Translations under genes and position numbers: made by a program | Notes under the pieces: generated by a model | What the model was told of the DNA's origin: nothing | Databases searched by the model: none | Seen by the model: the letters and a program-made list of their open reading frames with translations, nothing else | Shown here: one piece after another, positions 1 to 64,000 of the stretch | Layout of the letters: every line of letters starts with the position of its first letter | Position numbering within the stretch: the stretch's first letter is position 1 | From: a bacterium | GTDB lineage: Bacteria > Auribacterota > Auribacteria > Auribacterales > Auribacteraceae | NCBI GenBank assembly: GCA_024233545.1 | Contig: JACKPL010000004.1 | Span: 153,391 to 217,390 of the forward strand | DNA length: 64,000 nt | Direction: 5' to 3'

Positions 1-1085
1 CCGCATAATCTGGTAACGGCTGCTGAATTCAGTTATCGATTCCACTGTCACGCCGTCGTCGCCGTAACTCGTTACCGTGACGATGTTGCCGCATTGCCGC
101 TCGGCTACTGACGATACCTTCTGTCTCGCCGGACTTCTTATGGATTCTTGTTATCGCCCGCATATCCCACCGATACGAACCGTCATGTTGGCACAACAAT
201 ACCGTACTCTCAACTACATTCGCAGGAACTTTATAGTCAACCAACGTGCCAAATAACGTCATCAACGCAGACAAACGGCCTCGCTTGTCGCTCACCTGCA
301 ACTTCGTATCGCCGCAGCGTCGTTATCTATGGGCACTGCGTCGCCGTATAATCTGGTAACGGCCACAGTTGAACTCAGTTATCGATTCCACCGTCACGCT
401 GCCGCGCCGTAACTCGTTAATGTGATTGATGTTTCGGCATTGTCAAGTTCAGCTACTGACGATACCTTCTCGTCTTCGCCGGACTCTTTTCTATAATTCT
501 TGTTATCAGTTCATATCCCCACCGATACGAACCGTCATACACAACAATACCTCAACTACATTCGCAGGAACTTTTATATCAACCAACGTGCCAGTCAACG
601 TCATCAACGCAGCAGACAAACGGCCTGTCGCTCACTCTGCACCTGTATCGCCGTCATTATCTATAATGCCGCTGCATAATCTGGCAACGCCAGTTGAACT
701 TCAGTTATCGACCACCGTCACGCCGTCGTTTCGTAACTCGTTACCGTGACGATGTTGCCGGCATTGTCAAGCTCAGCTACCGACGATACCTTCGTCTCGC
801 CGGACTCTTTCTGCGCATTCTTGTTATCGTCTACATATCCCCACCGATACGAACCGTCATACACAAATACCGTACTCTCAACTACATTCGCAGGAACTTT
901 ATAGTCGACTAACGTGCCAGTCAACGTCATCAACGCAGACAAACGGCCTTCGTTGTCGCTCACCTGCACCGTATCGCCGTCGTTATCTATAATTCGTGTC
1001 GCCGTATAATCAGGCAACGGCCAGTTGAACTCAGTTATCGATTCCACCGTCACGCCGTCGTCAGCAAATGTCGTGATAGTAATAA
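1..1085. repeat. At least three near-identical tandem DNA repeats of about 330-345 bp, running off the window start. Recurring motif ...cgtataatctggtaacggcc...ccaccgtcacgcc...gtaactcgtta... begins near 1, 345, 674 and 1004, with a diverged copy beyond about 1085. The repeats encode the ~110-aa C-terminal module of the RHS/TSP3 protein. The copies at 1-717 lie beyond the stop and carry indels.
   Basis: Direct alignment of the sequence against itself. The minus-strand translation of each copy gives ...VQVSD(N/K)(E)GRLSALMTL(T/F)GTLVDYKVPANVVESTV..., and the 90-aa ORF at 29-301 is a frame-broken copy. Confidence 0.85.
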
Positions 1086-3660
1086 AATTGCCATCATTAT
1101 CTAATTCAGCAATCGATGATAATTTTGTTTCCCCCGTTTCATGGAATTGATTTTTATTGTCATCGACATAACCTGCACGTAAATTCGTATCATATTCAAA
1201 AACTGTACTTTCTTCAACTTGCCCAGGATCAGTATAATCGCCAAAAGGTGACGTTAGTGTCTGCAATGCGACAAGCTGGCTATTAAAATCGATGACTTGA
1301 ATAGTTGATTTACCCTCGGGCTGATTTACCTGACGGGAAGTAAGGTATCCGAACAACGGTTTGTTAAATTCAGTGATCGATTCAATTGTTGTGCCATCGG
1401 GAGCAAATGAAGTTAAATTGATTAAATCACCAAAATTATCAAGTTCAGCGATTTCATCCTTTAATGTTTCACCTCCATCGAGTATGCCATTGGTATTTGT
1501 ATCGACATACCCCGTACGGAAATTTTGTTTGGTATCATTATCGAAACTATATTGATATACAGTACTCTCGAGAACAGTGTCGTCAGGGGCTATTTCCTGT
1601 AATAAAACGAGGCGAGATTGAGCATCAAAAACCTGAAGGAGTTCGCTTCCGTCCGGCCGTAAACTATGGTTAGTGACAAACCCCTCTTGAGGCTTATCGA
1701 ATTCTGCAATATTTACCGGATTAAGGCTGTCATCAAATGTTGTAATATTAATTAAACTGTTATCGATTGAATCAAGTATGGCACGTGAACGCAATAATCC
1801 CGTTACCGGATGATTAAGCCGTTCTCTTCGAATTAACCGCCCAACATTTGTAGGATCGGTTCCGTAGGAAAAGTAACTGACCGTTTGGGTGCCGGTATCA
1901 TTATCAAAAGAAGTTTGTTCGGTTAAACGTCCATTTAAAGAGAATAAAGACCTTACTTCATCGCCTGTCAACCCATTATGTGTCGTTTGAGTATTGAGAT
2001 TACCGTTGGGATAAAATCGCTGGATAGTAAAACCATCGCCCCGAGCGGCAGATTCATCAATAGTGATAGAAGAAAGTACACCGCTTCCATCAAACTTTTG
2101 AATGGTGAGATCGCCATCACGAGGTGTATCAAACGCAGTGATTGAAATCAAATTCTGATTACTAGACAAAACTGCGCGTGCTATTGGAGAATCTTCAGGG
2201 TCTTTGACACCATCACCATCCACATCATTGTATTCGGTACGAATTTCGCCACCCACGTTTCCAGAATCATTGTCAGGAAGGTATTCAAACAACGTGCGCG
2301 TCCCCGGTTCTTGAAGAGCGCCATTGATAAATAATTTTATTGTTTGAGTTATAAGGTTGTCATCATTATCAAATACTTGAATTGTTTGGTTGCCGTCAGG
2401 ATCGGTTGAAGTAACTCTTCTACTTCCATCGGGAAAATTTTGTACTTGAGACGCGCTTCCACCGGATGCAATTGTTTCTAACACGTTTCCTTCGTTATCA
2501 TAAATAGTGAGAGTACCGCTTTCATCGATTACAGTACGGTCTTTTTTGGGAATAGTTACATTAAAATTATTTGTTTCAAGATCAATTTCAAAACTGGTTG
2601 GATCGGCATCCGCAAGACCATCACCATCAGTATCATTTCTGAATTGATCGGGGATTCCATCGTTATCCGTGTCTATGCCCTGCCCATCAGGCACGCCATC
2701 ACCATCAACGTCAATACCCCATATGCCGGTTTCATTGTCATAGAAAGCATCAGTGATGCCGTCATTATTCAAATCGACTTCTTGATAACCGGTTTGGATT
2801 TGTTTAAATATCTCCAGACTGATATTCCCTTGCGCATTATTATTTGTTACCGCATAAAACTCAGGGGTTACTAAACCTTGGATTGTCAAATCAGGGTCGT
2901 CTTGCCGCCCTTGACTGGTTTCATAAACATATGTTCTGATACTAGTTAACGTAATTTGAAATTCGGCGGTATATTCGACTCCAAACTGATAACCAGTAAC
3001 AACGTCAATGGATTGAGTGCCTTCATCAATGACACCATCTTCTTCTCGATAAAAACTATATACAAGCTTTAAATCGCCATTCTGGGTACTGAGAGACAAC
3101 AAGTTTTCCGTATAAATATATCCGCCGCCCGGTTTTGTTACACTGCTTATGTCTTCAAAACCAGTGTTAAAAAATGTAGAATCGTTTTCGAGGGTAAACC
3201 GCACTTTATAACGCGGCAATTCGCTTCGATCCGCTAAATCTATGCGCAAGGATTCATCAATCGTTATGACTTCCTCGAGTCCATAAGACGTTTGATTCTG
3301 ATCATTATTTCCGTTACCTGCACCTTCTTGTCCAGCTCCTGGAATGTCGTTGTCACCTTCGGTTTGAAAGAAAGGATTCTCGGGGCCAATATTGATGGGA
3401 GGGGGAACGGAGGGCATAAAAGGGGTTTCTTCGACATTCTCTCCATTACCAGAGAAATCTGTTTCTCCACTGGGGAGATCAAGCTCTTTGGGCAACGGGT
3501 CGTTTGTAGGATCAGGCGATTGCGCCCAAATGAGAGTATTCTGCCCAAATAGTATTGATTCTATCATCAGAAAAACTACAATTCGTTTCCAAACTGAGCG
3601 TTTTCTGCTGAAAAACCAACTACCAATGTCCAATGTAACATTTGTTTGAGGGTTCATCAT
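718..3660 (-). CDS. Secreted repeat protein of 980 aa. It has an N-terminal signal/anchor segment, thrombospondin-type-3-like calcium-binding Asp repeats (DxDxDG/NDTDGDG, encoded around 2590-2790), and many degenerate YD/RHS-like repeats (xQVFDxxxxL, TIYDNEGNVL, VSDNEGRL). No C-terminal toxin domain and no PxxxxDPxGL motif were seen.
   Basis: ORF translation. Motifs: DLNNDGITDAFYDNETGIWGIDVDGDGVPDGQGIDTDNDGIPDQFRNDTDGDGLADAD, plus repeated ~110-aa modules ending the protein. A hydrophobic segment IVVFLMIESILFGQNTLIWAQS follows the N-terminal charged region. Confidence 0.7.
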   Translation of the reverse strand: MMNPQTNVTLDIGSWFFSRKRSVWKRIVVFLMIESILFGQNTLIWAQSPDPTNDPLPKELDLPSGETDFSGNGENVEETPFMPSVPPPINIGPENPFFQTEGDNDIPGAGQEGAGNGNNDQNQTSYGLEEVITIDESLRIDLADRSELPRYKVRFTLENDSTFFNTGFEDISSVTKPGGGYIYTENLLSLSTQNGDLKLVYSFYREEDGVIDEGTQSIDVVTGYQFGVEYTAEFQITLTSIRTYVYETSQGRQDDPDLTIQGLVTPEFYAVTNNNAQGNISLEIFKQIQTGYQEVDLNNDGITDAFYDNETGIWGIDVDGDGVPDGQGIDTDNDGIPDQFRNDTDGDGLADADPTSFEIDLETNNFNVTIPKKDRTVIDESGTLTIYDNEGNVLETIASGGSASQVQNFPDGSRRVTSTDPDGNQTIQVFDNDDNLITQTIKLFINGALQEPGTRTLFEYLPDNDSGNVGGEIRTEYNDVDGDGVKDPEDSPIARAVLSSNQNLISITAFDTPRDGDLTIQKFDGSGVLSSITIDESAARGDGFTIQRFYPNGNLNTQTTHNGLTGDEVRSLFSLNGRLTEQTSFDNDTGTQTVSYFSYGTDPTNVGRLIRRERLNHPVTGLLRSRAILDSIDNSLINITTFDDSLNPVNIAEFDKPQEGFVTNHSLRPDGSELLQVFDAQSRLVLLQEIAPDDTVLESTVYQYSFDNDTKQNFRTGYVDTNTNGILDGGETLKDEIAELDNFGDLINLTSFAPDGTTIESITEFNKPLFGYLTSRQVNQPEGKSTIQVIDFNSQLVALQTLTSPFGDYTDPGQVEESTVFEYDTNLRAGYVDDNKNQFHETGETKLSSIAELDNDGNFITITTFADDGVTVESITEFNWPLPDYTATRIIDNDGDTVQVSDNEGRLSALMTLTGTLVDYKVPANVVESTVFVYDGSYRWGYVDDNKNAQKESGETKVSSVAELDNAGNIVTVTSYETTA

Positions 3661-4091
3661 TTTTCCTTCCGGTTATAAGTGGATTTTTCTTATATAAACT
3701 ATGGTAAAATCAATCATTAAAAACAACACGAAAGGGGCCTTCAGTGTTTTACATACACCTCTGACCCTCATATTTTTTTATGAATTCCTTTCACAAAAAA
3801 TATTTCTTTAAAACTTTATAAGGTTGAGTAACTTATGTATTTAAAGTATACTCTATTTTTTTTAAAATTTCAATCTTCTGAAATCTTAAAACGGCATATA
3901 ATTACATTATTATATTATATACAACATATTTTAATGGTTAAAATTACACAAAAAGTTATTTAAAAGATAAATTAGTATAAAAATTTCTTTTTAGAACAAT
4001 GCATGAGTTATCTAATATAATCGGACGGGTAAGAATAAAAAATGAGAATAAAATACTTCTCTAGACAAAGTATAATATTCTCTAAAGTAGT
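3661..4091 (-). promoter_or_regulatory. Intergenic region of 430 bp, extremely AT-rich (long A/T runs, ATATTATAT-type tracts), between the rpe stop and the RHS/TSP3 gene start. Probable promoter/regulatory region for the 718-3660 gene and 3' UTR of the rpe operon.
   Basis: Base composition and position only. No specific -35/-10 call is attempted. Confidence 0.35.
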
Positions 4092-4742
4092 TTATTCAGA
4101 AGCCACACGAAGATTTCTCATAGCAATAATGGGGTCAGGTGAGCCAAACACCGCAAATCCAGCAACAGCAATGTCAACGCCGGCTTGAGCGGCTAACCGG
4201 ATAGTATCAATGTTTATCCCTCCATCCACTTCAATTTGTATATGCGGATAGAATTTATCTATTAACGTTCGCGCCTGTTGTATTTTTGTTATCATTTGAG
4301 GAATAAATGTTTGCCCTCCAAACCCAGGATTTACTGTCATTATAAGCAATAAGTCTATGTCCGGCAGGACATATTCAACTGCAGACAAAGGCGTAGAAGG
4401 GTTTATGGCAACTCCACATTGAATTCCTAATTTTTTTATGTGCTGTATCGATCGATGAAGATGAATTGATGCTTCGGCATGAATGGAAAGTATATCAGCT
4501 CCAGCTTTCACAAAATCATCGATATATTTATCCGGCGTTTCAATCATAAGATGAACATCAAATGGTAAAGTACACATTTTTTTTAAATCAGCAATTAGTT
4601 TCGGGCCGAACGTAATCGCAGGAACGAAATGCCCGTCCATTACATCCAAATGCAAGTATTCCGCCTTCCCCTTTTCTGCAATGGCAACAGCTTCTCCGAG
4701 ACGCGCAAAATCCGCAGATAAGATTGACGGCGCTATTTTCAT
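4092..4742 (-). CDS. rpe: Ribulose-phosphate 3-epimerase
   Basis: 216 aa. N-terminus MKIAPSILSADFARLGE...LHLDVMDGHFVP, with typical Rpe TIM-barrel signature motifs. Confidence 0.9.
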   Translation of the reverse strand: MKIAPSILSADFARLGEAVAIAEKGKAEYLHLDVMDGHFVPAITFGPKLIADLKKMCTLPFDVHLMIETPDKYIDDFVKAGADILSIHAEASIHLHRSIQHIKKLGIQCGVAINPSTPLSAVEYVLPDIDLLLIMTVNPGFGGQTFIPQMITKIQQARTLIDKFYPHIQIEVDGGINIDTIRLAAQAGVDIAVAGFAVFGSPDPIIAMRNLRVASE

Positions 4743-4758
4743 TATGTCTCTCCCGTAT

Positions 4759-6024
4759 TTAAAAATGGAAAATTGATCTCAGCCGAGATTCGTTTTTTAA
4801 AGGGCTTATAATCGACATATTCAACCTTTCGTTAGTAAATAATGCATTACTGACCCTTAACAAATCTTCCGCAGAAACTTTAGTAATTTGCTCAAGAATT
4901 TCATCAATTGACTGCACTTGCTTTTGGGTAAGAAGCGTTTCTCCTAACCACATCATTATATTCATTGTTTTTTCCAAGCCCAATGAGAGTTGGCCAATAG
5001 TATACTGCTTTGCCCTATCCAATTCTTCTTTAGGAACTAATTCGGTTTTAAGATTTTTAAGTACCGAAAGAATTATCTTGATGGTTTTTTCTGTTGATTT
5101 AGGGTCGGTCCCTGCAGAAATCACCACTGCTCCGGTATCAATGAATCGTTCGACAGAAGAATGAATCGAATAAGCCAAACCATGTTTTTCCCTGACTTCT
5201 TGGAAAAGGCGAGAACTCATATTTTCGCCTAAAACCGTATTTAAAACCTTAAGAATGTATCTATCGGGATGTGTGCGAGAGTAAGCCCTTATTCCCATTG
5301 CGATATGTGACTGTTCCGTATCTTTAGAAAGCAACTTAATCTCAGGGGCACTTTGTTTTTCTATCACTGCATCGGAAACTGGCACTGGATAATGCGAGCA
5401 TGTTGTGCTTAAACATTGGCAAATAGTCTCCACAACAGAATCATGTTTGATGTTGCCTGCTACAGAAACAACAATATTACTTAACGTATACAGCCGTTCT
5501 TTATATTCAACGAGCTGTCGATTGGTAACTGCATCTACGGTATCTACGGTACCAATCAACATTTTTCCGAGAGGTTGACCGGGCCATAGTACCTCGCTCA
5601 ATATGTCGTGGACATATTGAGCGGGCAAATCGACATACATCATTATCTCTTCTTTAATCACGGGCTTTTCTTTTTCAATGTGCTCATCGGAAAAAGTCAC
5701 ATTTGATGCCATGTCCCACAAGACATCAAACGTATGGGCAAAATGTTCGGCAAGTACTCGCGCATAATAGCACGTATACTCTTCACCAGTGAATGCGTTG
5801 AGAGCTCCGCCGATTCCTTCTATTGCTTCCGTAATTTCTTTTCCGGAACGTTTTTCGGTGCCTTTAAAAACGAGGTGTTCTATAAAATGAGAGATGCCGC
5901 TTAATGCGGGTGTTTCATACCTGCCCCCTGCACCAATCCAAATTCCAACAGACACAGAATTCATGTGAGGCATTTCGTAACTAACTATTTTTAATCCATT
6001 TTCGAGGGTTTTAATGTGCCTCAT
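4759..6024 (-). CDS. M16-family (pitrilysin/insulinase-like) zinc metallopeptidase
   Basis: 421 aa. Inverted zinc-binding motif HFIEHLVFKGT (HxxEH) near the N-terminus, and the length typical of bacterial M16 peptidases. Confidence 0.8.
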   Translation of the reverse strand: MRHIKTLENGLKIVSYEMPHMNSVSVGIWIGAGGRYETPALSGISHFIEHLVFKGTEKRSGKEITEAIEGIGGALNAFTGEEYTCYYARVLAEHFAHTFDVLWDMASNVTFSDEHIEKEKPVIKEEIMMYVDLPAQYVHDILSEVLWPGQPLGKMLIGTVDTVDAVTNRQLVEYKERLYTLSNIVVSVAGNIKHDSVVETICQCLSTTCSHYPVPVSDAVIEKQSAPEIKLLSKDTEQSHIAMGIRAYSRTHPDRYILKVLNTVLGENMSSRLFQEVREKHGLAYSIHSSVERFIDTGAVVISAGTDPKSTEKTIKIILSVLKNLKTELVPKEELDRAKQYTIGQLSLGLEKTMNIMMWLGETLLTQKQVQSIDEILEQITKVSAEDLLRVSNALFTNERLNMSIISPLKNESRLRSIFHF

Positions 6025-6040
6025 AGTACATAATCCTTTT

Positions 6041-6454
6041 TTAGCGTAAACTATCTAAATATGACTGCAACAGCAACTGTGCCGCCATCGAATCAATAAC
6101 TTTTTTGCGTTTTTTACGAGAGACATCCGCCTGCAATAATACTTTATTTGCCTGAATTGTAGTTAACCGTTCATCCCATAACTCAATCTGTATAGGAATC
6201 GCCTGTCTGCACGCATCGGCAAAACCCATTGTTTTTTGGCTTCGTTCTCCTAGTGTTCCGTTCATGTTCTTTGGAAGACCGATTACTATGCAAGTAATTT
6301 GGTATTCATCGACTAATGAACGTAGCTTTAAAAGAATAGAATCTATTTTATCATTCTGAATAAACGCCAATGGGCTTGCAATGAGAGCTGTTGGATCGCT
6401 TAAAGCTACTCCAATTCGTGCATCGCCATAATCTATGCCTAAAAAACGCGCCAT
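6041..6454 (-). CDS. ruvX: Holliday-junction resolvase-like protein RuvX (YqgF), pre-16S rRNA nuclease
   Basis: 137 aa. N-terminus MARFLGIDYGDARIGVALSD matches the YqgF/RuvX signature (LGxDxGxxxIGVAxSD). Confidence 0.85.
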   Translation of the reverse strand: MARFLGIDYGDARIGVALSDPTALIASPLAFIQNDKIDSILLKLRSLVDEYQITCIVIGLPKNMNGTLGERSQKTMGFADACRQAIPIQIELWDERLTTIQANKVLLQADVSRKKRKKVIDSMAAQLLLQSYLDSLR

Positions 6455-7561
6455 TTATAGATATCTCTTAAAATCAGGATTGCCGTCAAGGATTTGTACA
6501 ATCTTTTTTACGTCTTGCGCATTATTCTTATTGCATACCAAAACGGCATCATCGGTAACAACCACAATTAAATCTTTAATTCCTACTCCGGCAAGAATTT
6601 TCTTATCAGAAACCATCAAACAATTATCAATTTCATGCGCAATACAGTTCCCCTTCAGAACATTGCCTCTTTCATCGTTGGGAAAATGTTTTGCTACGGA
6701 ATCCCATGCTCCAACATCATCCCAATCGAACGTACTTTTGGCACATACGACATTACCCGCCTTCTCCATAATACCATAGTCAATTGAAATATTTTGCATC
6801 GAAGGATAGCATTCACCAATACATTTTTGAATTTCTTCGGCATTTCGCGAACTAAAAGCATTTACAAACCGATGATAAGCATTATAGATGTCAGGCAGAT
6901 AGCGCTGAAGGTCGCGCACAAACACTTCCGACCTCCACACAAACATTCCGCTATTCCATAAATATTCGCCGGATTTTAAATATCTTTCTGCAATTTCATG
7001 CATCGGTTTTTCTTTAAAACTTTTTACCGTAAAGAATTCTGTTTCACTTTGACTTTTTTGCCGCTCACCACAATGAATATACCCATACCCTGTCGAAGGA
7101 AAATGAGGTTCAATCCCGATAGTAAACAATGCGTCTTCACTGACAGCATAAGATATGACGTCTTCCAAGGTTCGAGTAAATGATGCCGTCTGGTGAATAA
7201 CATGATCTGCCGGCAAAACCACCATTACTGCATGGGGGTTTTGAACACTGCAATATGCGGCGGCAAGAGCAATACACGGCGCGGTATTTCGCCCGCATGG
7301 TTCTCCAATGATATTTTCGCCTATAAACTCAGGTAGTACCGCTTTAATAGCAGGAACTTGAGATTGGTTTGCAACAATAATCATATTTTCAATCGGCACA
7401 ATCGAGTTGATTCGATTAACCGTTTCTTCAAGCATGGTTTTATCTGAAACTATCGGCAATAATTGTTTCGGAGTATCAATGCGGCTTTTCGGCCAAAACC
7501 GTTCGCCTCTGCCGCCAGCCATAATTACAACAAAAACATTTTTATCCATAATAACTGCCAT
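6455..7561 (-). CDS. Mannose-1-phosphate guanylyltransferase (GDP-mannose pyrophosphorylase), short form without a PMI domain
   Basis: 368 aa. Nucleotidyltransferase motif VIMAGGRGERFWPKSRIDTPKQLLPI. Its start is adjacent to the ruvX stop (6454/6455). Confidence 0.8.
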   Translation of the reverse strand: MAVIMDKNVFVVIMAGGRGERFWPKSRIDTPKQLLPIVSDKTMLEETVNRINSIVPIENMIIVANQSQVPAIKAVLPEFIGENIIGEPCGRNTAPCIALAAAYCSVQNPHAVMVVLPADHVIHQTASFTRTLEDVISYAVSEDALFTIGIEPHFPSTGYGYIHCGERQKSQSETEFFTVKSFKEKPMHEIAERYLKSGEYLWNSGMFVWRSEVFVRDLQRYLPDIYNAYHRFVNAFSSRNAEEIQKCIGECYPSMQNISIDYGIMEKAGNVVCAKSTFDWDDVGAWDSVAKHFPNDERGNVLKGNCIAHEIDNCLMVSDKKILAGVGIKDLIVVVTDDAVLVCNKNNAQDVKKIVQILDGNPDFKRYL

Positions 7562-7566
7562 TGATT

Positions 7567-8361
7567 TTATCTTAATGGTTTTAGTAAATCATTTACAAAA
7601 TTCGCAACTTTCTTTGGGCCAAGCGGATCATTTCGATATTCTTTGATTCTGCGAACAATAGCGCTTCCAACAACAACGGCATCTCCATACCCGGAAACCT
7701 GTTTTACTTGCTCCGGATTCGACACGCCAAAACCGATAGCTACTGGTTTTTCTGTTTTTGATTTTATAAAATTGACATTTTTTTTAATTTCTGAATCAAT
7801 ATTAGATTGTTCCCCCGTCACACCTGTATGCGATACATAATAGATGAATCCTGTGGATAAACGAACAATCTCATCCAGCCGGCTATTTTCAGTTGTCGGC
7901 GATACAATAAAAATCATATCAAGATTGTTTCTCATTATAACGGGATAAATCTCCAAAGATTCTTCAGGAGGCAGATCAAGAATCAATACTCCATCAATAC
8001 CTGCATCGCTGGCATCTTTTGCGAAATTCTCAATACCGTATTGAAAAACAGGATTCAGATAGGTAAAAAGAACAAGAGGAATTTTATTTGTTTTTCGCAC
8101 CCGTTTAATTATTTCAAAAATGTGACTAATTGAAGTGTTGTGTTCAAGAGCACGCTCAACAGCTTCTTGAATAACAGGCCCATCGGCTAGAGGGTCGGAA
8201 AAAGGCACGCCGATTTCGAGAATATCAACACCGATACAACTTAACTCCTGAATTAAATTTTCAGTAAACTCTAATGTTGGGTCTCCGGCAGTAATATACG
8301 CAATAAAACCTTTACGGTTTTTTACTTTTAGGGAATTAAATATTTCGACAATTCTAGACAT
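7567..8361 (-). CDS. trpA: Tryptophan synthase alpha chain. The track ORF starts at 8379. The Met at 8361 ([11 protein letters not shown]...AGDP) gives the canonical N-terminal spacing, so the start is set there.
   Basis: Motifs [26 protein letters not shown]. The 8-nt overlap with the trpB stop suggests translational coupling. Confidence 0.88.
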
Positions 8362-9559
8362 TTTTGCCTTTCTTTTCATTTAACAGCCTTTGCACTTCCA
8401 GCACATCTTTATCACCTCGCCCCGATAGATTAACAACAGTAACCGTTCCTTTCGGAGGAGGATTTTTAAGTAAATATGCAACAGCATGCGCTGATTCCAA
8501 TGCCGGTATAATTCCTTCAAGTTCGCTCAATAAAAGAAAGGCTTGAAGCGCTTCATCATCTGTAACAGACACATATTTGCATCTGTCCGTTTCATGTAGA
8601 AAACTATGCTCAGGCCCAATAGCCGAATAGTCCAATCCTGCAGAAACAGAATGCGTTTCTTGAATTTGCCCTTGTGGATTTTGGAGAACAAATGTTTTTG
8701 CACCTTGAAAAACGCCAATTTTCCCTCCGGCAAAACGTGCCGCATGTTTTCCAGTATGTATACCGAAACCACCCGCCTCAACACCGATCATTTTGACTTC
8801 CGTATCATTTAAAAATGGATAAAAAAGACCGATCGAATTGCTTCCTCCGCCGACACATGCCACTAATAAATCCGGTAACCGCCCTTCGCAATCAAGTACT
8901 TGCTGTCGAGTTTCTCTTCCTATAACTGATTGAAAATCACGCACAATCATTGGAAATGGGTGCGGGCCGCATACCGAACCCAATATATAATGAGTCGTTT
9001 TTACATTTGTTACCCAATCGCGTAACGCTTCATTGATGGCATCCTTTAATGTTTTGGAACCTGATTCAACACCAATTACTTTTGTACCCAGTAACTGCAT
9101 CCGAAATACATTCAGCGACTGCCTGCGTATGTCTTCAGTACCCATGTATATATGGCACTCGACACCAAATTTTGCCGCAACAGTAGCAGTTGCAACACCA
9201 TGCTGGCCAGCGCCGGTTTCGGCAACAATACGTTTCTTTTTCATCCTTAACGCAAGAAGAATTTGCCCAATTGCGTTATTTATTTTATGCGCTCCGGTAT
9301 GACACAAATCTTCCCTCTTTAAATATATTTTTCCTCCGCCAATATATTCTGATAACCGAGATGCACAATAGAGAGGTGTAGGACGTCCAATATATGTTGC
9401 ATTTAATCTGCTAATCTCTGCACAGAATGAAGAATCGTCTTTTAACGATAAATAGGTTTGTTCCAATTCTCTAAGCGCACTCATCAGCAACTCTGGAACA
9501 AACCTGCCCCCATACTGGCCGAAATATCCTTTTGAATCAGGGAAAATGGTGTGTTTCAT
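8354..9559 (-). CDS. trpB: Tryptophan synthase beta chain
   Basis: 401 aa. [10 protein letters not shown] and the PLP-lysine motif HTGAHKINN. There is a 4-nt overlap with the trpF stop. Confidence 0.92.
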
Positions 9560-10194
9560 ACTGTATTCCTCACGTTATATGACGAAACAATTTTAAATAG
9601 GCTGTTCATTAAGTTACAATCCTTCTTGCCATGAGCAGATTCCACACCACTGCATACATCAATAACTTCCGGCGTGTAAGTCTTTAATAAATCCGATACA
9701 TTCTTGGGAGTAATACCTCCCGCAATAATGATTTTTGTCTTCATAGATGTATCAATTTTATTTAAAAATTTCCAGTTAAATTGTTTACCGGTACCTCCAT
9801 AAGAACACACGTGATAGGTATCAAGCAAAAAATAATCTACCGGAAAAGAAGGCAGTTTTCCAATGTCTTCTTCAGTTTTAACCCGTATCGCTTTAATGAG
9901 TTTTTTCCATCTCATTTGTTCGCAATATTCAATAGATTCATCACCATGCAATTGAATGCAATCAAGCCTGCACTGACTTACAACAGCCTTCACAACATCG
10001 GGGTTTTCATTGACAAATACACCGACCATATGAATAAACGGAGGCATCATTTTGATGATATGCGCGGCATGTTCCGGTTCAATATACCGCGGGCTTCCGG
10101 AGAAAAAATTAAACCCGAGCGCCACTGCGCCGCACCGAACAGAAAGTAACGCATCTTCAATTGAAGTAATTCCACATATTTTAACACGTACCAT
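9556..10194 (-). CDS. trpF: Phosphoribosylanthranilate isomerase. The track ORF runs to 10263. The likely real start is the Met at 10194 ([10 protein letters not shown]), which overlaps the trpC stop by 14 nt.
   Basis: VKICGITS...ALGFNF motifs and a TIM-barrel PRAI of about 210 aa. Confidence 0.85.
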
Positions 10195-10993
10195 ACCCAA
10201 GAACCCCAAAAATTTCATCGAACTGCTTGCCAATATCATCAGCCTGCATGAGACTTTCACCAATCAGGAGAGCATCAACATTTAATGAATTTAGATATAC
10301 GACATCACGAGCTGTTTGTATCCCGCTTTCGCTAACCGAAATTATTCCTCGGGGAATTTTTTCTAACAGCCGTTCCGTAGTCTGTAAATCAACAGAAAAC
10401 GTACGTAGGTCTCTATTGTTTATTCCAATGACGTCAACATGATCAAGAGCCAGTACTTTTTTTAAATCAGTATCATCGTGAATTTCAACAATATAACCCA
10501 TTTGAAAAGAATCACATAGTTGAATAAAATCATTCAGCTGTTTCGCAGAGAGAACAGAGGCTATAAGCAGAACTGCTCGGGCTCCCGCGATAAGTGCTTC
10601 TTTAATATGATACGCATCGATGGTAAAATCTTTACGCAATATCGGAATAGTGAGAGTCTTTGATAACTCTCTGATATAGTCTAATGAGCCGTGAAAAAAC
10701 TGCTCGTCTGTTAGGATAGAAATAGCATTAACTTTCTTTTCAACATATACTTGGGCAATCTCTTCATAATTGAAATTTTTTCGGATAATACCTTTTGAAG
10801 GCGATGCTTTTTTAATTTCAGCAATGATTTTAATCGGTTTATTGTTTTCTCGTTGAATAGCTGTTTTAAATATATTTTTTTTATACCTAAGGGACTGTTG
10901 ATCAATACATTGATCAAGCGTTCTTTCAGGATTGGTTTGTTTTCGGGTGGACAACTCCTGTTTTTTCACCTCTATAATTTTATCGAGAATCAT
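10181..10993 (-). CDS. trpC: Indole-3-glycerol phosphate synthase
   Basis: 270 aa. ILDKIIEVKKQEL...IIAEIKKASPSKG...ISILTDEQFFHGS are classic IGPS motifs. Confidence 0.9.
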   Translation of the reverse strand: MILDKIIEVKKQELSTRKQTNPERTLDQCIDQQSLRYKKNIFKTAIQRENNKPIKIIAEIKKASPSKGIIRKNFNYEEIAQVYVEKKVNAISILTDEQFFHGSLDYIRELSKTLTIPILRKDFTIDAYHIKEALIAGARAVLLIASVLSAKQLNDFIQLCDSFQMGYIVEIHDDTDLKKVLALDHVDVIGINNRDLRTFSVDLQTTERLLEKIPRGIISVSESGIQTARDVVYLNSLNVDALLIGESLMQADDIGKQFDEIFGVLGYGTC

Positions 10994-11363
10994 TTTATGT
11001 GATGCTCCGGTATCTTCTATAATACATCTTTTGTCTCAAGCAAGTATAAACGGAAAGAAAACAAATACGCAAAGCTGAAACCGAACAATAACCCCTTTAA
11101 AGATCACTGTATAAATTCCTATGGCTGAGCAAAAATCATCGTTCAAGAATTTAAGTGCTTTCTAAAATAGAAATATATCCAAACCGTTACACTTTTCAAA
11201 AAGCACTATTATAACAAAGTTTACTAAAAAATCAATCGGAATGAACATTCTTCGCTGAAAGGAATGAAAACAGGAAAAAATCTTGAAAAGTATATTGTAA
11301 GACTATCAAAGCTTCAGGCACTTTTTTTATTAAAAAATTATTTATTGGGCGAAGAATGGTGTT

Positions 11364-11696
11364 TTAGTCCCACTTACTAAAAATGAAGAAAACCGATCCG
11401 ATCATCAAGGCAAATCCCATAATATAATTCCATTTCAAACCTTCTTTTAAATAAAAAATGGAAAAAAGGCAAAATATAGTAAGCGTAATAACCTCCTGAA
11501 TTGTTTTTAACTGCGCGGCTGAAAAGTATCCATGCCCAATACGGTTAGCGGGCACTTGAAAACAATATTCAAAAAAGGCGATACCCCAACTTGTTATAAT
11601 AACAATCCAAAGAGGAGACTCTTTGTACTTTAAGTGTCCATACCAAGCAAAAGTCATAAAAATATTAGAAATTATTAAAAGAATTACTGTATACAC
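11364..11696 (-). CDS. Small DMT-superfamily membrane protein (DUF486-like), 110 aa, probably 4 transmembrane helices
   Basis: FAWYGHLKY motif and a hydrophobic profile. Its start codon overlaps the stop of the upstream permease (ATGA-type overlap at 11696). Confidence 0.6.
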   Translation of the reverse strand: MYTVILLIISNIFMTFAWYGHLKYKESPLWIVIITSWGIAFFEYCFQVPANRIGHGYFSAAQLKTIQEVITLTIFCLFSIFYLKEGLKWNYIMGFALMIGSVFFIFSKWD

Positions 11697-13369
11697 TACT
11701 CATCACCTGATTGCATAACTATGTTCGATGAATGTAACAACGCTTTGTCAATATTTTGCAGAATATTATCTTTCCCGACAAGTTCAACAATACCGGATTT
11801 CTCTAATTTATCAACAAGGTACTGCTTGATACCTGATAAAATAATGACAATATTCGATTTCTTGGACTGGAGAACAACTTGCCGCAACACATGCAAAGCA
11901 GTCGCATCAATACTCGAAACATGACGCATTCGCAATATTCGAACTTTCGGATTATTCTCCACATTACTCATGGTCTCCATAAATGTAGAGGCCACACCGA
12001 AAAAAAACGGACCGTTAATTTCGTACACTTCTACCCCAATTGGTATAACTTTTTTATTTAAAGCATCAGGATCATCCGGTTCATCACGGTCTTCTTCATC
12101 GAGGTATACTCCCTTTATCTCGTTAATACTTGTACATAATGACAAGCGATGAATAAATAACAATGCCGCAAGAACAATCCCTATCTCAATAGCAACAGTT
12201 AAATCAAAAACGATAGTAAGCACAAAAGTCATTATTAAAACAATTGCATCATTGCGCGGCGCTTTGAGAATCATACCAAACGAATGCCATTCACCCATAC
12301 GATATGCCACAATGACGAGTATTCCCGCTAAACAAGAAAGAGGAATTAAAGATGCCCACTTCCCAAACAGAATCATTATCAACAGCAAAGTTACAACATG
12401 AACTATTCCTGCGACAGGAGTCCTTCCTCCGCTATGGACATTTGTTGCCGTCCTCGCGATCGCTCCTGTTGCAGGAATACCGCCAAATAGCGGCGATACA
12501 ATATTTGCAACGCCTTGCGCCACAAGTTCCATATTCGATCGATGTTTTCCTCCAATCATACCATCGGCAACAACAGCCGATAGAAGCGATTCTATGCCGG
12601 CAAGCAATGCAATCGTAAATGCCGCTCTTAAAAGACTATGCAGTGAATATATATCTAAGGATGGCAATTTTGGCAGGGGAATTTTATCAGGAATTGCTCC
12701 AAAACGAGTTCCGATTGTTTCAACAGGAATATCAAACCAATATACCACTAATGTTGTAAACACAATTGCAATAAAAGAACCGGGGAGCTTTCGGGAAATT
12801 CTCTTTGTAAAGAGAATAATAAAAATGGTACTGAGTGCAATTCCCAATGCAAAAGGATTCATCGTTGGAAAATTAAGAAAAAATAACCGCCATTTTTCAA
12901 AAAATTCTGCTGGGACTTCTCCCATATTAAGTCCTAAAAAATCTTTAATTTGCGAAGAAAAAATAATAACCGCAATGCCTGAAGTAAATCCAATTACAAC
13001 AGGGTAAGGAATAAACTTAATTGCCGATCCCAATCGGGCAAATCCCAATATACATAGAATTATGCCTCCTAAAAACGTTGCTATAAGAAGGCCCTCGGTA
13101 CCATATTCTTGAACAATATTATAGACTATTACAACAAATGCCCCTGTCGGCCCGCCAATTTGTACCCTGCTTCCCCCTAACACAGAAATAATAAAACCTG
13201 CTATTATAGCAGTGACTAACCCTTTATCAGGAGAAACACCGGAAGCAATTGCAAAAGCAATACACAAAGGCAATGCTACAATCCCAACAATGACTCCAGC
13301 AATGAAATCTCCTTTAAACAGTGTCCATGAATAATCTTTAAGTGTATCAAACAATTTTGGTTTTAACAT
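11696..13369 (-). CDS. SulP-family anion (sulfate/bicarbonate) permease with a C-terminal STAS domain
   Basis: 557 aa. N-terminal GDFIAGVIVGIVALPLCIAFAIASGVSP and multiple TM segments. The C-terminal ~120 aa is a soluble STAS-like domain. Confidence 0.85.
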   Translation of the reverse strand: MLKPKLFDTLKDYSWTLFKGDFIAGVIVGIVALPLCIAFAIASGVSPDKGLVTAIIAGFIISVLGGSRVQIGGPTGAFVVIVYNIVQEYGTEGLLIATFLGGIILCILGFARLGSAIKFIPYPVVIGFTSGIAVIIFSSQIKDFLGLNMGEVPAEFFEKWRLFFLNFPTMNPFALGIALSTIFIILFTKRISRKLPGSFIAIVFTTLVVYWFDIPVETIGTRFGAIPDKIPLPKLPSLDIYSLHSLLRAAFTIALLAGIESLLSAVVADGMIGGKHRSNMELVAQGVANIVSPLFGGIPATGAIARTATNVHSGGRTPVAGIVHVVTLLLIMILFGKWASLIPLSCLAGILVIVAYRMGEWHSFGMILKAPRNDAIVLIMTFVLTIVFDLTVAIEIGIVLAALLFIHRLSLCTSINEIKGVYLDEEDRDEPDDPDALNKKVIPIGVEVYEINGPFFFGVASTFMETMSNVENNPKVRILRMRHVSSIDATALHVLRQVVLQSKKSNIVIILSGIKQYLVDKLEKSGIVELVGKDNILQNIDKALLHSSNIVMQSGDE

Positions 13370-13404
13370 ATTTTACTAACTTTTTGGTTGTATAAGTTCA
13401 CTAC

Positions 13405-13436
13405 GATAAAAGGCGAACCAAATAGGTTCGCCTTGA
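13405..13436 (-). terminator. Hairpin downstream of tRNA-His on the minus strand. It is a 10-bp stem (AAGGCGAACC/GGTTCGCCTT) with a 5-nt loop, followed by UUUUAU.
   Basis: The inverted repeat at 13410-13434 can be read directly. The U-tract is short. Confidence 0.5.
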
Positions 13437-13444
13437 TTTCAAAG

Positions 13445-13520
13445 GGTGAGTGAGCGGGTTCGAACCGCCGACCTTCTGGGCCACAACCAGACGCTCTAAC
13501 CAACTGAGCTACACCCACCG
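13445..13520 (-). tRNA. tRNA-His (anticodon GUG) with a genomically encoded G-1 paired to discriminator C
   Basis: The reverse complement folds as a cloverleaf: G + GTGGGTG / TA / GCTC AGTTGGTTA GAGC / G / TCTGG TTGTGGC CCAGA / AGGTC / GGCGG TTCGAAC CCGCT / CACTCAC / C. The anticodon loop is TTGTGGC and the acceptor stem has one G-U pair. CCA is not encoded. Confidence 0.9.
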
Positions 13521-13596
13521 CAAATTTTCCAAACATATTACATAAAGAATCATAATAACTCAATAAAATTCTTATATGCATCTCCGTAATATAAAT

Positions 13597-13630
13597 AAAA
13601 CAGGGGCATATTTATTATGCCCCTGTTTTA
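13597..13630. terminator. Bidirectional rho-independent terminator: AAAA-ACAGGGGCATA-TTTAT-TATGCCCCTGT-TTTA. It is a perfect 11-bp stem with an A-tract on one side and a T-tract on the other. It lies 26 nt past the stop of the giant gene (13656).
   Basis: Perfect inverted repeat read directly from the sequence, with flanking A/T runs in both orientations. Confidence 0.75.
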
Positions 13631-13655
13631 TTACAGCACTTAATGCCGGTTTTTA

Positions 13656-16600
13656 TTACTTGACTTTTATATACAATGGTTTCGATACTGCACTATTTCC
13701 GCTACGATCATACGCTTTGACCTCAACTTTTATCAATTCGCTGTTCGTATCTTTTGGAATCATATATGAGTATGCAAAAGTACCGACCTCACTATCGATT
13801 TGATAAACGCTTTCGTCATTCGCAAAAACTTCCACTTTTATAACACCTGCTGAATCATAAAAATCAACGAGCAGGTAGAGTGTCGTACCGGGTAAGTATC
13901 CATCAGCAAAACGAGCTGAACTTCCCGTAGAAATAACGCTTACATAAGGAGCATGTTTCTCAGCAACTACATCTCTGTCCCAATTAACATTATCGACCAT
14001 AATGGCTCCTTCAGCCTCATTATTAAATACTGTAAGGCTAATAGTACTATTGGAACCGGCATATTCTGCAACTGGAACGGAGAATCGCTTTGCTAGAGCT
14101 ACGATTTCTACCGCATCGTTGCTGGAAGCAGATGTCAACTCTACATCACCGCTATTGATTTTGACCATCATTTTTAGTGGGCCGTCAATGTCAATAGCAG
14201 AAGTATTAGTAATTGATACATAATAATCCATCGTTGAATTTGCCCGGTTGAAATGCCCTATTCGCTGTACAACGTTAAGCATCGGATCAATGATAGCTCT
14301 TTCACCCTCAACTTCACCTTCAATATTCATACTAAAATCAAACCGAACGCCAGCATTCAGCTTAAACGAAAGAAGGAATGTTACAGCCTCGCCACTATCC
14401 AATGCCGAATTAATAATAATATACGGATCAAGCAAAACGCCTGTTGTCTCAAGCTTACTATCGACCACAACAAACTCTTCTTGCCCGCCATTCGAACCCG
14501 CAAGATGAACAATGACTTTCGGTTCTTTAGATAAGCGCACTTCGCTATCCATCAGATATGACACATCAAATAATAGGTATCTTGATTCAGCCGGAACAAT
14601 AGCGTCATTGAGCCGCAAATACCCGTTTCCGTTAATCAAAGCGGAATAATTTCCTTCGATTGCTGATAAAGTATTGTACTCCCTAACAACGGATACTTGT
14701 CCTTCATATGCGAATCCTTCCAATGTCCCCGATTCAAATCCACCATTAATAATCGGCGGCACTTCTTGAACCTCATTTGAAGTACTGTCATCGTCACCCG
14801 GGGATAAATCCCCTTCACCGCCACCGCCACTTGTAATGGCAAATGGCATATGAGCATATAAGTTATCGTAATAATAATACTGAGGCCATTGATACAGTGC
14901 CCACAAATCAGTATCAATTTCTAAGTCAAACGCATGAATCTCATAATCTGATAATTCATATATGTTATTATAGAATAAAAATGTCGATTGAATACTTTCA
15001 ATTGAACTGCCCGGAAATTCCATATTTTCCGCATAGTATTTTATTACATACTTGTAATACCGCGACAGCTCGTATTCTCGGGTCAGCAACGTTTCAAACG
15101 TATCAACGACGGTGTCAGTACTATCATAGAATGTACCGTATACCTTTAAATAAATACCATAATTATAATAGGTAAGTTCCAAACGTACGGCATCAGCAAT
15201 ATTACCACCGTATCCGCCATAACCACCGTATCCGCCATAACCGCCTAATCCCAACTCATCATTGCCATCGCCAGGACCAAAAGTCAATGGACCACCGCCA
15301 TAACCACCATAACCACCCATATTCAGATCGATATAAATAACACCGGAATCCTCAAAATAAGTGATCTCCCTATATCCTAATGCATCATGCTGGATATATC
15401 CATATCCGCCATATAAAGCCATACTGAAGTAATACCCTCCACGATATGACCATCCGACATTCTCTATTCCCGGATTGATTCCATTGGTATCGATCATTTC
15501 CATATATTCTGAATAGAGTACATGTACTTCGTCGCCAATAACTTTCAGTGCACCATTGACAGTAAACTGACCATTCTGTCCGCTTAATATTTCATCAGAT
15601 GCAACAATATCATTCGTGCTTACCGGGAAACCGGACGGAATAATAGACAATGGTGTTAACCTCATGAGGAACAGTTTAAAGCTATAGACTTGTGTATCAT
15701 ATCGCGTGTAGAGAACAACCAATTCATTTTCATTATCGAATTCGCATTCAAGAGCGGTAAAATATGAACTCGTCCTACTTTGATTGTTAAATGATTGAAT
15801 CATACTCGTATCAATCATTGTTTCGCCGGTTGTTCCATTGATCATTTTGTAATACACTTCATAAATACTCGACGTGTTCGGATAACGAGTCCACACAGCA
15901 TGCACATTGCCATCGTTGTCAACCGCAATATCCAAAGCTTTCATGTATGCATAAGAAGAAGAAATCGATGTATCGGAATACAACGTCATTTCAGGGATAA
16001 GAACATTGCCGTCGTTATCTAATTTCGTATATTTAATACTCGCAAGATATGCGTTTCGATTATCTTCAATCCATGCAATATGCGCATTATCCGAATCATC
16101 AACATCAATTCGTGCACAATAATTGTAGGATATCGGATTACCGAGCCCGCCAGCATCCATGGCATTGAGAACCGTTGTGTTCGTAATGATCTCATTATCA
16201 ACGTCAACAACAACATGTTGCACATCGGGATCATAGAATAATGTATACACAAAATGCTGTCGGTCTCCGCTATCTTTGTCCGAATCAATTTGCTTCAATT
16301 TATAGCTCTGATAATAACTGAAATAGGACTCTAATTTCGTCTCAATTGGCATCGTACCATCATTATCTAAGAAGAAATAGGACAGATGCGGGCCTCCAGT
16401 TTGATCTTCATGTATCATTAACGTTCCAACGCCATTGCCTGAACGTTCAATAACCATTTGATAATACCGTTCACTTCCTGTAGTAGGTATTACAACCTGA
16501 TGGTAATCATCAGACTCAATTGTCTCATCTGTTCCGTCGATAAGAACTTCTATAACATCGGGAACGAATCCTGTCGAATCGGTATTGATATTTGCCGGAT

Positions 16601-17390
16601 TTAACCCGAAAGCTAATTCGTCGGCATCGGGTATACCATTCAAATTATTGTCAGACTGGAATGTTCCTTGAGCAACAAGCGCACCACCTTGCAAACTTAC
16701 CGTAAAAACAATAGATCCGAAATAGTTCAGATTACGTATGATGTACGGCTGTCCATCATTGAAATAAGTACCTTGTGCTTCATTATCCATTGTAACAATC
16801 ATCTGGCCTGATACATCATTGGTAATATCAATTCTCTTCCCATCCTGATACACACCGATAACTGAGAAACGCGCCCGATCATAAATCAGTGCATTAGCCG
16901 GTTCAATTTCGATAGATGAAATAGGAATAACCGTAACAGTAACCATCGAAGAAACTGTTGAATTTTGTGAAAGATCATAGGCAGTCGCCTCAAATTGATT
17001 ATTAGGATCGCCAAGTAGCGGTGTCGTAAAATAGCCAATATATGGTGCGTTAGAATCAAGAACACCATAATGGCCGATCCAATAAATAAGCATATGATCG
17101 ATTGCAAAATTATCTTCGGCTGTTGCCTCCATAATAATATCATCACCTGCATAAACCGGTCCTTCATTTATGGAGAAAACCTGTACATTATGCGGCGGCA
17201 CAGGATCCGGCTCAATAACTACGGTAACAGCTGTACTATTATATACATTCCCTGATAAATCAAAGGCATGTACTTCAATTATTGAATTGGTAATGCTTGA
17301 CACTGGAGGGAATATAGCATTAACAAAATATTGACCGCTATCATTACGAACCGCTACCGCATCATTATCGATGATCAGTTCGATAGTCAT
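13656..17390 (-). CDS. Giant-gene segment 5 (C-terminal), 1244 aa. It contains Ig-like (Big) domains, a CBM4_9-like NGGFE module (about 14250-14760) and a Gly-Tyr low-complexity linker. It ends in an Ig-like domain with no recognisable sorting signal. It has no signal peptide, and its ATG lies only 11 nt after the previous segment's stop, so it is probably a frame-shifted continuation.
   Basis: ORF translation. Ig-like patterns (A.D..GN.S......V.V) recur throughout. The frame opens at 17408, only 4 nt before the upstream segment's stop. Confidence 0.8.
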   Translation of the reverse strand: MTIELIIDNDAVAVRNDSGQYFVNAIFPPVSSITNSIIEVHAFDLSGNVYNSTAVTVVIEPDPVPPHNVQVFSINEGPVYAGDDIIMEATAEDNFAIDHMLIYWIGHYGVLDSNAPYIGYFTTPLLGDPNNQFEATAYDLSQNSTVSSMVTVTVIPISSIEIEPANALIYDRARFSVIGVYQDGKRIDITNDVSGQMIVTMDNEAQGTYFNDGQPYIIRNLNYFGSIVFTVSLQGGALVAQGTFQSDNNLNGIPDADELAFGLNPANINTDSTGFVPDVIEVLIDGTDETIESDDYHQVVIPTTGSERYYQMVIERSGNGVGTLMIHEDQTGGPHLSYFFLDNDGTMPIETKLESYFSYYQSYKLKQIDSDKDSGDRQHFVYTLFYDPDVQHVVVDVDNEIITNTTVLNAMDAGGLGNPISYNYCARIDVDDSDNAHIAWIEDNRNAYLASIKYTKLDNDGNVLIPEMTLYSDTSISSSYAYMKALDIAVDNDGNVHAVWTRYPNTSSIYEVYYKMINGTTGETMIDTSMIQSFNNQSRTSSYFTALECEFDNENELVVLYTRYDTQVYSFKLFLMRLTPLSIIPSGFPVSTNDIVASDEILSGQNGQFTVNGALKVIGDEVHVLYSEYMEMIDTNGINPGIENVGWSYRGGYYFSMALYGGYGYIQHDALGYREITYFEDSGVIYIDLNMGGYGGYGGGPLTFGPGDGNDELGLGGYGGYGGYGGYGGNIADAVRLELTYYNYGIYLKVYGTFYDSTDTVVDTFETLLTREYELSRYYKYVIKYYAENMEFPGSSIESIQSTFLFYNNIYELSDYEIHAFDLEIDTDLWALYQWPQYYYYDNLYAHMPFAITSGGGGEGDLSPGDDDSTSNEVQEVPPIINGGFESGTLEGFAYEGQVSVVREYNTLSAIEGNYSALINGNGYLRLNDAIVPAESRYLLFDVSYLMDSEVRLSKEPKVIVHLAGSNGGQEEFVVVDSKLETTGVLLDPYIIINSALDSGEAVTFLLSFKLNAGVRFDFSMNIEGEVEGERAIIDPMLNVVQRIGHFNRANSTMDYYVSITNTSAIDIDGPLKMMVKINSGDVELTSASSNDAVEIVALAKRFSVPVAEYAGSNSTISLTVFNNEAEGAIMVDNVNWDRDVVAEKHAPYVSVISTGSSARFADGYLPGTTLYLLVDFYDSAGVIKVEVFANDESVYQIDSEVGTFAYSYMIPKDTNSELIKVEVKAYDRSGNSAVSKPLYIKVK
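15190..15330 (-). repeat. Low-complexity Gly-Tyr repeat (GGYGGYGGGPLTFGPGDGNDELGLGGYGGYGGYGGYGG) inside giant-gene segment 5
   Basis: Plus-strand repeats of accaccgtatccgccataacc. Confidence 0.8.
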
Positions 17391-17401
17391 GTTATCGCCC
17401 G

Positions 17402-20400
17402 TTACGCGTCAAATGGGATCAATACGGAGCTTTCGCCGCCAATATAATGGCGGTCATTGATATCAGCCGGTAAATCCAGTTCGACTGTTGGAGCGCCTCC
17501 AAGATCATGATATATATTCACAATCGCCGCTTCTCCCGATTGAACAATCAGTTGATTGCCATAAATATAGCAATCGGTAATCTGATATTCAATTGGTACA
17601 TTAGTAAATTGAGAAACAGAACCAAGTACTATTTCCGAACCCAGAGAGGATGTATCAAGGAAAAACACATCGTTCATACCATGTATAACCGTAAAATCGC
17701 CAATTGAATCAATACCCATAGGCATTTCTCCATCCAAATCGTCTATGAGAATGAAAGCTGGCGTACCAAAACTTAATGGCGTTTGGGTAATTCCTACTGA
17801 GAACAACCCACCGATTTCGTCTGTCGCATATAAGACGGAATCTTTAACTTCCAAATCGCCAAAATCCGGTAATGGAGCTTCTGGAGCAGGTGTATAAAGC
17901 GTAATTGTCTGCAACAGTTCAAGGTTATCCAGTTCATACACATGAATTTGTCCCCTGCGGGTCAAGCGGTATAGATTGTCTTCAGTTGCTTCCAACGCAA
18001 GTGTCCCGCTGTCATTGTCCTCTATTCCCGGCAATACTACAGGCGAATTCGGGAACCGTACATTGAGTACCCACACACCATCGTCATGGCCGACATATGC
18101 CCGATCGCCATTAAGCAATATAACGCCTTCACGGTTCTCTATCGTTTCATCATCCAACTGAATCTGCGCCTTAAGATTGAAATCATACGGATCGAAGCTA
18201 GCGCCCATTACAATAAATTGCGTAGATGACCAGCCGCTATAAGTGCCGACACCGTAGATAAAGCCATTTTCGACAACAAAATGATACAATGAATAAGGAT
18301 TTGCAGTCGAAGTATATACCAACCTATTCGCTGTTGATATTCTCGGCACGTTTCCAAGGAACGAAAGCTCGCTACCTGCAAACTCAAGTTCCCCGCCAAT
18401 ACCTGTTTCACCTACACCAGACTCACCTTCTCCCCCTCCACCGGGTATAAGCGAACTAATATCATATACTTCTAGAATCTGATACGAGGTAATATATAGT
18501 TTATCGTCAAGAACATACGTATCATAGACGTCGCGATCATCATATCCGGCAGTCGGCTCTGCTTCAAAGAGCAGATTAACTTGTACCGATATCTTACTTG
18601 AACGATTGCCGGCATAATCCTGAGCAATTACTCCAACAGTCATTGGATCAGAATAGACGTTTACCGGTATAACAATCGGACGGTCAAATGTTCCGTCTTC
18701 TTCCGGTGAAAGAACATCAATGATATCGTTATCGAAGTAGATTTCAATAATCTCAACCATGGATTGTGTCCCGGAATTATCCGTTGACACCCCTATAACA
18801 TCTACCCACGATCCGCCGATTACCGTTTGTCCGGCAATAGGTTCGGTCATGGTTACAGCAGGAGCTTCAGTATCATCAAGTATGGTTATTGCAATCTTAT
18901 CGCTTCGTCCGATATTACCGAACATATCTTTCGCCCGAACCTCGATAGTTAACACATCGGAAGCACCATCAATGATCGGCAACCTCTTAAGAATGGTAAG
19001 CGACGACTGGCCATTGGCATTTATCGTTTCAGCCTTGATATTATTGTAGAACATTTCAATAGCATCAATGTTTTCATCAACTGCAGATATTTGTATAGAT
19101 AATAAATGCCCTTCAAAATACGATTCATTATCAAGCGGCGAGACGATCGTAACAACCGGCACAGCAACATCCGGCAACAATTTATTGATTCTGCCGAATA
19201 CCGCAACAGGGCCTGCAACACTATTCTGCGCGACAACCGTTCCGGTTTCCACATCAATTTTTGCAATGAGATTATCCGCTTTTGAAAACACAAACAATGC
19301 ATTCTCGATTGTATCAAACTGTAATCTATCCGGTGATGGCACAGACCATGAATCCACTTCATTCAGTGTTGTCGGGTCGAATACCAGAATAGTGTCATTA
19401 TCCGGCAGAGCGGCAAGTATCCGTTCTGAGCCGGAGATAACAACCGATTCAATACTCGATATCTCAGAATCAACTGTTCTAAATAATCCAGCCGCTGATG
19501 TAAACGGGCCAGTATCAATTCTTGCTATCTCATATTGGTTTGCAGACTGATAAAAGCGTCCGACATACAAGATATTACCTGCCTGATTCAGATTAATCGC
19601 TGTTCCTCTGTATGCACTTGCAGATGTAAAACCTGTTAATGATCCGTTTCCTGTAGTCAGGTCATAGTTGGTAATACGAGAACACCAATAACTTGGATGT
19701 GACCCATCCTCATACCCATATTCCGCAATATATATTCTTCCATCAGGTGCGGTTACCGTACCTCGAGCACCCCTGATATACTGGTAGCCATACGGAGATG
19801 TAGACGGTGAATCGATATTCATTACCGTAACATAATCAAATGGATATTCAGGGAATAACAACGCAAACAACTGTGAGTTTTGTTCAGCCAACTCTACAGT
19901 TTGCGTGCGGAAATACTGGTTGCCGGTTCGATAGCTGAATACCTGTGCATTAAAATCAACCATTCCAAGTTGTTCACGCTCGCTTTGCGTATCATACATC
20001 GCGATAAACAACTGATCGCGTTGTTGATGATATTTTGCATCGGTTGCGACAAAATTAACTCCGGTTGATATTCCTAAATCTCCCGCTATCAAGGTATTGG
20101 TATCTAAATCAAATAGAGCGCCAGCATTATTGACCATCAAAAGTTGATTATAGTCGCTTCGAACGACTGTCAAAGCCACAGAATCAGACGTCATTAACCC
20201 TGCATAGTCAACTGCAATAACCTCAATTGTCGCCGATGCTTCAAGCGCATCTTCCTCAATCGGAATTGATGTTTGGTAAGGAGCTCCTCCAAGGTTGAGA
20301 TAGGCTTCGGTTCCTAAGAATTTTACAGGAACTCCATTATACAACACTTGGACAAATTTAATGTTATCGGTGGCATCACTTATTTCGACATTAAGTACGA

Positions 20401-23400
20401 CGAATGAATCAGCATAGGCTGTTTCGTTATCCTCTGGAATAACGATTGACACAACCGGCGCATCGGTATCATTAAGAACAGTTACTGTCTGCGGCGCCGA
20501 TTGAGCCCTGATTCCCGAAACATCTGTTACTTGAGCATATACTTCAAACGACGCAACATCAACAGGAACTCTATAAGTAAATGAATATGGTCCAACGATT
20601 TTCTCTTCAAAACGTTCGCCATTGATATACAATGATACATTTCGTATGCCGATGCTCGAAGTCGGAAGCGCAGTAAATGTCAATGCCGTCCCTTCTGTCG
20701 CGCTGGAAGGCACACCATTCAACACAATCGAAGGAGGCACAGTATCAAAAATTGTCAACAGGTGATAATCGACATCTCTTGTTCCGATAGGCATAGCGAT
20801 ATCTTCAATATTCTTTGTTGCTATTTCAATCTTCCGAATATAATTATTACTGGTTGCCATATAGAGATACCTGCCGTCATCGCTTATATCCATAGCATAG
20901 ATTGACGGCAATGAAGCCATATCAAGCCAGAGTTCCGCTTCACCTGTTTCAGGGTTATACATATAAATGTCATCAGGCGAATCATAGAACATGAATACGC
21001 GGAGCCCCATAGGTGTCAACCCGCCAACAGGATACTGGCCGCCGACATTAGTTTTTATTTGTGTAAATGAGGTCGATGCCGTATCAATCTCATACAATGT
21101 ACCATTATTATTCGTATTGGTAATATATGCCTTATTGCCGTATGGCAACATAACCATCTCATAATCCAAACCGACTCCTGACGAATCGCTATACCTTTTC
21201 ACTTCTGAATAATCGTCCAGATTAAATACCAGTATTCTGGAATAGGTCGGGTCAGAATAAGTGAACGATTGATTGCTTACATACAAATACTGTCCATCCG
21301 GAGTTACCACAACACTCCACGGATAATAGAGGCGGGTTCCCGTATTTGACGTAGTAATTTGATGAACAACAGTAAGGCTTTCCAGAGAAACAACCATAAC
21401 CTTATTATTATACGCACTTGTAATATATGCGAGTTTCCTTACCGCATCAAATGCAATGTCACGCGGCCCATCAAATCCATCGGAATAGGTGAAAACCTTA
21501 ACAATTTCACGGGTAAATTTATTGAACACAATTACTTCGTCATTTCCTTGACGGAATAAGAACCCATACTGCAAGGGTGATATCTTTATGTAATCTGCAT
21601 TATTGATTAACAATTCAGTTGTCGCATGCGTTATGTCATCAGTGACAAATAATCTGTAAGCTGACGTATAAGCTATTGAGAATAATTTGCCTTGTTTTAC
21701 AAATGTCTCTGGGCTTGTTATACCGTTAAGTATATTCGACAGATCGCTCACATTACCAGCGCCGTCAACCGCAACCGCAGTAATTGTAAACACCTGACTA
21801 TTCGATACATTATCGTCAAGATACAATATTGTCTGATAAGGCGGTACAGTAGCTACCGCTGTCGAGCTGTTTACCCCATCAAAAAGGGTGTATTCCACAC
21901 GGCTGATCGATGCGTTGTCTTGCGCATTGGCGGTTACGACAACCGGCATTCCCGCGTTTACACCCACTAAATCGGTTACCGCGGCGATCGTTACGGTCGG
22001 TGCTATGCTATCGTCAACAACAGTTATTGTAATAATTGAGCTCAATGCTGAGTTCCCTGCAAAATCATACGCTTTCGCTTGAATCTCGAAAGGCGTTGCT
22101 CCTGATGGAACATTTCCTACAAACGGGAAGGCAAACGGTGTTTGAGCATCAGTTCCAAGCAAGCCGCCATTGAGGTAGTATTCAACAAATTCTACTCCTT
22201 GATTATCGTCAACAGTTGCGACCAAGGACACCTCTTCTCCGACAAGATATGATTCTTTTACCGGATCAGCGGCAAGTTCGATAGTCGGATTTACTGCATC
22301 AGTTGCCGTACTCATCAATATCCTGCGATAAATACCCGAAGTCGGATAGTACGTATGCGACCAGTCACTGGTTTTAATAACGCTGTACCCTGTATTAGAC
22401 TGATAGTAAACAAATAAATACTTACCATCAGGAGTAAAGTCCGAATCCATAGGCACATATGGTAATGAAACGTTGGCAATAGATGTATAACTATCAGAAC
22501 TGAGCCCACCTTCTATCTTCCTGATATATATGATGTTTGAAGACCTATAGGCAATAGCCATTACCGAAAGGGTGTCGCTTACTTTTCCAATGGAGATATT
22601 ACCGTTATTAACATTAATATCTACGTTGTAATAGTTGGATCCAGTATCTGCATGGAACTTTCTATAGTCGTCAGTTGAGTAAGGCATGTAGATTAAATCA
22701 TTGGTACCATCAAAATAATTCTCCACATCCCATCCATAATTCATAGCGATTGCTGAAGGCAATGAACCAGTCGATTCAAGATTCGTTACCGTCCATCTTC
22801 TGGAATAATACGTACTTGAATTATACGTAGACGGCGAAGCCGCCCATAACGTATTTCCGCTGTGGCTCAACGCCAAATTCACCCTTACATATTCACCTGA
22901 GTTATTATACAAAGACGGCCCGTCGTAGCTGGTTGTGAAAATCGGGTCTCCGGTGCTTTCAGGATCAATACATACAGGAATATCAAGCACCACAATCTTG
23001 CTATTTCCAGTAGGTGATGAGGAAGAAGAATTCCACTCGGTGGATACGTATGCAAAACGGTCATTCTTATCGATAACGATTGATGAGAACCGTCCTTTAA
23101 ATGTTCCTGTATCATCAATTTCACGAACCAATGTGCCTTGAGGCATTTTGTATACGCGAATCTTATTAAATGACTGTGATGTGGAAGCTGATAGAGCAAA
23201 CAAGTATTCTCCATCGTGAGTCGATGCCATGTCGGTAAATTGTCCGCTGTTTGTTCCACCCGGCGCATTAAGAACCGATGTCATCCCGTTAAAATCGAGA
23301 CGGTGTATTTCGCGCTGATTATACGAAGCGGCAACAATTATGTCAAATACCGGTTCTAGCACATTTAAAGTAATAGAAGTTGATGCTGAATTGCCAACCG

Positions 23401-26400
23401 AGTCAATTACGGTAACTGCAATAACAGAATCTTCTCCGATAACACCATTATCAAGACGGAATGTTGCCGCCGTGAATGGCGGTTGAGTAACCGGCTCTTC
23501 AGCACGGTCATTAACACTGATTTGCACTTGAGCAATACCACCGTCATCGGTAATATCAAGAGCAAGTGTAACAAGCGAATTCAAGCGTGCATCCGAACCG
23601 TGAGCCGGCGAAAGGATAGCCACATTCGGGGCTTGCGTGTCTGCCACTACTCCATAAGTAACAGGTACCATTGCAGTAGTATTCCCTGCCGCATCACGCG
23701 CAACAGCCCTCACAACAATACTTTGTCCTTCACCGGTGAACGCCGGTACCTGCATTTGAATCGGATACGATGGCGCTACGGTAGAAATACCCATGGATTC
23801 ATTATCCAAGAGCAATTCGACCTGTTGCAGTACAAAATTATCCGTCGCATTAAACGCTACATTCACTCGTTTCCCTTCGACCAATTCAGTGCCTTGAACC
23901 GGCGAAGTAACGAAAATTGTCGGCGGAACATTGTCAAACATTTTTCCAGAATACATTGGTCCATAATTATAATTTGTCGACTCTATTCGGATGATCGGCA
24001 GTAACGTGACCGAATCAACAACGTCTGTTGCGCCGGAACTGCTGGCATCGCCATTAAAGAACAACGCTTTGCCGTCCGGTGTCAATTCGCCAAAATCCGC
24101 ATCATAAAGGTCAAGGCTGACTGTTGCCTCAACTTGCAGAGTATCAGCATTGATCTTGTAGATGGTTTCAGGCCCGGTAACAGTAACAACAAATGCTTTC
24201 GGCCCTTCGGGCGTATATCCTGCCGCAACAGCATATGAACTGCTGTTTAATGCTATAACTTTTTCCACACTTAAGGTATCGAGATTGATAATAAACAATC
24301 TGCTGTTTCGAGTCGACACAAACGCATACGGCGAACCTGCTATGGTTGCAACTTCATACGGTGTATACTGCGATGTTGTGCCCGGTTCAATGGTCGGTAT
24401 ATTTTTGATAATCATACCGTTCACCGCATTCATTACCGTAATGCCGCGTTCCGTACCGGAATGGTTACAAACCAAGATATATTTTTCGTCAGCAGAACGG
24501 AATAAACGTTCCGGTTGGTCAATAGTCTGAAAATCGGATATGGAGAACAGATAGTTAAAACCGGTGTGGCCAAGTGTATCAAATACATCTATCTTATCAT
24601 GGTTAGGACGAGCACAGAACAACAAGTCTTCGTTTTTGGATAACATAAGCGCTCTGGAATAGATGTCATATGTCCCTGTATATTCGTAATCCTGTTCTCG
24701 GTTTCCATTCAAAAGGTTAAAACGATACAATCTCCCGTAATAATCCGTTCGAGCCGTATACGCTTTTTTACCATCTTTTGTAGCAACAATATTGTATGGG
24801 TAATACGAATTGCCGCTTCCATAATCTGCAATTCGCTTATAGGATTTTGCATCAAAGACAGTAAATGTATAGGCACCGTAATTAGGTTTAAGAATAACAT
24901 CCATAAGAAATGGTTTCGAAGCAACCGTGAGAGATACAACACTGCTTACTGCCTGATTGCCGTTTTCATCAAAGGCGCGAGCATAAAGATCAAGTACGGC
25001 TCCCTCGTTTTCCGATAACCTTAACCCAAAGTCATACGGCGCTTGGGTATCGTTGTCAAATAATGCGCCGTTAATATAAAGTTCGACAAGGGCGACCCCT
25101 GCATTATCTGTTGCCGCCACATTGACAAACAATACATCGGTAGCGCCGATTTTATTTCCTGTAGCATTTGTACTGGCAATTGAAACTATCGGAGCAGTAT
25201 TATCGGGAACCACATCAACAAGAATCTGGTCTGACGCGGATGCTCCGCCAAAAGTAAATGCTTCAACTTCTATTACAACATCATTAAGCGGTGTAGATAC
25301 ATCGGGTAATGTAATGGTTGTTTCAAACGGCGGCGTATGCATGATATTGACTACAGTGCCGTCAATTTTAAAATGCATATCCGATACCACTTTCGGGTTA
25401 CTGACATCAACTTTGACAAGCAGTTTTGCACGCGAGGTGTACGTACCCGGCAATGGCGATACCATAGAAACCGTAAACGGTATAACCGCTGATTGATCGG
25501 GTGTTAATAAATATCCAACACCGTTTTCTCCATAAACCGAATACAGCTTTTTAATAATAGTAAAAGAATCAATATCGACAATTGATAACTCGCCCACTCC
25601 ATTTGTCGTTGTTGCAACAAGTAATTTGGTCGGATCAGACTGGGGCACTGTTAGACTCGCAATGTCTCCAAACCCACTCAATGTTGCCATTACTGTATCT
25701 GTCTTGGGATCGATCTTAAAAATAGTATTTTGAGTATCGCTTGCAATAGGTACATAACCTTGCGATGACACACCAGATACTAGGTTTTCAAGGTCATATG
25801 TCAGAGGAATTATCGTTACAAACTGTTTAGTAGCCATATTCATGACTTGGATATCTTCACTGTAATAAGTCGCAAAATAGGCTTTGGTTCCATCTGCAGG
25901 AATTGTAACTTTCCGCAGTGTTTCATTGTTCTGGCTTGGAAATGTCTGAGTGGCCTGCGAAATCAGATTGACTACTGCAATGGTATTCGAGTTATTGATT
26001 GTATAAATCTCTGTCCCATCAGGCGAAATATCCATATCGTAACCGTTAGTTGGTACATAAATAAAACTTTGCATGGTATCAGTCTGAGTATTAATCAGGT
26101 TGATTGTAGTGTTATAATCGAGAACGTATGCCAGATTGAGTTCTGGTTTGAATATGGCTTCCCACTGATTTGTTCCGTTATAAGAAGTAGCCATATTTAT
26201 TGTCTTTACATTATATGTCAACGGATCAATAGCATACATACCTCGTACATTTCCTGAAGCAACATAGATACGGCTTCCGTCAGGCGAAATATCAACTTTA
26301 TTGGCAGAAGTAACCGGAATTGTTGCCTCTATAACTCCAGTCTCAACATTGATAACCGAAACGCTATTCGCACTGGAATTCGGTGAAAGAATTCGGGCAA

Positions 26401-29400
26401 CGAGCGGTACATCAATAGTAATTGTTACAGAATCTGTACCAATATTGCCTGTCATGTCATATGCAGTAACTTCAATTGTTGCTGATTGGTTTGTCATTGA
26501 AGCAGGAATACGAAGGAGCACTTCCCGCTGATCGCTATCGATTACAATCGGCACACCGCCGCTTAGCGTTACCTGAATTGCATCAATACTGCCGCCTATC
26601 GATGATGAATCATCCGCAGTAAACGTAACCAAAACATTGCTGTTTGCATAGACTGTATCATTATCTTCCGGTGAGATAATTGATACAACAGGCGGTGCAG
26701 TATCTTCAAGTACTGACAAATTAACCGGTAAGGATTCGCCGACATTTCCTAACCAATCTGTTGCCCGCAGCTTGATTGAGATATTCGACGCATCGGTAAC
26801 TCTCGGAATCAATACCGATCCTGCAAACGGCAATTCAGGGTCTGTATCAGCCAACAAGACTTGGAAACCTGTTCCGTAATCCATCAGCAGTTCTACCGAC
26901 CGAATAGGCAGAGCATCAAGGATTGAAGCTTCGACAATAAGTTCTATATTTTCGGATACAGATGTTCCATCTAAAGGCGATGTTATAGCAATTACCGGAG
27001 CATCTCTATCATCAGGTATATTGATAACCTGAGTTGCAGTAGAAATACTGTTGTTGAAGAGGTCTCGTGCACGTAACGAGATTGAAAAATCAGTTCCGAA
27101 TTCTTCAGGGCTGACTGGAATACTCATAGTAAATGCCGGGCCTTTTGCCGAATCGAGAGACCTGCCGTTTACAATAAGTTCGACCGTTGCCTGATCGTCA
27201 TCACTCGCTGTTCCCGTAACCACTATCGCATCATTGTCAAACATTATATTTGTAGCCCCAAATACCGGCATACCTTTTCCGACACCAAAATCAAATTCTG
27301 TTAATGTAGTGCTTGAAGACAATCGCGAAACATATACATAATATCCGTGCACTTTAACCGTTTCACACGATGAATTGAGTGTCCATTGAGTCACTAAATC
27401 CAACGACGGGAGCGAATAGACATCAAGACGATCGTATTTTACTTGATAGAGATAATTACCGAATACATCAATACCATCAGAATCTTTTCCAGTATCCGAC
27501 AAATAAAGTATTCTTGTTGGAGTTGCCTTGCTTGTATTGAGATCAAATACAACTATCCCGTAATAATCTATACTTGCATAAAGCTTGTTGTCTTTAATAG
27601 CCAAGCCGTTATGATTATTACTGCTTTGAGTGTCAAGCTGTGCTAATTCCTGCATGTTTGCAGGGTTGCTGACGTTATATGAGAATAATGCATCCTGATC
27701 GCCAACGTACAAATAATTCTTAGTATTATCCAGTATGGCTGAATACGGAAAATCATTTGTCGGGCGAACAAGAGATTGGATAAAAACGGGGTTTTCTCTA
27801 TCAGAAATATCGTAAGAAACAATACTATTGTTATATATCGTAAACAACGTATCATTTCCATTATATACAGCGAAATAAGCATTAAGAGAGATTACTTTAA
27901 CTCGTCTAATCTTTGTGGGCTCGCTAATATCAAATATGTACATCCCGCCTCCATCACTCGGCGCATAGAGATAATCGCCGGCGATAGCAAAATGATATAC
28001 ATATCTGCTGTCCATTGTATCTTGGCTGACTAAATTAAACGTACCGATATCAACAACGCGTATACCGCTACTGCCGCCAAGAAACGCATACTGTCCTCGT
28101 ATCTCAAACCACTCGCAATTTGTAATGTTTATTGAGCGAGTCTGCCCATTGAAAATGAACGCAGGATTAAGCTCGACTACTGCTTCTGAACTTAACAATT
28201 CATCATCAGTCACAATGACATTCAATGAAAGCGGTTCATCCAAATCAGAGTTTGCTACAGTAAAATTCACACTTACCGATGTCGGCGTACCGGGATCGCC
28301 GGTATAGGAATTGTTGTAATAGATTTGCGATCCATTCTGCAATACTTCTATGGTATTGATCGAAGGTGTAAGCCCAAGGTCTTTCACCCTGAATTGCAAT
28401 GTATGAACTGCACCCGCCCTAATGATGTCTCCATCTTCATGCGAAGTAATCTTAACTACGGGGGCGCCATTTTGAGAAGTGGTAATCGTTACGTCAACAG
28501 CATCGCCTTGGTTTCCGGCGACATCGTATGGCGTTACGGTAAACACATTATCGGTCAATAACCCGTTTATTCCAAAGTTAGTTTCAAACGTTACTAAATT
28601 GAGATCAGACCACCCATCCGGTACAGGAAGAGTCACTATATCGAGAGGTTCAGCGCTTCCGCCGGAACCGATTTCAATCTTATCAACCCAAACAGTATCT
28701 CTTCCACTGCATACACTGCCGTCTTTGTAATACATAAACTGTAAATTATGCGTTCCAACAGTTAACGGAGTGCTAAAGAATGTCCATCCCGAATAACCGC
28801 CAACATTGAGCACTAAATTACCATCAACATATAATCGCAATTTATCACAGCATGATTCTGTTTCGAGCTTGTAATAGAACGATATTGTCGTTGCTTCAGG
28901 AATATCAACGGTCAAGAACATCGAACTGTTTTGACTATCCGTTAAAGATGTTGGGCCTTGAGCTGAATACGACCCTTCATATTTTTCGTCAGTAGTAATA
29001 TTCCAGAATCTGTTAGAACTGCCGGTGAATGTCCAAGCTTGTGCGCTGAAATCGCCGGTTTCAAAATCATCAGAATACCCTTGAGAAGGCATAACAAATG
29101 CGGTTTCATCAAAATCAATGACGATATGGTCGACCGCAATATTATCGGTAACCGTAATCGCAACATCAAGCAGTTCGCCGACTGTTCCTTGAGTATCCCC
29201 TGTAACATTCTGGACAACAGGATTGATGGTATCTTCACCGATATTCAATGTGATTAACGATGTATACCCAACATTTCCGCTTAAATCCATTACGCGGGCC
29301 TGCATAGTTACCGAACCGGCATTTTGTGCATAATAGTACAGTTCATAAGGCGGCACAAAATCTTTCTTGTATGGTTTTCCGTCAACAAGAAATTCTACCG

Positions 29401-29644
29401 TCACCGCATCTTTGTTTGTGACATCAACTTCAACGATCGCCGTATCATCGAGTAAAATGGTGTCATTGTCAGAATGCGATACGATGTTTGCTATCGGTGC
29501 ACCAGTTTCAAACGCATTCAATTCATATACACGCACACCATTATTATAATTACAGACAAAAAGCAGATTACCGTATATATCCATGTTGCGGAAAGTGTTG
29601 CTTCCAGAAATTGTACCGAGCAGTTTAATATTATTGCGAATAGC
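17402..29644 (-). CDS. Giant-gene segment 4, 4060 aa from the ATG at 29584. The frame is open and repeat-like back to a TAA at 29645-29647. It has an N-terminal LVIVD-type repeat and no signal peptide, then Ig-like domains and a MAM/CBM-like jelly-roll with Cys pairs (about 28640-29075). At least three YVTN-type beta-propeller repeat arrays follow, interleaved with tandem Ig-like domains.
   Basis: ORF translation. YVTN repeats include DISPDGSRIYVASGNVRGMYAIDPLT, LAYVLDYNTTINLINTQTD, EIYTINNSNTIAVVNLISQ. The in-frame sequence upstream of the ATG (AIRNNIKLLGTISGSNTFRN-MDIYGNLLFVCNYNNGVRVYEL) continues the LVIVD-like repeat. Confidence 0.8.
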   Translation of the reverse strand, partial: AIRNNIKLLGTISGSNTFRNMDIYGNLLFVCNYNNGVRVYELNAFETGAPIANIVSHSDNDTILLDDTAIVEVDVTNKDAVTVEFLVDGKPYKKDFVPPYELYYYAQNAGSVTMQARVMDLSGNVGYTSLITLNIGEDTINPVVQNVTGDTQGTVGELLDVAITVTDNIAVDHIVIDFDETAFVMPSQGYSDDFETGDFSAQAWTFTGSSNRFWNITTDEKYEGSYSAQGPTSLTDSQNSSMFLTVDIPEATTISFYYKLETESCCDKLRLYVDGNLVLNVGGYSGWTFFSTPLTVGTHNLQFMYYKDGSVCSGRDTVWVDKIEIGSGGSAEPLDIVTLPVPDGWSDLNLVTFETNFGINGLLTDNVFTVTPYDVAGNQGDAVDVTITTSQNGAPVVKITSHEDGDIIRAGAVHTLQFRVKDLGLTPSINTIEVLQNGSQIYYNNSYTGDPGTPTSVSVNFTVANSDLDEPLSLNVIVTDDELLSSEAVVELNPAFIFNGQTRSINITNCEWFEIRGQYAFLGGSSGIRVVDIGTFNLVSQDTMDSRYVYHFAIAGDYLYAPSDGGGMYIFDISEPTKIRRVKVISLNAYFAVYNGNDTLFTIYNNSIVSYDISDRENPVFIQSLVRPTNDFPYSAILDNTKNYLYVGDQDALFSYNVSNPANMQELAQLDTQSSNNHNGLAIKDNKLYASIDYYGIVVFDLNTSKATPTRILYLSDTGKDSDGIDVFGNYLYQVKYDRLDVYSLPSLDLVTQWTLNSSCETVKVHGYYVYVSRLSSSTTLTEFDFGVGKGMPVFGATNIMFDNDAIVVTGTASDDDQATVELIVNGRSLDSAKGPAFTMSIPVSPEEFGTDFSISLRARDLFNNSISTATQVINIPDDRDAPVIAITSPLDGTSVSENIELIVEASILDALPIRSVELLMDYGTGFQVLLADTDPELPFAGSVLIPRVTDASNISIKLRATDWLGNVGESLPVNLSVLEDTAPPVVSIISPEDNDTVYANSNVLVTFTADDSSSIGGSIDAIQVTLSGGVPIVIDSDQREVLLRIPASMTNQSATIEVTAYDMTGNIGTDSVTITIDVPLVARILSPNSSANSVSVINVETGVIEATIPVTSANKVDISPDGSRIYVASGNVRGMYAIDPLTYNVKTINMATSYNGTNQWEAIFKPELNLAYVLDYNTTINLINTQTDTMQSFIYVPTNGYDMDISPDGTEIYTINNSNTIAVVNLISQATQTFPSQNNETLRKVTIPADGTKAYFATYYSEDIQVMNMATKQFVTIIPLTYDLENLVSGVSSQGYVPIASDTQNTIFKIDPKTDTVMATLSGFGDIASLTVPQSDPTKLLVATTTNGVGELSIVDIDSFTIIKKLYSVYGENGVGYLLTPDQSAVIPFTVSMVSPLPGTYTSRAKLLVKVDVSNPKVVSDMHFKIDGTVVNIMHTPPFETTITLPDVSTPLNDVVIEVEAFTFGGASASDQILVDVVPDNTAPIVSIASTNATGNKIGATDVLFVNVAATDNAGVALVELYINGALFDNDTQAPYDFGLRLSENEGAVLDLYARAFDENGNQAVSSVVSLTVASKPFLMDVILKPNYGAYTFTVFDAKSYKRIADYGSGNSYYPYNIVATKDGKKAYTARTDYYGRLYRFNLLNGNREQDYEYTGTYDIYSRALMLSKNEDLLFCARPNHDKIDVFDTLGHTGFNYLFSISDFQTIDQPERLFRSADEKYILVCNHSGTERGITVMNAVNGMIIKNIPTIEPGTTSQYTPYEVATIAGSPYAFVSTRNSRLFIINLDTLSVEKVIALNSSSYAVAAGYTPEGPKAFVVTVTGPETIYKINADTLQVEATVSLDLYDADFGELTPDGKALFFNGDASSSGATDVVDSVTLLPIIRIESTNYNYGPMYSGKMFDNVPPTIFVTSPVQGTELVEGKRVNVAFNATDNFVLQQVELLLDNESMGISTVAPSYPIQMQVPAFTGEGQSIVVRAVARDAAGNTTAMVPVTYGVVADTQAPNVAILSPAHGSDARLNSLVTLALDITDDGGIAQVQISVNDRAEEPVTQPPFTAATFRLDNGVIGEDSVIAVTVIDSVGNSASTSITLNVLEPVFDIIVAASYNQREIHRLDFNGMTSVLNAPGGTNSGQFTDMASTHDGEYLFALSASTSQSFNKIRVYKMPQGTLVREIDDTGTFKGRFSSIVIDKNDRFAYVSTEWNSSSSSPTGNSKIVVLDIPVCIDPESTGDPIFTTSYDGPSLYNNSGEYVRVNLALSHSGNTLWAASPSTYNSSTYYSRRWTVTNLESTGSLPSAIAMNYGWDVENYFDGTNDLIYMPYSTDDYRKFHADTGSNYYNVDINVNNGNISIGKVSDTLSVMAIAYRSSNIIYIRKIEGGLSSDSYTSIANVSLPYVPMDSDFTPDGKYLFVYYQSNTGYSVIKTSDWSHTYYPTSGIYRRILMSTATDAVNPTIELAADPVKESYLVGEEVSLVATVDDNQGVEFVEYYLNGGLLGTDAQTPFAFPFVGNVPSGATPFEIQAKAYDFAGNSALSSIITITVVDDSIAPTVTIAAVTDLVGVNAGMPVVVTANAQDNASISRVEYTLFDGVNSSTAVATVPPYQTILYLDDNVSNSQVFTITAVAVDGAGNVSDLSNILNGITSPETFVKQGKLFSIAYTSAYRLFVTDDITHATTELLINNADYIKISPLQYGFLFRQGNDEVIVFNKFTREIVKVFTYSDGFDGPRDIAFDAVRKLAYITSAYNNKVMVVSLESLTVVHQITTSNTGTRLYYPWSVVVTPDGQYLYVSNQSFTYSDPTYSRILVFNLDDYSEVKRYSDSSGVGLDYEMVMLPYGNKAYITNTNNNGTLYEIDTASTSFTQIKTNVGGQYPVGGLTPMGLRVFMFYDSPDDIYMYNPETGEAELWLDMASLPSIYAMDISDDGRYLYMATSNNYIRKIEIATKNIEDIAMPIGTRDVDYHLLTIFDTVPPSIVLNGVPSSATEGTALTFTALPTSSIGIRNVSLYINGERFEEKIVGPYSFTYRVPVDVASFEVYAQVTDVSGIRAQSAPQTVTVLNDTDAPVVSIVIPEDNETAYADSFVVLNVEISDATDNIKFVQVLYNGVPVKFLGTEAYLNLGGAPYQTSIPIEEDALEASATIEVIAVDYAGLMTSDSVALTVVRSDYNQLLMVNNAGALFDLDTNTLIAGDLGISTGVNFVATDAKYHQQRDQLFIAMYDTQSEREQLGMVDFNAQVFSYRTGNQYFRTQTVELAEQNSQLFALLFPEYPFDYVTVMNIDSPSTSPYGYQYIRGARGTVTAPDGRIYIAEYGYEDGSHPSYWCSRITNYDLTTGNGSLTGFTSASAYRGTAINLNQAGNILYVGRFYQSANQYEIARIDTGPFTSAAGLFRTVDSEISSIESVVISGSERILAALPDNDTILVFDPTTLNEVDSWSVPSPDRLQFDTIENALFVFSKADNLIAKIDVETGTVVAQNSVAGPVAVFGRINKLLPDVAVPVVTIVSPLDNESYFEGHLLSIQISAVDENIDAIEMFYNNIKAETINANGQSSLTILKRLPIIDGASDVLTIEVRAKDMFGNIGRSDKIAITILDDTEAPAVTMTEPIAGQTVIGGSWVDVIGVSTDNSGTQSMVEIIEIYFDNDIIDVLSPEEDGTFDRPIVIPVNVYSDPMTVGVIAQDYAGNRSSKISVQVNLLFEAEPTAGYDDRDVYDTYVLDDKLYITSYQILEVYDISSLIPGGGGEGESGVGETGIGGELEFAGSELSFLGNVPRISTANRLVYTSTANPYSLYHFVVENGFIYGVGTYSGWSSTQFIVMGASFDPYDFNLKAQIQLDDETIENREGVILLNGDRAYVGHDDGVWVLNVRFPNSPVVLPGIEDNDSGTLALEATEDNLYRLTRRGQIHVYELDNLELLQTITLYTPAPEAPLPDFGDLEVKDSVLYATDEIGGLFSVGITQTPLSFGTPAFILIDDLDGEMPMGIDSIGDFTVIHGMNDVFFLDTSSLGSEIVLGSVSQFTNVPIEYQITDCYIYGNQLIVQSGEAAIVNIYHDLGGAPTVELDLPADINDRHYIGGESSVLIPFDA

Positions 29645-30090
29645 TTAGCATCCCATACAGCAATACCGGTTAGCGTTGAGTTGCTCGAAACAAATGCAAT
29701 ATCGCCGATTGATAACAGACCGCCCCATTGATAATTGTGTCCTGATGGGGATTCGGTATCAACCCATGATCCCGTAGCAGTAGCGCTTGCGCCTCGCGCA
29801 TCAGCAACAGCTATCCGGCTACTTCCTACAACCAACACATAGTCGCTATCTAACGCCTGCAGATACCGAGTATAGTAATAATAACTATTGTTCAACCAGT
29901 TATTTGTCGTTCCTGACAGCGTTTCGACATCAGAAATATCTGCATTTAACAATGAGAAATACGGATTGGAATACTCACCTGTCCAATATGCCATATTGCC
30001 TTCCAACCATACACCAAATGCATAATATGAGCTGGTTTTACTGCTGTAGTATTTCGCTCGCCGACATAACGGTAAGACAACGTAGGCACG
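29645..30090 (-). CDS. Giant-gene bridging segment 3, in the third reading frame (track ORF 29518-30006, 162 aa, starting at TTG). It carries protein-like LVIVD-type sequence and connects segment 2 to segment 4 through two frame changes.
   Basis: The frame-C translation is ...YAFGVWLEGNMAYWTGEYSNPYFSLLNADISDVETL...DSDYVLVVGSSRIAVADARGAS...IAFVSSNSTLTGIAVWDAK. It is protein-like precisely where the flanking ORFs' own frames turn into non-domain-like text. Confidence 0.65.
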
Positions 30091-33000
30091 GTCGGATTCG
30101 TATAATTCACATTTGAAATATCGAGCACCTGTAGTTGATGCCTGTATGCCGCCGTAAAAGCATACTGTCCGCGCACTTTAACATCATACACATTTCCATT
30201 TGTACCGAAATTATGAGTTCCGACATGAACAGGCTGAACCGGGTTCGCAATATAATACGTACCCAATCCGGAAGATGCGCGGGCAACATAGACAAAATCA
30301 CCTTGATAATCAATATTATGAGCGGCTGTCGTAGAGAAAGTACTTTGCGACCTGTTGATGAGATCAATCACCGCTAAACTTGAATTGTTTGCCACATACA
30401 TCCACTTCGGCGACACAGTTGTCGGTAAACTGGATTGATTCGTAACAGGATCACCGACCACATACACATCTTCTGCGGCAAATGATCCGCCGGTAACACT
30501 TCCATTGTTGTACAGACGGTATAATTCGCCCGAATTAGTGATTTCCCTGATAGCAAAAGTGGTAATGAGTTCAACAGGCGCAGTAATGGTGAAATTATCA
30601 CTGATATCTTCAGCACGCACTTTAAGCTCTGTAGTGTGGCCTGCATTCCCGGGGACAGTCAAGGAATACGAATAAGGAGTGGTTGTATCGGTAAACACTA
30701 ATGCACCGTCAACAAAGAATTCTACTGCGCTAATTAAACCGCTATCTTGTACATTCGCTTCAATTGACACCACTGATAGCCCTGCAATAACTTCTAACCC
30801 GTTAACCGGTGATGTTATTGTAACCGACGGCGCCGATAAGTCATCAGTCACCGCAAAAGACTTTTCAGCTAAGAGAGTTACATTGCCGTTAATATCCTGC
30901 ACTGCGCCCGATATCACGAGCGGAAGAGGAGGATTGCCCAAAGGCAATGGCACGTTTTGAATAGTGAACGGCGGTTTATTAAATAATGTTTGTACGCCGT
31001 TGACATTAACTGTAACAACCTGAATACCTAGATTGTCCTGAGCCGATATATCGACCGTAGTTGTTGTTCCTTCAAGGAGGAACTTATCATCGGTAGGCTG
31101 AATAATACTTATAACAGGAGATTCATTATCTTCCAAAACAGTAACAGCAACTTCCAGTGCTGATGTGAACGTAATATTTCCACCCAAATCAATAGCATTT
31201 GCATTGATAAGAAGCGTTGAAGGCCCGCTGTTCGGGGCAGTAAGATAATCGAATTGGAATGGAACAGTATTATCTACTGCGACCACTTCACCATTAACAA
31301 GAAATTCGATAGTAACGCCAGTATCATCTGTTGCAGAAGCGGTCAACAGGATTGAATTGCCTTCAATGACTTGAGTCGGCACAACGCTAACGGATTGAAT
31401 TTGCGGAGCTTCCAACTGGCCGCTGATAAGCCTCAGCAATCGTATTCCGCTGGTATCGTTAGCAATATATGCAATGTCGCCAACCACATCGATATCAATA
31501 GCATCAGCTCCGGTACTTGCATTTCCTACTAATGTCATCTCAAATGGATTCTCAACGTTAACCATTGCTATTCCATTTGTTCGGTCTGAAACAAAGGCGA
31601 TAGAACCGACAACATCCACGTATTGTGTTTGACTTAATCGATTAGGACCGGATAACTTGCGCGCCAATCCCATACCGATTAATTCTGCAGTTTGCTCTTT
31701 AAGCTGATATGACAACAAACCAATACCATAATCGGCAATATATACAATATTGTTATTGATACTGATTCCTCGCGCATCGCCGGAAGTGTCGTAGGTATTT
31801 TTTAATACCGGTGAACGAGGGTTACTTATATCGATTGTAGCCATACCATTTGTACCTTGAGTCAATATAAGCACATTACCTTGAATTGCTATTTTCTTCG
31901 GCCCTGTTACCGATATTTGCGAACCTGAAATTTCAAATGGCGTTGCAGGGTTATTTAAATCAAGCACGGTTAATTTATTTGCCGTTTCATCTGAAACAAA
32001 AGCAAACTGGCCGCGAACCTGTACATCATTAGCGCTTGAGAATATATTTCCCGTCTCGCCAATAAATTCCAATTCTTCATTTTCAAACCTGAAAATCACA
32101 AAATTCGTAGATGTTATTGCATATATTGTATTTTGAATGACTACCAGATCACTAATAGTATACGTTGCATCACTCGTAACAAGGCTGATATTGAGCGGAT
32201 CGGATATATTCAATACAACCAAGCCGCCTGCACCGTCAGCAACGAACGCATAATCGCCGACTACTCTCATATGAGTTGCATCAGTCGTCGGGAAATCAGC
32301 TAAAAATTCTGTACTAATGATAATATCAAGAGTAATCGGTGCAGATATTCCAACTTGCCCTACCGAATCGATCGCTTTAGCACGGATATCTACCACAGCG
32401 CTTCCCGTACCGTTTGGTATCTTGACTGTACCGGCATAAGGTGCAGTTGTATCGACTACTGATGCGCTGTCGTTATCCTGAACACCATCAACAAAAACGA
32501 AGAACCGAACGCTTTGTATTTGCCCGACATCGTCTGATGCATCTGCCGTTGCAGTAATTTCCGAACCGGACGCAACAACGGTATAAACAGGTGGAGAGGT
32601 CACAACCACATTCGGCGGCAAATCGCCCGTAATGGTTCCTGTAATAGTCACCACCGTACTAGAATCTCCTGCATCGTCTGTTGCGAAAACAGATATTGTC
32701 ATGGTCTCGCCTTCAGCTGTCGCAGGGATAGGATAATTACTCACTGTATACGGCGAAGAATTTCTCACAAATTGCTGAGTAATCGGCGCACCGGCTCCTT
32801 GAGATATCTCAATATCAATTGTAACTGATCCGATTAGCGGAATCTGGTTATTATTGACATCTTGGTCATACGCAAAAGCCTGAATGGTAAGAACATCACC
32901 TTCAGTAACCTCAAAACCATTAACCGGCGCAAGGAATCCCGCAATCGGCGGTATATTAGTTAGCGCGTTTACCGTTGCAGTGGCAGTACTGGACACCATC

Positions 33001-35108
33001 GTTTCATCAAATGCTGTTGCTGATACCGTTACAGAATAATTGCTTGATGCAACCGGCAATACAAACGATGCCGCATAGGGATACGTTGTATCATTCTGAT
33101 TAAACAGAATTGTACCGTTGTCATATTCTGCAGTAAAGGTTACGCCGTACACAGCAATATCATCTGTTGCCTGAGCACTGATCGTCACTGAATTACCCAT
33201 GAGCTGACGCGGCATAACCGATAAATTGGACAAGGTTGGCGCTTGATCGGAACGTTTGGATATTGTAACCGTCTCGGATGGCGAAACGTTTCCATTGATG
33301 TCGATTGCGGTTACCGAAGCGCTTGCTTCCGTTAATCCTGACGCCAAATGAGTCATTCCCAGTTTATTTTCCGCAACATCGAGAATGCTCTTATTCACTT
33401 TAATCATTGTGTACTGCCAGTTTTCACCCGGCACGAAGAACACCGTTTTGCCCGACAATGTTTGATTGAGTTTCCGAGCTGTCCCATCAAAATAATCGAA
33501 CATTGCACCACCGGGCGCTCCCTTAATATAATAGTTCTTAGACACATCAATCAAACTCACTGTAGGTGCACTTGTTCCGGGCGTAATACCGACAATACCT
33601 GTTACTGAATCGAAATCTTCATCGGTATTTGTTGTGCCATACGTAATCTGAATAAGCCCTGTTTTAAAGAGTGTTATCTCATAGTGGTTAATTGAACTTG
33701 TCGAACCATAGACACCTAAATAGAGGTGATAATAAAGGATTAACCTATCAGGATACTGCGCATATGCAACATACCGGTTATACGGAGATGAATATGCATA
33801 ATCCCACCATTGCTGGTCAAACACCGCTGATATGCGTGGACGGGTATTCAGGAAAGCATCTATTGATACTGTCTGGTCATTATCACCCTGAGCTTGGCTG
33901 GAATTGCCGCTAAAGGTCAAGAACCCGCTGTTATGAATGTAAACCGTCGAATACGTAGTACCGTAAAATGGGAATGTAAACCCTTGGCTAAAATTAAGAG
34001 TCATTGGGTTTGTATCATAATAATAACCTGTTAAATTTCGGGCAATACCTAAATATCCAACCTCACTGACCACATCGTTGAAGGTTCCGGTCAAGTCAAC
34101 GCCTTGCGCTGAGAGGGTGTAATCAACAACCTTAATATTATCGGTTGCAGTTGCCATTACCAGCATTGACGATCCGTCAACAAACTGTTGGCTCGTCGGT
34201 AAAATTACAGAAACAGAAGGCGGATCGAAGTCTTGTAACCGATTGATAGTCCGAGTTGCAATCGCCACATTGCCATTGATATCAACCGCTCGTACCGTAA
34301 ATACCACTTGCTGAGGATCAACCGGGCCTTGTTCGATTTCATGTGCCAACTGTAATGAAATCGGTTGTGCAGTAGGCACAGCGTTGTATATCTCAACATT
34401 ATTCGCTGAAATAATTATGTGCTCAACAGTAAGGTTATCACTGGCATCAATGTTGAGATTAACAATCGTTCCTTCAAAGAAATTTTCATTTTCGGACGGT
34501 GTATTGATTGCAATAGAAGGAATCTGGTTATCCATCAATGTTGCAAACGATATCGGATCAGCAAGATCACTTTCCATACCGGAAAGATTTATCGCGCGCG
34601 CAGTATACTCATATGGTATTCCTGCCGATCCCGGAGCGGTAAGATGATAAAATTCATAGGGTGCTTTATTCGCTATGCCCGCAGGCTCACCGTTAACAAA
34701 GAATTCTACTGTGATATTGCCCGGCACATCAGGCACTGCTGTAATTATCGCAGTCTCGCCTTCAATAACATCGGTATCATCAATCTGCATTGTTAAGGAC
34801 GGCACTGCGGTTTCACCGAAATCAAGCCTTGCAATCATGAGGTAAGAATTAGTCAGTGGCGATATCAAATAGTTTCCTACTATTTTCATTTCACGCAAAT
34901 CATTGCCGACACCAAGTTCGCTATGTGACAAGGCATTGATCTGTTCAATATCACTCGGATTCGAAACATCATACACAATCAGCCGATTTCCACTGTCATC
35001 ATTTTGGAATAAATACTGCCCGATAACTTCAATGGTGCGCACTTGGAAAGCGCCTGTTGCACAACCGGCTTGAGTCAACGTATTTTTATTTAAATATATA
35101 CGCCTTCC
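29946..35108 (-). CDS. Giant-gene segment 2, 1710 aa from a TTG at 35078, with the frame open to 35108. It has LVIVD beta-propeller repeats, tandem Ig-like domains and no signal peptide. Its last ~45 codons (below about 30087) look out of frame relative to bridging segment 3.
   Basis: ORF translation. LVIVD repeats include AIQGNVLILTQGTNGMATIDISNPRSPVL, IVYIADYGIGLLSYQL, QYAFTAAYRHQLQVLDISNVNYTNP. Confidence 0.8.
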   Translation of the reverse strand, partial: GRRIYLNKNTLTQAGCATGAFQVRTIEVIGQYLFQNDDSGNRLIVYDVSNPSDIEQINALSHSELGVGNDLREMKIVGNYLISPLTNSYLMIARLDFGETAVPSLTMQIDDTDVIEGETAIITAVPDVPGNITVEFFVNGEPAGIANKAPYEFYHLTAPGSAGIPYEYTARAINLSGMESDLADPISFATLMDNQIPSIAINTPSENENFFEGTIVNLNIDASDNLTVEHIIISANNVEIYNAVPTAQPISLQLAHEIEQGPVDPQQVVFTVRAVDINGNVAIATRTINRLQDFDPPSVSVILPTSQQFVDGSSMLVMATATDNIKVVDYTLSAQGVDLTGTFNDVVSEVGYLGIARNLTGYYYDTNPMTLNFSQGFTFPFYGTTYSTVYIHNSGFLTFSGNSSQAQGDNDQTVSIDAFLNTRPRISAVFDQQWWDYAYSSPYNRYVAYAQYPDRLILYYHLYLGVYGSTSSINHYEITLFKTGLIQITYGTTNTDEDFDSVTGIVGITPGTSAPTVSLIDVSKNYYIKGAPGGAMFDYFDGTARKLNQTLSGKTVFFVPGENWQYTMIKVNKSILDVAENKLGMTHLASGLTEASASVTAIDINGNVSPSETVTISKRSDQAPTLSNLSVMPRQLMGNSVTISAQATDDIAVYGVTFTAEYDNGTILFNQNDTTYPYAASFVLPVASSNYSVTVSATAFDETMVSSTATATVNALTNIPPIAGFLAPVNGFEVTEGDVLTIQAFAYDQDVNNNQIPLIGSVTIDIEISQGAGAPITQQFVRNSSPYTVSNYPIPATAEGETMTISVFATDDAGDSSTVVTITGTITGDLPPNVVVTSPPVYTVVASGSEITATADASDDVGQIQSVRFFVFVDGVQDNDSASVVDTTAPYAGTVKIPNGTGSAVVDIRAKAIDSVGQVGISAPITLDIIISTEFLADFPTTDATHMRVVGDYAFVADGAGGLVVLNISDPLNISLVTSDATYTISDLVVIQNTIYAITSTNFVIFRFENEELEFIGETGNIFSSANDVQVRGQFAFVSDETANKLTVLDLNNPATPFEISGSQISVTGPKKIAIQGNVLILTQGTNGMATIDISNPRSPVLKNTYDTSGDARGISINNNIVYIADYGIGLLSYQLKEQTAELIGMGLARKLSGPNRLSQTQYVDVVGSIAFVSDRTNGIAMVNVENPFEMTLVGNASTGADAIDIDVVGDIAYIANDTSGIRLLRLISGQLEAPQIQSVSVVPTQVIEGNSILLTASATDDTGVTIEFLVNGEVVAVDNTVPFQFDYLTAPNSGPSTLLINANAIDLGGNITFTSALEVAVTVLEDNESPVISIIQPTDDKFLLEGTTTTVDISAQDNLGIQVVTVNVNGVQTLFNKPPFTIQNVPLPLGNPPLPLVISGAVQDINGNVTLLAEKSFAVTDDLSAPSVTITSPVNGLEVIAGLSVVSIEANVQDSGLISAVEFFVDGALVFTDTTTPYSYSLTVPGNAGHTTELKVRAEDISDNFTITAPVELITTFAIREITNSGELYRLYNNGSVTGGSFAAEDVYVVGDPVTNQSSLPTTVSPKWMYVANNSSLAVIDLINRSQSTFSTTAAHNIDYQGDFVYVARASSGLGTYYIANPVQPVHVGTHNFGTNGNVYDVKVRGQYAFTAAYRHQLQVLDISNVNYTNPTVPTLSYRYVGERNTTAVKPAHIMHLVYGWKAIWHIGQVSIPIRISHC

Positions 35109-38100
35109 TCATTTGCGGCCGCATAGAGGTAATTGCCGTTAATTTCTATGTCGCGAATATTTTTACCACTTAATGCAGTAGTTACAAACACTGGAACCGG
35201 ACCGTTGGCAATACTATAAATCTTAACGCCATCGCCACTGGTTGCAATATAAAGTTTGTCTTCCGAATACAATACTCGTGTATAAGTGTAGCTACCATTC
35301 CTCGATAGATGCGAAATAATCTGAGGCATCGTGGGTCTAATCAAATCTATTGTATACAAGCCGTCATCATAATCCGCTATATATGCATAACGTCCGACAA
35401 CTGCCATGGATAAGGTATCATCACCAAGAGCATCGATATTGCCTAATGTACTCAATTTTGCATAATCATCGGTGATAAACTTAAATGTCTCTAAGCCTCC
35501 ATCATATGACGCAACATAGATTTTTCCATTCGCAATGCTCGAATCATAATAGGTATTGCTCGTGCTCAGCGTTTTCACTATTGATACAGGAAGGTAGACA
35601 AAACCATTCTGATCATAATACTCAACTTCCATATTCGGAGCAGGAACAAAATTGTTGTGATTCGCGCCGGTAATAATTGTCTCTATGTAATCGATAACAA
35701 TATTCCCCGGATTAGTGAAGTTAATGTTAATAACACCGTCTTCAAACGAAGGCATGAGCGATGCAGGAACGTTTAGCGTAGACAACGTTATACTGCCATC
35801 CGGTAAACTGATCGACTGGAATGACTTCAATTTATCCGAAAGGTTAGTATTCTCAACCTTGATTGTGTTTTGGTCTCGTTCGCTATTTTCCACATCGCCG
35901 GCGAGGACTTTTATCTGAGCGTATAATGGCGTAATGCCAGCAAGTGAAAATCCCTGAACCGCAGTGAAGGCACCTGAAAATAACCAACCATCGGTATATG
36001 TTGGGTCGGTCGCCTCGGCATTCGTAAAGAAATCGTTGGGATAACTTACCGCGCCGTCAATATCAAAGTCAGGCAAAACTCCGCCTTCTGCAAGCGGCGG
36101 AATAAAGCCGAAACCGTCTTTATCTCCTGACAAAACTACTACTTGCGTTAGCGAATCTGTACTTACTAGCAGTTCAAAATTTTTCAATTGATGCCCCGAT
36201 CCATACGGTTGATGGATACGAATCCTGCTTAAATCGATCGGCTGGCTAAAATACCACCATGCCGTTTGATCAACAAAATTCGGACTCCTTGCCCACCCAT
36301 TCCCTGAAGAAGCGATAACGCCATCATATGTCTCAGAAAGCGGATAGCCGCTTTGCTCAAAAGTTGCTCGCGAATATGCTATGCCAACTGGTGTTTCGCT
36401 AAATTCACTCAAGAATTCTATTTCGCCTAATACGAAATTATTATTTGAAGCAAACGTATTGATAACACGCAGTTTAACCATACCCGCATTAGGAATGGTG
36501 TCAAACGCAATTTCGATATATCCGGCGCCCGGATCAACGGGAACGGTAATCAACCCGCCGTTTATTTCCACATCTTTTTGAGCGTAATTTGCCACTCTAA
36601 CTGCACTGCCCGACCCAAAGGTTATATAGTCACGGTTTGCATCAAGCAATTCGAGGGTACTGGTACTCACTTGATTGACCACTTGTATGCCAACCACAAT
36701 TTCAATAATATAGGTTATAGTTTCACGGACATGCGGCACTGGCGGATGCGTATCAATCACGCGCGCTTTTACCCCAATCAACTCGCCTATTCTATCTGAA
36801 GGTATGCGGAACGAACCGCTCGTATCGAACAATTTATACTGGCTTGAACTCGGCGTTTTTACAGAAACAATGTGTTCTTCTAAATTTCCATCACTATTGC
36901 TGTCAAACGGATCATTCACCACCAGAAATTCGACACGAGCCATGCGCACATCATCGGAGGCGCTCACCGAGAAAGTACCGAATGCTCCTGCTGAGAACTT
37001 GTTATCATCAGGAAGATTGGTGAAGTTAATCGATGGAGGCGCATCGGCAAGAAGATTTACCGTAATCGGGTCTGACGGCATAGATTGCGAAGAATTGTCA
37101 ACCGCAACCGCATGCAACAACGCTTTACGCGACAACGTCGGATGAGAACCGCCCGACAATCCGAATCCATTGATTGAATAGTTCACGCCATTATCGGTAA
37201 CCGTTCCACTTATTTGATCAAGAGACGAATTCAATTGTAAACTCATTGCACTAATTTGATGGAGCGCATTATTAAGGATAAAGGTGATCGGCTCTACCAA
37301 TGATAGCGAATTATTTGTATTGTATTTTACTCGAGCATTTATGACAGTATTATTACCGCCAGATGACAACGTCATTCTTAAATCTGCTAAGCTGTTATAC
37401 TGTATAACTTGAATTGATGGTACAGCCAATAACGGCCATGATGTTGTGCCGGTGTACGTACCTGAGAAGTTGGGTGCGTAAATCGGCATAGCAATAGTTG
37501 CAATATAGAGATTCCCGCTGGAGGCGCTTGTATCTACTCCTTTATATTCATTATCAGCATAAAAATCAACTCGCGACATACCACGGTCATCTGTAGCGAC
37601 AGCACGTACTTCAATACTTGAACCTTCAAATGCATTCGAATTCGATGCCGGTTGAGTCATGCTCACTACTGGCGGATCATCATCATCAATATCAATCCGC
37701 ATTGCACTAGATTGTACTGTATGAGCCGCCACATCAACCGAACCGCCATAGTTATCTCGCAATTTCACATACACCGTAAAATATTTAACGGCCGGACTCT
37801 GAATTTCAGGAGCAGTAGCAGTATACCTAAAGTAACTCGCGCTATATCCTGAACTCGTCGATGAATCACGTCCTAGATAGATATCATTATCCCATTCAGA
37901 ACCATTCCATACATTCATATAGAAATCGCAATAATTGAACCAGCGGTCGTCATTCTTCGGTGAACTTACCACAAAATCAATGTTGAAGCTATTAAACTCT
38001 TTGACACTCGCCGGTAAACGGAATTCATCGCCGACGATGACAGGCGGTTCATCTCTTTTTACAAGCAACTGCCGAGTGATAGGTTGAATATGCCACACAT

Positions 38101-41100
38101 TATATCCATCTCTCACACGTGCCTCAATGATATCAACACGCGTTGCAACAGTCGGCAACCATCCCGGAGAATAACTCCAACTGCTTGATGCACTGAACGT
38201 TGAAGAAGCAGTATAGCCCCATGCCGCTTTTTGTGAACCGTTGATCCAGATTTCTGTTCGGTTTATACCGCCGGTAGAATCAGGGTCGGTAGCGCTTATC
38301 GCAATTGTAAAGGAGTTTCCTTCAATAACCGATTGCGCATCGTTTGCCGGTGCAGTAATTGTCACAACAGGAGGCAAATCATCGGTTACTGTTACGGCTA
38401 CAGACGGAGCCCATGGATTTCCTGTTTGACCGATGCTGTCAATAGCATAGGCGCTGACATGAATCGTAGCAGGAGCAATTCCAAATGGTACCGTGTAATT
38501 ATAATCATAGGGCGACGATGTATCAGTTTTGACGACAGTACCGTCAACAGTAAATACTACAGATTGTATTCCGACATCATCGGTAGCGGTAGCCTGCATT
38601 AGTATTTTACCGCCCTCGATCACTAGAGTACCACTACTGAATGCAGTGATAACTGGTTTTGCGTCAAGCACAACTTCGCCTGACACTGACGCCAATGCAA
38701 TATTTCCAGCCGCATCAACAATTTTAACATTAACTACAGCAGGGCCATTAGGCGTCGCATTGGGCACAGTATAGTTTTTATTAAAGGTAAACCTGAATTC
38801 ATTCGTTGGATCCTGTACTAACGTCACTCCGGTAATCTGAACCGTATTGAAACTGACTGTAATCGAATCGAGCAACCGATCACCGGTTACTGATCCGCTA
38901 ATATTCAACACTGCTCCTTGTTTAATGGAAAAACTGCTCGCAGGCGTTGCTAATACGATTGTTGGAGGAGTTGTGTCTTCTTGCCGGGTAATCGTTATCA
39001 GTTGTGACGGCGAAACATTTCCGTTAATGTCAGTTGCAATAACGTCAAACTCAATGATTGACGATGGCGTTCCACCGATAACCGGTACTTCATATACAAG
39101 AGAAATATCGTTAAACGGCGGAGCACCGAATAATGCAAAAGTATCATTATCTATAAGAATTTCAATCTGTTGCACAGCTACATTATCAAGAATATTTGTC
39201 ACATTGATATTGTACTTTAACCCTTCGGTATATGTTAAACCATGAACAGGGTTTACAATAGTAAATGTCGGCGGTTCCATATCCGGAACAGAAAGAATTG
39301 TTATAGGATCAGAGTCAACAGAATTTCCTGCAACATTGCGCGCACGGGCAAAGATTTCAAAGACCGTTCCCGCAGTATCAACCGGAATAGGCAGATGCAT
39401 AATTGCCGGCTCAGACCAATCATCTATATGCGCTAATTGCCCATTTACATAGAATTCAACCATCGCATCGGGATCATTCAAGCCTTGTGCAATAACCTCA
39501 ATATCAGTTCCCTCACTTGCATTTGAGCCGCTCGCCGGAACAGTAATTTGTAGTCCCGAAAGGATTGTGGAATCACCAAAATCTGCATTATATAAATAGA
39601 ATCGGTTTCCTGCTTTGATAAAAATCATATTGCCCAGTAAATAGCTGTCAACAACAGGATTATTTAACTTCATGAGGCCTAGGCTCTCGAGCGATTCTGT
39701 GGCAAGTACCTCAATTTCTCCCGAACTTAGCGTGACAAGCGAATGATATCCTCCAACAACCATATCAATGCCCGAACCTGCAAGGTTTAAGAAATTGTTT
39801 AACGAAAGATCGACATCTCTAAGAAGCAAATAATTATCATCAAACAATACTTGCATTTCATCGCCAATAAGTTTTAAGTGGCTTAAGGACGAAACACCGA
39901 TTTCATTCATATTTTTTGTGTACAATGAAATAGGATTTATCGGGTTTGTGATGTCATACACATTTATTGCATGTGGTTCTCCAACATATAGACTGCCGAA
40001 TTCTACTGCAACAGGCGAAATAGAATCGTTTTCAAATTCCACAAACGGCTGAGTTAACGATTTAATATTAACCACTTTCAAACCTTCGCTTGTCGCAACA
40101 TATACAAAGTTCCCTGCAGGCAGGATTGAGTGAATCGTAGGCAATGCAAGGGATGATATGATATGGCTATTGCCGCTCCAACCTGTTTGAGGGTTGCGCG
40201 CATCGATGATTACTAATTGCTGTGCAAGCACAACCAAGAGATATCCATGCTCATAAACCATATCTTTTATCGTACCGGCAACAGTACAACTCCCCACCAA
40301 ACCAGGAATAAATTTAGGTGTTGTACTCTCAACTTCAAGCACTTGCCCGACAAGATTCGTTACAGGTATAAAAGTTGCACCATCGGTACTTACTTCTATG
40401 CTTATATCTTTGATTCGCGAATTTTGTACTGAAGCATATTGGAATAAATCAATGCGGTTAACAGATGTAAGGTTTGTAACCGTATATGTTCCAACTGATT
40501 GAGGGAAGCCGCCCCATCCATTGTCCGTTGAATTTATTCCTTTATTTCCATCGATTGATTCGCTTATCACAAACCCCTGTTTATTTGAATTTGCGACAGA
40601 GAAAAGGAAATTAATTTTCGTACCGGATGTATTAAATGCTTCTATTTCGCTTAAGATAAAATCACTAAATGTATTATTTATTCTTAAACGAATCATCAAT
40701 ACATTGTCAACAGCATCGAAATTCAAGCGATATAAACTCTGGCCCGGATCATAATCAACAGTCATACGGTTATTTTCAAAATGAACCGCATCATTTGTTA
40801 TATCAACTGCTTTAATTTTGCTGCCGTCCGCGACAAAAACAATATTACCTGCTGGAGCAATTCCTTTGCCGGAAGCAGAATCCAACGCCACAGTATTGAG
40901 TTCTTTTAAACTCAAACCGATAGCAATCGTAACTTCAGCCGATGTTGTTGATGTATACCGGTCATATGCCACACCCTTTAAATTGACCGTTGAACCAAAT
41001 GGCTTTGCAGGAAGCATACCCTGAGCAACCCACTCGCCGCCTATCAACGAGGCTGTTCCGATAACTGCGTTATCAGCAAGCAACTCTACCTTTTCAATAC

Positions 41101-44100
41101 CCACATCATCAGTGACAGACATCTTAACACTTATGATTGATCCGCCTATAAATTCATCTCCGGAAACCGGTTCTAGAATTGATACAACAGGAGGCTGGTC
41201 TTCTACAACTTGAAGTGTTATTTCTTCAATTGTTTGTTGCCCCTTTGTATCGGTAGCAACTGCAGTCAATACCATATCTTGGGAAGTGACAAGATTTTGG
41301 AGCGGAGGAACAGTAATCGAGAATGTGTGGTTTAAAGGATTAAATACCGCACCCGGAACAGGTGGTTCAAAACCACGAATATTGCCGTCGACATAGAGTT
41401 CCAAAAGCGTAACGCCAAGGTCATCCGCCGCGTTTATTGTAACATTTATTTCGTTGTCCTCTACGATAGTACCGCCGTTTTCCGGTTCAACTATATGGAC
41501 AGAAGGAACTTGATCTTGAGTGACAACTATCGCTACAGGGTTGGAAACTTTAGAATTTCCGTCAAAATCATATCCTCGAGCATATAGCAGATGCTCATCA
41601 GGATTAACCCCTCTCCACGCTACGACAGGAACATTTGCCTGATATGTATAACTATTTCCGGTCGGTGATGTTACCCATACACCATTTGAATCATTATCCA
41701 TATAGAACAAGACTTTTTCAACAGAGATATCATCAGTAACAATTGCTTTTACGAGCAACTGTTTCCCTTCAGTAATCTGAGTGCCGACTACCGGTGAGAA
41801 AATATTTACGTTCGGCGGCCTGTTTTCAAAGAGAAGCACCCGCCGGTTTGCGGCACTGGCGGCTGGATTGGATGTTTGCCCTTTAATGTCAACTGCCACA
41901 GCATTAATATGCAATTCATTAAGCACAGTGGACGCAACAGTTTGATATGATGTCTTAAATTTTCCATCACTGCTCGGCGATACCGTTGCGATGAGTATTC
42001 CCTCAACAAAGAACCTCACTGATGCCACACTCACATCGTCAGTAGCTGTTGCAACGATATTAAATGAACGCCCTTTAACAAATTCCTGATCTTCAACCGG
42101 CTCAACTATCTGCGTAATCGCAGGAATTGCGTCATCTACGACAATCACAGTTATTTGGTGAGAAGAAGTTTGATCTCGGCTGTCAGTGACCTGTGCTTTA
42201 ATAGTGACATTTTGAGAACCAGTCACTTCGACAGGAGCAATATAGGTAAACTGATAGGGTGATGAAGCATCTTCAGCAACAAGTAGGTTATTAACGAAGA
42301 ATTTAACGAGTAAAGTGCTGTCTTCATCGGCAACAGTAGCTTGGATAAGTTTGGAGGTATTCTCAACAACCGATACATTATTTGCTGGCGACGTTATTGT
42401 TATTAGCGGTGGTTCATCATCCACTACTTTGAAATGACGCACTGCATCAGTGCTGACATTGCCGGCAAAGTCATATGCCCGAACAGTAAATGTAATAGTC
42501 TGCTCTCCTGTAACAAATGGAGTACGATAGAGGTACTGGTATGGAGAACTGAATACTTCAGCAACGACTGTTCCGTCGAGTATAAAGTCTACTTTTTGAA
42601 CCCCAAGGTTATCTGTCGGCGATGCAATAATCGGTATAGGTTTACCTTCTGTTACTTCTGCGTTTTCAAGCGGTGAAACAACACTGACAACCGGCACTTG
42701 AGTATCATTGAGGATGGTGAGAGTCTTGACGATTTCAGTTACGTTTCCAGCATAGTCAAATGCCTTAACTGTTAAGACATATGGAGTATCTTCGGTTACG
42801 AGCGGTATATAAAGATTGGTTGCATATGGTGAATTAAATATTGTTTCAACCAGATGATTTCCAACAAAGAACTGCACATAAGGCGTATCTTCGGTATCGG
42901 ATGCTTCAATTACAATCGGCAATAATGCTCCTTCAGATATTGAATTTGCTGTCGGTTGAACCAACGTCAACTGCGGCATATCCCCGTTATCCGGACGTAC
43001 TTTAAAGCGTATTGCTCCGCTGGAACTTTCATTCCCTTCAAGACCAATTACTTTTGCAGTAACCGCAAATTCTTTTCCTATGCCGAAATTGATTGGCGAT
43101 ACAGCACGCAATTCAAACGGCTCGTATTTATCTGAAAAGACCGATTCGTTATCGATAAAGAATTCTACCCGCGCCACACCAAACGGATCATCCACAGATG
43201 CCCGTACAGCATATTCTCCTCGGTATCCTATATTAAGAGACGTTTTGGCCGCAACATTGATAACCGGCCCAGCCTCAGACAACGGTAAAGTTGCCACATT
43301 TAACCCTGAATAACCATCAGCAATATACATAACATTCCGCAACGTATCTACACCTGAAGAATAATCGGGAGTATTTACCGTTGTTATAAACTGCGGATTC
43401 AGCGGAGTAGTTATTTTATATACCGTTACGCCATGGATACCGCTTGAAATAATCAAATTGTTGCCATCACGGGCAAAACTTATTGCATCGCTTGTAGGAA
43501 GGGTCGTAACAACAACCGGATTTTGGAGGTCGGAAATATCAATAACCTGTACTCCCACTCCGTTAATTGCGGCATACGCAACATTATGCTCTTCAACAAC
43601 AAGGACATCCCATGTAGATTTTCCAGCAGGCGGCGGAACAGAAGCCAAAATACTGGTATTTTCCGGATCAGTAAAATCAATAATCTGCATTCCGAGGAAT
43701 CCATCCGCAACGAATGCGGTAGTACCAACAATATCCACATTGAGAGAGTCGCCCGGAGTATTGAAAGACGCTTGGAATGCCGGATTACTTCCTGTCGACC
43801 ACTTTGTTATTCCTCCGCCTGTCGTATACAGGAACCCTTCGTCATACTGAACACTATTAACAGCTCCGAAACTACTGATTGTTTTGATTACGTTTGCAGA
43901 AGTAGGATTGGTGATATCAACAACCTTAAGACCGGTAAAACTATTTGCAATATAGGCATAATTCCCTACGATTTCTACTTCAACTAACTGACCGGTAATA
44001 TCAACGTTTTTGATAAGTTGCGGTTCGTTTGCTACCGAAATGTCGTAAACATTCAAGCCCATTGCTGTACCGACAACATACGCTTTATTTTTACTGATAG

Positions 44101-47100
44101 CAACATCTCTCGCTTCGCCGACAGTATTGACTTCTGCAATAATTGTTGCTGAAGTTTCACCTTCCATTGGATATTTGACCAAAGTATCGGCGCCAATAGC
44201 AGTTATAATGCCCAATCGGGTTCCATCAATTCCAAAGCCTATGCCGGAATTCGGTAAACTTCCAATAAAAGCCGGCTTTGCTTCATCAACTATATCTACG
44301 ACAGCCAACGCATTTTCTGTACAGCTCATAAAGATATAATTATCGATCTTACGCAGGCGCATCGTTTCACAGCCGAAACTCGTTGACCCAATGCTTGTTC
44401 CCTCAAGATTGGTAACCTTAAACCCTGATGTACCGTTTGCAATATAGAGCCTGTCTCCAACTGCAAGCACATCTCGCGCAGGGCCAACACTTAAATCGCT
44501 CATTGCGGCAAGAGTCGATCTGTTATACCGCTTGATTTTTCCAACAGCAACATAATAGATGTTATTTTCAGCCGCTACGCCCGTTGCACCGCTTGAGCTC
44601 GCCAGTGAACCGCGAATTTTGAGTTCTTGCGCATTGTTTATATCAACAACCAATGCATTGCCGCCTGTTCGCGCAATAATCAGGTCGTTGGCATATATCT
44701 TCATCTGAGTAATTTTACCCGATACAGGCAACTCATCTAATTTTGTAAATGCAAAATTTGCATTAAGTTGATATGAGATTACAGCGCCTTCACTTCCTAT
44801 ATAGAGGACATCGTTCGTCCACGCAATGCTGTAGGCAGGAATGTTTAATGATGAAAGGAGAACATCATTATCAAGATCATACACTTTAACGCCCGCTGTA
44901 CCTAATGCAAAGTATGCAATATCATTGTTAATAAACATATCTCGTAAGCCGTCAGTAATGCTTAAAATAGCAAGAGGCGCATTTAAACTGAAAGCGACTT
45001 CAACGTTATAACGATAATATTTGCTGGTTATATTTCCAGAATGGTCTATTGTCCGGCTGTAAAGCTCTAATACTGATCCGCGAACATCAAAAGGAAGAGT
45101 ATATTTTATTTCTTTAGACGCATCTGCAAACATCCATCTCTTGACTGTCGCTCCATCAATATCAATATGAATTTCTGTACTTCTGATATTGCGGTTATCA
45201 GAAATATTCAACCCATAACTCAAAGTCGTTCCGGCAAGTATAACCTTACCACTCGGATTTCTTGTGACTGAAACGGTGGGCGCAATAGTATCGCGCACAA
45301 TATTGATAAGTGTTTTTACTTCAGCGTTCTCGTTGCCGCCGTTATCAACCGCTATTGCCCAAATCTCAGCAGGAGTAAACTCATCTACTAAAGGCATAGT
45401 TGTGACTACTTCGTATGGAGGAACCGTATCAAACACAATTTCTTTCTCAAACAATTCGGTTCTAATGCCAATATGAACGCCGACAATCTGCCCATCATCG
45501 TCAGTCGCTTCAACTTGTATAAGCACATTCTCCCCTTCCATTACACCTTTCCCGTTAGTCGGCGTAATAATGTGCACTACGGGAAGAACTGGGCTTGAAT
45601 CAGTTAGAATCGTAATCGTCGCATTAACAGGGTTACTGGTGTTTCCGTTGACATCGGTTGCAATAGCACTCACAACAAAAGAACCGTTGCCTGCCGGAGG
45701 TACAACAACTGTCGTAGAATATGGATAATTACTAACAACTTCATGGCTGACACTATCAACAATAAATTCAACGCTTTGAACAGCCACATCGTCGGTTACA
45801 TCAGCAATAAGCATAAGTTTACTGCCTTCGATTGCATCTGACGGTGCAAACAACTGCACAACCGGTACGGAACTGTCATTGTCAACCGGTACTACAGTAG
45901 GAGTGGTATCTAAAGTATTGCCACCAATGTCCGTTATCGTACCGACAATTGAAACTTGATTTCCACTGACAAGAGATGACGGGACAGGAATCATTGCGGT
46001 TAAACCAAATGAATCGAGCGATGTAAAGAACCGTCCGTCAACTTTAATACCAAGCGTTGCCGCTATGGCGCTATCGGTGGTTACACTGACTTCCGTAATA
46101 CCACTCTCACTGATTGATGAGGCAGGAACGTTTAATGTCAAAATCGGAACTGTTAAGCCAAGATACCGGAGGGTTAATACATTTAAAGAATCAGTGCCGG
46201 CATCGGTGTAATATATCCTGTTGCCTTCAACAGTCACGCCTGATACTGTACCAACACCATGTAATAATCCCAAAACCGTATCGGTTAATAGGTCGATCAC
46301 GAGTAATCCAGCTTGGCTGTCAGCGGCAAAAGCGAGGTTTCCGCTTACTGCCATATCTGAAATCTGCAGGTCGGGATCAGTAATTTTTGCAGTCAATATA
46401 AAATCATTGCCGCTTACATCAAATTTACAAATATCGCCCGATTGAGTACCAACATATAATGTTGTGCCGAACAATGCGGTAAAAGAAGGATTCTCGCCCA
46501 ATGTGTATGTGCTGATAGATGGTTCGCCTTCGGATAAATTCGTGATATCATGCATCGTTAATGTTGCATCATCGCGAGCGGCTATCAGTTTATTGCCAAG
46601 TAATTCCAACCCAATAACACCGGCATCGCCGGGGGTATAATAATGATGAATGAGCGATGAATCAGCACCATCAATATTGAATAGTTTGATTCCTAACGCA
46701 CCATCGGCAACAGCGACACGGAATGTGTTAGCTGGATTTCCTTGTCCGAGGAATATTATATCCTTTGCGGCAAGCAATTCATTCATCGAAATGAGAAGCG
46801 CAGGGTTTGACTGATCAGAAACATCGACAACTTGCAATCCGGCAAATTCATCGGCAAGCACTAATACATCGCCGTAGACAACGCTCATGCGCGTATTGCC
46901 GCCGAAATTCATCGACCATAAGACGCTTGAGTTATCGGGGTCTGCCACATCAAGTGCAAAAGTATTTTGAGAACCACCGCTCACAAATGCGGTATTTCCT
47001 AAAACGGAAACATGGGGCAATTCTCCATTTAAACTATGCAATTGAGAGATATCTACAGTTGCGGGAATCACGGTAAATACTTTCTCGATAACCCGGGAAT

Positions 47101-50100
47101 TACCGGAGATATCCTGCAGATTAGCCCGAATTGTTAAGCTGATATTCGGTACAGCAATTGAAGGAACAGTAATCAGATGTTCTCCTAGTATCGATACTGT
47201 ACTCTGTACAACGCCATCCAAAAGAATGGTTATATTAGATACAACCGCATCGAGGTCATCGGCAGTATCGCCGTTAATAACTTCAACCATCAAATCTGTT
47301 TCTGATAAAATCGAATTCCCTTTGGGGAACGTTACAAGCTCTAGCTCACCCAACGCATCGGTATCTGCGCTGATATTGATAACAATATCCTCAATTTGGC
47401 TTTGATTGCCACCGGAATCACGTGCTCTCACTTTCAATGCAAGCGGAACAATACCAGCGACAACACTTGGTGTAGTAAAATCAAATATGTATGGCTTTTG
47501 AGTTAACGTTTGTAAGATATCTCCATCGTTATCAAGCAATTCTACAGCCGCAACATACCCATCGTCCTGTGCGTCTGCTTCAATTTGAATAAGACGGTTT
47601 TCGAAGAATGTTTCACCAGGCAACGGCGATACAAAGAAAACCTTCGGCGCAATCAGATCGTTCTTAATCTGGAATGTTACGTAAGATGCAACACTGACAT
47701 TGCCGGCAAAGTCATCTGCCCATGCACGTAATCTAATCAATGCTCCGTCGTCTTCCACAGTCTCTACATTATAATTAAACAGGTACGGCGGGCTTAATAA
47801 TGCCGGCTGAGCAATATCATTGATCTCAAGTGATACCTGATGTATATCCTTATTATCAAATGCCTTAACAGAAATAGGCAAAACTATTCCCTCCAACACT
47901 TCCGATCCGTTAAGCGGTGAAATAATTGCTACGTCCGGAGGCACTTGGTCGGGTGTAACATTAAACGCTTTTACATCGGAAACCCGGCGGTTAATAGTGT
48001 CAACAATATCTGCACGAATTTCCATCGGTATTGCCGCATCAACAAACGGCGCAAGAAAATTATACACGATTGTGGTTTCATAGACCGGCTCCTGCACCGG
48101 CGTAGAAGATGTGTTTGGCGTTAAATCGGTTGTTTGAACTTTTACGCCGTTAAGATAATATTCCACAACTTTAATCGGATAGAATGATACAATATCCGCT
48201 TCCACACCTAACCGTACACCTTCGCTTATTTCGGATGGAATATTGGTAAGAGCAATTACCGGAACAGGCGCCGGCAGAACCCTTAACTGAACGGTATAAG
48301 GCGCCGACACATTATTAGCGCTGTCCGTCGCTGAAGCATACAGCGTTAAAATACTTTCACTGTTAACATTAGGGATCTGGAACGATGCGCCGCTACTTGA
48401 AGTGCTCAAACCTGTTGTAGCACCATTCAAAGAATAATTCATCACTCGCGAAGATATACTGCTGAATTGATCGGTTGCTACATGCACCGGCTGTAAAAGA
48501 GCTCCGCTGTAGAAAGATTCATTTGAGATATATTGCTGTCCAGTATTTTTATTTCGAATATAGACAACAGGTGCCGTCAAGTCTCTGGTTTGGAATCGGT
48601 AATTTATCGGAACAAGTGCATTGCCATTTAAATCTTTGATGGTATCGTTCAAATAAATTCTATACCAACTGCTATCATCCAGCGGTTCCGATAATGCGAA
48701 TTGGAATTGATTGCCGGAATAATCCGTTTCGCTCCACGGATGCGGAGTAGAACCGGCAACATCTTTACGGATAACAATACTGCCTTCCTGAAGCAATGTC
48801 AGGTGCTGTACATCTTCAGAAAACTTGATTGTAAACGCGAGATTGACAGATTGGTTTGTTTGTTCCGAACGCGGAGTACTAACATCGGTAAGTACGGTCG
48901 GCCGTTTAATATCGTTGCGCTCAAGAGCATTATTTAAAAGTATTGTTGTAGCAAAGGGACGCTCAATTCTCAAATCAAGAAGGCCGATCGGGCCAGCCGG
49001 TGATGAAAACGTAATTTGCTCTGTACTGATAAAATCTTTTACATCCGTTTTCACATTATCAATATATAATAGAATATCTACAGTAAAACCTGCGCCCTGA
49101 ATTGTAACCGTTTGACCGCCTTCATTTGGTATTACCGTTGGTGAAATTGAAGTTACTGCCAATGGTTTTACATAGAAAAATGCATCATATTCGATCGCCT
49201 CGGCACCATCACTGGCGACAAGCCGTAACGGAACTGAACCGACAATAAAAGGTACCGGAGTAATAATTTCAATAGTATTATGTGTTATTGAAGAAATCGT
49301 AGCAGATTGAGTTCCAAGATACACATCGGTAACTTGAGAAATAACAGTATCGTTTTCATCCTCAACAACAAATCCGGTTCCTGTAATAGTAACGGTATTT
49401 CCGCCAATATTGCTTCCACTGCGCGGTTGAACATCAGCGATAGTCAAAGGCGGTATGCGATTTACAATAGCGCCTGTTTTGAATGTTGATTTAACCAAAC
49501 TGCCCAGTTCATCACCAACAATAGACGTATCTGCTAAATCAATCCTGATTTCATATTCAGTGTTAACCGGCAACACTGGATTGTTAAAATCCAATATAAT
49601 GGTGGATTCAACGATGCTTTTTGTAGTCGGCACCAAAACATTGTTCTTATACACACTGACACTTGTCGTAGTGACAAGCAATGGATCGATATGCGGCGGC
49701 AATTCTACCTGAATTGACGGTGTTGTCGACACAATTTCGCCACCAAACGGTTTTATGCTGTATATACTGTTAAATGGCAGAAATACTGTTTGGAATCCAT
49801 TTCCTGTTGCGACATTGATTACGCCGTTTTCCACATCATATGCCTGTATTGTACTAGCCGCGTCAAAGAAAGTAATTCGCCTAATACTCAACGGATTAGA
49901 AATATCAAAAAGACTTAGGCGTGACCCGCTGTGGAAATACATCAAGCCGGGTTTGATATCCATCAACAAGATATCCGTTGTAGACCAAACAGTATTGATT
50001 TTTACAATAAATGCCGGATTGCTAATATCAAAAATTTGTACGCCCGCAGTTGTCGCAATATAAACAAGGTTACCCTCGCGAATCATATAACGTGCGGTAC

Positions 50101-53100
50101 CCGTAATAGCCGTACTTCCAAGAAGTGCATAATCATATGTTTTGCGGTTACGCACCTCAAGATAATAAGTACTTCCAATTTTATTGATTACATACAATCG
50201 GTTTTGAGAGAAATCAAACTTTTGGAATGCACCGCTCGTTGGAGTAAACTGCCCTGTTGTAACCAAAGTAACTGTTCGGGAAATTTCACCCGGACCAGTT
50301 TGTTGGGAAGTAACCGTCATTTCGATAGTCAATAATCCAAGGTTATTTGTCAATACTTGCAATACATTCTCTTCTTGCGAAAATTGTAATACTGATGTTG
50401 ATGCAGGTAATGGAAGTGTTGCTTTGAGTTTCAGAATATTGATATCGGAAACATCGACTATTTTAAGCGTATTCCCCGCTACTACTCCGACGAAATTATC
50501 ATTTAAAATTTCAATTTGCGAGATTGTCCCGCCAAGGCTAATCGAAGCATTCGGGACAAAATCCGGGTCATTATGAGCAAGTACATTGATAATTTTCAGC
50601 GTTGATCCAGTACCAACGTATGCATTGAACCCTTTAACTTTAACCGTATTATAACTCCCCGACAATTTACCGGCTTGAGGAAGCACGAAAGAATAACTTG
50701 ACGATAACGTGCTTGTTATACCTGTTCCCAATATACCGCCCGGCGTTGTTACAGATACATCTATAGTTCCTAATCTATCAGGAGGAGTAGTTGCTGTTAA
50801 GGATGTAAAACTATGTACTTTAACATCCAATGCTGGAACACCGCCGAATTTTACAATAGAACCGGGATAAAATCCTTGGCTTCCCGTTAAGCTAACATCC
50901 AAATTGCCTGTATAAGTGCCGGTTACAGGGCTGACGCTAGTCAATATCGGCGCTGGCAAATACTGGAATGCCGCAAGCACCGTATGTTTCAAACCACCCG
51001 GATTTATCACGGTAGCCGCAACAGGGCCAGGTATATGAGGAGGTGTTATTGCAGAAATTCGCGTACCACCTTCTAATATCTGCGTATTTACCGCTTCGAC
51101 ACCGCCAAGGTACAATTTCGCTCCATTGACAAAGTTTGTACCGGTTACAATTATCGGATCTCCGCCTTCCTCTAATCCATACACCGGTTCAACTTTAGAT
51201 ATTGTTGGCTGTAACGTTGACGCAACAGATGCGGTTTTAAATACACTGCGGAATTCCGAAGCAAGCCCTTCATTTTGTAAATTCTTAATATCACGCGTTA
51301 CAACAATTCGATATGTCGTATCGGGTTGCAACGGCTGATTGGGTGTTAATATTAAAACCGTCCCGGTACGTACAGTCGTATTCACCAAACTTGCAGGAAC
51401 TTTAACGTTTGTTGCAACATCGAAAATGTAATAATATTCCGTACTGATTGTTTCAGGATTCATCAAAGTAGTAAAATATGCTTTGATTTGTGTAGTTACA
51501 GGAGCAAGTTCTCGATATCCGGGTTCAACTCTCAATACGCCGGCCGTTCGTATAGGCAGAATAACTACAGTACCGTCACCATTTACTTCAGTACCAATAT
51601 ATCCGGTATCAACATCAAGCGATACTGAGATTGCCTTACCGTCGACTGTTGCGAAATTGATGATCTCAGGATGTTCGAGGTCACTGATATCAAATACTTG
51701 AAATTCCCCTTCGCCAGCGGCGAGGAAAGCAGTCGTTCCGACAATGTCAACATCGGTTACTTCGCTCACGTTATTACCGATATTTTGAGGTACAATAAAA
51801 CTGAGCGTAATCGGTAAATCTCGAGCAGAAAAATCTATTACTTGTACTGAATTACCGCATGCGACATACGCAAGGTTGCCATATACACGAATATTATGCG
51901 CTTCTCCAGCTAATGTTATCCTACTCAACACTTCGAATGATGCAGTTGTGAGGTCATAAATAAATATCTCATGTACACCATTTTTATTAACTGCGACTAA
52001 CGCAACGTCACCACCCATACGAACTCGATATGGTGTTCCATCAACGGCAATAGTCTTAATGCGCAACGGATTTTCAAACGTTACATAATCCCATACTTCC
52101 AATTTATTAGTATTTTTTGCAACAATAACCCAATTTTTATCGGGAGCCGCCGATAAAGATTGGTCAGTTGTTGAAATACGATTTTTGATTACCGGATTTG
52201 CCGGTAAGCTGATATCGACAATATAGACACCCGGATTATGCGTAGCAATGAATGCTAAATTGTTGAATATTTGAAAATCTTCCATCAATCCCGTTCCGCC
52301 GAAATTCAAGTCTATTCTGCCGATTTCGCGAGGTTCGAGAGGCTGGCTTACATCCATAAGCGAGAATTTGCCTGGTTCACGGTCAATACCGGCAATTGCC
52401 AAGTTGCCTTCGCCTTCTACTATTTTTACCGGTCCAAGGTTTACTTGCGGCGGATAGGTTAATATGCTGTAAGTAAATCCATCTTCCAACACATCGGAGA
52501 AACCAAGAAACTTAACTGTTACATCAGTCGGCCCGAATTCACCCGATGGAACGATTATGCGAATAGTTGTGATATCGACCACTTTTATATCTTCAGCAGG
52601 AACATTTTCTCCAAAGATCACTTCGGTACCCGGAATAAAACCATCGCCCTTGATCGTGGCAAAAATACCGCCTTCTGCTTTACTCGTATTCGGTGAAATA
52701 GATTTTATTGTTACACGAGGAATAAAGACGAACCCCGCATACAAACTCTTTACCAATCCATCAGGGGTAATAATCTTTAATGCCGCAGGACCGTAATTAC
52801 GGTTACCTAAAGGCGGTGATAAGCAGGTAATTTTCCTCCCATCTGATGATACATTCACATTAGTAGCAACACGCCCGCCAATAATAATTTCTGAATTCGG
52901 CACAAAATTCTCGCCGGTAATTTCCAACGCAATACCGCCATCCGCAAGCAAATAGCGCGGCAGTGAGTCTTTAATCGTTGGAATTCTGTCATCCGCTGAA
53001 GCACCGGTAAAGAAATTGAATTCATAGTTACTAGTAAGATAATAATCTCCACCTCGAATATCCCGTAATCCGTTTGTAACAAGCACCTTATATTCAGAAG

Positions 53101-56100
53101 CCGGGTCAAGGTCTCCGGACTGCGGCAGAATCTCAATATACGATGCCCTGTCGGTGAAAAGAACAATCTGTCCTGCGGAATCGGCTTTGAACGATATGTT
53201 TTGCAGTTCCCAGACATCATTGACTTTCTTGAACAATTTTACCGTATCATTATCCGGATTCGGCGTATCGTCTAATGTAGTAGATATTACCGTAGCAGGA
53301 TTGATCGGACGTGAAAAATGAACGCGAATCGGTTGAACGACATCAACCGTTTCTCCAACATGCGGTTCAGTACCCACAACGTTTACAATCGGAATATTAA
53401 CGATATGTATATGGCTTGCGGCCGCATAGGCATTGGAACCTTTAATTTCCAAACCGCTTCTTGCTCCAGCAACTTCAGCATAAAACTTGATTTTCGGCGG
53501 TAAAATATTACCCGGATTATCTTTGTCTTTCGGGAATATATCAACAACCGTTATACTTTCACGCATAAGAGTAAAAGCTAATCCGCCAAGAACTTTCAAT
53601 CGTTTCCATGTCAAACGGTTCGTTCTTTCCGTCTCACTGCTTCCTGTTTCTGCGCCAAGCGAAAGAGGCTGTGCAAGAAGATTTCCATTAAAATCAAACA
53701 TTTTAAACAATACTTGATTGTTTACGCCACTTCCTGAAACCTCAAGAATATAGATGGTATCGCCGACAACTTTTAAGTCGCGCAAGTTACCCGGAATGGT
53801 AATTTTACCAAGAGTGTTAAGTTCAGGCGTATTGATATCAATAATCTGAACTGCGCTTCCTTGCGGGAAAAGGTCGTTATATACAGACACATATGCACGG
53901 TCACCTTGTATATCAACACCCGTTGCCCGTCCGAAAGTAGGCACCTGATCAACTACAAATGCTTTGGATAATTTATACGCATCAATAACCACAAGGCCTG
54001 CATCATCGCAAGCAACAAAAATCAAGTTATCGATCACATCCAATCCTAATGGCGTTCCCGGAACCTCAATAATCGATTCTTGGATAGGCCGAATCGGAAT
54101 AGAAATATCGAATACTTCAACATGCGGCGGTAAATCTCTACCGGTTAAGCGACGGTTAGACGTATCGGTAAACGGTACGGTAACATACAGTTTTTCGTCA
54201 AAGAACGATTTCGTTAAAGAACCCGTAATCTTCATTTCATTCGCATAACGCGGCGGGAAATTCGGAAGGTCTATGATATCTTCCGGCGGAAGGTCATAGG
54301 AGAAAATTCCAGCCAAAGCCCTATCGCCATTCGGGTTTTCTACCCAAATTTCAACTAACCCCGGAAAATCCGGATGAGGGTTATGGAACGTTATCTGCTG
54401 TAAACTGTTTACATCAAGATCAAGAGCTTCCAGAACACCCTCGAAGAAGACTTCTTCAGATACAAATTCTACTTTTGCGCCCGGAGCAATGGAGAAGTTT
54501 GAAGCACGAATAGTCATCAAAATACCGCCTTCAAGCCGGCCGCCTGTCGGTTCGAGGCTTAGTACCTCATCTGAAATAGGATCAAGATAAATCAACACAC
54601 CCATTAGCGTATTTTCAAGGCTAACTTGATCTGAGCCGACTGTTTCAGTATTGACTACCTTAATAGCCGCCGATCCGGCATTCGGATATGCAGGGACAGT
54701 AACACGCAACTCGTCTTCCGCAATATATGTCACGGATGACTGATTCAACTTGACTCCCGCTATGTATACTTCAGAATCGGGCAGGAACCCCTCACCATAA
54801 ATAGCCATGACATCGCCGCCGGTTGTAAACACTATATTCGACGGGGCTTTAGTAGGTTCATCAACTCGTGTATTGATATCAATTATACGCGGCTGAGTTA
54901 ACCCAACCGTCGCAGTATGGAAGGATGAGGTAAACGGCCGGTACATTTTACCGCCTTCTTGATCGGTAATATCAGAACTTACCCACATATAATAAAGCGT
55001 ATTGGGCAATAGATCATTATCGAGCGTCAAAATTGCGTATTCGGGACCTGTCGGGAACAATACATCCTGCTCAACAGTGACTTCACCGGTAACATAATGT
55101 TTTGTCCCGTCATTATCTTCATGCCAAACTTTAACCTTGTCAGCGGTAATAAATGCAGGATTCACATTTCTATTGAATCGAATAGAAATGCGGTCAATGT
55201 TGTTTGGCACTGTCTGGAATGACGCGGGGTATGTTTCACGTATATTCGTGAACGGCGTTAACAATATATTAACGCCTTTATTTGCCGATGCAAGAACAAC
55301 TGCATCTTCGACAATGGTAACGTCCTGAGCAAACTCTACGTTACCGGCACTGATTACTTTATGATCCAATGGATCGGTAATATCGAACACCTGAACACCG
55401 CCACCCTGCATAGCGGCAAAAAGGAAATTTCCGCGCACTTCAAAGTTACGGCAACTGCCCGGCGTTGTTATATCCCACGTTGTCAATACAATTTGATTGA
55501 CTATTTGCGGATTATACGGATCGCTGATATCGATAATATATATGCCGTCATTGAATTCTCCGACAAACGCATAATCGCCGTACAGTTCCAATCCGGTACC
55601 GTGATCGTCAAACTCGATCGTTGCGATTTCAACCGGTATAGGCGCACTCACATCAAGCACTTTAAACGATCCTTTATAATCCCATGGCGGACAATCCTTG
55701 CTACCCGGAAAATCTTTTTGGAATTCTGCCGCGGCAGTCCCCATGAATGCGTCTAAATGTGCTTCGTCGGCTAAAACCTCTTGTGTCTCAGGATCGACAA
55801 CAATCAGGCGAGTCCGGCCGCTCGCTTGAGCGATAGTTCCAGTGGTTAAGAACAATTTATCTCCACGCAACCGCAGGGTAACTGGGCTTTCGTAATCTAG
55901 CCCAAGCCCACCAAGTTCACCGTACGCGCCGCTTCTATCAATACTATACTCGCGTAACATGACCGGATCGGTTTTTGTACTGAAATCGACCAATGCGAGA
56001 GGGCCTCCGTATCCGAGAGGATGGCATTCAGGGAATCCGCCGCCGACACCATCGGAATACCACGACATAAATACCGGTACTAAAACAGGAGTATGAGGAG

Positions 56101-59100
56101 CTATACCGCCACCCGGCGTACCGAGCCCAAGGAACGCTAGGTTATTTTCAGCTTCGATAGACATTGCCGACACACCGCCGTCTCCATCGATACGCGGATC
56201 ATACATATGTTCGCCGAAACGGTATTCACGGCCTATCACATTGTTGCTGTTTACATCTTGCGCATCCATTAAGACAAGTCCGCTTAAGCCGTTGGCAATA
56301 AGCACTAACCGCTGAGCTTCCCGATAAATATCGTATTGGATGCCGGTAATATCACCCGAAGATACATTGATGCTGTTTACTTCCACCCAACTCGCTTGTG
56401 TACGATAATAGACTCGCGGGCCGTCATGAAGCGTTATGATTTCTTGATAATTGATGATGGTTACTCCATCATTATCATATTTTTTACCACTGACAACAAC
56501 ATCGCCGCCGTCGGTTATCAGATTTACAAAAATTGACATATACGTATTGGGCAATGTGAACGTAGTATTGTAATCGGTCGTCACGCCTTTGGCAATCGGC
56601 GTCTCTTCGAGTAATTTCACATCGCGCGCATCACGGTTTCCTTCCAACAGATTATAGGCAAGAAGCGGTTCCGTTGTAAATTTTTTGCTAAATGAACCGA
56701 AAGGAGTTGAAAAGTTTATATCTTCATGGAAAATGCGCATGGTAGTTACACCGGATCCATCAGCCGCCGCGCCACCGTAGTATGTCTGCAACAATCCCAT
56801 CATCCGTTTATATTCCTGAATTGTAGGACCAGTCAACGCACCACCGCCGACTAACGGTTCTTTCGGATCGCTGACGTCGTACAAAATAACACGGAACGAA
56901 CCAGCGACTTCTTTCGTCAATTTCGGGAAGAATTTATTACCATCCATTGTGCTTCCGCCGGTACCGATCAATAGTTTGCCTGCATTAAGCGGGTCTTGAA
57001 TGAGCCGGTTTGTACCTGTTGCCGCGGCCTTGACTAATCCTTGGAACGGCAAACCAAACCCAAACATATCGTCAGCAATAAACCGGTCGAATCCCGGTCC
57101 GCCAAATCCCGGATTGGTTATCATTACATCCTGAGGGCCGAATGGTCCCGGAGGAGCATTCGCCGTTATTTTCTTAACTGATATGAGATGTTGGTTAAAT
57201 ACATCCACACCAGCTATGGCAATAATACTTCCCGGACTGACAGTTGTTCCCGGGACAAAACCAGTACCATATACCCGAATTGCAGTTCCGCCTTGCGGAT
57301 TACCCCAATATGGTATAACAATGTCAAGCGTAGGAGGTATCGCATACAAGAAACCGCCCCGCAATGACGCTTCCATACCGCCCGGTACTACAACGCGAAC
57401 CGTTGCCGGTCCCGGATCAAGAGCGGCTGGAGTTATGGCACGCGCTAATCGTTTATCTTCAATATCAAGGTTAAGAGCAGGAAAATCACCAACATATAAT
57501 ACCATCCCATTTACAAAATTATCTCCGGTAACAACAATAGGAGTCCCGCCTTCAAGAGGGCCGATATGCGGTAAGACTTCTACTACGGCAGGAAATTTTG
57601 CATTTGGTATTGATGCTGTTTTAAATAAAAGTGTCCAATCATTGATTAAAGATTGACCGAATTCATCTTTAAGACCGGTTGTAACTCGAACTTCATATGT
57701 AGCGCTCGGCGCCAAATCCACACCATGAGGAATTCGAAACGCAATAGTATTTCCTACGGCAAGCAGATCGCCGGGAGTGGGCATAAGCTGTTCACCGGTA
57801 CCGAGATTTGTTAATTTAAATGTATCAGTGGAAACAGTATTTACATTCAATTCCTGACTGAAGTTTACACGAACTTCTTCCCATTCTATCGGAACCAATT
57901 CATTATATTCAGGCCAATACGATGAAACGCTAAAGACAGGGTTATTTGCCAAATAGAGATACCCTGTTTTCGTTGTCCGGGCAGTAGCATAAATTTGTCC
58001 AAGTACCTGTTCAACACGATTAGTTGTTCCTTTACCGGGGTCCTGAGTATATCCGAAAAGGTTAACAGTGCCGTCGACATCAAGATTTGCCATATCAATC
58101 AAACCGATGCTATAAGAACCATATGCAGTCGGAGCAAAATCGCCGCGCACAGCAACATCATATGCGGGTTGAGGAGCATGCCATGTCCCTATTACCTGCG
58201 GATTTGTTATATCCGAAAAATCCACAACAGTAACACCTTGGCTTTCACGAGCAAGATATAATTTTCCTTCGTAAATATTTGCTTTTGATGCGGTCATATC
58301 TAATGTGGCTGTAATTGGGAAATCGGGACGGCCGACATTAAAGAAATAAACCTTACCACTCCCCGGTGTGACATGCTGAGTGCTCCAGTCTTGTTCACCA
58401 GTCAGAATAACGCCGACATCACCTTCAATAGCTATACCGAATGCAGTTTCGTCGGTTTCCACCCAATCCACGATAAACGGGTTCTGAAGCGACGCAATAT
58501 CAATGACAATCATACCGTCATCACCGGCGGCCGCAAAAATAAGGTTACCCCTAAGCGCAATTTCGCCGACCGCATTACCAACTTCTGTTTGGGTAGAAAT
58601 AGTAAACGGCATTGATGGAATTTCATAATTCAATATTTCGACTTTACCCATCCGAGAAGGATCAGTATGGAAATAGGTCTCAGCACGTTCTTGAGGACTA
58701 CTTTGATATGACACTATAACCAAATCCCTTTCAGGAATCAGTTGAAGGCCACGCAATGAACCTTGGAATTTTTTGTTGCTGATGACACGCTTCAAGTTAA
58801 AACGTTTATCAGGATCAATCTCAGTAATATCGAGGTTGACAACATCCAATCCACCTGTTGTTGCGACAAATGCCCAGATTTGCTCAATTTTGAAATCGAT
58901 TGGGAAACCGCTTAAAGCAAAACTTGCATTGAGATTTTTAATATACCTAAACCCGTCTTCAAGAATATCAAATGTATTATCCGGATTTACTACTTTAACA
59001 TCAACAAACCCTATCAATCCATCGGGTGTTGTAGCAATAATCTTTTCATATGATATAACACGAACACTCGTTGCAGGCGAACTGCCAAAGAATACCTGAA

Positions 59101-62100
59101 CACGAGGCGACGGGATAAATCCTTTGCCGAATATCGTTACTTTTGTGCCACCCATTGTCGGGCCGCTGTCAGGGTCGCAAGAAAAGACTTTGAGTGAATC
59201 GACGTATGCATATAAACCGAATCGAACATCAAACGCACCGCCCGGATTCACCACTCTGATCGCGGCAGGTCCTTGGAAATTCTGCGGAGTAATTGCAGTC
59301 AGGACGGTCCCTTCATTTGAAATAACTTCATTCGTTGCAGGAATACCGCCAACAAATAAACTTGCCCCAGTTTGGAAATTCGTACCGTAAATTGTTATTG
59401 GCGCTCCGCCTTCGACCGGCCCGCCATCAGGAGTAACATCGAAAATTGTCGGTTTGATCGCTGTAACGCCAGTAGCAGTAGTAAAATGCATTTCATATGG
59501 GCCGACTAATGGAAAATCAGTGAAACCACTGCGTATATCTTCCGTCAATTTAACGATATACGTTGTTCCCGGTTCCAACGGCGCTGTTGGAGTATAACTA
59601 AATTCATACGCTATGACTAAACTGTCATTATTTAATATTTCAGGATGCGTATGGAGCAATTCGGGATAATCAAATTCGTTTACATACGTAATTTCTATTC
59701 CGTTTCCATCATTATCTTCAATCGAAATGGAACCGGGGACAATTTCGTTGCTGATTGCTGACCCTGTTAATTTTGAAATGAAAAACTTCCCATTCAAACT
59801 TGTTCCTGTATCGAGATTCCAAATAATCGGTTCGGATAACCTTGCAGTAACCTTTGTCGATACCGGCACTGCAGTAGCACCCGGTTTTGGGGATATTTCG
59901 ACAAGGTTAGTGATCGGCAATCCGACAATCATGACGCCTTCAGGGACATCCACAACGATGTTCTTATCGGGATGCTTTTTCTCTTCAACAGAGAATATTG
60001 CATAATTATCACCCATTTCTATATCTCTGGGGAACAATCCCGGCAATAAATCCATAGCATCGATGAGTTTCGGTTCTTCAGGATTGGATATATCGATTAC
60101 TTCAAGATAACTGTCAAGCAAGGCCGGCCATCCTGGAGGAGTTCCCGGAGGATTATCAGGATCAAATTTCGCCGCAGTAACGACCGCAAGGTTACCTACT
60201 ACTGCAACACCATTGGCAAAATAATCCGTGGAATAACCCAATAATTGAGAGAGGAATTGGTCAACTGCATTTTCATCATCAACCGTTCCGACACCGCTAA
60301 TATTGGTGCTGTAATTTAAACTCGCCTTTCGCCCGAACAAGTTCGGGTCAAGTTCGCTTATAACTCTCGGCTGGAATGGATTGCGAATATCAATTGCTTC
60401 AATGTCTATTTCAAAACCACCTGCATTCCACGCTATATCTCTATCAATAAACACTGGACAGTTGCCATTGCCCATCAAAGTAGTATTACCGATAACGGGG
60501 AAAGCCGGAGATTCAAGGTCAATCACAAATACTCGCGTCTCTTTGTTTACGGTACCAGTTAAATAAGCTTTAGTACCATGAATCAAGACAGACCGGCAAT
60601 TTAAATTGGTCGAAGAACCATTCACAACAAGCTGTTTTAACGTTCCAACGACAGACGGGTTCAATTTATCGCTGGTATCGACAAAATGCATGCCCGAAGC
60701 CCCTGCCGCAATCAATGCAAGTGAGTTAACCGCATCGACACCTATTGCCGCACCATCAAAAGGAATCCTTCCTGTCGAGGTGCCGGATGGAGCCGCAGGA
60801 TTGAGCGGAATAAACGGCGCGGAAGGTATAGTAACATCAACCACAACCATTTCAGGAGTACCAGTATCGAGATTATTAACCGGAGTCGAATCAGCAATAA
60901 GATACGCGTATTTTTTCATTTCTTGGGAATCACGATCGTATGCTTCGGTAACAGCCACATCGGTAGGCTTCAACCAAACCGGCGTATCAATACCACCCGC
61001 AGGAAATGCATTTTTAGGATCAACAACATTTATTATGCTCAAACTGCCGGCAACACTGCGTAATTGAGTATCAAGATATGTCTGCCCCGGACGAATGATG
61101 CGGCTTGTAACTGCCACATACGCATGGTCTCCATAGATGTCAATGCCTTTTGATATACCGGGAGATATTTCAGTCGGATCAAAATCTATTGACGACGGGA
61201 TAATATATCCGGGAGGATCATCCATGAATTCAATAAGGTCGGAATCATAATTTTCAAGAAATTGCGAGACAACCAAACGAGTATACAAGAACCCTTCCGG
61301 CAAGAGAGACTGTGTGCCGTCCTGATTGATAACCAACACATCTGCCGGCCCGAATTCTCCTTGTGGATAACGACATCGAATGCGGCGTGTGCTCTCTACA
61401 ACTATTTCTGTACACTCACGCCCATCAATTTTTACTATTGCACCGGGAGCAAACCCAAACCCGATCACCTCAATTATACCTCCGCCATTCAGTGACCCAA
61501 CAGCAGGAACAACAAATGATACCTCAACAGGAACGAGATACAGGTATCCGCCCATCAATACATCATATAAGCCACCCGGATTGGTTACGATAATCGCCGC
61601 AGGACCGAAGTTATTTGTCGGCGTCACACAGGTTATTGATTCACCATCGTTAGCGACTTCAACCTGCGTAGCAGGAAAACCGCCGACTGTTATCGATAAT
61701 CCATTAACAAAATTTTCGCCCTCTACGGTAATTTGCTGTCCGCCTTCAATCGGGCCAAATGCCGGCAACACACGGATTATGTGCGGCTGAACGGCTCCGT
61801 TTGCCCTAACAGTCTGAAACCGGCTCTTGAATTGAGCAATAAGGTAATCCAAACCGCTTAAATCTACTAAATCGGTAGAAACTGTAATCTCATATCGTGT
61901 ATTGATGCTTAAATCTTGAAGAGGCTTTACATCAATATGTGGGCCTTCGAAAGCGAACTCCACCGGAATTTTAATTCCTTCAGGATTAAGTTCATTTGCA
62001 TTGGTAATGTTACGCAAAACAATATGCCCTAACGATTCGCCGGTATTCGGATTAACCACAGAATCAGGATTGATTTGATCGTTAAATGTTATGCGTATCG

Positions 62101-63997
62101 TCGAATCAACCGGAACGTTTACTGCATCCTGTGCTGGAGAAATGTTAATGACATTTGTAAAGGGAATCTGAAGCACATAGCAGGTACTGCTCGACGCAAC
62201 AACTAAATATTCGCCAAGCGATTTAATATCACGTGCTTTACCGGGTATTTTCGCATTGGCAATCACTTCAGGAGCATTTATATCGGTTATGTTGATCACG
62301 TTCATTAACGTCTCGACCAGTTTGCCTTCCTGATCAACCGTTTCAGTAGTTGTAAACGCAAGGTTTCCTAATACTTCAACACCGAATGTACCGCCTGAAC
62401 GATGATCGCGCCGCTCAGGGCTCAAATCCAGCCTGCTGATAACAATAGGATCAGCGGGATTTGAAATGTCGATAATAGTCAATCCTGCATCAGGCGTTGC
62501 AAGAGCAAATGCCGCCTCGCCTGCTACATATGCCAAATTACCAACTACTTTTACCCGGTTTGCCAATCCGAAAGTATCTATGGAACCGATTTCAAATAAG
62601 TTCGGGTTGCTTAAATCAATAACGCTTAAACCTTCGAAACCGGATGCCATAATTGCATAGAGGTCATTGTATAAATCGACACCATAACTTGTTCCCGGCG
62701 TTACACGGAATCCTACGTGCATAGGCTCGAAAGGATTGCTCACATTGACTACTTGCAATCCAGCTTGCCCGGCAGCAATAAGAGCCAAGTCGTCTGTTAC
62801 GGTTACATCGTTTGCCTGATTAAGAGGCAATTCTATCCTGCTGTTATAAATCTGGAAGAATGGATTACGAACGTCAAATATATACAAATATGCATTGAGT
62901 TGGAATCCTGAATGCGCTGTGGCGGCGAGATATGCATACCCTTCATGAGTAACATGAATTGCGTACGGTGTCGCATTGAATTCTATTTTGCTGAAAAGCA
63001 CAGGGTTTTCCGGAGCGCTGATAATGTCGTAAATGCGCAATTCCCATGTATTAGGTTTCGCATAATGCGTCACAAAAACGGTATTGTCGGTAATTTCTAC
63101 CGCTTGGCGTCCAGTCAAAGCGCTTCTTGCTGATATACCAACTTCAAAACTAATCGGAATCGTATGCCCAACATTACCAGAGGGATCAACTGCCGATGCA
63201 GTTAATACAAAATCTTCACCCGGATGACCGAACGGCACCAAATATTCATATAACCATGGCGCATGTTTTTCACCGGGTGTCGGGTTATAATCGGTGAATT
63301 TTTCATCTCCATTGACAAAAAATGTAACAGAATCAGTACCGCCTAAATCGACAGAATTTGCACGAATAACCGCTAATGTTCCCTCTGTAATAACCGAGCG
63401 ATCCGCCGGATACCATAATGCAACGTTAGGTGCGACTGTATCGCGCAATGTCCCTATGATACGAACATTCGATTTTGTTGATTGCCCTCTATTGTCAAAT
63501 GCTATCGCATGAATACTGAATAAACTGTTTGAACCGCCTAACGGCGCATCAAATTCCGTGCGGTAAATATCCCCCCCGTCAAAAACCCCGTCAGTTTCTG
63601 CAAGGCTGCTGAAATTTGTTGCTATCAACTTATTATTTACATAGAAATCAACTTTGAAGACTTCAACATCATCTCGGGCGGAAGCTTCTATGAGAATTTC
63701 CTGCCCATCAAACACGACAGCACCATCGAGAGGCCGGCGCACTTCGCATGTCGGAGGAAAGTCTTCCGTAACTTTAATGGTTACAGTCGATGATTTAGTC
63801 GTTTGTCCAGCAGTATCTTCTACTTCAACTTTCATGGTTCGTTTTTGTCCACGGTCACCGTATGGTACAAAATAAAGCCATTCAAACGGCAATACAAAAT
63901 CACTTCCTTCGATTAAAAACTCACCACCCGGCTCTTCTTGAACCATCAATGTCGCCTTGACAATATCAATATCATCATCACCGACAGCGGTAACCAA
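35090..63997 (-). CDS. Giant-gene segment 1, a 28.9-kb uninterrupted ORF of >9635 aa. It is open to the window edge, so it is 5'-truncated and the N-terminus and signal peptide are not in the window. It is a multidomain extracellular-type protein. LVIVD beta-propeller repeat arrays lie at e.g. about 43200-45000. Several IPT/TIG domains are present, e.g. about 59170-59470. There are dozens of bacterial Ig-like domains. Two discoidin/F5-8-type-C-like jelly-roll domains lie at about 36050-36560 and 40250-40700.
   Basis: ORF translation. IPT/TIG example: KPTIFDVTPDGGPVEGGAPITIYGTNFQTGASLFVGGIPATNEV...AAIRVVNPGG. LVIVD example: VEIVGNYAYIANSFTGLKVVDITNPTSANVI. Discoidin-like example: DNGWGGFP...IDLFQY. 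Confidence 0.85.
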   Translation of the reverse strand: MVTAVGDDDIDIVKATLMVQEEPGGEFLIEGSDFVLPFEWLYFVPYGDRGQKRTMKVEVEDTAGQTTKSSTVTIKVTEDFPPTCEVRRPLDGAVVFDGQEILIEASARDDVEVFKVDFYVNNKLIATNFSSLAETDGVFDGGDIYRTEFDAPLGGSNSLFSIHAIAFDNRGQSTKSNVRIIGTLRDTVAPNVALWYPADRSVITEGTLAVIRANSVDLGGTDSVTFFVNGDEKFTDYNPTPGEKHAPWLYEYLVPFGHPGEDFVLTASAVDPSGNVGHTIPISFEVGISARSALTGRQAVEITDNTVFVTHYAKPNTWELRIYDIISAPENPVLFSKIEFNATPYAIHVTHEGYAYLAATAHSGFQLNAYLYIFDVRNPFFQIYNSRIELPLNQANDVTVTDDLALIAAGQAGLQVVNVSNPFEPMHVGFRVTPGTSYGVDLYNDLYAIMASGFEGLSVIDLSNPNLFEIGSIDTFGLANRVKVVGNLAYVAGEAAFALATPDAGLTIIDISNPADPIVISRLDLSPERRDHRSGGTFGVEVLGNLAFTTTETVDQEGKLVETLMNVINITDINAPEVIANAKIPGKARDIKSLGEYLVVASSSTCYVLQIPFTNVINISPAQDAVNVPVDSTIRITFNDQINPDSVVNPNTGESLGHIVLRNITNANELNPEGIKIPVEFAFEGPHIDVKPLQDLSINTRYEITVSTDLVDLSGLDYLIAQFKSRFQTVRANGAVQPHIIRVLPAFGPIEGGQQITVEGENFVNGLSITVGGFPATQVEVANDGESITCVTPTNNFGPAAIIVTNPGGLYDVLMGGYLYLVPVEVSFVVPAVGSLNGGGIIEVIGFGFAPGAIVKIDGRECTEIVVESTRRIRCRYPQGEFGPADVLVINQDGTQSLLPEGFLYTRLVVSQFLENYDSDLIEFMDDPPGYIIPSSIDFDPTEISPGISKGIDIYGDHAYVAVTSRIIRPGQTYLDTQLRSVAGSLSIINVVDPKNAFPAGGIDTPVWLKPTDVAVTEAYDRDSQEMKKYAYLIADSTPVNNLDTGTPEMVVVDVTIPSAPFIPLNPAAPSGTSTGRIPFDGAAIGVDAVNSLALIAAGASGMHFVDTSDKLNPSVVGTLKQLVVNGSSTNLNCRSVLIHGTKAYLTGTVNKETRVFVIDLESPAFPVIGNTTLMGNGNCPVFIDRDIAWNAGGFEIDIEAIDIRNPFQPRVISELDPNLFGRKASLNYSTNISGVGTVDDENAVDQFLSQLLGYSTDYFANGVAVVGNLAVVTAAKFDPDNPPGTPPGWPALLDSYLEVIDISNPEEPKLIDAMDLLPGLFPRDIEMGDNYAIFSVEEKKHPDKNIVVDVPEGVMIVGLPITNLVEISPKPGATAVPVSTKVTARLSEPIIWNLDTGTSLNGKFFISKLTGSAISNEIVPGSISIEDNDGNGIEITYVNEFDYPELLHTHPEILNNDSLVIAYEFSYTPTAPLEPGTTYIVKLTEDIRSGFTDFPLVGPYEMHFTTATGVTAIKPTIFDVTPDGGPVEGGAPITIYGTNFQTGASLFVGGIPATNEVISNEGTVLTAITPQNFQGPAAIRVVNPGGAFDVRFGLYAYVDSLKVFSCDPDSGPTMGGTKVTIFGKGFIPSPRVQVFFGSSPATSVRVISYEKIIATTPDGLIGFVDVKVVNPDNTFDILEDGFRYIKNLNASFALSGFPIDFKIEQIWAFVATTGGLDVVNLDITEIDPDKRFNLKRVISNKKFQGSLRGLQLIPERDLVIVSYQSSPQERAETYFHTDPSRMGKVEILNYEIPSMPFTISTQTEVGNAVGEIALRGNLIFAAAGDDGMIVIDIASLQNPFIVDWVETDETAFGIAIEGDVGVILTGEQDWSTQHVTPGSGKVYFFNVGRPDFPITATLDMTASKANIYEGKLYLARESQGVTVVDFSDITNPQVIGTWHAPQPAYDVAVRGDFAPTAYGSYSIGLIDMANLDVDGTVNLFGYTQDPGKGTTNRVEQVLGQIYATARTTKTGYLYLANNPVFSVSSYWPEYNELVPIEWEEVRVNFSQELNVNTVSTDTFKLTNLGTGEQLMPTPGDLLAVGNTIAFRIPHGVDLAPSATYEVRVTTGLKDEFGQSLINDWTLLFKTASIPNAKFPAVVEVLPHIGPLEGGTPIVVTGDNFVNGMVLYVGDFPALNLDIEDKRLARAITPAALDPGPATVRVVVPGGMEASLRGGFLYAIPPTLDIVIPYWGNPQGGTAIRVYGTGFVPGTTVSPGSIIAIAGVDVFNQHLISVKKITANAPPGPFGPQDVMITNPGFGGPGFDRFIADDMFGFGLPFQGLVKAAATGTNRLIQDPLNAGKLLIGTGGSTMDGNKFFPKLTKEVAGSFRVILYDVSDPKEPLVGGGALTGPTIQEYKRMMGLLQTYYGGAAADGSGVTTMRIFHEDINFSTPFGSFSKKFTTEPLLAYNLLEGNRDARDVKLLEETPIAKGVTTDYNTTFTLPNTYMSIFVNLITDGGDVVVSGKKYDNDGVTIINYQEIITLHDGPRVYYRTQASWVEVNSINVSSGDITGIQYDIYREAQRLVLIANGLSGLVLMDAQDVNSNNVIGREYRFGEHMYDPRIDGDGGVSAMSIEAENNLAFLGLGTPGGGIAPHTPVLVPVFMSWYSDGVGGGFPECHPLGYGGPLALVDFSTKTDPVMLREYSIDRSGAYGELGGLGLDYESPVTLRLRGDKLFLTTGTIAQASGRTRLIVVDPETQEVLADEAHLDAFMGTAAAEFQKDFPGSKDCPPWDYKGSFKVLDVSAPIPVEIATIEFDDHGTGLELYGDYAFVGEFNDGIYIIDISDPYNPQIVNQIVLTTWDITTPGSCRNFEVRGNFLFAAMQGGGVQVFDITDPLDHKVISAGNVEFAQDVTIVEDAVVLASANKGVNILLTPFTNIRETYPASFQTVPNNIDRISIRFNRNVNPAFITADKVKVWHEDNDGTKHYVTGEVTVEQDVLFPTGPEYAILTLDNDLLPNTLYYMWVSSDITDQEGGKMYRPFTSSFHTATVGLTQPRIIDINTRVDEPTKAPSNIVFTTGGDVMAIYGEGFLPDSEVYIAGVKLNQSSVTYIAEDELRVTVPAYPNAGSAAIKVVNTETVGSDQVSLENTLMGVLIYLDPISDEVLSLEPTGGRLEGGILMTIRASNFSIAPGAKVEFVSEEVFFEGVLEALDLDVNSLQQITFHNPHPDFPGLVEIWVENPNGDRALAGIFSYDLPPEDIIDLPNFPPRYANEMKITGSLTKSFFDEKLYVTVPFTDTSNRRLTGRDLPPHVEVFDISIPIRPIQESIIEVPGTPLGLDVIDNLIFVACDDAGLVVIDAYKLSKAFVVDQVPTFGRATGVDIQGDRAYVSVYNDLFPQGSAVQIIDINTPELNTLGKITIPGNLRDLKVVGDTIYILEVSGSGVNNQVLFKMFDFNGNLLAQPLSLGAETGSSETERTNRLTWKRLKVLGGLAFTLMRESITVVDIFPKDKDNPGNILPPKIKFYAEVAGARSGLEIKGSNAYAAASHIHIVNIPIVNVVGTEPHVGETVDVVQPIRVHFSRPINPATVISTTLDDTPNPDNDTVKLFKKVNDVWELQNISFKADSAGQIVLFTDRASYIEILPQSGDLDPASEYKVLVTNGLRDIRGGDYYLTSNYEFNFFTGASADDRIPTIKDSLPRYLLADGGIALEITGENFVPNSEIIIGGRVATNVNVSSDGRKITCLSPPLGNRNYGPAALKIITPDGLVKSLYAGFVFIPRVTIKSISPNTSKAEGGIFATIKGDGFIPGTEVIFGENVPAEDIKVVDITTIRIIVPSGEFGPTDVTVKFLGFSDVLEDGFTYSILTYPPQVNLGPVKIVEGEGNLAIAGIDREPGKFSLMDVSQPLEPREIGRIDLNFGGTGLMEDFQIFNNLAFIATHNPGVYIVDISLPANPVIKNRISTTDQSLSAAPDKNWVIVAKNTNKLEVWDYVTFENPLRIKTIAVDGTPYRVRMGGDVALVAVNKNGVHEIFIYDLTTASFEVLSRITLAGEAHNIRVYGNLAYVACGNSVQVIDFSARDLPITLSFIVPQNIGNNVSEVTDVDIVGTTAFLAAGEGEFQVFDISDLEHPEIINFATVDGKAISVSLDVDTGYIGTEVNGDGTVVILPIRTAGVLRVEPGYRELAPVTTQIKAYFTTLMNPETISTEYYYIFDVATNVKVPASLVNTTVRTGTVLILTPNQPLQPDTTYRIVVTRDIKNLQNEGLASEFRSVFKTASVASTLQPTISKVEPVYGLEEGGDPIIVTGTNFVNGAKLYLGGVEAVNTQILEGGTRISAITPPHIPGPVAATVINPGGLKHTVLAAFQYLPAPILTSVSPVTGTYTGNLDVSLTGSQGFYPGSIVKFGGVPALDVKVHSFTSLTATTPPDRLGTIDVSVTTPGGILGTGITSTLSSSYSFVLPQAGKLSGSYNTVKVKGFNAYVGTGSTLKIINVLAHNDPDFVPNASISLGGTISQIEILNDNFVGVVAGNTLKIVDVSDINILKLKATLPLPASTSVLQFSQEENVLQVLTNNLGLLTIEMTVTSQQTGPGEISRTVTLVTTGQFTPTSGAFQKFDFSQNRLYVINKIGSTYYLEVRNRKTYDYALLGSTAITGTARYMIREGNLVYIATTAGVQIFDISNPAFIVKINTVWSTTDILLMDIKPGLMYFHSGSRLSLFDISNPLSIRRITFFDAASTIQAYDVENGVINVATGNGFQTVFLPFNSIYSIKPFGGEIVSTTPSIQVELPPHIDPLLVTTTSVSVYKNNVLVPTTKSIVESTIILDFNNPVLPVNTEYEIRIDLADTSIVGDELGSLVKSTFKTGAIVNRIPPLTIADVQPRSGSNIGGNTVTITGTGFVVEDENDTVISQVTDVYLGTQSATISSITHNTIEIITPVPFIVGSVPLRLVASDGAEAIEYDAFFYVKPLAVTSISPTVIPNEGGQTVTIQGAGFTVDILLYIDNVKTDVKDFISTEQITFSSPAGPIGLLDLRIERPFATTILLNNALERNDIKRPTVLTDVSTPRSEQTNQSVNLAFTIKFSEDVQHLTLLQEGSIVIRKDVAGSTPHPWSETDYSGNQFQFALSEPLDDSSWYRIYLNDTIKDLNGNALVPINYRFQTRDLTAPVVYIRNKNTGQQYISNESFYSGALLQPVHVATDQFSSISSRVMNYSLNGATTGLSTSSSGASFQIPNVNSESILTLYASATDSANNVSAPYTVQLRVLPAPVPVIALTNIPSEISEGVRLGVEADIVSFYPIKVVEYYLNGVKVQTTDLTPNTSSTPVQEPVYETTIVYNFLAPFVDAAIPMEIRADIVDTINRRVSDVKAFNVTPDQVPPDVAIISPLNGSEVLEGIVLPISVKAFDNKDIHQVSLEINDIAQPALLSPPYLFNYNVETVEDDGALIRLRAWADDFAGNVSVASYVTFQIKNDLIAPKVFFVSPLPGETFFENRLIQIEADAQDDGYVAAVELLDNDGDILQTLTQKPYIFDFTTPSVVAGIVPLALKVRARDSGGNQSQIEDIVINISADTDALGELELVTFPKGNSILSETDLMVEVINGDTADDLDAVVSNITILLDGVVQSTVSILGEHLITVPSIAVPNISLTIRANLQDISGNSRVIEKVFTVIPATVDISQLHSLNGELPHVSVLGNTAFVSGGSQNTFALDVADPDNSSVLWSMNFGGNTRMSVVYGDVLVLADEFAGLQVVDVSDQSNPALLISMNELLAAKDIIFLGQGNPANTFRVAVADGALGIKLFNIDGADSSLIHHYYTPGDAGVIGLELLGNKLIAARDDATLTMHDITNLSEGEPSISTYTLGENPSFTALFGTTLYVGTQSGDICKFDVSGNDFILTAKITDPDLQISDMAVSGNLAFAADSQAGLLVIDLLTDTVLGLLHGVGTVSGVTVEGNRIYYTDAGTDSLNVLTLRYLGLTVPILTLNVPASSISESGITEVSVTTDSAIAATLGIKVDGRFFTSLDSFGLTAMIPVPSSLVSGNQVSIVGTITDIGGNTLDTTPTVVPVDNDSSVPVVQLFAPSDAIEGSKLMLIADVTDDVAVQSVEFIVDSVSHEVVSNYPYSTTVVVPPAGNGSFVVSAIATDVNGNTSNPVNATITILTDSSPVLPVVHIITPTNGKGVMEGENVLIQVEATDDDGQIVGVHIGIRTELFEKEIVFDTVPPYEVVTTMPLVDEFTPAEIWAIAVDNGGNENAEVKTLINIVRDTIAPTVSVTRNPSGKVILAGTTLSYGLNISDNRNIRSTEIHIDIDGATVKRWMFADASKEIKYTLPFDVRGSVLELYSRTIDHSGNITSKYYRYNVEVAFSLNAPLAILSITDGLRDMFINNDIAYFALGTAGVKVYDLDNDVLLSSLNIPAYSIAWTNDVLYIGSEGAVISYQLNANFAFTKLDELPVSGKITQMKIYANDLIIARTGGNALVVDINNAQELKIRGSLASSSGATGVAAENNIYYVAVGKIKRYNRSTLAAMSDLSVGPARDVLAVGDRLYIANGTSGFKVTNLEGTSIGSTSFGCETMRLRKIDNYIFMSCTENALAVVDIVDEAKPAFIGSLPNSGIGFGIDGTRLGIITAIGADTLVKYPMEGETSATIIAEVNTVGEARDVAISKNKAYVVGTAMGLNVYDISVANEPQLIKNVDITGQLVEVEIVGNYAYIANSFTGLKVVDITNPTSANVIKTISSFGAVNSVQYDEGFLYTTGGGITKWSTGSNPAFQASFNTPGDSLNVDIVGTTAFVADGFLGMQIIDFTDPENTSILASVPPPAGKSTWDVLVVEEHNVAYAAINGVGVQVIDISDLQNPVVVTTLPTSDAISFARDGNNLIISSGIHGVTVYKITTPLNPQFITTVNTPDYSSGVDTLRNVMYIADGYSGLNVATLPLSEAGPVINVAAKTSLNIGYRGEYAVRASVDDPFGVARVEFFIDNESVFSDKYEPFELRAVSPINFGIGKEFAVTAKVIGLEGNESSSGAIRFKVRPDNGDMPQLTLVQPTANSISEGALLPIVIEASDTEDTPYVQFFVGNHLVETIFNSPYATNLYIPLVTEDTPYVLTVKAFDYAGNVTEIVKTLTILNDTQVPVVSVVSPLENAEVTEGKPIPIIASPTDNLGVQKVDFILDGTVVAEVFSSPYQYLYRTPFVTGEQTITFTVRAYDFAGNVSTDAVRHFKVVDDEPPLITITSPANNVSVVENTSKLIQATVADEDSTLLVKFFVNNLLVAEDASSPYQFTYIAPVEVTGSQNVTIKAQVTDSRDQTSSHQITVIVVDDAIPAITQIVEPVEDQEFVKGRSFNIVATATDDVSVASVRFFVEGILIATVSPSSDGKFKTSYQTVASTVLNELHINAVAVDIKGQTSNPAASAANRRVLLFENRPPNVNIFSPVVGTQITEGKQLLVKAIVTDDISVEKVLFYMDNDSNGVWVTSPTGNSYTYQANVPVVAWRGVNPDEHLLYARGYDFDGNSKVSNPVAIVVTQDQVPSVHIVEPENGGTIVEDNEINVTINAADDLGVTLLELYVDGNIRGFEPPVPGAVFNPLNHTFSITVPPLQNLVTSQDMVLTAVATDTKGQQTIEEITLQVVEDQPPVVSILEPVSGDEFIGGSIISVKMSVTDDVGIEKVELLADNAVIGTASLIGGEWVAQGMLPAKPFGSTVNLKGVAYDRYTSTTSAEVTIAIGLSLKELNTVALDSASGKGIAPAGNIVFVADGSKIKAVDITNDAVHFENNRMTVDYDPGQSLYRLNFDAVDNVLMIRLRINNTFSDFILSEIEAFNTSGTKINFLFSVANSNKQGFVISESIDGNKGINSTDNGWGGFPQSVGTYTVTNLTSVNRIDLFQYASVQNSRIKDISIEVSTDGATFIPVTNLVGQVLEVESTTPKFIPGLVGSCTVAGTIKDMVYEHGYLLVVLAQQLVIIDARNPQTGWSGNSHIISSLALPTIHSILPAGNFVYVATSEGLKVVNIKSLTQPFVEFENDSISPVAVEFGSLYVGEPHAINVYDITNPINPISLYTKNMNEIGVSSLSHLKLIGDEMQVLFDDNYLLLRDVDLSLNNFLNLAGSGIDMVVGGYHSLVTLSSGEIEVLATESLESLGLMKLNNPVVDSYLLGNMIFIKAGNRFYLYNADFGDSTILSGLQITVPASGSNASEGTDIEVIAQGLNDPDAMVEFYVNGQLAHIDDWSEPAIMHLPIPVDTAGTVFEIFARARNVAGNSVDSDPITILSVPDMEPPTFTIVNPVHGLTYTEGLKYNINVTNILDNVAVQQIEILIDNDTFALFGAPPFNDISLVYEVPVIGGTPSSIIEFDVIATDINGNVSPSQLITITRQEDTTPPTIVLATPASSFSIKQGAVLNISGSVTGDRLLDSITVSFNTVQITGVTLVQDPTNEFRFTFNKNYTVPNATPNGPAVVNVKIVDAAGNIALASVSGEVVLDAKPVITAFSSGTLVIEGGKILMQATATDDVGIQSVVFTVDGTVVKTDTSSPYDYNYTVPFGIAPATIHVSAYAIDSIGQTGNPWAPSVAVTVTDDLPPVVTITAPANDAQSVIEGNSFTIAISATDPDSTGGINRTEIWINGSQKAAWGYTASSTFSASSSWSYSPGWLPTVATRVDIIEARVRDGYNVWHIQPITRQLLVKRDEPPVIVGDEFRLPASVKEFNSFNIDFVVSSPKNDDRWFNYCDFYMNVWNGSEWDNDIYLGRDSSTSSGYSASYFRYTATAPEIQSPAVKYFTVYVKLRDNYGGSVDVAAHTVQSSAMRIDIDDDDPPVVSMTQPASNSNAFEGSSIEVRAVATDDRGMSRVDFYADNEYKGVDTSASSGNLYIATIAMPIYAPNFSGTYTGTTSWPLLAVPSIQVIQYNSLADLRMTLSSGGNNTVINARVKYNTNNSLSLVEPITFILNNALHQISAMSLQLNSSLDQISGTVTDNGVNYSINGFGLSGGSHPTLSRKALLHAVAVDNSSQSMPSDPITVNLLADAPPSINFTNLPDDNKFSAGAFGTFSVSASDDVRMARVEFLVVNDPFDSNSDGNLEEHIVSVKTPSSSQYKLFDTSGSFRIPSDRIGELIGVKARVIDTHPPVPHVRETITYIIEIVVGIQVVNQVSTSTLELLDANRDYITFGSGSAVRVANYAQKDVEINGGLITVPVDPGAGYIEIAFDTIPNAGMVKLRVINTFASNNNFVLGEIEFLSEFSETPVGIAYSRATFEQSGYPLSETYDGVIASSGNGWARSPNFVDQTAWWYFSQPIDLSRIRIHQPYGSGHQLKNFELLVSTDSLTQVVVLSGDKDGFGFIPPLAEGGVLPDFDIDGAVSYPNDFFTNAEATDPTYTDGWLFSGAFTAVQGFSLAGITPLYAQIKVLAGDVENSERDQNTIKVENTNLSDKLKSFQSISLPDGSITLSTLNVPASLMPSFEDGVININFTNPGNIVIDYIETIITGANHNNFVPAPNMEVEYYDQNGFVYLPVSIVKTLSTSNTYYDSSIANGKIYVASYDGGLETFKFITDDYAKLSTLGNIDALGDDTLSMAVVGRYAYIADYDDGLYTIDLIRPTMPQIISHLSRNGSYTYTRVLYSEDKLYIATSGDGVKIYSIANGPVPVFVTTALSGKNIRDIEINGNYLYAAANEEGVYI

Positions 63998-64000
63998 AAT

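Follow-up and report, generated by a model that had tools for sequence, protein, structure and literature searches.

The TGA codon at positions 718–720 of the stretch of DNA analysed here (64,000 nucleotides, hereafter the window), together with the seemingly decayed repeat copies that follow it, is very probably an artefact of assembly or polishing. With comparable confidence, the 980-aa product that appears to end at this codon can be regarded as a truncated misreading that covers just the 5' portion of a far longer gene. The array of ~330-bp units at window positions 1–1061, which encode near-identical 110-aa modules, is real; it would be the opening section of an in-frame array that is probably far longer and is embedded in a giant all-beta repeat protein secreted by an Auribacterota-like bacterium. 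The host organism is related to Candidatus Auribacterota; its TrpB is 70% identical to TrpB of an Auribacterota metagenome-assembled genome (MAG), in which the gene lies in the same neighbourhood.

Tandem Repeats Finder detects one tandem array at window 1–1061, with a period of 326, 3.2 copies, 80% matches and 12% indels. In register, the copies start at positions 3, 346, 674 and 1004, which agrees with the original prediction of tandem copies near 1004, 674, 345 and 1. The predicted identity of about 90% or more is similar to that found but slightly generous: gapped pairwise alignment gives 291 of 330 and 296 of 333 matching columns from copy to copy (88–89%), and the term "near-identical" therefore overstates the sequence as written. 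The array locus contains a single long ORF (718..3660, minus strand, 980 aa), which, except for its start codon, is the same as NCBI MCP5462441.1 (H7A34_04585) on a 232,180-bp contig. Its N-terminus is a basic and hydrophobic stretch (residues 1–47, ...KRIVVFLMIESILFGQNTLIWAQ; 3520..3660, minus strand), which is kept in relatives and which, judged by eye, looks like a secretion signal or anchor. Farther along the protein lies a cluster of Asp-rich motifs of the DxDxDG type, also recognised by eye (residues 296–352; 2605..2775, minus strand), that presumably bind calcium. Two diverged modules of 110–113 aa (EFDKPQEG... and EFNKPLFG...; 1062..1704, minus strand) are in frame and have a host-like GC3 of ~0.30.

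The first unit of the array (unit 1; 736..1061, minus strand) is also in frame, and it is the array's sole clean unit in the window. The first deviation is a frameshift at 732..737 on the minus strand, where the sequence reads TACGAAA-CGACGGCG while other unit junctions have TACGGCGACGACGGCG; the change consists of a 1-nt loss plus other alterations. This frameshift brings the TGA at 718–720 (minus strand) into frame. The stop lies within ACGACGGCGTGACGGTGG, which is an out-of-frame DDGVTVES sequence, as the same string at 1040–1061, one unit upstream, is read in frame as DDGVTVES. Thus, both the predicted position of the stop within this string and its predicted origin by an indel are borne out. 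Unit 2 (406..731, minus strand) differs from unit 1 by 18 substitutions and 21–23 indel events of 1–5 nt, and unit 3 (63..405, minus strand) by 20–22 substitutions and 16–18 indel events. On the 3' side of the stop, module sequence carries on to position 1, switching among all three frames; in particular, the peptide QVSDKRGRLSALMTLFGTLVDYKVPANVVESTV is found in another frame of unit 3, so the expectation of recognisable but frameshifted module sequence past the stop was correct. The ORF at 29–301 (H7A34_04580, P0006), which overlaps unit 3, is a by-product of the frameshifts.

A fourth unit starts within 1..62 (minus strand) and leaves the window, with at least one further unit junction beyond it. 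This junction (...GNIVTVTSYGDDGVTVESIT / LPDYTATRIIDNDGDTVQV...) is frameshifted, is absent from the window and is found in H7A34_04575 (P0007), a neighbouring ORF on the 232,180-bp contig. The array therefore extends past the window start, as had been anticipated, and the window start is not the contig end. Both P0006 and P0007 were recovered by a module search. The contig therefore carries at least five to six units.

The differences between the units are unusual in kind. When in-frame unit 1 (736–1061) is taken as the reference, units 2 and 3 together show 40 substitutions and 41 indel events, the latter comprising 19 deletions and 22 insertions, 1–5 nt in size. No indel is common to units 2 and 3, each being private to one unit, and several substitutions are common to both. 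Third codon positions take 24 of the 40 substitutions (60%; binomial p = 5e-4). Projected on the reference frame, the changed codons comprise 16 synonymous and 14 non-synonymous changes, and several of the non-synonymous changes adjoin indels. A homopolymer or short repeat adjoins only 14 of the 41 indel events; such noise is closer to the raw error of single reads than to the homopolymer errors typically left in polished assemblies. Where the frame survives, the P0007 protein is identical to unit 1 over LPDYTATRIIDNDGDTVQV and GNIVTVTSYGDDGVTVESIT. The onset of the noise lies 326 bp into the array.

As a family control, clean and naturally diverged units from the arrays of two relatives (contigs L003 and L004) were compared with their consensus. 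The 24 clean L003 units contain 180 substitutions and the 16 clean L004 units 106, with 0 indels in either set, and the two naturally diverged terminal units of L004 add 95 substitutions and 2 indel events (a 2-nt deletion and a 2-nt insertion). Natural unit variation thus totals 381 substitutions to 2 indel events, compared with 40 to 41 in the window; against the clean L003 units alone (180:0), the window differs with a Fisher p of 1.6e-25. The third-position bias indicates that the substitutions arose under coding constraint, and such constraint in DNA with approx. 20 frameshifts per unit does not fit pseudogene decay. Units 2 and 3 fit a description as functional, slightly different units overlaid with random indel noise.

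The main alternative is true decay, in which the frameshift is genuine and cuts the gene short behind unit 1, leaving the units downstream as pseudogene remnants that gather mutations. This is how the deposited sequence reads, the NCBI annotation treats the pieces as individual small ORFs, and the original prediction likewise took the downstream copies for decayed remnants of a "recently longer" array. Nevertheless, the explanation is unlikely, and the earlier interpretation is opposed by the error spectrum, by the privacy of the indels and by the codon-position bias. A decaying pseudogene is expected to show an even spread over codon positions, an excess of substitutions and a deletion bias, and none of these is found. 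Bacterial mutation spectra have an indel:substitution ratio of roughly 1:10 or lower, and the family's own natural unit variation stands at 2:381, whereas the ratio in the window is ~1:1 without deletion bias. What is found is a set of private, random and small indels in a zone where short reads cannot be placed uniquely, with clean unique flanks, as in a patch of sequencing errors.

The suspicion, voiced in the original prediction, that near-identical repeats had caused an assembly problem was well founded. In the artefact explanation, short reads used for polishing would be uniquely placeable no farther into the array than roughly the length of one read or insert, and deeper units would keep the raw long-read consensus. 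Only the first ~326 bp of the array would have been corrected, and positions 1–735 and onward would be uncorrected long-read-type sequence. The first random error would have produced the TGA at 718–720, and later errors the apparently "decayed" copies. The true gene would contain more in-frame units (to judge from relatives, over 10), followed by diverged modules and by the conserved C-terminal region, ~870 aa long; for this contig, the rest of the gene is predicted from the architecture of relatives. We infer from the error pattern that the sequencing technology of this MAG was of the long-read type and that polishing followed. The MAG series may stem from a hybrid study with nanopore and Illumina data. 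A contig built from short reads alone would leave the indel-rich artefact hard to explain.

The unique sequence of the window is argued to be accurate by an uninterrupted ORF of 9,635 aa (28.9 kb) located elsewhere in it. In addition, the window has an intact run of ORFs whose sizes and order agree with a gene block of relatives that comprises rpe, an M16 peptidase gene, ruvX, a nucleotidyl-transferase gene and trpA/B/F/C. Inspection of the giant-ORF junctions at 17390/17402, 29518–30006 and 35078/35090 for frameshift errors gave no sign of errors outside the array, and the junctions at 17390/17402 and 35078/35090 are ordinary gene boundaries with double stops. A search of the window for other repeats of ≥150 nt, as an independent sign of long reads, returned none.

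The protein family is rare, with 24 proteins at E ≤ 1e-3 among 1.84 billion representatives. Profile searches of metagenome contigs, using either a module alignment or a full-length alignment, yielded no relative, nor did a genome-contig search with a single protein, but a genome-contig search with the full-length alignment did retrieve relatives. The contig searches turned up no further assembly of this species, and the protein search returned no homolog of the C-terminal region from the window's MAG. The family proteins begin with a signal-like segment, followed by a domain that carries the Asp-rich motifs, by diverged modules and by the near-identical array; beyond the array, diverged modules appear again and lead to the conserved C-terminal region. 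In relatives, the gene runs through many in-frame units into ~1,400 further residues, and the 980-aa product of the window is without everything past the first array unit.

The C-terminal region is ~870 aa long, ends in GTRFGxEYA[VI]K[NT]P, is 43–59% identical between lineages and has no match in Pfam or NCBIfam. It is encoded at 2040–4655 of contig L009, at 14076–16700 of L003 and at about 1700–4243 of L008, and on all three contigs it lies beside purC. The closest syntenic relative is represented by the short-read contigs L001 and L005 (k141 naming), both of which stop at the equivalent of window ~1075, the array beginning at 1061. L009, from the same sample as L001, opens with 1.5 identical units, whose translation overlaps the relative P0002 over its final 41 residues (YVYDGDYRWGYVDTNKNGLKDVTETLLESVAEFDNEGNIV). 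From these units the frame of L009 stays open through diverged modules to the end of the C-terminal region, 1,550 aa in total, and purC follows; the C-terminal region of L009 is 59% identical over 882 residues to the L003 ORF at 14076–16700. In P0011, encoded on L008, modules and the C-terminal region (43% identical) form one continuous ORF of 1,411 aa. The conservation of this region speaks against truncation as the usual condition of the gene, which also weighs against true decay.

Two long-read-style contigs enter the array more deeply. L003 (ENA contig ctg9550l) carries at least 37 units, most of them spaced exactly 333 bp apart, and at least 24 of its units are clean, each being exactly 333 bp long. 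A noisy patch at 10523–14076 covers the final five to six units together with the diverged modules that follow. The patch contains +1 insertions only, 50 of 52 of which extend a homopolymer, with 0 deletions and unchanged substitution counts, and biological decay cannot be its cause. Single insertions also occur near 6790 and 10030, and the insertions in L003 break up a giant ORF, which is annotated as fragments of 4,216, 1,096, 199, 71 and 52 aa. The L003 array additionally has a higher-order period of 4,549 bp, consisting of an AT-rich spacer of ~600 bp and 12 units.

In L004 (Auribacterota contig_1, 1.18 Mb), 16 units are clean, being 336 bp long and free of indels, and 11 in-frame 336-bp units precede a flip in orientation. 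The array changes strand at 16254 for 17.7 units and returns at 22223. Small indels cluster at these flips, GC skew reverses there, and the ORF ends just past the first one. The flips could be a fold-back or mis-assembly artefact or, alternatively, a real inversion within the array. Stop-free antisense frames are also present in L004 (12540–16400 on the minus strand and 16742–20785 on the plus strand; ORFs of 476, 801 and 1,347 aa) and are probably a by-product of the codon composition of the unit. Within the L003 and L004 arrays, DNA identity between units is 94–96%. Array copy number differs by lineage, with minimum values of 37, 11 and 5–6.

Another contig, L002 (also L006, QZJZ01000024.1, of Candidatus Auribacter fodinae SURF_26), contains Illumina TruSeq adapter read-through at 11795–11867, followed by poly-A; the sequence at the contig end is AGATCGGAAGAGCACACGTCTGAACTCCAGTCAC...ATCTCGTATGCCGTCTTCTGCTTG-like. 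This adapter contamination accounts for the apparent stop of the 597-aa homolog P0003.

Every family assembly that enters the array has an ORF that ends within it, which is compatible with true decay, and the breaks in three assemblies could also be read as a family tendency to real truncation. However, the three assemblies break in three unrelated ways and at differing depths, which indicates that the array is conserved and the truncation is not.

The same breaks bear on the possibility that the out-of-frame units are real and functional. It can be proposed that the downstream units form a reservoir of silent cassettes that recombine with the expressed unit or units and thereby generate phase or antigenic variation of a surface protein. 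Near-identical tandem units suit recombination, the protein looks secreted or surface-located, and ORFs end within the array in several assemblies. Known systems of this kind, however, diversify by substitutions and not by dozens of random 1–5-nt indels; the type and position of the break differ per assembly, matching assembler-specific error types; and the arrays of relatives stay in frame over clean units that number from 11 to at least 24. Silent cassettes of this conventional kind are thus highly improbable. A slightly wider version, in which the frameshifted units are real and constitute a cassette reservoir produced by an unusually indel-prone process, switching, truncating or varying the giant surface protein by recombination, is only marginally less so and is still very unlikely.

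At position 1061, GC content rises abruptly from ~39% to ~50%. The rise is confined to GC3: unit 1 of the window (736–1061) has 0.61 and the diverged modules have 0.30 (Fisher p = 2e-9), and neither GC1 nor GC2 changes. An array-specific rise in GC3 is observed in four lineages relative to diverged modules and neighbouring genes, in which GC3 is 0.23–0.43; GC1 and GC2 stay the same in the other three lineages as well. In particular, array GC3 is 0.45 in L003 (18–10032) compared with 0.23–0.36 elsewhere in the locus, 0.45 in L004 (12593–16250) compared with 0.34–0.36, and 0.53 in L009 (3–515) compared with 0.34–0.43. GC-biased gene conversion, acting while the units evolve in concert and are homogenised, may have left this rise as its footprint. 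A chimera, in which the assembler joined a homologous repeat of a higher-GC organism at ~1061, would account for the abrupt jump, and chimeric contigs are common in long-read metagenome assemblies (10.1101/2025.04.22.649783), but such a join is scarcely credible and was rejected because the array-specific GC3 rise recurs in three other lineages; moreover, reading frame and module register are unbroken across 1061, the array shares a contig with the unique N-terminal part in L004, and array units share one with the unique C-terminal part in L009.

The protein had been labelled "RHS/TSP3" in the original prediction, a label that the family models do not support. In a Pfam scan, the window protein passes only one family model, DUF2963 (PF11178), and is accordingly a member of this family. 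The match reaches 39.2 bits (gathering cut-off 22.6; E = 4.4e-10) and spans residues 737–767, which fall within the diverged modules at 1062..1704. Among relatives, the array piece of L003 reaches 135 bits over 8 stretches, and P0002 reaches 24.2 bits. In contrast, TIGR01643 (YD_repeat_2x) scores 12.4 bits in the window protein, below its cut-off of 15.8, and neither PF05593 (RHS_repeat) nor TSP_3 (PF02412) gives a match to it at E ≤ 0.1; in P0002, PF05593 scores 14.5 bits against a cut-off of 22. A regular-expression search for the Rhs-core motif DPxG[LWI] returned 0 matches in the window protein, P0002, P0010, P0011, P0016, P0008, P0009 and P0014, and the PxxxxDPxGL core motif and toxin tip are absent from the window protein and from the complete C-termini of relatives. 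A phmmer search against PDB sequences and an NCBIfam scan gave nothing above threshold. To our knowledge, DUF2963 has no known function. The repeat described by the model is ~52 residues long and spans just part of the 110-aa module of the present family. DUF2963 has been listed among families without known structure (PMC8078820).

An AlphaFold2 model of three modules predicts beta-hairpins throughout, at low confidence (pLDDT 59.5). The top Foldseek matches of this model are Rhs cores and teneurin YD shells, with E ~4e-6 but a TM of only 0.09–0.17 for a model of that pLDDT. Its best matches, with a TM of ~0.15, also include OspA single-layer sheets, and the fold matches as a whole are weak. 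The modules resemble RHS/YD proteins (Rhs, TcC, teneurin) in being short beta-hairpin units with turns of the "DNEGN" type, and a JGI source labels the relative P0011 a "YD repeat-containing protein". They differ from these proteins in that RHS_repeat and YD_repeat_2x remain below cut-off and in that the DPxGL motif and toxin tip are lacking. "YD-like beta-hairpin repeat" is a fair name for the probable fold, but the protein does not qualify as a member of the Rhs family.

Large bacterial surface proteins with tandem repeats that are near-identical at the DNA level include adhesins of the alpha C/Rib, Esp and Bap types. The present family resembles them in its in-frame units of hundreds of bp, 94–96% identical in L003 and L004, in its secretion-signal-like N-terminus and in a copy number that differs between lineages. 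Near-identical in-frame DNA units of this sort are present in L003 and L004, and in the window only unit 1 is clean. The family is set apart from such adhesins by its all-beta, DUF2963-type unit of 110–112 aa, by its uncultured Auribacterota-like host and by the conserved ~870-aa C-terminal region without a family match. Variation in module number among strains is plausible.

Errors of assembly comparable to that proposed for the window are on record: in long-read or hybrid assemblies, indel errors that fragment genes give rise to false pseudogenes. In metaFlye and metaMDBG assemblies, unsupported indels and false or inverted repeats have been documented (bioRxiv 10.1101/2025.04.22.649783), and errors that fragment genes are described in another report (PMC12007338). 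The window shares with indel errors of this class the small random indels that split one ORF into a truncated product and small "hypothetical proteins", as well as the restriction of errors to sequence beyond the reach of short-read polishing. It differs in that the patch is confined to a tandem array and has the density of raw reads, with ~12% differences per unit; residual errors of polished assemblies are usually sparse and linked to homopolymers.

The finding is mainly a warning for annotation. MCP5462441.1 (980 aa), MCP5462439.1 (P0007) and H7A34_04580 (P0006) are most likely fragments of one misread giant gene, and family, pseudogene or genome-decay statistics that use these three entries would mislead. 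Moreover, the analysis provides a cheap, read-free test of noise versus decay for repeat arrays, based on the indel:substitution ratio, codon-position bias, indel privacy and noise onset. It also outlines a rare family of giant secreted proteins whose arrays contain between 11 and at least 37 identical modules, with a raised GC3 in the homogenised units, and the module arrays break every short-read assembly examined.

Several further features of the locus were observed. Very large ORFs of 1,244, 4,060, 1,710 and at least 9,635 aa occupy 13656–63997 on the minus strand, the last of them leaving the window end; in L001, the gene at the place of these giant ORFs is called as a single 20,204-aa product. 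A U32 peptidase gene, which lies in the M16 peptidase–ruvX interval of L001, L002 and L004, is missing at window 6024–6455, as judged from ORF sizes and order, and at this site a 421-aa ORF is directly followed by a 137-aa ORF. The intergenic region upstream of the repeat gene (3661–4091) has a GC content of 16–26%, and equally AT-rich regions precede the homologs on L001, L002 and L004.

Follow-up and report, generated by a model that had tools for sequence, protein, structure and literature searches.

Five abutting open reading frames in an Auribacterota genome are very probably pieces of one giant surface-protein gene

Candidatus Auribacterota is a little-studied candidate phylum whose members are described as fermentative heterotrophs. 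One of them, Ca. Menyafoubacter, encodes an extracellular protein of ~6,000 aa that has a Sec signal but lacks transmembrane helices (PMC12057145). Proteins of at least 10 kaa are frequent in several phyla (bioRxiv 10.1101/2023.11.21.568195), and 3,650 of them, up to 147,155 aa long, have been found in 18 metagenomes (bioRxiv 10.64898/2026.06.07.730766). Genes for such large proteins are frequently fragmented by assembly problems (bioRxiv 10.1101/2023.11.21.568195; 10.64898/2026.06.07.730766), and there is a precedent in which two adjacent giant ORFs became a single 74,983-aa ORF once a local assembly error was fixed (bioRxiv 10.1101/2023.11.21.568195). A sequence-only reading of the window analyzed here, a stretch of 64,000 nucleotides, had placed the product of its longest gene among the largest bacterial proteins and had called the first segment of that gene exceptional by itself. 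Neither claim survives comparison with a literature in which proteins of at least 10 kaa are frequent, reach 147,155 aa and are already counted in thousands.

Within the window, five minus-strand open frames lie back to back and tile 13656-64000, with a terminator beyond the last of them:

35090..64000, minus strand: segment 1, frame 0, 9,636 stop-free codons (64000-35093), TAA at 35090-35092, open at the window edge; TIG, Big_5, Big_7 and LVIVD arrays (Pfam scan)
29946..35108, minus strand: segment 2, frame 2, 1,720 stop-free codons (35108-29949); NCBI annotation MCP5462454.1 / H7A34_04660, 1,698 aa, GTG start at 35042
29518..30177, minus strand: segment 3, frame 1, 219 stop-free codons (30177-29521); NCBI annotation MCP5462453.1 / H7A34_04655, 158 aa
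17402..29644, minus strand: segment 4, frame 0, 4,080 stop-free codons (29644-17405); NCBI annotation MCP5462452.1, 4,060 aa
13656..17408, minus strand: segment 5, frame 2, 1,250 stop-free codons (17408-13659); C-terminal end of the gene
13597..13630, minus strand: intrinsic terminator hairpin with a 13-bp core stem, a 7-nt loop and a T-rich tail, after the last stop codon

This arrangement confirms the five ORFs of >9635, 1710, 162, 4060 and 1244 aa reported earlier, together with their spacing: the ORF list shows gaps of 11 nt at 35079-35089 and 17391-17401, and overlaps between segments 2 and 3 and between segments 3 and 4. The computed probability that a frame of 9,636 codons stays open by chance at 41.8% GC is ~1e-259. 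At NCBI, segments 2, 3 and 4 are three individual hypothetical proteins, of which one bears the name 'lactonase family protein'. Exact look-up and a protein cluster search of the collection returned no protein record for segment 5, ~700 aa of which have no family match in Pfam scans, and no segment 1 protein was found in a library of 1.84 billion representatives. The terminator, which had been described as strong, is indeed stable (dG -24.8 kcal/mol, z -6.5 against shuffles); in the scanned interval 13300-18000 it is the sole convincing terminator near the 3' end of the gene, with the qualification that the simple scan of that interval did not list this hairpin.

The deposited sequence is short of one base at each of four sites, which cuts the gene into five ORFs:

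35089..35094, minus strand: J1, a TTT run followed by AAA; changing TTT to TTTT at 35092-35094 mends the frame, and the repaired reading is EEGVYILNKNTLTQ
30028..30044, minus strand: J2, formally free to lie at any position of 29949-30177, a stretch open in both frames, and most likely at the A4 run 30036-30039; repair of AAAA to AAAAA reads NTTAVKTSSYYAFGVWLEG
29630..29647, minus strand: J3, no homopolymer; the shift falls at or after 29644 because of a frame-0 TAA at 29645-29647
17402..17408, minus strand: J4, shift within 4 nt (CGCG) between the new-frame TGA and the old-frame TAA; no homopolymer
Predicted junction-spanning peptides: EEGVYILNK, AVKTSSYYAFGVW, VWDAK-x-IRNNIK and IPFDAVTGDN

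The frame changes from 0 to 2, 2 to 1, 1 to 0 and 0 to 2 across the successive junctions, always in one direction, and one added base mends each. With four such additions the region reads as one ORF of 16,782 codons with zero other stops, encoding 1.81 MDa of protein with a pI of 4.3, in keeping with the earlier proposal of a single gene of at least ~16,800 codons for a protein of ~1.8 MDa or more. The encoded protein lacks hydrophobic stretches of at least 17 residues, and thus any transmembrane-like segment, and matched no enzyme family in Pfam scans. Two of the four lesions, J1 (TTT) and J2 (AAAA), lie at short homopolymers, so that the statement that the frame changes avoid such runs stands for J3 and J4 only.

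Profile searches confirmed TIG, Big_5, Big_7, LVIVD, Beta_propel and a lactonase/YVTN-type propeller. LVIVD (PF08309) scored 133, 104 and 121 bits in segments 1a, 1b and 2, above the gathering cut-off of 20.2 bits, and 41 and 29 bits in the junction pieces. The TIG, Big_5, Big_7, LVIVD and propeller part of the domain vocabulary proposed earlier is thereby upheld, while F5_F8_type_C (25.7 bits against a cut-off of 28.2) and CBM_4_9 (E 0.08) remain sub-threshold hints. The C-terminus of the protein is an Ig-like domain. All four junctions sit inside folded domains, each being a one-base shift within a domain; the sequence-only reading had likewise held them to be frame changes and not spacers:

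34767..35569, minus strand: LVIVD beta-propeller cut by J1; by eye, 4 blades in segment 1 and 2 blades in segment 2
29495..30500, minus strand: beta-propeller cut by J2 and J3; by eye, a seven-blade propeller with blades 1-3 in segment 2, 4-6 in segment 3 and 7 in segment 4
17205..17497, minus strand: Ig-like beta-sandwich of 98 aa cut by J4; a predicted strand, residues 24-32, spans the junction

Elsewhere in the protein, intact paralogues of the interrupted modules show colinear alignments that run straight through J1 (E 6e-29 and 4e-17) and through J2 and J3 together (E 3e-20), and at J3 an LVIVD unit can be aligned across the junction with an intact paralogue. The 98 aa spanning J4 recruit 49 full-length paralogous Ig-like domains, and their AlphaFold2 model is a single beta-sandwich (pLDDT 88.1, pTM 0.78) in which a strand crosses the junction and which finds matches in the PDB among Fn3-like and bacterial Ig-like adhesin modules. 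Single-sequence AlphaFold2 modeling of the J1 propeller gave a pLDDT of 35, too low to be informative. A propeller alignment for J2/J3 was dropped because its repeat register was ambiguous, and blade counts from a home-made HMM were set aside as patchy and partly circular.

An orthologue of the gene is present in four Auribacterota genomes: QZJZ01000080.1 (Ca. Auribacter fodinae SURF_26), CAXXKF010000001.1, JAHDNF010000003.1 and CAYVGJ010000007.1. Each of the four loci is colinear with window residues 1-2,461 and 2,505-4,293 at 59-68% identity, and each consists of one ORF of 5,067-7,025 stop-free codons, unbroken to the end of the DNA read at that locus. In CAXXKF010000001.1 the gene runs downward from ~590,400, and in JAHDNF010000003.1 upward from ~332,400. 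Judged by this colinearity, the window gene is orthologous to a giant gene that is conserved within Candidatus Auribacterota. The orthologues resemble the window gene in GC content (0.40-0.44), in their Big_7/TIG/LVIVD architecture and in being a single long ORF; they differ in being unbroken across the codons read, which cover the 5' part only, and in having a visible true N-terminus. None of the four genomes carries an annotation of the giant gene. The orthologues start 2,739-2,768 residues upstream of the window edge with AAAGGAG, ATG and a Sec signal peptide, which bears out the suggestion that only the unseen 5' end of the window gene could carry a signal peptide. Because this start lies ~2,750 codons beyond the window edge, the full gene is expected to span ~19.5 kaa: the longest unbroken frame, 9,636 codons at the edge, would reach ~12,400 codons with the upstream part, and ~19,500 with the four repairs.

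Segments 2, 3 and 4 are separate proteins at NCBI, every segment contains an in-frame start codon of some kind, and related Myxococcota loci carry several large ORFs in a row, as might be expected if the five frames were genuine neighboring genes, each translated into a surface protein of its own and abutting the next by chance. However, each boundary interrupts a propeller or an Ig domain, which would leave every product with a broken domain at its start and at its end, and the 158-aa product of segment 3 would equal three orphan propeller blades. Furthermore, segments 2-5 have no ribosome-binding site upstream and N-termini unlike signal peptides (the flanking genes have GGAG-like sites), and the genes called between the Myxococcota ORFs are PPIase genes with real spacers, whereas here the frames are separated by gaps of 0-11 nt or overlap. 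We therefore regard five separate genes as highly improbable. Programmed -1 ribosomal frameshifting at the four sites, or another form of recoding, would fit the observation that all four shifts are -1, and tRNA-Lys re-pairing would be possible on the A_AAA at J2. This motif is absent from the other three junctions, where no X XXY YYZ slippery heptamer occurs (J1, UAU AUU UAA; J3, AAG CUA UUC; J4, GAC GCG UAA) and where the P-site codons AUU, CUA and GCG are unable to re-pair in the -1 frame. The stimulatory structure is missing too, with no stable RNA structure found 3' of J1-J4 (z -0.98, -0.07, +1.06 and -0.14 against shuffles); no motif is common to the four sites, and four low-efficiency events in series would yield almost no full-length product. 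Recoding is scarcely credible as the explanation, and we are nearly certain that the junctions involve none. The five open frames thus very probably belong to a single gene, one that encodes a secreted surface protein of very large size.

Within this one-gene reading, we lean slightly towards consensus or assembly errors over real lesions as the source of the four deletions. All four lesions are of one type, the single-base deletion, two lie at homopolymers, and the 21 kb downstream of J1 (7,146 codons) contain zero nonsense codons and keep their Ig and propeller motifs; these features count in favor of error, as does the published case of the 74,983-aa ORF recovered by correcting an assembly (bioRxiv 10.1101/2023.11.21.568195). 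Repeat-collapse misassembly was ruled out, since long, nearly identical DNA repeats are absent from the gene. If the deletions were real, J1 would truncate the protein after ~12,400 residues, the N-terminal part would be functional, and the unselected 3' 21 kb would have gained three further deletions, making the gene a recent partial pseudogene. Consistent with this alternative, all four lesions fall within the final 21.45 kb of the 50.34 kb, beyond the 57% point of the visible gene (P = 0.033 if they were placed uniformly), a clustering that would be expected if a real first truncation had relaxed selection downstream. Moreover, a comparison of window positions 1033-12965 (11.9 kb) with six independent assemblies of this organism (99.2-99.97% identity) revealed 0 indels, and therefore the assembly is not generally indel-prone. 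The position of J3 and J4 away from homopolymers also speaks for real deletions, as do the missing protein record of segment 5 and the 3' part's want of orthologues in protein and contig collections, which suggests that this part may be lineage-specific and dispensable. On the other side, the nonsense-free codons and intact motifs downstream mean that any decay would have to be very young, four lesions of a single type are more typical of systematic error, and the gene of the relatives is unbroken over the part read. The six other assemblies, reached via the flanking genes, end at 11280-12965, before the giant gene. Exact look-ups of segment 5, SulP and segment 2 found no encoding contig, protein clusters of segments 2, 3 and 4 contained only the MAG from which the window comes (locus tags H7A34_), and junction-spanning queries recovered only the window's own segment 2 and distant LVIVD proteins in a search apparently limited to proteins of ~0.55-1.7x the query length, so that the lack of further hits counts for little; a genome-collection scan with segment 5 and a JGI metagenome scan with the junction peptides gave no close relatives. 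An attempt to reach the upstream region by orthologue-derived patterns was abandoned when 2 of 25 matched in simulation, and the 8 kb of the gene lying 5' of the window could hold further lesions. Among the fates first considered, an intact gene, a fresh pseudogene or recoding, the last is thus disfavored; we give an even chance to a gene that is intact in nature and encodes a single polypeptide of ~19.5 kaa, and real deletions remain a serious but less probable account.

According to the preferred reading, that of an intact gene, translation would start ~2,750 codons upstream of the window, where the orthologues predict a Shine-Dalgarno sequence and an ATG followed by a Sec signal peptide. 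The gene ends at 13656, ahead of one strong terminator. It very probably encodes an acidic, secreted, adhesin-type surface protein of very large size, built of tandem Ig-like domains (Big_7, Big_5, TIG) with LVIVD and YVTN-type beta-propellers in between. If the gene is intact, the four missing bases would stem from mistakes of consensus calling or assembly within a variable stretch of it, and the organism would make one polypeptide of ~19.5 kaa (~2.1 MDa). Taken as a whole, the picture of an intact, Sec-secreted polypeptide of ~19,500 aa (~2.1 MDa), conserved across Candidatus Auribacterota and with distant kin in predatory Myxococcota, is plausible and held a little short of even confidence. 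Joining the fragments into one gene alters the coding content ascribed to this genome. Auribacterota would spend ~59 kb on one secreted adhesin-like protein, a hint that they may attach to particles or other cells. If intact, the gene would stand for a family of giant Ig/propeller surface proteins not yet described and would probably be the largest of the candidate phylum.

Among described giants, IPT/TIG and Ig-like proteins of Myxococcota (Corallococcus sicarius WP_147443728.1, C. exiguus WP_172817642.1 and Myxococcus virescens GEL71664.1) are distant colinear homologues with 25-34% identity to window residues 1 to ~6,000-7,500. A Sec signal peptide stands at the N-terminus of these proteins, and the start of the window corresponds to their residue 2,450-2,690. 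They differ in that their records measure 3.6-8.0 kaa and are mostly partial at contig ends, that their hosts are high in GC, and that their loci contain parvulin-type PPIase genes. No Myxococcota counterpart was found for the 3' 9 kaa of the window gene, and the second giant ORF of one Myxococcota locus showed no relationship to the 3' part of the window gene. RTX-type giant adhesins (SiiE, MpIBP, LapA) likewise have long bacterial Ig-like arrays and are acidic and poor in cysteine, and the J4 domain model matches domains of SiiE (2yn3) and MpIBP (4kdv). In contrast to the RTX adhesins, the window orthologues use an N-terminal Sec signal, the window protein has propellers set among its Ig domains, and Pfam scans detected no RTX or C-terminal T1SS features.

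The Ca. Menyafoubacter protein comes from the same candidate phylum and is also large and secreted; unlike the window protein, it carries a CASH beta-helix, a PL6 lyase and Rhs domains and is one third the size (PMC12057145). The giants of Omnitrophota exceed the window protein in length, with maxima of 85,804 aa (2023 study) and 147,155 aa (2026 study), and often have many transmembrane helices and enzyme domains. Set against the Omnitrophota type (at least 30,000 aa, multiple transmembrane helices, enzyme domains), the window protein, at ~19.5 kaa at most, shows none of these traits. It does share with the large and giant proteins surveyed to date (West-Roberts et al. 2023; 2026 preprint) a repetitive build, a predicted extracellular location and the 15-20 kaa size class. 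A giant surface-protein gene of this kind is already known; the present one opens no new mechanism and adds one more family to the growing set of proteins above 10 kaa.

Between 13656 and 64000 the giant gene is tiled by five open frames on the minus strand, and the sizes, gaps and overlaps assigned to them by the sequence-only reading were reproduced by our ORF table:

seg1, 64000-35093, minus strand: frame 0, 9,636 stop-free codons, open at the window edge
seg2, 35108-29949, minus strand: frame 2, 1,720 stop-free codons
seg3, 30177-29521, minus strand: frame 1, 219 stop-free codons
seg4, 29644-17405, minus strand: frame 0, 4,080 stop-free codons
seg5, 17408-13659, minus strand: frame 2, 1,250 stop-free codons

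At 41.8% GC, the chance probability of a 9,636-codon open frame is near 1e-259. The frame order across the segments is 0>2>1>0>2, with the same sign at all four junctions (J1 to J4, from seg1/seg2 to seg4/seg5), and hence one added base cures each. A single 16,782-codon ORF with no other stops resulted once TTT at 35092-35094 was extended by a T and AAAA at 30036-30039 by an A, and one base was inserted after each of 29644 and 17405. Its product of 1.81 MDa (pI 4.3, 0.2% Cys) agrees with the ~1.8 MDa proposed for one gene, and no transmembrane-like stretch was found across its 16,782 codons. The J4 shift is limited to four bases, bounded by a new-frame TGA and an old-frame TAA. It had also been stated that no junction lies at a homopolymer, which holds for J3 and J4 but fails for J1 (TTT) and J2 (AAAA).

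Every junction falls within a domain. At J1, residues 9506-9935 of the repaired protein are colinear with an intact paralogous module at 10637-11065 (E 6e-29) and also align with 6619-7141 (E 4e-17), with a gap of two residues at most at the junction. Residues 10980-11639, which include J2 and J3, align with 10392-11010 (E 3e-20). Judged by eye, the propeller around these junctions has blades 1-3 in seg2, 4-6 in seg3 and 7 in seg4, so that NCBI's 158-aa "protein" would be three orphan blades. A 98-residue profile spanning J4 gathers 49 full-length paralogous Ig-like domains within the window, and AlphaFold2, given the paralogue alignment, folds these residues into a confident beta-sandwich (mean pLDDT 88.1, pTM 0.78) whose predicted strand 24-32 crosses the junction between A31 and V32. 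Foldseek matched this model to Fn3-like and bacterial Ig-like modules, among them domains of two giant adhesins, SiiE and MpIBP. GGAG-like sites precede the starts of flanking genes and are absent before all candidate starts of seg2-seg5, whose N-termini show no signal-peptide likeness. These results uphold the single-gene claim, and we take it as established, with high confidence, that the five ORFs share their origin as one gene. NCBI proteins identical to seg2, seg3 and seg4 exist (MCP5462454.1 [H7A34_04660], MCP5462453.1 [H7A34_04655] and MCP5462452.1, respectively), all from one MAG and a contig of 232,180 bp; no records for seg1 or seg5 were found in the protein collections searched.

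A profile of the window and JGI fragment P0122, its closest protein-database relative (52% identity), was run against the GTDB species set and recovered four genomes: Ca. Auribacter fodinae SURF_26, a Ca. Auribacterota bacterium whose contig is 1.18 Mb long, and two further MAGs. The sequence-only reading had proposed searching related genomes for a single-ORF orthologue, and all four carry one, which is unbroken for 5,067-7,025 codons, as far as the DNA of each was read. Each begins with AAAGGAG and an ATG followed by a Sec signal peptide, and they align colinearly with window residues 1-4,293 at 59-68% identity. Window residue 1 corresponds to orthologue residue 2,740-2,769, the first 2,740 orthologue residues being a Big_7 array. 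Given these orthologues, the window organism probably belongs to Auribacterota or lies close to it. From this offset and the Sec-signal start, we infer that ~2,750 codons would lie upstream of the window, giving a whole gene of ~19,500 codons and a product of ~2.1 MDa. The similarity to P0122 (locus L006) ends after PVEVSFV, its last ~190 residues being unlike the remainder of the protein, and its JGI contig likely has a frameshift or is a chimera.

Myxococcota (Corallococcus, Myxococcus) carry more remote homologues, colinear at 25-34% identity, that also have signal peptides and the same offset as the Auribacterota orthologues. Their giant ORFs are flanked by genes for parvulin-type PPIases (rotamases; locus L004, 5980-6843 and 30724-31566; locus L005, 1-1131), which may be dedicated folding helpers. 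The window contains no PPIase gene, and a short ORF upstream of one Auribacterota orthologue (L014) has no Pfam match. In L005, small opposite-strand ORFs without Pfam matches (1131-10000 and 33082-38613) adjoin a 7,693-aa ORF and may be additional pieces of giant gene that frameshifts in this ENA scaffold have split.

We consider it very improbable that the gene is read through by recoding (-1 frameshifting). The -1 direction of the shifts is the sole point in favor, whereas J1 (UAU AUU UAA), J3 (AAG CUA UUC) and J4 (GAC GCG UAA) allow no -1 re-pairing, A_AAA being found at J2 only, and the 93-95 nt downstream of each junction show no more folding stability than shuffled sequences (z -0.98, -0.07, +1.06 and -0.14). 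For the four one-base deletions, consensus error is in our estimate an even bet. Counted toward error are the identical deletion type at all four junctions, the short base runs at two of them, the 7,146 codons after J1 with no nonsense codon and with domain motifs kept, the unbroken gene in relatives over the stretch read, and the documented fact that local assembly errors can split giant ORFs (bioRxiv 10.1101/2023.11.21.568195). Repeat collapse was rejected as a cause because long, near-identical repeats are absent from the DNA of the gene.

That the deletions are recent real lesions is plausible, though we lean against it. This explanation is favored by the lack of any indel relative to six other, independent assemblies of this organism (window 1033-12965), by the two junctions away from runs, and by the restriction of all four lesions to the final 21.45 kb out of 50.34 kb (P = 0.033), as expected if the first truncation relaxed selection downstream. 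In addition, protein and JGI metagenome searches found no homologues of the 3' part beyond its own MAG, although matches in the protein search were all ~0.55-1.7x the query length, making absence weak evidence; this limit would explain why the MAG's own 4,060-aa and 158-aa proteins were missed.

All six of those assemblies stop at 11280-12965, none reaching the tRNA or the giant gene, and two Logan contigs stop at 1033, within a 980-aa DUF2963-repeat ORF (718-3660). Past these ends the region may vary between strains or resist assembly. Differences between the window and same-species assemblies are grouped in short tracts (10462-10723, 8872-8900 and 5773-5797), a pattern that looks like recombination between strains. 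The longest trpF ORF (9556-10263, TTG start, 235 aa) overlaps trpC (10181-10993) by 83 nt; because trpF is called at 212-220 aa in other assemblies, its true start is probably further downstream.

Pfam matches over seg1, seg2 and seg4 comprise TIG (10+2 stretches), Big_5, Big_7 (2+14+6+4), LVIVD, Beta_propel and a lactonase/YVTN-type propeller. The TIG, Ig-like Big, LVIVD and propeller entries of the original domain list therefore stand, while F5_F8_type_C and CBM_4_9 gave sub-threshold matches only. Seg3 and seg5 matched no Pfam family at E <= 0.001, and seg5 had no NCBIfam match. Seg5 holds Ig-like domains and, in its C-terminal part (~13659-16400), a Gly-Tyr low-complexity stretch (GGYGGYGGYGG) and ~700 residues unmatched in either database, which include DNDGN...W motifs and an NGGFESG motif giving a weak CBM_4_9 hint (E 0.08). 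The strong terminator noted after the last segment is a hairpin 3' of the final stop (dG -24.8 kcal/mol, z -6.5). Between it and a SulP/STAS transporter gene lies tRNA-His (anticodon gtg, 13444-13518, minus strand), and beyond the tRNA, at about 13410-13440, there is another hairpin carrying a T-run.

Proteins of at least 10 kaa are common across several phyla (bioRxiv 10.1101/2023.11.21.568195), and 18 metagenomes yielded 3,650 of them, the longest of 147,155 aa (bioRxiv 10.64898/2026.06.07.730766). Giant surface proteins as such are already known, and the window gene adds another; the practical value lies in a corrected annotation and in drawing attention to a giant surface protein conserved in a phylum about which little is known. 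The paper naming Auribacterota makes no mention of a giant protein, and the large Auribacterota protein reported earlier (~6,000 aa; PMC12057145) differs in architecture from the one described here. An RTX/T1SS adhesin is ruled out because the Pfam scans show no RTX repeats and the orthologues use a Sec signal, as is the Omnitrophota giant type because the protein is under 30 kaa and has neither transmembrane helices nor enzyme domains. By function, the window protein appears similar to other giant tandem-Ig proteins of the surface or adhesion type.

Follow-up and report, generated by a model that had tools for sequence, protein, structure and literature searches.

The locus analyzed here raises the question of whether two long open reading frames that meet on the minus strand are neighboring genes or parts of one gene. 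At positions 17402-17411 of the window (the whole stretch of 64,000 nt that was analyzed), the upstream frame, segment 4, ends with a stop codon and the downstream frame, segment 5, appears to restart after a few nucleotides in a different frame. The analysis indicates that this junction is very probably not a gene boundary; instead, a small frameshift (2 extra bases or 1 missing base) very probably interrupts a single giant gene for a surface protein, within one of its Ig-like domains. The ORF is continuous in orthologs, the domain is halved, start signals are missing and segment 5 is under strong purifying selection.

Geometry and start signals of the junction

The coordinates given by the earlier note for the TAA stop codon, the upstream TGA, the ATG, the 11-nt spacer (CGGGCGATAAC) and the 4-nt overlap were all right (Table 1). 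Segment 4 terminates in ...IPFDA (minus strand CCA TTT GAC GCG TAA) and the segment-5 frame reads T TGA CGC GTA ACG GGC GAT AAC ATG, which corresponds to the TGA, the residues R-V-T-G-D-N and the ATG. Both frames are open together only at 17408-17405 (CGCG). Single-base deletions were simulated at every ORF position and left a jointly open window with a median of 65 nt, which was 4 nt or shorter in 0.66% of the simulations. The 4-nt joint window is unusually tight, even for a frameshift. The earlier note had considered this geometry unlikely for independent genes. This argument turned out to be weak: at 42% G+C, a stop often lies a few codons ahead of a start, and a random frameshift would seldom leave a window as narrow as 4 nt either. 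The junction geometry by itself cannot tell a frameshift from two genes; the domain and ortholog evidence can.

If two or more genuine genes were present, segment 5 would belong to an operon of large surface proteins, and ribosomes that had terminated at the TAA would reinitiate at the ATG at 17390. A stop codon, an 11-nt spacer and an ATG represent typical coupling geometry, which is repeated at 35090-35078; the narrow joint window is unexpected for a random frameshift and purifying selection acts on segment 5. However, a ribosome-binding site is absent. No Shine-Dalgarno-like purine run was found in the spacer, and AGGA/GGAG-type runs precede rpe, the M16 gene, trpB and the gene for a 980-aa ORF. 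Neither a terminator nor an above-background promoter was found at the junction. The N-terminus of segment 5 (MTIELIIDNDAVAVRNDSG) is acidic and lacks a hydrophobic core; the earlier note had likewise seen no signal peptide and no convincing ribosome-binding site. Independent initiation would yield the N-terminal (formyl-)Met peptide MTIELIIDNDAVAVR. The homologs and the domain structure described below also argue against separate genes, which are considered very unlikely.

Table 1. Features at the junction and in the giant gene (positions within the window)
Feature	Position	Strand	Description
Segment-4 stop TAA	17404-17402	minus	out-of-frame triplet put in frame by the shift
TGA closing the segment-5 frame upstream	17411-17409	minus	out of frame in the intact gene (TT-TGA-C within TTT GAC)
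Segment-5 presumed start ATG	17390-17388	minus	internal Met of the Ig-like domain, non-conserved as start
Frameshift site	17405..17410	minus	GACGCG; the frame change must fall here
Ig-like (Big_7-like) beta-sandwich across the junction (predicted)	17211..17494	minus	repeat HMM, AlphaFold2, Foldseek, homolog alignment
Junction 1 (sister junction)	35093..35108	minus	inside an LVIVD propeller blade, NGNYLYAAANEEGVYI-stop / ..IYLNKNTLTQ
Junction 2	30052..30059 (change ~30055-30056)	minus	GAG (CG) AAA; ortholog GAA AAA (VGE-KYYSSK), no residue between
Junction 3	29639..29649	minus	11 nt (GCTAAGCTATT) against 3 ortholog residues; then conserved Arg codon CGC 29638-29636
Open stretch 1	35093..64000	minus	9636 codons; runs off the window end; TIG, Big_5, LVIVD, Big_7 and F5/8-C domains
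Open stretch 2	29949..35108	minus	1720 codons; Big_7 and LVIVD repeats
Open stretch 3	29521..30177	minus	219 codons; the piece bounded by junctions 2 and 3 shares homology with P0005 residues 245-381
Open stretch 4 (segment 4)	17405..29644	minus	4080 codons; seven beta-propeller blocks (LVIVD or lactonase-like)
Open stretch 5 (segment 5)	13659..17408	minus	1250 codons; stop 13656-13658; C-terminal part of the giant protein

Homologs reading through the site

A full HMMER scan detected the proteins P0003 (7267 aa, E = 9e-103) and P0005 (5523 aa, E = 2e-92), whose C-termini match the C-terminus of segment 5. P0005 is encoded on a JGI contig and represents a syntenic ortholog. In both places the giant gene is followed directly by trpC-trpF-trpB-trpA-manC-...-M16-rpe. 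The two TrpB proteins share 72% identity, and the G+C content is 42.3% for the P0005 contig against 41.8% for the window. A tblastn comparison placed P0005 residues 550-4295 at 28699-17411 in the segment-4 frame and residues 4297-5523 at 17405-13659 in the segment-5 frame. P0005, P0003 and a further homolog, P0006, are unbroken and in frame at the equivalent position, so that the syntenic ortholog and two further homologs are single ORFs where the window would have two genes.

The alignment allowed us to inspect the residues next to the break. The window sequence IPFDA-stop / (R)VTGDN-MTIELI stands opposite IPF-LISGTN-ATVELL of P0005, and the longer flanks LDLPADINDRHYIGGESSVLIPFDA and VTGDNMTIELIIDN on the two sides of the break were aligned with P0005 LVLPENDEDRHY-ESSSVVEIPF-LISGTNATVELLVDG; P0003 and P0006 align likewise. 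Invariant columns are present on either side of the break, and the codons of the invariant residues G60 and N62 fall in the interval from the TGA to the ATG, upstream of where a separate gene would start. The presumed start Met (M63) lies opposite Ala in P0005 and opposite Pro in both P0003 and P0006.

Other search methods were less productive. Exact-sequence look-ups of segment 5 and TrpB gave no match. Genome and metagenome collections scanned at the protein-to-DNA level returned nothing, whether the query was the fused junction or an alignment, and a word-indexed protein search with the junction was equally empty. The word-indexed search with whole segment 5 produced two repeat-level matches only and missed the true orthologs that were found by HMMER.

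An Ig-like domain cut by the break

The junction is located within a domain that is predicted to adopt an Ig-like beta-sandwich fold. The segment-4 tail (17494-17405) is predicted to encode strands A, A' and most of B, and the segment-5 head (17405-17211) the rest of B and strands C-G. An internal-repeat HMM was built from 49 repeats of the gene itself with the junction copy excluded. Segment 5 alone matched this profile only from position 39 of 96, whereas the fusion matched positions 1-94. This supports the reading that one Ig-like domain is completed across the junction, and a separate segment-5 protein would begin in mid-domain with three strands missing. A jackhmmer run with the fused sequence among its input (48 bits, positions 1-94) was discarded as circular and redone without the junction.

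A fold prediction across the fusion had been proposed in the earlier note. AlphaFold2 modeled the fused sequence as one complete Ig-like beta-sandwich (pLDDT 85.9, pTM 0.74) in which a strand at residues 28-36 spans the junction. When all family information was withheld from the N-terminal half, short strands were still modeled at approximately the same three places with lower confidence (pLDDT 58-68). Foldseek searches with the fused model returned Fn3-like and bacterial Ig modules over 98-112 alignment columns, including Ig domains of Salmonella SiiE (2yn3) and of the Marinomonas primoryensis ice-binding adhesin MpIBP (4kdv) as well as the Fn3-like modules of CbhA; at 15-23% identity, this likeness is at the fold level only. 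In addition, the propeller-then-Ig module pattern of the gene predicts an Ig domain at exactly this point.

Paralogs within the gene are less informative for the segment-4 tail. With an HMM restricted to the N-terminal repeat halves, this tail scored approximately 0 bits; it did not outscore half of the null windows and could not be told apart from shuffles. The N-terminal half contributes just about 1 bit in the unbiased full repeat profile. Because the N-terminal-half score is indistinguishable from the null, the membership of the tail in the domain cannot be proven by paralogs; it is the homolog alignment and the structure model that assign the tail to the domain. Pfam assigned no family to the fused 599 aa at E <=1, and the junction copy falls below the gathering threshold of Big_7 (PF17957). 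It does match the profile built from sister repeats of the same gene, and many of these sister repeats pass the Big_7 threshold (whole-segment E-values 1.7e-15 to 7.5e-126).

A giant gene with four breaks

Joining the five open stretches reconstructs a minus-strand gene of at least 16,782 codons within the window, a lower bound as the gene start lies outside the window and the 5' end is past position 64000. The encoded product would be an extracellular, adhesin-like protein composed of beta-propellers and about 50 Ig-like domains. In segment 4, Ig-like domains follow each propeller block, two in most modules. Segment 5 comprises the completed Ig domain, a second Ig domain, a blade-repeat propeller, a Gly/Tyr-rich stretch, a C-terminal module that is common to P0003, P0005 and P0006, and a final Ig domain. 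Like SiiE and MpIBP, the giant protein is a very long chain of Ig/Fn3-like domains; unlike them, its repeats, which Pfam assigns to Big_7, TIG and Big_5, are interleaved with LVIVD or lactonase-type propellers. Neither RTX, a type I secretion signal nor any other anchor was identified in the giant protein.

Three further breaks interrupt this gene. Junction 1 has its TAA at 35092-35090, the TGA at 35111-35109 and, after an 11-nt spacer, a TTG at 35078. The earlier note had pointed to the same geometry at 35090-35111, and TAA, TGA and spacer do match those of the 17402-17411 junction, with TTG as the start codon. The open frames confine the frame change to 30177-29949 at junction 2 and to 29644-29521 at junction 3. 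A blastx comparison with internal paralogs did not localize these two junctions; the orthologs localized both, and P0005 is collinear over them by tblastn. The pieces that follow junctions 2 and 3 start in mid-repeat, and the first start-type codon lies 16 codons past junction 2, which is further evidence against separate genes.

At the 17402-17411 junction, P0005 residue 4295 (F) is opposite TTT 17413-17411 and residue 4297 is opposite GTA 17405-17403, leaving 5 nt (GACGC) facing one residue. For this reason a 2-nt insertion (ACGT to ACGCGT) is somewhat favored over the loss of a single base. We infer the exact indel size from ancestral nucleotides that were themselves derived from orthologs approximately 30-50% identical across the giant gene. 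When the fusion was modeled as a 1-nt loss, all three homologs showed a one-column gap exactly at the site. The earlier note had proposed that a single-base indel near 17405-17408 split one ORF. Homologs, HMM and fold bear out the split, and the single base is the part to refine, as a 2-nt insertion is somewhat more likely. An in-frame form at the site would be TTTGACGTAACG, and the sequence as given is GACGCGTAA. ACGCGT was considered as a depleted restriction or methylation motif and showed no depletion (5 observed, 5.2 expected).

According to the favored sequence of events, a 2-nt CG insertion at 17405-17410 would have turned ...TTT GAC GTA ACG... (F-D-V-T) into ...TTTGACGCGTAACG...; alternatively, one base may have been lost. 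The indel falls in the interior of the Ig-like domain, where strand B ends. Through the shift, the upstream frame runs into a TAA that was already there out of frame, and the downstream frame is closed by a TGA that was likewise present out of frame. The ATG, 11 nt downstream, codes for an internal Met, so that the stop-and-restart is a side effect of the shift rather than a designed gene boundary. An intact gene would yield the bridging tryptic peptide HYIGGESSVLIPFDVTGDNMTIELIIDNDAVAVR, or the same with FDAV.

All four breaks shift the frame in the same way, as a loss of 1 nt or a gain of 2 nt would, and at three of the four the window equals the ortholog codon count plus 2 nt. At junction 1, a loss of 1 nt at TTT(T) 35094-35092 is plausible. 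Insertion of the same CG dinucleotide at all four junctions was rejected, as the CGC at junction 3 is the conserved Arg codon and the extra bases lie within GCTAAGCTATT.

Selection on segment 5 and the origin of the breaks

Over 178 codons of segment 5 (16168-16704), a comparison with an 86%-identical contig of GCA_033101815.1 gave a dN/dS of 0.067 (dS 0.755). The measured piece is located downstream of all four breaks, and the low ratio implies that segment 5 was protein-constrained in its frame until very recently. No in-frame nonsense codon was found across the five open stretches (approximately 16,800 codons). Frameshifted pseudogenes of large surface or adhesin genes are a general phenomenon in bacteria. 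The giant gene resembles them in having an indel inside a repeat domain, an intact ortholog elsewhere and no start signals after the break, but it differs in the lack of accumulated decay. An old, decaying pseudogene is ruled out by the dN/dS value together with the absence of nonsense codons.

Consensus or assembly error and very recent real mutation are rated about equally likely as the cause. That the four indels are errors and the gene of the organism is intact has nearly an even chance. Such an origin would account for four breaks in approximately 50 kb without a single nonsense codon, for the purifying selection downstream of all of them, for the intact orthologs and for the uniform direction of the shift. 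The breaks occur only in the giant gene, and the adjoining 11.4 kb of coding sequence is free of them; however, at about one break per 12.5 kb their absence from this flank is not significant. Homopolymer runs of at least 5 nt without a frameshift number 86 in the intact flanking genes and 88 in the giant gene. A classic homopolymer-type long-read error is disfavored because these 174 long runs are clean and no break is located at one. The apparent 2-nt excess is atypical of long-read error as well. A possible route is a strain-mixture consensus, in which in-frame codon indels of a hypervariable gene were merged and a 3-nt insertion was partly kept.

Errors of this kind have a documented precedent in giant genes. 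Single-base indels in Nanopore or PacBio assemblies are reported to disrupt the frame of giant genes (West-Roberts et al. 2023, bioRxiv 10.1101/2023.11.21.568195), and in an Illumina case the correction of a local error is reported to have merged two adjacent giant genes into a single one of 74,983 aa (same reference). As in those genes, a very long ORF shows here as adjoining same-strand ORFs in different frames. Unlike them, the breaks in the window lie off long homopolymers, and three of the four resemble a 2-nt excess relative to the ortholog. A TrpB scan of GTDB genomes yielded no close genome; the best matches, of at most 69% identity, were in Nitrospirota and Acidobacteriota MAGs and not demonstrably in Omnitrophota.

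That the indels are real and very recent, with the giant gene being inactivated or truncated in the strain or population, is somewhat short of an even chance. A costly surface protein may be lost in this way under relaxed or negative selection. The clean homopolymer tracts suggest an accurate assembly, the 980-aa ORF and the adjoining housekeeping genes are intact, and 2-nt insertions off homopolymers resemble mutation more than read error, even though they are an uncommon class of both. On the other hand, four independent frameshifts combined with zero nonsense substitutions and the low dN/dS require that all events be very recent, and once the first break (~35100) had ended selection, nothing should hold the downstream 7,000 codons open.

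Programmed recoding would reconcile the sequence as written with one giant polypeptide if the ribosome shifted at each junction, either by -1 or by a 2-nt hop. One shift direction would suffice at all four junctions, the downstream frames stay open and constrained, and, as in the programmed -1 frameshifting of dnaX and IS3-family transposases, same-strand frames overlap with the downstream frame at -1. In contrast to these systems, the junction has no slippery heptamer, stimulatory structure or ortholog conservation. No X XXY YYZ heptamer is present in the permitted windows 17405-17411 (TTT GAC GCG TAA) and 35093-35108, and TTTAAAT in the latter is in the wrong register. The predicted RNA structure at 17425-17290 is unremarkable (MFE -29.1 kcal/mol, shuffle mean -30.5, z = 0.39). 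No motif is common to the four sites, the orthologs are in frame at the three junctions covered, so the shift is not conserved, and a -1 shift would insert a residue that is absent from all homologs. No established bacterial precedent is known for 2-nt ribosomal hops. Recoding of the sequence as written is regarded as extremely unlikely. An RF2-like +1 site (ATT TGA C) was rejected since its shift direction is wrong.

A more general form of this reading, in which the four frame changes are real and tolerated through recoding at each site or through several polypeptides that come together again and complete the split Ig domain in trans, is very improbable. If it were true, the low dN/dS would reflect continued expression, and synthesis of the giant protein would need multiple non-canonical frame changes.

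Implications for the gene

With a frame-changing indel within a single gene as the preferred reading, the five ORFs at 13656-64000 should be annotated as one frameshift-flagged gene of at least 16,782 codons that reaches beyond the window, and segment 5 should not be annotated as a separate protein. The junction itself reveals no new mechanism. If the breaks are real, they would represent the very recent inactivation of a costly surface protein, which would be of modest population-genetic interest. If sequencing reads confirm an intact frame, the gene would be among the larger bacterial genes known, with a syntenic ortholog.

Five open stretches and the junction between stretches 4 and 5

Scanned in all three frames, the minus strand of the window shows five long open stretches, each abutting the next. 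All four transitions shift the frame in one direction, equivalent to one missing base or two extra bases. Joined over these breaks, 13656-64000 (minus) forms an open reading frame of at least 16,782 codons that reaches the window end without a stop, and no N-terminus, signal peptide or anchor of the giant protein is visible within the window. Pfam detected many Big_7, TIG and Big_5 Ig-like domains, LVIVD repeats and lactonase-type seven-bladed propellers across the five stretches; the joined frame holds approximately 50 such Ig-like domains (49 copies with a profile made from its own repeats), LVIVD/lactonase-type propellers and one F5/8-type-C domain.

Open stretches, frame changes and flanking features of the window
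Feature	Position	Strand	Remarks
Stretch 1	64000-35093	minus	9636 codons; runs past window end
Stretch 2	35108-29949	minus	1720 codons
Stretch 3	30177-29521	minus	219 codons
Stretch 4	29644-17405	minus	4080 codons
Stretch 5	17408-13659	minus	1250 codons
Frame change J1	35093-35108	minus	direction as at 17405-17410
Frame change J2	30052-30059	minus	direction as at 17405-17410
Frame change J3	29639-29649	minus	direction as at 17405-17410
tRNA-His	13444-13518		flank, intact
980-aa secreted repeat protein	718-3660	minus	flank, intact
SulP transporter, small DMT-like protein, trpC, trpF, trpB, trpA, manC, M16 peptidase, rpe			flank, all intact

At the junction of stretches 4 and 5 (J4) the minus strand reads ...ATC CCA TTT GAC GCG TAA CGG GCG ATA ACA TGA... 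Stretch 4 terminates with ...LIPFDA and a TAA (17404-17402). One base back from its frame, a TGA (17411-17409) is followed by R-V-T-G-D-N and the ATG at 17390, which leaves an 11-nt spacer and only CGCG (17408-17405) open in both frames. These stops, the ATG, the spacer and the 4-nt joint window had been described in the earlier note together with a sister junction at 35090-35111, and re-reading of the minus strand verified them all (J1: TAA 35092-35090, TGA 35111-35109, TTG 35078). The stop-and-restart at J4 is a true sequence feature. The 11-nt stop-to-start spacer happens to occur at both the 35090 and 17402 junctions. Among simulated random single-base deletions in this frame, the jointly open window had a median of 65 nt, and just 0.66% left 4 nt or less. 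Under every model the geometry of J4 is uncommon, and it is the ortholog and domain evidence, rather than this geometry, that identifies the break as a frameshift.

The spacer CGGGCGATAAC contains no purine-rich runs like those upstream of rpe, M16, trpB and the 980-aa ORF, which bears out the previously noted lack of a convincing ribosome binding site for stretch 5. No terminator-like site was found at J4, and promoter-like matches there were not commoner than in shuffled sequence. The permitted window at J4 accommodates no X XXY YYZ heptamer, the RNA fold downstream is no better than shuffled (z = 0.39) and no motif is common to the four junctions.

Homologs across the junction

When 1.84 billion representative proteins were scanned in full with HMMER, the query (stretch 5 residues 150-1244) retrieved 181 proteins at E <= 0.001. 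Three long homologs are relevant, P0003 (7267 aa, E = 9e-103), P0005 (5523 aa, E = 2e-92) and P0006 (680 aa), and the match sits at the C-terminus of each. Most matches of the scan fall on a propeller at 15500-16500 (query positions ~270-390, stretch 5 residues ~300-600) with the blade motif VDxxxNxHIAWxDxRxGNxEIYYxKLDxxGNxL; a Gly/Tyr-rich low-complexity stretch (GGYGGYGGYGGYGG) lies at residues ~700-730 (roughly 15200-15300).

P0005 is encoded on a JGI metagenome contig (3300007351, Ga0104751_1002621), of which 81-26652 was compared with window 718-30791. Its giant gene, cut by the contig end, lies directly upstream of trpC, trpF, trpB, trpA, manC, ruvX, a U32 peptidase, an M16 peptidase, rpe and a large ORF. 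This shared neighbourhood, a TrpB identity of 72% and a contig G+C of 42.3% identify P0005 as the syntenic ortholog. In the window, an insertion of tRNA-His, SulP and the DMT-like gene separates the giant gene from trpC, and ruvX and U32 are absent. The large ORF after rpe occupies the same position as the window's 980-aa ORF, in which long internal repeats (...AELDNxGNxxxxTSF...) accompany a hydrophobic segment at the N-terminus.

By tblastn, P0005 is collinear over J4: its residues 550-4295 align with 28699-17411 (stretch-4 frame) and 4297-5523 with 17405-13659 (stretch-5 frame). It is also collinear over J2 and J3. Locally, the window (LDLPADINDRHYIGGESSVLIPFDA before and VTGDNMTIELIIDN after the break) aligns with P0005 (LVLPENDEDRHY-ESSSVVEIPF-LISGTNATVELLVDG), P0003 (...HITY-LVMGTNPTVELMLDG) and P0006 (LVLPDNEDERIC-ATGAVYDIPY-SVSGLNPTIELFVGG). 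Invariant columns lie on either side of the break; two of these, the TGDN residues G and N, have their codons between TGA and ATG. This continuity shows that the tail of stretch 4 and the head of stretch 5 belong to one conserved domain. As the Met faces Ala, Pro and Pro in P0005, P0003 and P0006, the ATG at 17390 is not a conserved start. P0006 (Logan SRR31636559, 4114-6156) is free-standing and comprises a propeller end, an intact junction-type Ig domain, the C-terminal module that the giant proteins also carry, and a last Ig, so the C-terminal cassette also occurs as a small independent protein.

An Ig-like domain cut at the junction

Stretch 4 is built of regular modules in which a propeller of ~350-400 aa precedes the Ig-like domains, most often two of them. 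Because its last propeller stops ~30 residues ahead of the TAA, an Ig domain running into stretch 5 is expected there, followed by a second, which was found at stretch 5 residues 74-160. Against a repeat profile whose training set left out the junction copy, stretch 5 alone matches only positions 39-94 of 96 (22.6 bits) and thus begins mid-domain, while the fused ...FDA+VTGDNM... matches positions 1-94 (23.8 bits); the N-terminal half contributes almost nothing to the score. Since the stretch-4 tail scores no higher than the null with a profile of N-terminal halves alone and Pfam has no match in the fused region, paralog similarity alone is not proof for this tail.

The fold prediction across the fusion that the earlier note had called for (AlphaFold2, 104 residues, internal repeats as alignment) gave a single Ig-like sandwich (pLDDT 85.9, pTM 0.74) in which strand 28-36 (SVLIPFDAV) crosses the junction. 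A control alignment without family information for residues 1-40 still placed short strands at approximately the same three places, but at a lower confidence (pLDDT 58-68). Foldseek neighbours, aligned across 98-112 columns, are Fn3-like and bacterial Ig modules, among them those of SiiE and the Marinomonas adhesin. The continuous orthologs and the cut domain support the original proposal that an indel split one ORF, and J4 is a frameshift break within one giant adhesin-like gene, not a gene boundary.

Size and origin of the frameshift

Codon by codon against P0005, the window has 2 nt more than the codons of the ortholog account for at each of the three junctions compared.

Codons at three junctions in the window and P0005
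Junction	Window	P0005
J4	ATC CCA TTT GAC [GC] GTA ACG GGC GAT AAC ATG	ATT CCA TTC CTT ATC TCT GGA ACG AAT GCC
J2	GGC GAG [CG] AAA TAC TAC AGC AGT AAA	GGT GAA AAA TAT TAC AGC AGT AAA
J3	GAT + 11 nt + CGC	GAT + 3 codons + AGG

Loss of 1 nt would demand one extra window residue exactly at each of J4, J2 and J3, and such one-residue gaps occupy only 32 of ~5190 aligned columns. Both observations moderately favour a 2-nt insertion at J4 (CGCG from CG), although 2-nt events are rare a priori. J1 lies beyond homolog coverage, and the LVIVD spacing there is more consistent with a T4-to-T3 loss. Insertion of CG at all four sites is ruled out by J3, whose CGC encodes a conserved Arg.

A close relative is represented only by a 537-nt contig (JAWMAM010002015.1) from the very fragmented NCBI assembly GCA_033101815.1, which aligns without gaps to 16168-16704 (86% nucleotide, 89% amino acid identity). 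Nei-Gojobori counts (dN 0.051, dS 0.755, dN/dS 0.067) indicate strong protein-level selection on stretch 5 in the frame it now has. This result, combined with the lack of any in-frame stop over ~16,800 codons, excludes an old pseudogene. Two readings are left, very recent mutation and consensus error. Four breaks with otherwise no decay and literature precedent for giant genes speak for the latter, but a classic read error is opposed by 174 clean homopolymer runs of >=5 nt, with no break at such a run. A consensus over strain variants differing by codon indels might be one route to error. Homopolymer runs of >=6 nt number 44 in the 13.4-kb flank 1-13400 and 10 in the 50-kb giant gene 13659-64000, a much higher density in the flank. 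The J4 frameshift is of an ordinary kind and matters in practice for annotation.

Follow-up and report, generated by a model that had tools for sequence, protein, structure and literature searches.

In the giant genes described by West-Roberts et al. in 2023 (bioRxiv 10.1101/2023.11.21.568195), two adjacent genes merged into a single one of 74,983 aa once a local assembly error had been corrected. The locus studied here, in a window of 64,000 nt of DNA that was analysed as a whole, resembles that case in having several very large same-strand ORFs arranged head to tail on a metagenomic contig that merge after a tiny correction, and in the encoded protein, a long series of repeats of extracellular-type domains. 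It differs in that their correction was verified with reads, whereas the repair proposed for the window gene rests on sequence and model, and in that their genes belong to Omnitrophota and encode 30–85k aa, whereas ours belongs to a relative of Candidatus Auribacter, encodes at least 16.8k aa and has its own architecture of Ig-like domains and propellers. A second point of comparison is provided by proteins with LVIVD (PF08309) and Big_7 (PF17957) domains: the blades flanking the region of interest and numerous further modules score above the Pfam thresholds, and the fused module described below is modelled as a 7-blade-type propeller, although the blades encoded in the bridging frame have diverged too far to be recognised by the LVIVD model. 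Finally, as occurs at the programmed −1 frameshift sites of dnaX and of IS3-family transposases, overlapping frames could here be joined by a −1 shift, but the breaks in the window show neither slippery heptamer, stimulatory structure nor conservation, and four of them stand in a row inside folded domains.

Our results show that positions 13656–63997 of the window (minus strand, as for all the features given here) are a single giant gene, interrupted by four breaks. When one base is inserted at each break, a single ORF of 16,781 codons is obtained, which is a lower bound, as the ORF runs beyond the window edge and its start lies outside the window. An ORF of more than 10,000 codons is present only after the four repairs, segment 1 alone having 9,635 codons and being cut by the window edge. 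The encoded protein, with at least 16,781 residues, is modular, Ig-like domains (Big_7, Big_5 and TIG) alternating with beta-propellers of the LVIVD and lactonase types, and is probably located at the cell surface. Segment 1 (35093..63997) is in frame class 1, the class being the remainder of the first-base coordinate divided by three; it is open to the window edge in the ORF list and contains Pfam matches to TIG, Big_5, Big_7 and LVIVD. The truly coding part of segment 2 (30057..35092, class 2) ends in PTLSYRYVGE and is supported by Pfam matches to Big_7 and LVIVD (120.7 bits for the whole of ORF2 against LVIVD) and by tblastn of two orthologues, P0014 and P0155. Then come the bridging coding segment (29646..30054, class 0), of about 136 codons from KYYSSKTSSYYAFGVW to IAVWDA(K), and segment 4 (17405..29644, class 1), of about 4,080 codons, with Pfam matches to Big_7 and to a lactonase-type propeller. 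Segment 4 is covered by a single tblastn HSP (P0014 q1940–5974 against 29638–17432), and it is annotated from an ATG at 29584, yet its coding extends upstream as far as break 3. Segment 5 (13656..17404, class 2) provides the C-terminal ~1,250 codons and stops at TAA 13658–13656, which is followed by a second TAA; in tblastn the ends of both orthologues coincide with the end of ORF5. A terminator-like GC hairpin with a T run lies 3′ of the gene (13601..13625), a similar hairpin being found after the orthologue in L085, and directly downstream ARAGORN places a tRNA-His(GTG) (13444..13518), which also follows the Candidatus Auribacter fodinae orthologue.

All four breaks are of 3n+2 bases, so that each is the loss of one base or the gain of two, and each falls inside a structural domain: LVIVD blades flank break 1, a lone propeller spans breaks 2 and 3, and an Ig domain spans break 4. 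Break 1 (35090..35108, class 1 to 2), located by three-frame translation within GGAAGGCGTATATATTTAA, cuts an LVIVD propeller; there are LVIVD matches on each side, the fused sequence scores 37.5 bits, and the top-scoring repair adds one base at 35094–35090. This break is outside the coverage of both orthologues, which extends over breaks 2, 3 and 4. At break 2 (30052..30062, class 2 to 0) the window reads GTC GGC GAG CG AAA TAC TAC AGC AGT AAA where the orthologue has GTA GGT GAA AAA TAT TAC AGC AGT AAA, and the DNA alignment leaves two surplus bases, the CG at 30056–30055; either this CG is extra or one base has been lost beside it. The alignment thus puts the shift at ~30057–30054, inside the interval 30030–30090 that had been proposed in the preliminary description of this region, and moves it to GAG-CG-AAA, away from a run of four A (30039–30036) that we had considered as the site of a homopolymer deletion. 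Break 3 (29639..29648, class 0 to 1) lies within GCTAAGCTAT, where frame 1 is closed upstream by TAA 29647–29645. The same description had placed a single-nucleotide indel at about 29645; the site holds, the break being at 29648–29639, but a gain of two bases would fit its frame class as well as the loss of one. Break 4 (17402..17408, class 1 to 2), within CGCGTAA, cuts an Ig-like domain: an internal Ig profile of 92 positions aligns over positions 1–91 through the junction, the N-terminus of ORF5 begins at position 36 of that profile, and in tblastn the break is flanked by P0155 q4311 and q4313. Scoring of the repairs against both orthologues favoured removal of 2 nt at breaks 2–4 by 15–20 BLOSUM62 units, while anchor-to-anchor length counts are ambiguous between one base lost and two gained.

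Breaks 2 and 3 sit 410 nt apart inside the same propeller domain, which explains why the coding sequence passes through each of the three frames and why a 162-aa "bridging ORF" arises. Three-frame translation of the region reproduced every string quoted in the preliminary description, as well as the end of segment 2 at TAA 29946–29948 and the 162-aa ORF at 29518..30006. The third frame reads YAFGVWLEGNMAYWTGEYSNPYFSLLNADISDVETL as far as IAVWDAK, and the frame of segment 4 reads AIRNNIKLLGTISGSNTFRNMDIYGNLLFVCNYNNGVRVYEL after its closing TAA. The bridging frame is open over 220 codons (about 30180 to 29518), while off-frame sense-strand stretches elsewhere in the gene (n=2,494) average 12 codons, the longest of them reaching 131. 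A codon-usage likelihood trained on 36001–63997 passes from class 2 to class 0 near 30040–29990 and on to class 1 near 29650–29600, and showed no non-coding gap across these frame changes. This signal and the colinear orthologues bear out the successive use of the three frames. When the sequence is repaired, the resulting 312 aa are predicted by AlphaFold2 to form one complete beta-propeller (pTM 0.82, pLDDT 78, ~24 strands), in which residues 120–256 are contributed by the bridging frame, and a Foldseek search with this fused model gave TM scores up to 0.73, the top matches being all 7- or 8-bladed propellers. Likewise, with a profile built from the propeller modules of this gene, the fused sequence reaches 89 bits, whereas the separate frames give 44.5 and 13 bits. 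The bridging segment encodes roughly three middle blades of one beta-propeller. The earlier claim of indels inside one ORF, as opposed to gene boundaries, agrees with this single fold and with the single-ORF orthologues.

The third frame had also been called an LVIVD-type repeat. Its propeller character is upheld by the orthologues and by the fold model, but the LVIVD label is not: a Pfam scan of the 202-aa frame-0 translation gave no LVIVD match, the bridging frame reached E values of only 0.11 and 1.9 against a blade profile from the rest of the gene, and the 34.5 bits that the fused local sequence obtains against Pfam LVIVD (cut-off 20.2) come from a match within the frame-2 part. The propeller nature of the bridging segment thus follows from orthologue alignment and fold model, not from LVIVD sequence similarity. 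What had been described as ~45 non-domain codons at the end of segment 2 has to be shortened to the last 36, since PTLSYRYVGE is genuine. These 36 codons (29946..30056; RNTTAVKPAHIMHLVYGWKAIWHIGQVSIPIRISHC and a stop) are an out-of-frame tail, RNTTAVKP...ISHC, that matched nothing in the orthologues or in Pfam, while the third frame over the same DNA does match the orthologues; judged by these comparisons, the tail is not real protein sequence. The bridging ORF ends in a similar out-of-frame tail of 41 codons (29518..29645; LFAIILNC...VCVYMN and a stop), over which the codon-usage signal is already in class 1.

The orthologue P0155 is RJP60711.1 (C4541_03625) of Candidatus Auribacter fodinae, a partial protein of 5,539 aa, and P0014 is a 7,267-aa protein from the Illumina-derived Logan contig SRR28093593_142485; each is encoded by a single ORF. 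In tblastn both give colinear chains of HSPs on the window that pass from frame class 2 to 0, then to 1 and back to 2, successive HSPs being 1–14 residues apart, and the class-0 HSPs over the bridging segment comprise P0155 q275–430 and P0014 q1831–1934; here the third frame has KYYSSKTSSYY where the orthologue has KYYSSKSSSYY. They share with the window gene a common C-terminus and 30–53% identity over the last ~7,000 residues, but their ORFs are uninterrupted, whereas the window copy is broken at three positions of the shared region. The P0155 locus is syntenic (giant gene, terminator, tRNA-His, trpC-F-B-A, NTP-transferase, ruvX, M16 and rpe), even though housekeeping proteins are only 51–72% identical between the two lineages, TrpB being 72% identical. 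Since the giant gene has stayed intact and syntenic over such divergence, long-term selection acts on it; slippage-prone runs are also strongly depleted in its sequence. In word-indexed protein searches, the stretches fused over breaks 2/3 and over break 4, as well as 1,200 aa taken from segment 4, had only remote matches (≤39% identity). Collections of genome and metagenome contigs were scanned for peptide motifs and for a DNA motif that allowed one extra base, and no second copy of the gene was found.

Are the breaks present in the organism? We lean towards the view that they are residual consensus errors of the assembly and that the organism carries one uninterrupted ORF, as its relatives do. 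In this record tiny insertions or deletions split one giant ORF into five pieces, and the separately annotated proteins, the out-of-frame tails of 36 and 41 codons and the start codons inside the gene are artefacts of the breaks. Consensus error is favoured because ~16,780 codons contain no nonsense codon and no larger deletion, because the four lesions share one frame class, and because a distant relative has a conserved, unbroken copy of the gene in the syntenic position. The merger of giant genes described by West-Roberts et al. sets a precedent. The window proteins have accessions MCP5462443–54 and those of HK-STAS-VERR-2 have MCP5530833–36, both organisms having MCB11xxxxx twins; this adjacency is circumstantial, and suggests that the record belongs to a batch of activated-sludge MAGs. 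That set was assembled with Flye from error-prone Nanopore reads and then polished with Illumina reads, with a reported median quality of ~Q39–40 (PMC8518188). Such a quality corresponds to about one error per 8–10 kb, near the observed density of four lesions in 50.3 kb, or one per 12.6 kb. The same single ancestral gene could instead have been recently inactivated by real indels and be decaying in the sampled population, an alternative that we regard as possible and less probable than consensus error; in that situation only segment 1, truncated at 35090, or nothing would be made. It gains from the flank 1033–11962, which is 99.83–99.97% identical to three independent assemblies without a single indel although it includes 38 homopolymer runs of ≥6 bases and four of ≥8, so that, wherever a comparison is possible, the record is free of indel errors. 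At a rate of 4 per 50.3 kb, however, a flank with zero indels has a probability of 0.42, which makes this argument weak both ways. Homopolymer error is disfavoured as the source of the breaks, as none lies in a run of more than 3–4 bases, the ten runs of ≥6 bases within the gene all keep the frame and the 8-mers of the flank are correct. The apparent 2-nt gain at break 2, in a non-repetitive context, is likewise atypical of Nanopore or Illumina error. A 50-kb ORF is also a very large mutational target: a neutral divergence of ~6e-4 per site, in agreement with the 0.03–0.17% divergence between conspecific flanks, would bring ~3 further indels. In addition, other assemblies of the same species (99.9% identical in the flanks) contain no tested part of the giant gene, their contigs ending 1.7–2.4 kb before it, which suggests a variable locus. 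Against inactivation, four frameshifts of one class with no nonsense codon or larger deletion would be expected in roughly a few percent of cases under a natural mutation spectrum, and the long-term selection on the gene, its depletion in slippage-prone runs and the agreement of the lesion density with the reported error rate of the probable assembly method all weigh in the same direction.

The remaining explanations differ in what would be translated. Programmed recoding, in which slippage of the ribosome (−1 or +2) or of RNA polymerase restores the frame and full-length protein is made, would account for the identical −1/+2 correction needed at all four breaks, and a GCG(A/T)A sequence is present on one strand in each break window. 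This motif was chosen post hoc among 184 such sites in the gene, and we set it aside as evidence. None of the four break windows contains an X XXY YYZ heptamer, the 86-nt downstream folds are no stabler than shuffled sequences (z = +1.1, +1.3, −0.06 and −0.26; range −0.26 to +1.26), no homopolymer is suited to transcriptional slippage, the orthologues cross breaks 2, 3 and 4 without a change of frame, so that the shift site is not conserved, and with four inefficient shifts in series hardly any full-length protein would be made. We therefore consider recoding very improbable, and equally so its variant in which genuine breaks with heptamer-independent recoding at GCG(A/T)A sites would be a lineage-specific gating of the expression of this 50-kb gene. 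Least probable of all is that the boundaries are native and that five separate genes, including a real protein of 158–162 aa, are independently translated. NCBI does list the pieces as distinct hypothetical proteins, and a TTG at 35078 and an ATG at 17390 each lie 11 nt after a TAA. However, a folded domain is cut at every junction (propeller at breaks 1–3, Ig at break 4), the annotated bridge ORF starts and stops within a propeller, the annotated ORF ends are out-of-frame tails without homologue, and orthologues and coding signal continue unbroken over the junctions. The separate-gene reading is thus effectively refuted.

With consensus error as the preferred explanation, the finding is correct but ordinary, the breaks being more likely leftover assembly errors than biology. 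Its main consequence concerns annotation: five "hypothetical proteins" in a public MAG (among them H7A34_04655 and H7A34_04660, and including a spurious one of 158 aa) belong to a single gene with at least 16.8k codons, and giant genes elsewhere are hidden by similar splits. Should the breaks be real, the record would have caught a 50-kb gene of long conservation very soon after its inactivation in a wastewater population, a modest though usable example of giant-gene turnover. In both cases, an Auribacterota-type lineage retains a giant surface protein made of Ig-like domains and propellers, encoded at a conserved locus beside tRNA-His and the trp operon. As a separate observation on this operon, a scan of contig collections for TrpB gave best matches of ≤69% identity.

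Five large ORFs lie head-to-tail on the minus strand: segment 1 (35090..63997; 9,635 aa, open at the window edge), segment 2 (29946..35078; 1,710 aa), a bridge ORF (29518..30006; 162 aa), segment 4 (17402..29584; 4,060 aa) and segment 5, or ORF5 (13656..17390; 1,244 aa). Insertion of one base at each of four breaks yields a single ORF of 16,781 codons, so that together the breaks turn an ORF of at least this length into five annotated pieces. According to Pfam, the whole gene codes for successive Ig-like domains (TIG, Big_5 and Big_7), among which propellers of the LVIVD and lactonase types are interspersed; it is followed by a terminator-like hairpin and tRNA-His, and farther downstream by intact housekeeping genes (SulP, trpC-F-B-A, an NTP-transferase, an M16 peptidase and rpe). 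The frameshifts as such are ordinary, and the biology behind them is a giant surface-protein gene, which is interesting but has precedent.

Three-frame translation of 29440-30260 recovered every string quoted in the preliminary description, which had seen all three frames used in turn. With frames named by first-base coordinate modulo 3, segment 2 is in class 2, the bridge in class 0 and segment 4 in class 1. The bridge frame is free of stops over 220 codons; off-frame sense stretches in the rest of the gene (n = 2,494) average 12 codons and reach at most 131. A codon-usage log-likelihood trained on 36001-63997 places the coding frame first in class 2, then in class 0 and then in class 1, and no non-coding sequence intervenes. 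The use of three frames is confirmed, at a level far above what chance would give.

When 1.84 billion cluster representatives were scanned exhaustively with HMMER, two proteins matched the fused query without interruption along its full length of 337 residues: P0008 (5,523 aa), which clusters with P0155 (RJP60711.1, from Candidatus Auribacter fodinae), and P0014 (7,267 aa), from Logan contig SRR28093593_142485. Nucleotides 1-19 of this contig are the Illumina Nextera transposase adapter AGATGTGTATAAGAGACAG, so the apparent start of this orthologue at nt 94 is a contig-end artefact and its ORF is 5'-truncated. In tblastn both proteins form colinear chains on the window. P0155 aligns through residues 1-261 (30839-30054, class 2), 275-430 (30015-29554, class 0), 401-575 (29638-29117, class 1), 566-4311 (28699-17411, class 1) and 4313-5539 (17405-13659, class 2), and P0014 through 876-1797 (32804-30060, class 2), 1831-1934 (29961-29662, class 0), 1940-5974 (29638-17432, class 1) and 5982-7265 (17405-13662, class 2). 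Both orthologues share the end point of ORF5. The locus of P0155 is syntenic with the window (giant gene, hairpin, tRNA-His, trpC-F-B-A, NTP-transferase, ruvX, M16, rpe), and its TrpB is 72% identical to that of the window, above every one of 80 GTDB representatives; the window's source organism is thus related to Ca. Auribacter, whose orthologous gene is one ORF through the second, third and fourth breaks. A word-indexed protein search missed the annotated proteins of the window itself (P0005, P0009) and a 46%-identical orthologue, all recovered by the HMMER scan, and its negatives for this repeat-rich protein are thus weak evidence. Between window 4092-17390 and the Ca. Auribacter fodinae locus QZJZ01000024.1 the neighbourhood is conserved, with housekeeping identities of 51-72%, although SulP and a DMT-type gene are inserted after the tRNA in the window only and an extra U32 peptidase is present in QZJZ01000024.1.

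The third frame had been described as an LVIVD-type repeat. Its propeller nature is borne out by the orthologues and a fold model; the LVIVD match is not, as the bridge frame has no Pfam hit. Against a blade profile from the remaining gene this frame gives E-values of 0.11 and 1.9, and against a whole-propeller-module profile the fused sequence scores 89 bits (the frames taken separately give 44.5 + 13 bits), in one alignment crossing both the second and third breaks; sequence alone thus weakly suggests a propeller. The 312 repaired residues, aligned with the orthologues and three remote homologues, were modelled as a single all-beta domain (mean pLDDT 78, pTM 0.82), for which the top PDB matches (TM up to 0.73) are without exception propellers of 7 or 8 blades. 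Since model residues 120-256 derive from the bridge frame, one structural domain is encoded across three reading frames.

The orthologue alignment relocates the second break to GGC GAG CG AAA (30062-30052), where the window reads GAG-CG-AAATACTACAGCAGTAAA and the orthologue GAA-AAATATTACAGCAGTAAA, and where frame 0 gives KYYSSKTSSYY against KYYSSKSSSYY in P0155. The third lies within GCTAAGCTAT (29648-29639). The junctions near 35090 and 17405 call for the same -1/+2 correction; these breaks (35090-35108 and 17402-17408), outside the range first described, are of the same 3n+2 class. LVIVD blades flank the first break on both sides, and at the fourth a 92-position Ig-domain profile, derived from 114 internal copies, aligns over its full length through the junction, the annotated N-terminus of ORF5 beginning at profile position 36. 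We scanned every one-base addition and two-base removal, scoring the second to fourth breaks against both orthologues; two-base removal was favoured at these three and one-base addition at the first, but gap placement leaves this preference uncertain and we claim only 3n+2 at each break. A GCG(A/T)A site occurs on one strand in each break window (GCGTA at 35087-35111, GCGAA at 30049-30065, TTCGC at 29633-29651, GCGTA at 17399-17414); this motif, picked post hoc, has 184 sites in 50.3 kb, and its presence could reflect chance or a methylation-motif basecalling effect.

Split domains and continuous orthologues exclude native gene boundaries and support the earlier proposal of indels within one ORF. 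Programmed frameshifting was also rejected, as the breaks have neither slippery heptamers, downstream structure nor conservation in the orthologues. We lean towards residual consensus error of the assembly: Nanopore/Flye assembly followed by short-read polishing would leave errors that break one intact ORF. The window proteins (MCP5462443-54, locus tag H7A34, on a 232,180-bp contig) share an accession block with HK-STAS-VERR-2 (MCP5530833-36), and both organisms have twins in the MCB11xxxxx block; the record probably belongs to the HK-STAS project, although this link is circumstantial. The HK-STAS MAGs are Flye assemblies of 86.7%-accurate Nanopore reads, then short-read polished, and the method gave a median quality of Q39-40 on mock genomes (PMC8518188). 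At this quality about 5 residual errors would be expected in 50 kb, where four breaks are observed. West-Roberts et al. report such a case in a different giant gene.

Recent inactivation of the giant gene by real mutations is a possible, if less favoured, explanation. The flank 1033-11962, present in three other assemblies at 99.83-99.97% identity, has no indel despite 38 runs of at least 6 bases and 4 of at least 8, and only a single base unique to the window; the breaks, moreover, avoid homopolymers. Against inactivation stand four frame breaks of one class with zero nonsense codons in about 16,780 codons, the long-term, syntenic conservation of the gene, and the probable, circumstantially linked HK-STAS origin. 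Protein searches and genome and metagenome contig scans found no independent copy of the giant gene. The three other assemblies of the species end at 1033 and at 11280 or 11962 (in or near SulP), and none contains any tested part of it, although no 31-mer is repeated within the gene. Its locus may vary between strains, or may be micro-diverse and so difficult for short-read assembly.

The giant gene (13656-63997) is strongly depleted in homopolymers, with 10 runs of at least 6 nt (0.2 per kb) where shuffled sequences give about 51, whereas the neighbouring CDS (718-13369) shows the opposite trend (28 runs, or 2.5 per kb, against about 12 expected); the depletion could stem from selection to avoid slippage in a 50-kb ORF or from amino-acid composition. 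Repeated 21-31-mers occur in the window at 198-1025 only, in the 3' part of a 980-aa ORF (718-3660; DUF2963 match), as a tandem or dispersed DNA repeat at which Logan contigs L001 and L003 end. Finally, in a 25-nt stretch of the M16 peptidase gene (5773-5797), seven substitutions 3-6 nt apart separate the window from a contig of GCA_020440625.1 that is elsewhere about 99.9% identical, and this cluster looks like a short recombination tract.

Follow-up and report, generated by a model that had tools for sequence, protein, structure and literature searches.

Two long reading frames lie end to end on the minus strand of a 64,000-nt stretch of bacterial DNA (the whole stretch that we analyzed, referred to here as the window). 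The upstream frame, segment 1, stops at almost the same place where the downstream frame, segment 2, opens. Is this junction, J1, a boundary between two genes, a site where ribosomes change frame, or a break in one gene? If it is a break, does it lie in the DNA of the cell or only in the assembled consensus?

Two frames of the minus strand overlap by 16 nt at J1

On the minus strand, frame 0 at J1 reads ...NGNYLYAAANEEGVYI and then meets TAA. The frame of segment 2, which begins after a TGA, reads GRRIYLNKNTLTQAGCATGAFQVRTIEVIGQYLFQNDDSGNRLIVYDVSNPSD. A frame map indicated that both frames are open across 16 nt only (35108–35093), as an earlier note on this DNA had described together with the stop and the TGA. 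The same note had reported no homopolymer longer than 3 nt there, and we found the same: runs inside the overlap are at most 2 nt, and a TTT run at 35094–35092 straddles its edge. The positions of all features are listed in Table 1.

The segment 2 frame is −1 (equivalently +2) relative to that of segment 1. The frames can therefore be joined only if one base is added or two are removed, or if the ribosome slips by −1. The earlier proposal that a single ±1 event would fuse them was right about a single small change and too broad in allowing either sign. Among the possible repairs, an extra T in the TTT run, giving GVYI-LNKN, scored best against a blade profile (35.7 bits). Removal of TA scored 31.3 bits, and changes at other sites scored 29–30 bits. 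Pfam analysis of ten 1,000-aa pieces indicated that segment 1 encodes a modular protein of TIG, Big_5, Big_7 and LVIVD-propeller modules. Its frame is still open at 64000, so the start of the gene lies beyond the window.

Table 1. Features of the interrupted gene in the window, in the order in which they are read on the minus strand
Feature	Position	Strand	Description	Basis
Segment 1	35093–64000	−	9,636 codons, open at window edge	Frame map; Pfam on ten 1,000-aa pieces
β-Propeller module cut by J1	34794–35635	−	Repaired residues 9456–9736; about six four-stranded blades	
TGA bounding the segment 2 frame	35109–35111	−	On the 5′ side of the frame	
J1	35093–35108	−	16 nt, GGAAGGCGTATATATT, both frames open; the −1 (+2) change must fall within	
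TAA, stop of segment 1	35090–35092	−	Directly after ...GVYI	
Segment 2 frame	29949–35108	−	1,720 codons; Big_7 Ig modules, LVIVD propellers, conserved N-terminal-type domain shared with P0145	
TTG, first start codon of segment 2 frame	35076–35078	−	Inside a blade; start of the longest ORF	
GTG, deposited start of segment 2	35040–35042	−	Mid-propeller; MCP5462454.1, H7A34_04660, 1698 aa	
J2, second −1 break	30015–30059	−	Switch at GAG-CG-AAA, 30059–30052	tblastn and sequence comparison
Segment 3	29521–30056	−	About 135–145 translated codons between J2 and J3	
J3, third −1 break	29626–29644	−	Within GCTATTCGCAATAATATT; ortholog alignment picks up in the next frame at 29638	
Segment 4 frame	17405–29644	−	4,080 codons	
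J4, fourth −1 break	17405–17411	−	Both frames open over CGCG only; TAA 17404–17402, ATG 17390	
Segment 5	13656–17408	−	1,250 codons; conserved C-terminal region of the giant protein; unannotated 1,244-aa ORF	

J1 splits one blade of an LVIVD β-propeller

The fused translation across J1 matched the LVIVD family (PF08309; Adindla et al. 2004, PMC2447325) with 34.2 bits, against a gathering cut-off of 20.2. This alignment had been suggested in the earlier note, which took J1 to cut an LVIVD repeat and leave its halves in two frames. Matches to the same family, with 23–122 bits, were present in many other pieces of segments 1, 2 and 4. The LVIVD homologs P0001–P0003 aligned across the join (query residue 226), and so did internal paralogous modules of the giant protein.

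The repaired 281-aa module was modeled using AlphaFold2. It folded as a closed propeller of 24 strands (pLDDT 86.8, pTM 0.86), with J1 in the third strand of the fourth blade. The join is located inside strand E178–183, where the local pLDDT was 96–98. The top Foldseek matches of the module were WD40-type and other β-propellers, with TM scores of 0.6–0.74 to PDB entries. The module thus consists of tandem repeats of ~42 aa, each folding into one four-stranded blade. Pfam, homologs, paralogs and the predicted fold thus bore out the reading in the earlier note: the two frames at J1 encode two halves of one LVIVD β-propeller blade. By its Pfam score and predicted fold the interrupted module resembles known LVIVD-repeat proteins. 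A difference is that in proteins such as P0001–P0009 the propeller is the core of a 400–800 aa protein, whereas here many propeller modules are part of an Ig-rich protein of several thousand residues.

Segment 2 lacks a credible start

No SD-like core was found 4–20 nt upstream of the TTG, and no RBS-like or SD-like core was found before the deposited GTG. An SD-like core was present in six of the nine genuine genes of the window. The earlier note was right that the TTG has no RBS-like sequence upstream, and mistaken in calling it the annotated start, as the deposited record uses the GTG. Its broader view that segment 2 is without a credible start of its own agrees with our results, since both codons lie in the middle of a blade. 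No promoter or terminator of note was found at J1.

Three more −1 breaks divide the same gene

J1 was the first of four −1 breaks that divide one gene into five apparent genes. At J2, the sequence of the ortholog P0146 is VGEKYYSSKSSSYY; in the window, YVGE stands in one frame and KYYSSKTSSYY in the following one. We considered the AAAA run at 30039–30036 as the site of J2 and rejected it, because P0146 places the switch about 20 nt upstream. Segment 3, between J2 and J3, is deposited as a 158-aa hypothetical protein (MCP5462453.1, from ATG 29994); its product, searched with four alternative starts, was found in no other assembly of the collection. Segment 4 is deposited from ATG 29584 as a 4,060-aa "beta-propeller fold lactonase family protein" (MCP5462452.1).

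J4 looks like a normal stop/ATG gene boundary. This reading was rejected on an Ig-module profile, sequence alignment, AlphaFold2 modeling and the contiguous orthologs P0145, P0146 and P0148. Pfam Big_7 gave no match at the module concerned, so a profile built from the protein's own Ig modules was needed; it placed J4 at position 34 of 87. The alignment indicated that conserved residues of this module are encoded upstream of the ATG. Segment 5 aligned with the last ~1,200 residues of P0146 (5,523 aa) and with residues 6209–7220 of P0145 (7,267 aa). Judged from these alignments, segment 5 is the C-terminal part of the giant protein and not a separate gene. We attach no meaning to an apparent confinement of the breaks to LVIVD propellers, as most of the 1,000-aa pieces contain propellers and J4 interrupts an Ig module.

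Orthologs read through J2–J4 in one frame

Two collinear orthologs cross J2–J4 unbroken, and one of them shares the trp-operon synteny. P0145, P0146 and P0148 are in frame at J2, J3 and J4, and tblastn indicated that consecutive ortholog residues change frame in the window at the breaks. P0145 and repaired residues 10400–16782 gave a single alignment of 6,609 columns, over which the lengths were nearly equal (6,383 aa in the window and 6,391 aa in the ortholog). This coverage ends short of J1: neither ortholog contig, L006 (SRR28093593) or L007 (JGI 3300007351, Ga0104751_1002621), extends to it, and P0145 starts at about repaired residue 9870, with J1 at 9636, about 235 residues farther upstream. 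Because the orthologs read through J2–J4 in one frame, the ancestral state was probably a single ORF of at least 16,782 aa. The repaired protein consists of TIG/Big_5/Big_7 Ig-like modules alternating with LVIVD β-propellers.

The L007 contig shares the order giant gene/trpCFBA/manC/ruvX/M16/rpe with the window. The nearest named neighbors of the TrpB of the window were from Ca. Auribacterota MAGs, with ~72% identity. A paper on Auribacterota (PMC9324843) does not mention giant genes. Close relatives spanning J1 were sought by protein search and by scans of GTDB genomes, JGI metagenomes and viral contigs. Only generic LVIVD proteins of at most 31% identity were found, a result of little weight because the protein search also missed P0136, P0138 and P0139, which are exact matches in the collection.

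The giant gene contained no long DNA repeats, only a 44-nt family with 60–80% identity, and its internal modules were ~25% identical to each other at the protein level. A misassembly by repeat collapse was therefore rejected. The longest A/T run in the giant gene was 6 nt, compared with 7–8 nt elsewhere in the window, so that the giant gene is depleted of long A/T runs.

Recoding, phase variation and gene fission are improbable causes of the breaks

Programmed −1 ribosomal frameshifting is known from dnaX and IS3-family transposases. The locus resembles these in having overlapping frames in −1 register with a zero-frame stop near the overlap. A slip at each junction (−1, or +2 at J1) would give the full-length protein and make the breaks attenuators of expression. 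The four shifts do share a direction, a zero-frame stop stands at the possible J1 shift site, and TAT-to-TAT +2 re-pairing is formally possible in GTATATATT. However, the narrow windows of J1 and J4 contain no X_XXY_YYZ heptamer in the zero frame, and their zero-frame codons (GAA GGC GTA TAT ATT TAA at J1, GAC GCG TAA at J4) do not allow −1 P-site re-pairing. The RNA downstream of J1, J2 and J3 was no more structured than dinucleotide shuffles (z = −0.58, −0.24, +0.24 and +1.61). A slippery heptamer and a downstream structure, which the earlier note had named as the signs to look for if recoding was suspected, were thus both missing. The four sites have no common motif, the orthologs are plainly in frame at J2–J4, leaving nothing conserved, and four serial events of low efficiency would leave almost no full-length product. 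Unlike dnaX and the IS3 family, the locus also has no internal SD. The resemblance to phase variation at simple sequence repeats, as in contingency loci, is a frame change in a surface-protein gene beside a short (TA)3, T3 or A5 stretch, but these tracts are far too short, with (TA)3 and runs of at most 3 nt at J1, and no long homopolymer or multi-unit repeat tract was found at the J1 shift site. The locus thus offers no support for programmed recoding or phase variation, as it has neither a slippery site nor structured RNA downstream, and neither a ribosome-binding site nor a long repeat tract. We rate recoding as the least probable of the explanations considered.

Functional fission supposes that the breaks are real and that five collinear polypeptides are made separately by termination-reinitiation. 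A start codon does lie near each stop, 11 nt after it at J1 (TTG 35078) and J4 (ATG 17390) and overlapping or adjoining it at J2 and J3, and the deposited annotation lists separate proteins. However, chance alone would put an ATG, GTG or TTG within about 10 codons of roughly every second stop, and we treat the equal spacing at J1 and J4 as coincidence. Each piece would start within a domain (in the middle of a blade at J1, in the Ig module at J4, with conserved residues left behind upstream of the ATG) and would be without a signal peptide or RBS, and the orthologs are unsplit. We find fission quite improbable. A related version seems less probable still. In it, the organism would tolerate real breaks, an adhesin-like giant gene would be in the midst of fission, and its pieces would still be expressed through termination-reinitiation or low-level spontaneous frameshifting. 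The halves of the split propeller and Ig modules would then come together again, or the cell would make the distal 7,100 residues only rarely, as a means of tuning expression.

A real truncating lesion or an error of the consensus

We prefer, with a probability of about one half, the explanation that J1 is a DNA-level frameshift lesion in one giant gene, neither a gene boundary nor a recoding site, and that a real truncating mutation was followed by decay downstream. We infer from the following that the breaks are in the DNA of the cell rather than in the consensus only, and in what order they arose. All four breaks fall in the 3′ 21.4 kb; the 28.9 kb upstream and 11.6 kb of other genes are free of them. 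Uniform placement over the ~62 kb of coding sequence would give such clustering with P = 0.014, or 0.07 by a range statistic, which is marginal. Decay that follows a first truncation should show this polarity, which favors a real lesion and speaks against an artefact. The assembly also appears indel-accurate. Six A/T runs of 7–8 nt sit inside genes with full-length Pfam matches, and the independent Logan assembly L005 (SRR12358675), from the same population, matched over 10,248 bp with 99.93% identity, seven substitutions and zero gaps, seven A/T runs of 7–8 nt included. Zero gaps in 10 kb are only mildly informative, with P ~0.5 at the implied rate of ~0.065 per kb. The narrow windows of J1 and J4 contain no homopolymer longer than 3 nt and are thus atypical of homopolymer-type read errors.

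The gene may instead be intact in the organism as one ORF of at least 16,782 aa, and its four single-base breaks may have arisen during sequencing or consensus calling, for example from residual single-base deletions in long-read or hybrid data or from local errors at strain-variable sites in short-read data. The population is polymorphic, with 7 SNPs per 10 kb relative to L005. All four breaks are minimal and −1, with no nonsense codon or larger indel, and the 7,100 codons downstream carry no stop or other damage and are collinear in length with the ortholog. Such uniform breaks look more like a systematic single-base deletion artefact than like natural decay, in which indel sizes and directions vary. 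The absence of the segment 3 ORF from the other assemblies weakly suggests that the breaks are specific to this one. There is also a published precedent: West-Roberts et al. (2023, bioRxiv 10.1101/2023.11.21.568195) described giant genes thrown out of frame in this way, in long-read assemblies and one Illumina-only assembly, and merged after curation. As here, these were very long modular ORFs of uncultivated bacteria, split by single-base breaks into adjacent same-strand ORFs that repair turned into one gene. The differences are that their breaks were proven errors by read curation, whereas this locus is known from assembled sequence, that their proteins have 30–85k aa compared with at least 16.8k aa here, and that their lineage is Omnitrophota, whereas the nearest named TrpB here is of Ca. 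Auribacterota, which makes the lineage here a different or an unclassified one. On balance, we regard an artefact as a serious possibility.

If the preferred truncation is real, J1 most likely arose when a single base was lost, plausibly by shortening of TTTT to TTT at 35094–35092; alternatively, a TA unit may have been gained in GTATATAT. As written, translation would halt at the TAA once 9,636 or more residues had been made, within strand three of the fourth of six propeller blades. The truncation at J1 may have come first and released the 21.4 kb downstream from selection, and this distal region could later have gained the frameshifts at J2, J3 and J4. The locus would then resemble frameshift pseudogenes of large surface or adhesin genes: the truncating frameshift interrupts a conserved domain, all other lesions are downstream of it, and orthologs are intact. 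It differs from them in having one lesion type and no nonsense codons or larger deletions. The decay, if real, would therefore be very recent, with such damage yet to appear.

Significance for the organism and for giant genes

These results suggested that five deposited or callable "genes" of this MAG belong to one gene, whose product of at least 16,782 aa is among the larger bacterial proteins. Two of the pieces are annotated as "hypothetical proteins" and one, of 4,060 aa, as a "lactonase family protein"; another is an ORF of 1,244 aa that the annotation leaves out. Orthologs of the gene occur in two or more other uncultivated organisms, and in one of these the synteny beside the trp operon is kept. 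Real or artefact, J1 points to no new coding or regulatory mechanism. If the breaks are artefacts, the locus would be another case of giant genes hidden by single-base errors. If they are real, the population would carry a freshly truncated giant surface protein, and the locus would be a small case study of the decay of a costly gene.

Reading frames at the first break

The giant-gene region is coded on the minus strand of the window as five successive open-frame pieces (segments 1–5) separated by four breaks (J1–J4), and every frame change along it is −1. The terminal codons of segment 1 are AAC GGC AAT TAC CTC TAT GCG GCC GCA AAT GAG GAA GGC GTA TAT ATT TAA. Its C-terminus translates as NGNYLYAAANEEGVYI, and the stop lies at 35092-35090. 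The downstream frame is one base behind frame 0 (−1, equivalently +2) and reads GRRIYLNKNTLTQAGCATGAFQVRTIEVIGQYLFQNDDSGNRLIVYDVSNPSD... after a TGA at 35111-35109. Both frames are open only across 35108-35093 (GGAAGGCGTATATATT, 16 nt). The earlier note gave the same two stops and the same overlap, and all were reproduced. The absence of homopolymers longer than 3 nt was also confirmed: the longest run inside the overlap was 2 nt, and a TTT (35094-35092) straddles its edge. The earlier note proposed that a single +/−1 event fuses the frames; this holds for a one-base addition, whereas a one-base deletion fails. The frames were fused only by +1 base, −2 bases, or a −1 ribosomal slip.

Pieces of the giant gene, later breaks and tblastn matches of the ortholog P0146 in the window
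Feature	Coordinates	Strand	Frame	Length	Deposited record
Segment 1	64000 (window edge)-35090	minus	0	9,636 codons	
Segment 2	35108-29946	minus	2	1,720 codons	MCP5462454.1, 1698 aa, start GTG 35042, 'hypothetical protein'
Segment 3	30177-29518	minus	1	219 codons	MCP5462453.1, separate protein
Segment 4	29644-17402	minus	0	4,080 codons	MCP5462452.1, separate protein, 'beta-propeller fold lactonase family protein'
Segment 5	17408-13656	minus	2	1,250 codons	
J2	30015-30059	minus			
J3	29626-29644	minus			
J4	17405-17411	minus			
P0146 q1-245	30791-30054		−3		
P0146 q259-414	30015-29554		−2		
P0146 q385-559	29638-29117		−1		

One propeller domain across J1

Pfam matched LVIVD (PF08309) and Big_7 on either side of J1. 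When written out, the repeats ran unbroken over it: ...TLSMAVVGRYAYIADYDDGLYTIDLIRPTMPQI... / ...TYTRVLYSEDKLYIATSGDGVKIYSIANGPVPVF... / IRDIEINGNYLYAAANEEGVYI | LNKNTLTQAGCATGAFQ / VRTIEVIGQYLFQNDDSGNRLIVYDVSNPSD. Three distant LVIVD proteins (P0001-P0003, identity ≤29%) aligned without interruption over the join, for example P0001 GNYVYLADGSGGLRVFNVSnpaSPVQVG with J1 gnylyaaaneegvyilnkn---tltqag, and paralogous propeller modules of the same protein did likewise. The repaired 281-residue module was modeled using AlphaFold2 as a confident all-beta structure (24 strands, pLDDT 86.8, pTM 0.86). The join follows model residue 181, within strand E178-183 (local pLDDT 96-98), and Foldseek matches of the model were beta-propellers. 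These lines of evidence agree that one domain spans J1, as the earlier note expected of the fused translation, and the broken module is a genuine LVIVD propeller. Since one domain spans J1, segment 1 as written would stop inside a six-bladed propeller, at the third strand of its blade 4, leaving segment 2 to start mid-blade. Repairs were scored with a blade profile trained on the other blades of the same protein, with the J1 blade masked. The best-scoring repair was GVYI+LNKN (an extra T in the TTT run; 35.7 bits), followed by loss of a TA unit (31.3 bits) and by insertions elsewhere (~29-30 bits).

Orthologs read through the later breaks

The giant proteins P0145 (7,267 aa, contig L006, Logan SRR28093593) and P0146 (5,523 aa, contig L007, JGI 3300007351, Ga0104751_1002621) come from other uncultivated organisms. 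P0145 gave a single BLAST alignment to repaired residues 10,400-16,782 (6,609 columns, 32.6% identity, 2,927 bits), spanning J2 (11,322), J3 (11,457) and J4 (15,533) in repaired numbering. P0146 also aligned across all three, with 45% identity near J2 and J3. In tblastn, consecutive ortholog residues switch frame in the window (Table); at J4, q146 finishes at 17411 and q148 starts at 17405. Because the orthologs are in one frame over J2–J4, the ancestral state there is one ORF. With the chosen joins, the repaired ORF is 16,782 aa and still open at the window edge.

On L007, the giant gene is followed by trpC, trpF, trpB, trpA, manC, ruvX, U32 peptidase, M16 and rpe, the window order except for an extra U32 gene in L007 and sulP in the window. 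The P0145 frame is open from about repaired residue 9,870 at the contig end, and the P0146 frame likewise to its contig end; J1 lies beyond both. That J1 is also a break within one gene is supported by domain continuity and by analogy with J2–J4. L006 begins with residual Nextera adapter (AGATGTGTATAAGAGACAG), which supplies an apparent in-frame stop.

J4 could be read as an ordinary gene boundary (TAA 17404-17402, then ATG 17390). Module profile, alignment, fold and orthologs refuted this. The 1,244-aa ORF beginning there (13656-17390) enters an Ig-module profile, built from 52 of the giant protein's own Ig modules, at position 34 of 87; with the segment 4 tail added, the match reaches position 11. 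In the module alignment, two of three near-invariant positions flank J4, one per side, and D36 is encoded upstream of ATG 17390. The repaired module was an Ig-like sandwich (AlphaFold2, pLDDT 87.2). The 1,244-aa ORF had no Pfam match, and the deposited record passes from SulP (...451) to segment 4 (...452) without giving it an accession. In an exhaustive HMMER search it corresponded to the last ~1,200 residues of far larger proteins: query 2-1197 matched P0146 residues 4303-5476, and P0145 contains a counterpart at its C-terminus (~31% identity to both). The ORF represents the conserved C-terminal part of the giant protein. A word-indexed protein search missed the exact-match collection members P0136, P0138 and P0139, and locus negatives from it are untrustworthy. 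A fragment from a closer relative (P0147) was 89% identical to the ORF. J4 sits within the palindrome ACGCGT at 17404-17409 (GACGCGTAAC, minus strand).

The N-terminal part of segment 2 (32529-35108) shares a ~330-aa region (...FTFPFYG...NHYEITL...GLIQITYG...) with P0145 residues 12-336 at 40% identity. It has no Pfam assignment and may be an uncharacterised domain of the giant-protein family.

Origin of the breaks

The earliest start codon of the segment 2 frame is TTG 35078. A GGAG/AGGA/AAGG core precedes the ATG in six of nine genuine window genes; none was found before this TTG, in keeping with the earlier note. The deposited start lies 12 codons further on, still mid-propeller, and no promoter or terminator stands out at J1. 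Functional fission or reinitiation is very unlikely. Programmed frameshifting, raised earlier as a check, is more improbable still, as every testable sign of it was absent. No X_XXY_YYZ heptamer was found at J1, no −1 re-pairing of zero-frame codons is possible in the overlap (the sole formal re-pairing is TAT to TAT, +2), and RNA 3' of J1 was no stabler than shuffled controls (z = −0.58, −0.24). At J2–J4, conserved programmed recoding is excluded by the one-frame orthologs. Repeat-mediated phase variation was rejected, every testable sign of it being missing at the junction.

J1 is an ordinary frameshift break, like those known from pseudogenisation and from assembly artefact, both well known. 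We put real mutation at a probability of about 0.5. J1 would truncate the gene first, and the downstream remainder would then drift and collect further breaks. The four breaks all fall within the 3' 21.4 kb, whereas the 28.9 kb upstream and 11.6 kb of other genes contain none (P = 0.014 under uniform placement; range statistic 0.07), and this clustering counts for mutation because such drift predicts it. The assembly also proved free of indels at the sites open to checking: six runs of 7-8 A/T lie in genes whose Pfam matches are full-length, and an independent Logan assembly from this population (L005, SRR12358675) aligned without gaps. Further points for mutation are the lack of homopolymers >3 nt in the J1 and J4 overlaps and the lack of long DNA repeats in the giant gene. 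L005 corresponds to window 1033-11280 (99.93% identical); over these 10,248 bp it differs by seven substitutions (three synonymous and four non-synonymous, three of them in trpB) and by no gap. A sequencing or assembly artefact is almost as probable. All four lesions are of the same minimal −1 type, with no nonsense codons or larger indels in ~7,100 downstream codons, and downstream length is collinear with the ortholog. The segment 3 ORF was absent from the other assemblies searched, with four start choices tried. Published cases show giant genes broken up in just this manner by single-base indels and, in one instance, by a local error of short-read assembly (bioRxiv 10.1101/2023.11.21.568195).

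Long A/T homopolymers are strikingly scarce in the giant gene (17402-64000; longest run 6; nine runs in 46.6 kb); the rest of the window (1-17401, 17.4 kb) has 35 A/T runs of 6, four of 7 and five of 8. Amino-acid composition could account for this scarcity, as could selection, in a very long ORF, against tracts prone to slippage.

Lineage and corrected gene model

The window TrpB is identical to MCP5462447.1, encoded on a 232,180-bp contig of an NCBI MAG, and its closest named relatives are from Ca. Auribacterota MAGs (~72% identity). At least four further assemblies of the lineage are present in ENA, Logan and NCBI (TrpC cluster members, e.g. MCB1195720.1). Downstream of rpe, a 980-aa protein (718-3660, minus) matched DUF2963 (E = 4e-10).

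The gene model is corrected from five pieces to one gene, with three junctions beyond J1. The useful outcome is this corrected model together with the identified intact orthologs. The giant gene adds a new, lineage-specific member to the class of giant modular surface proteins.
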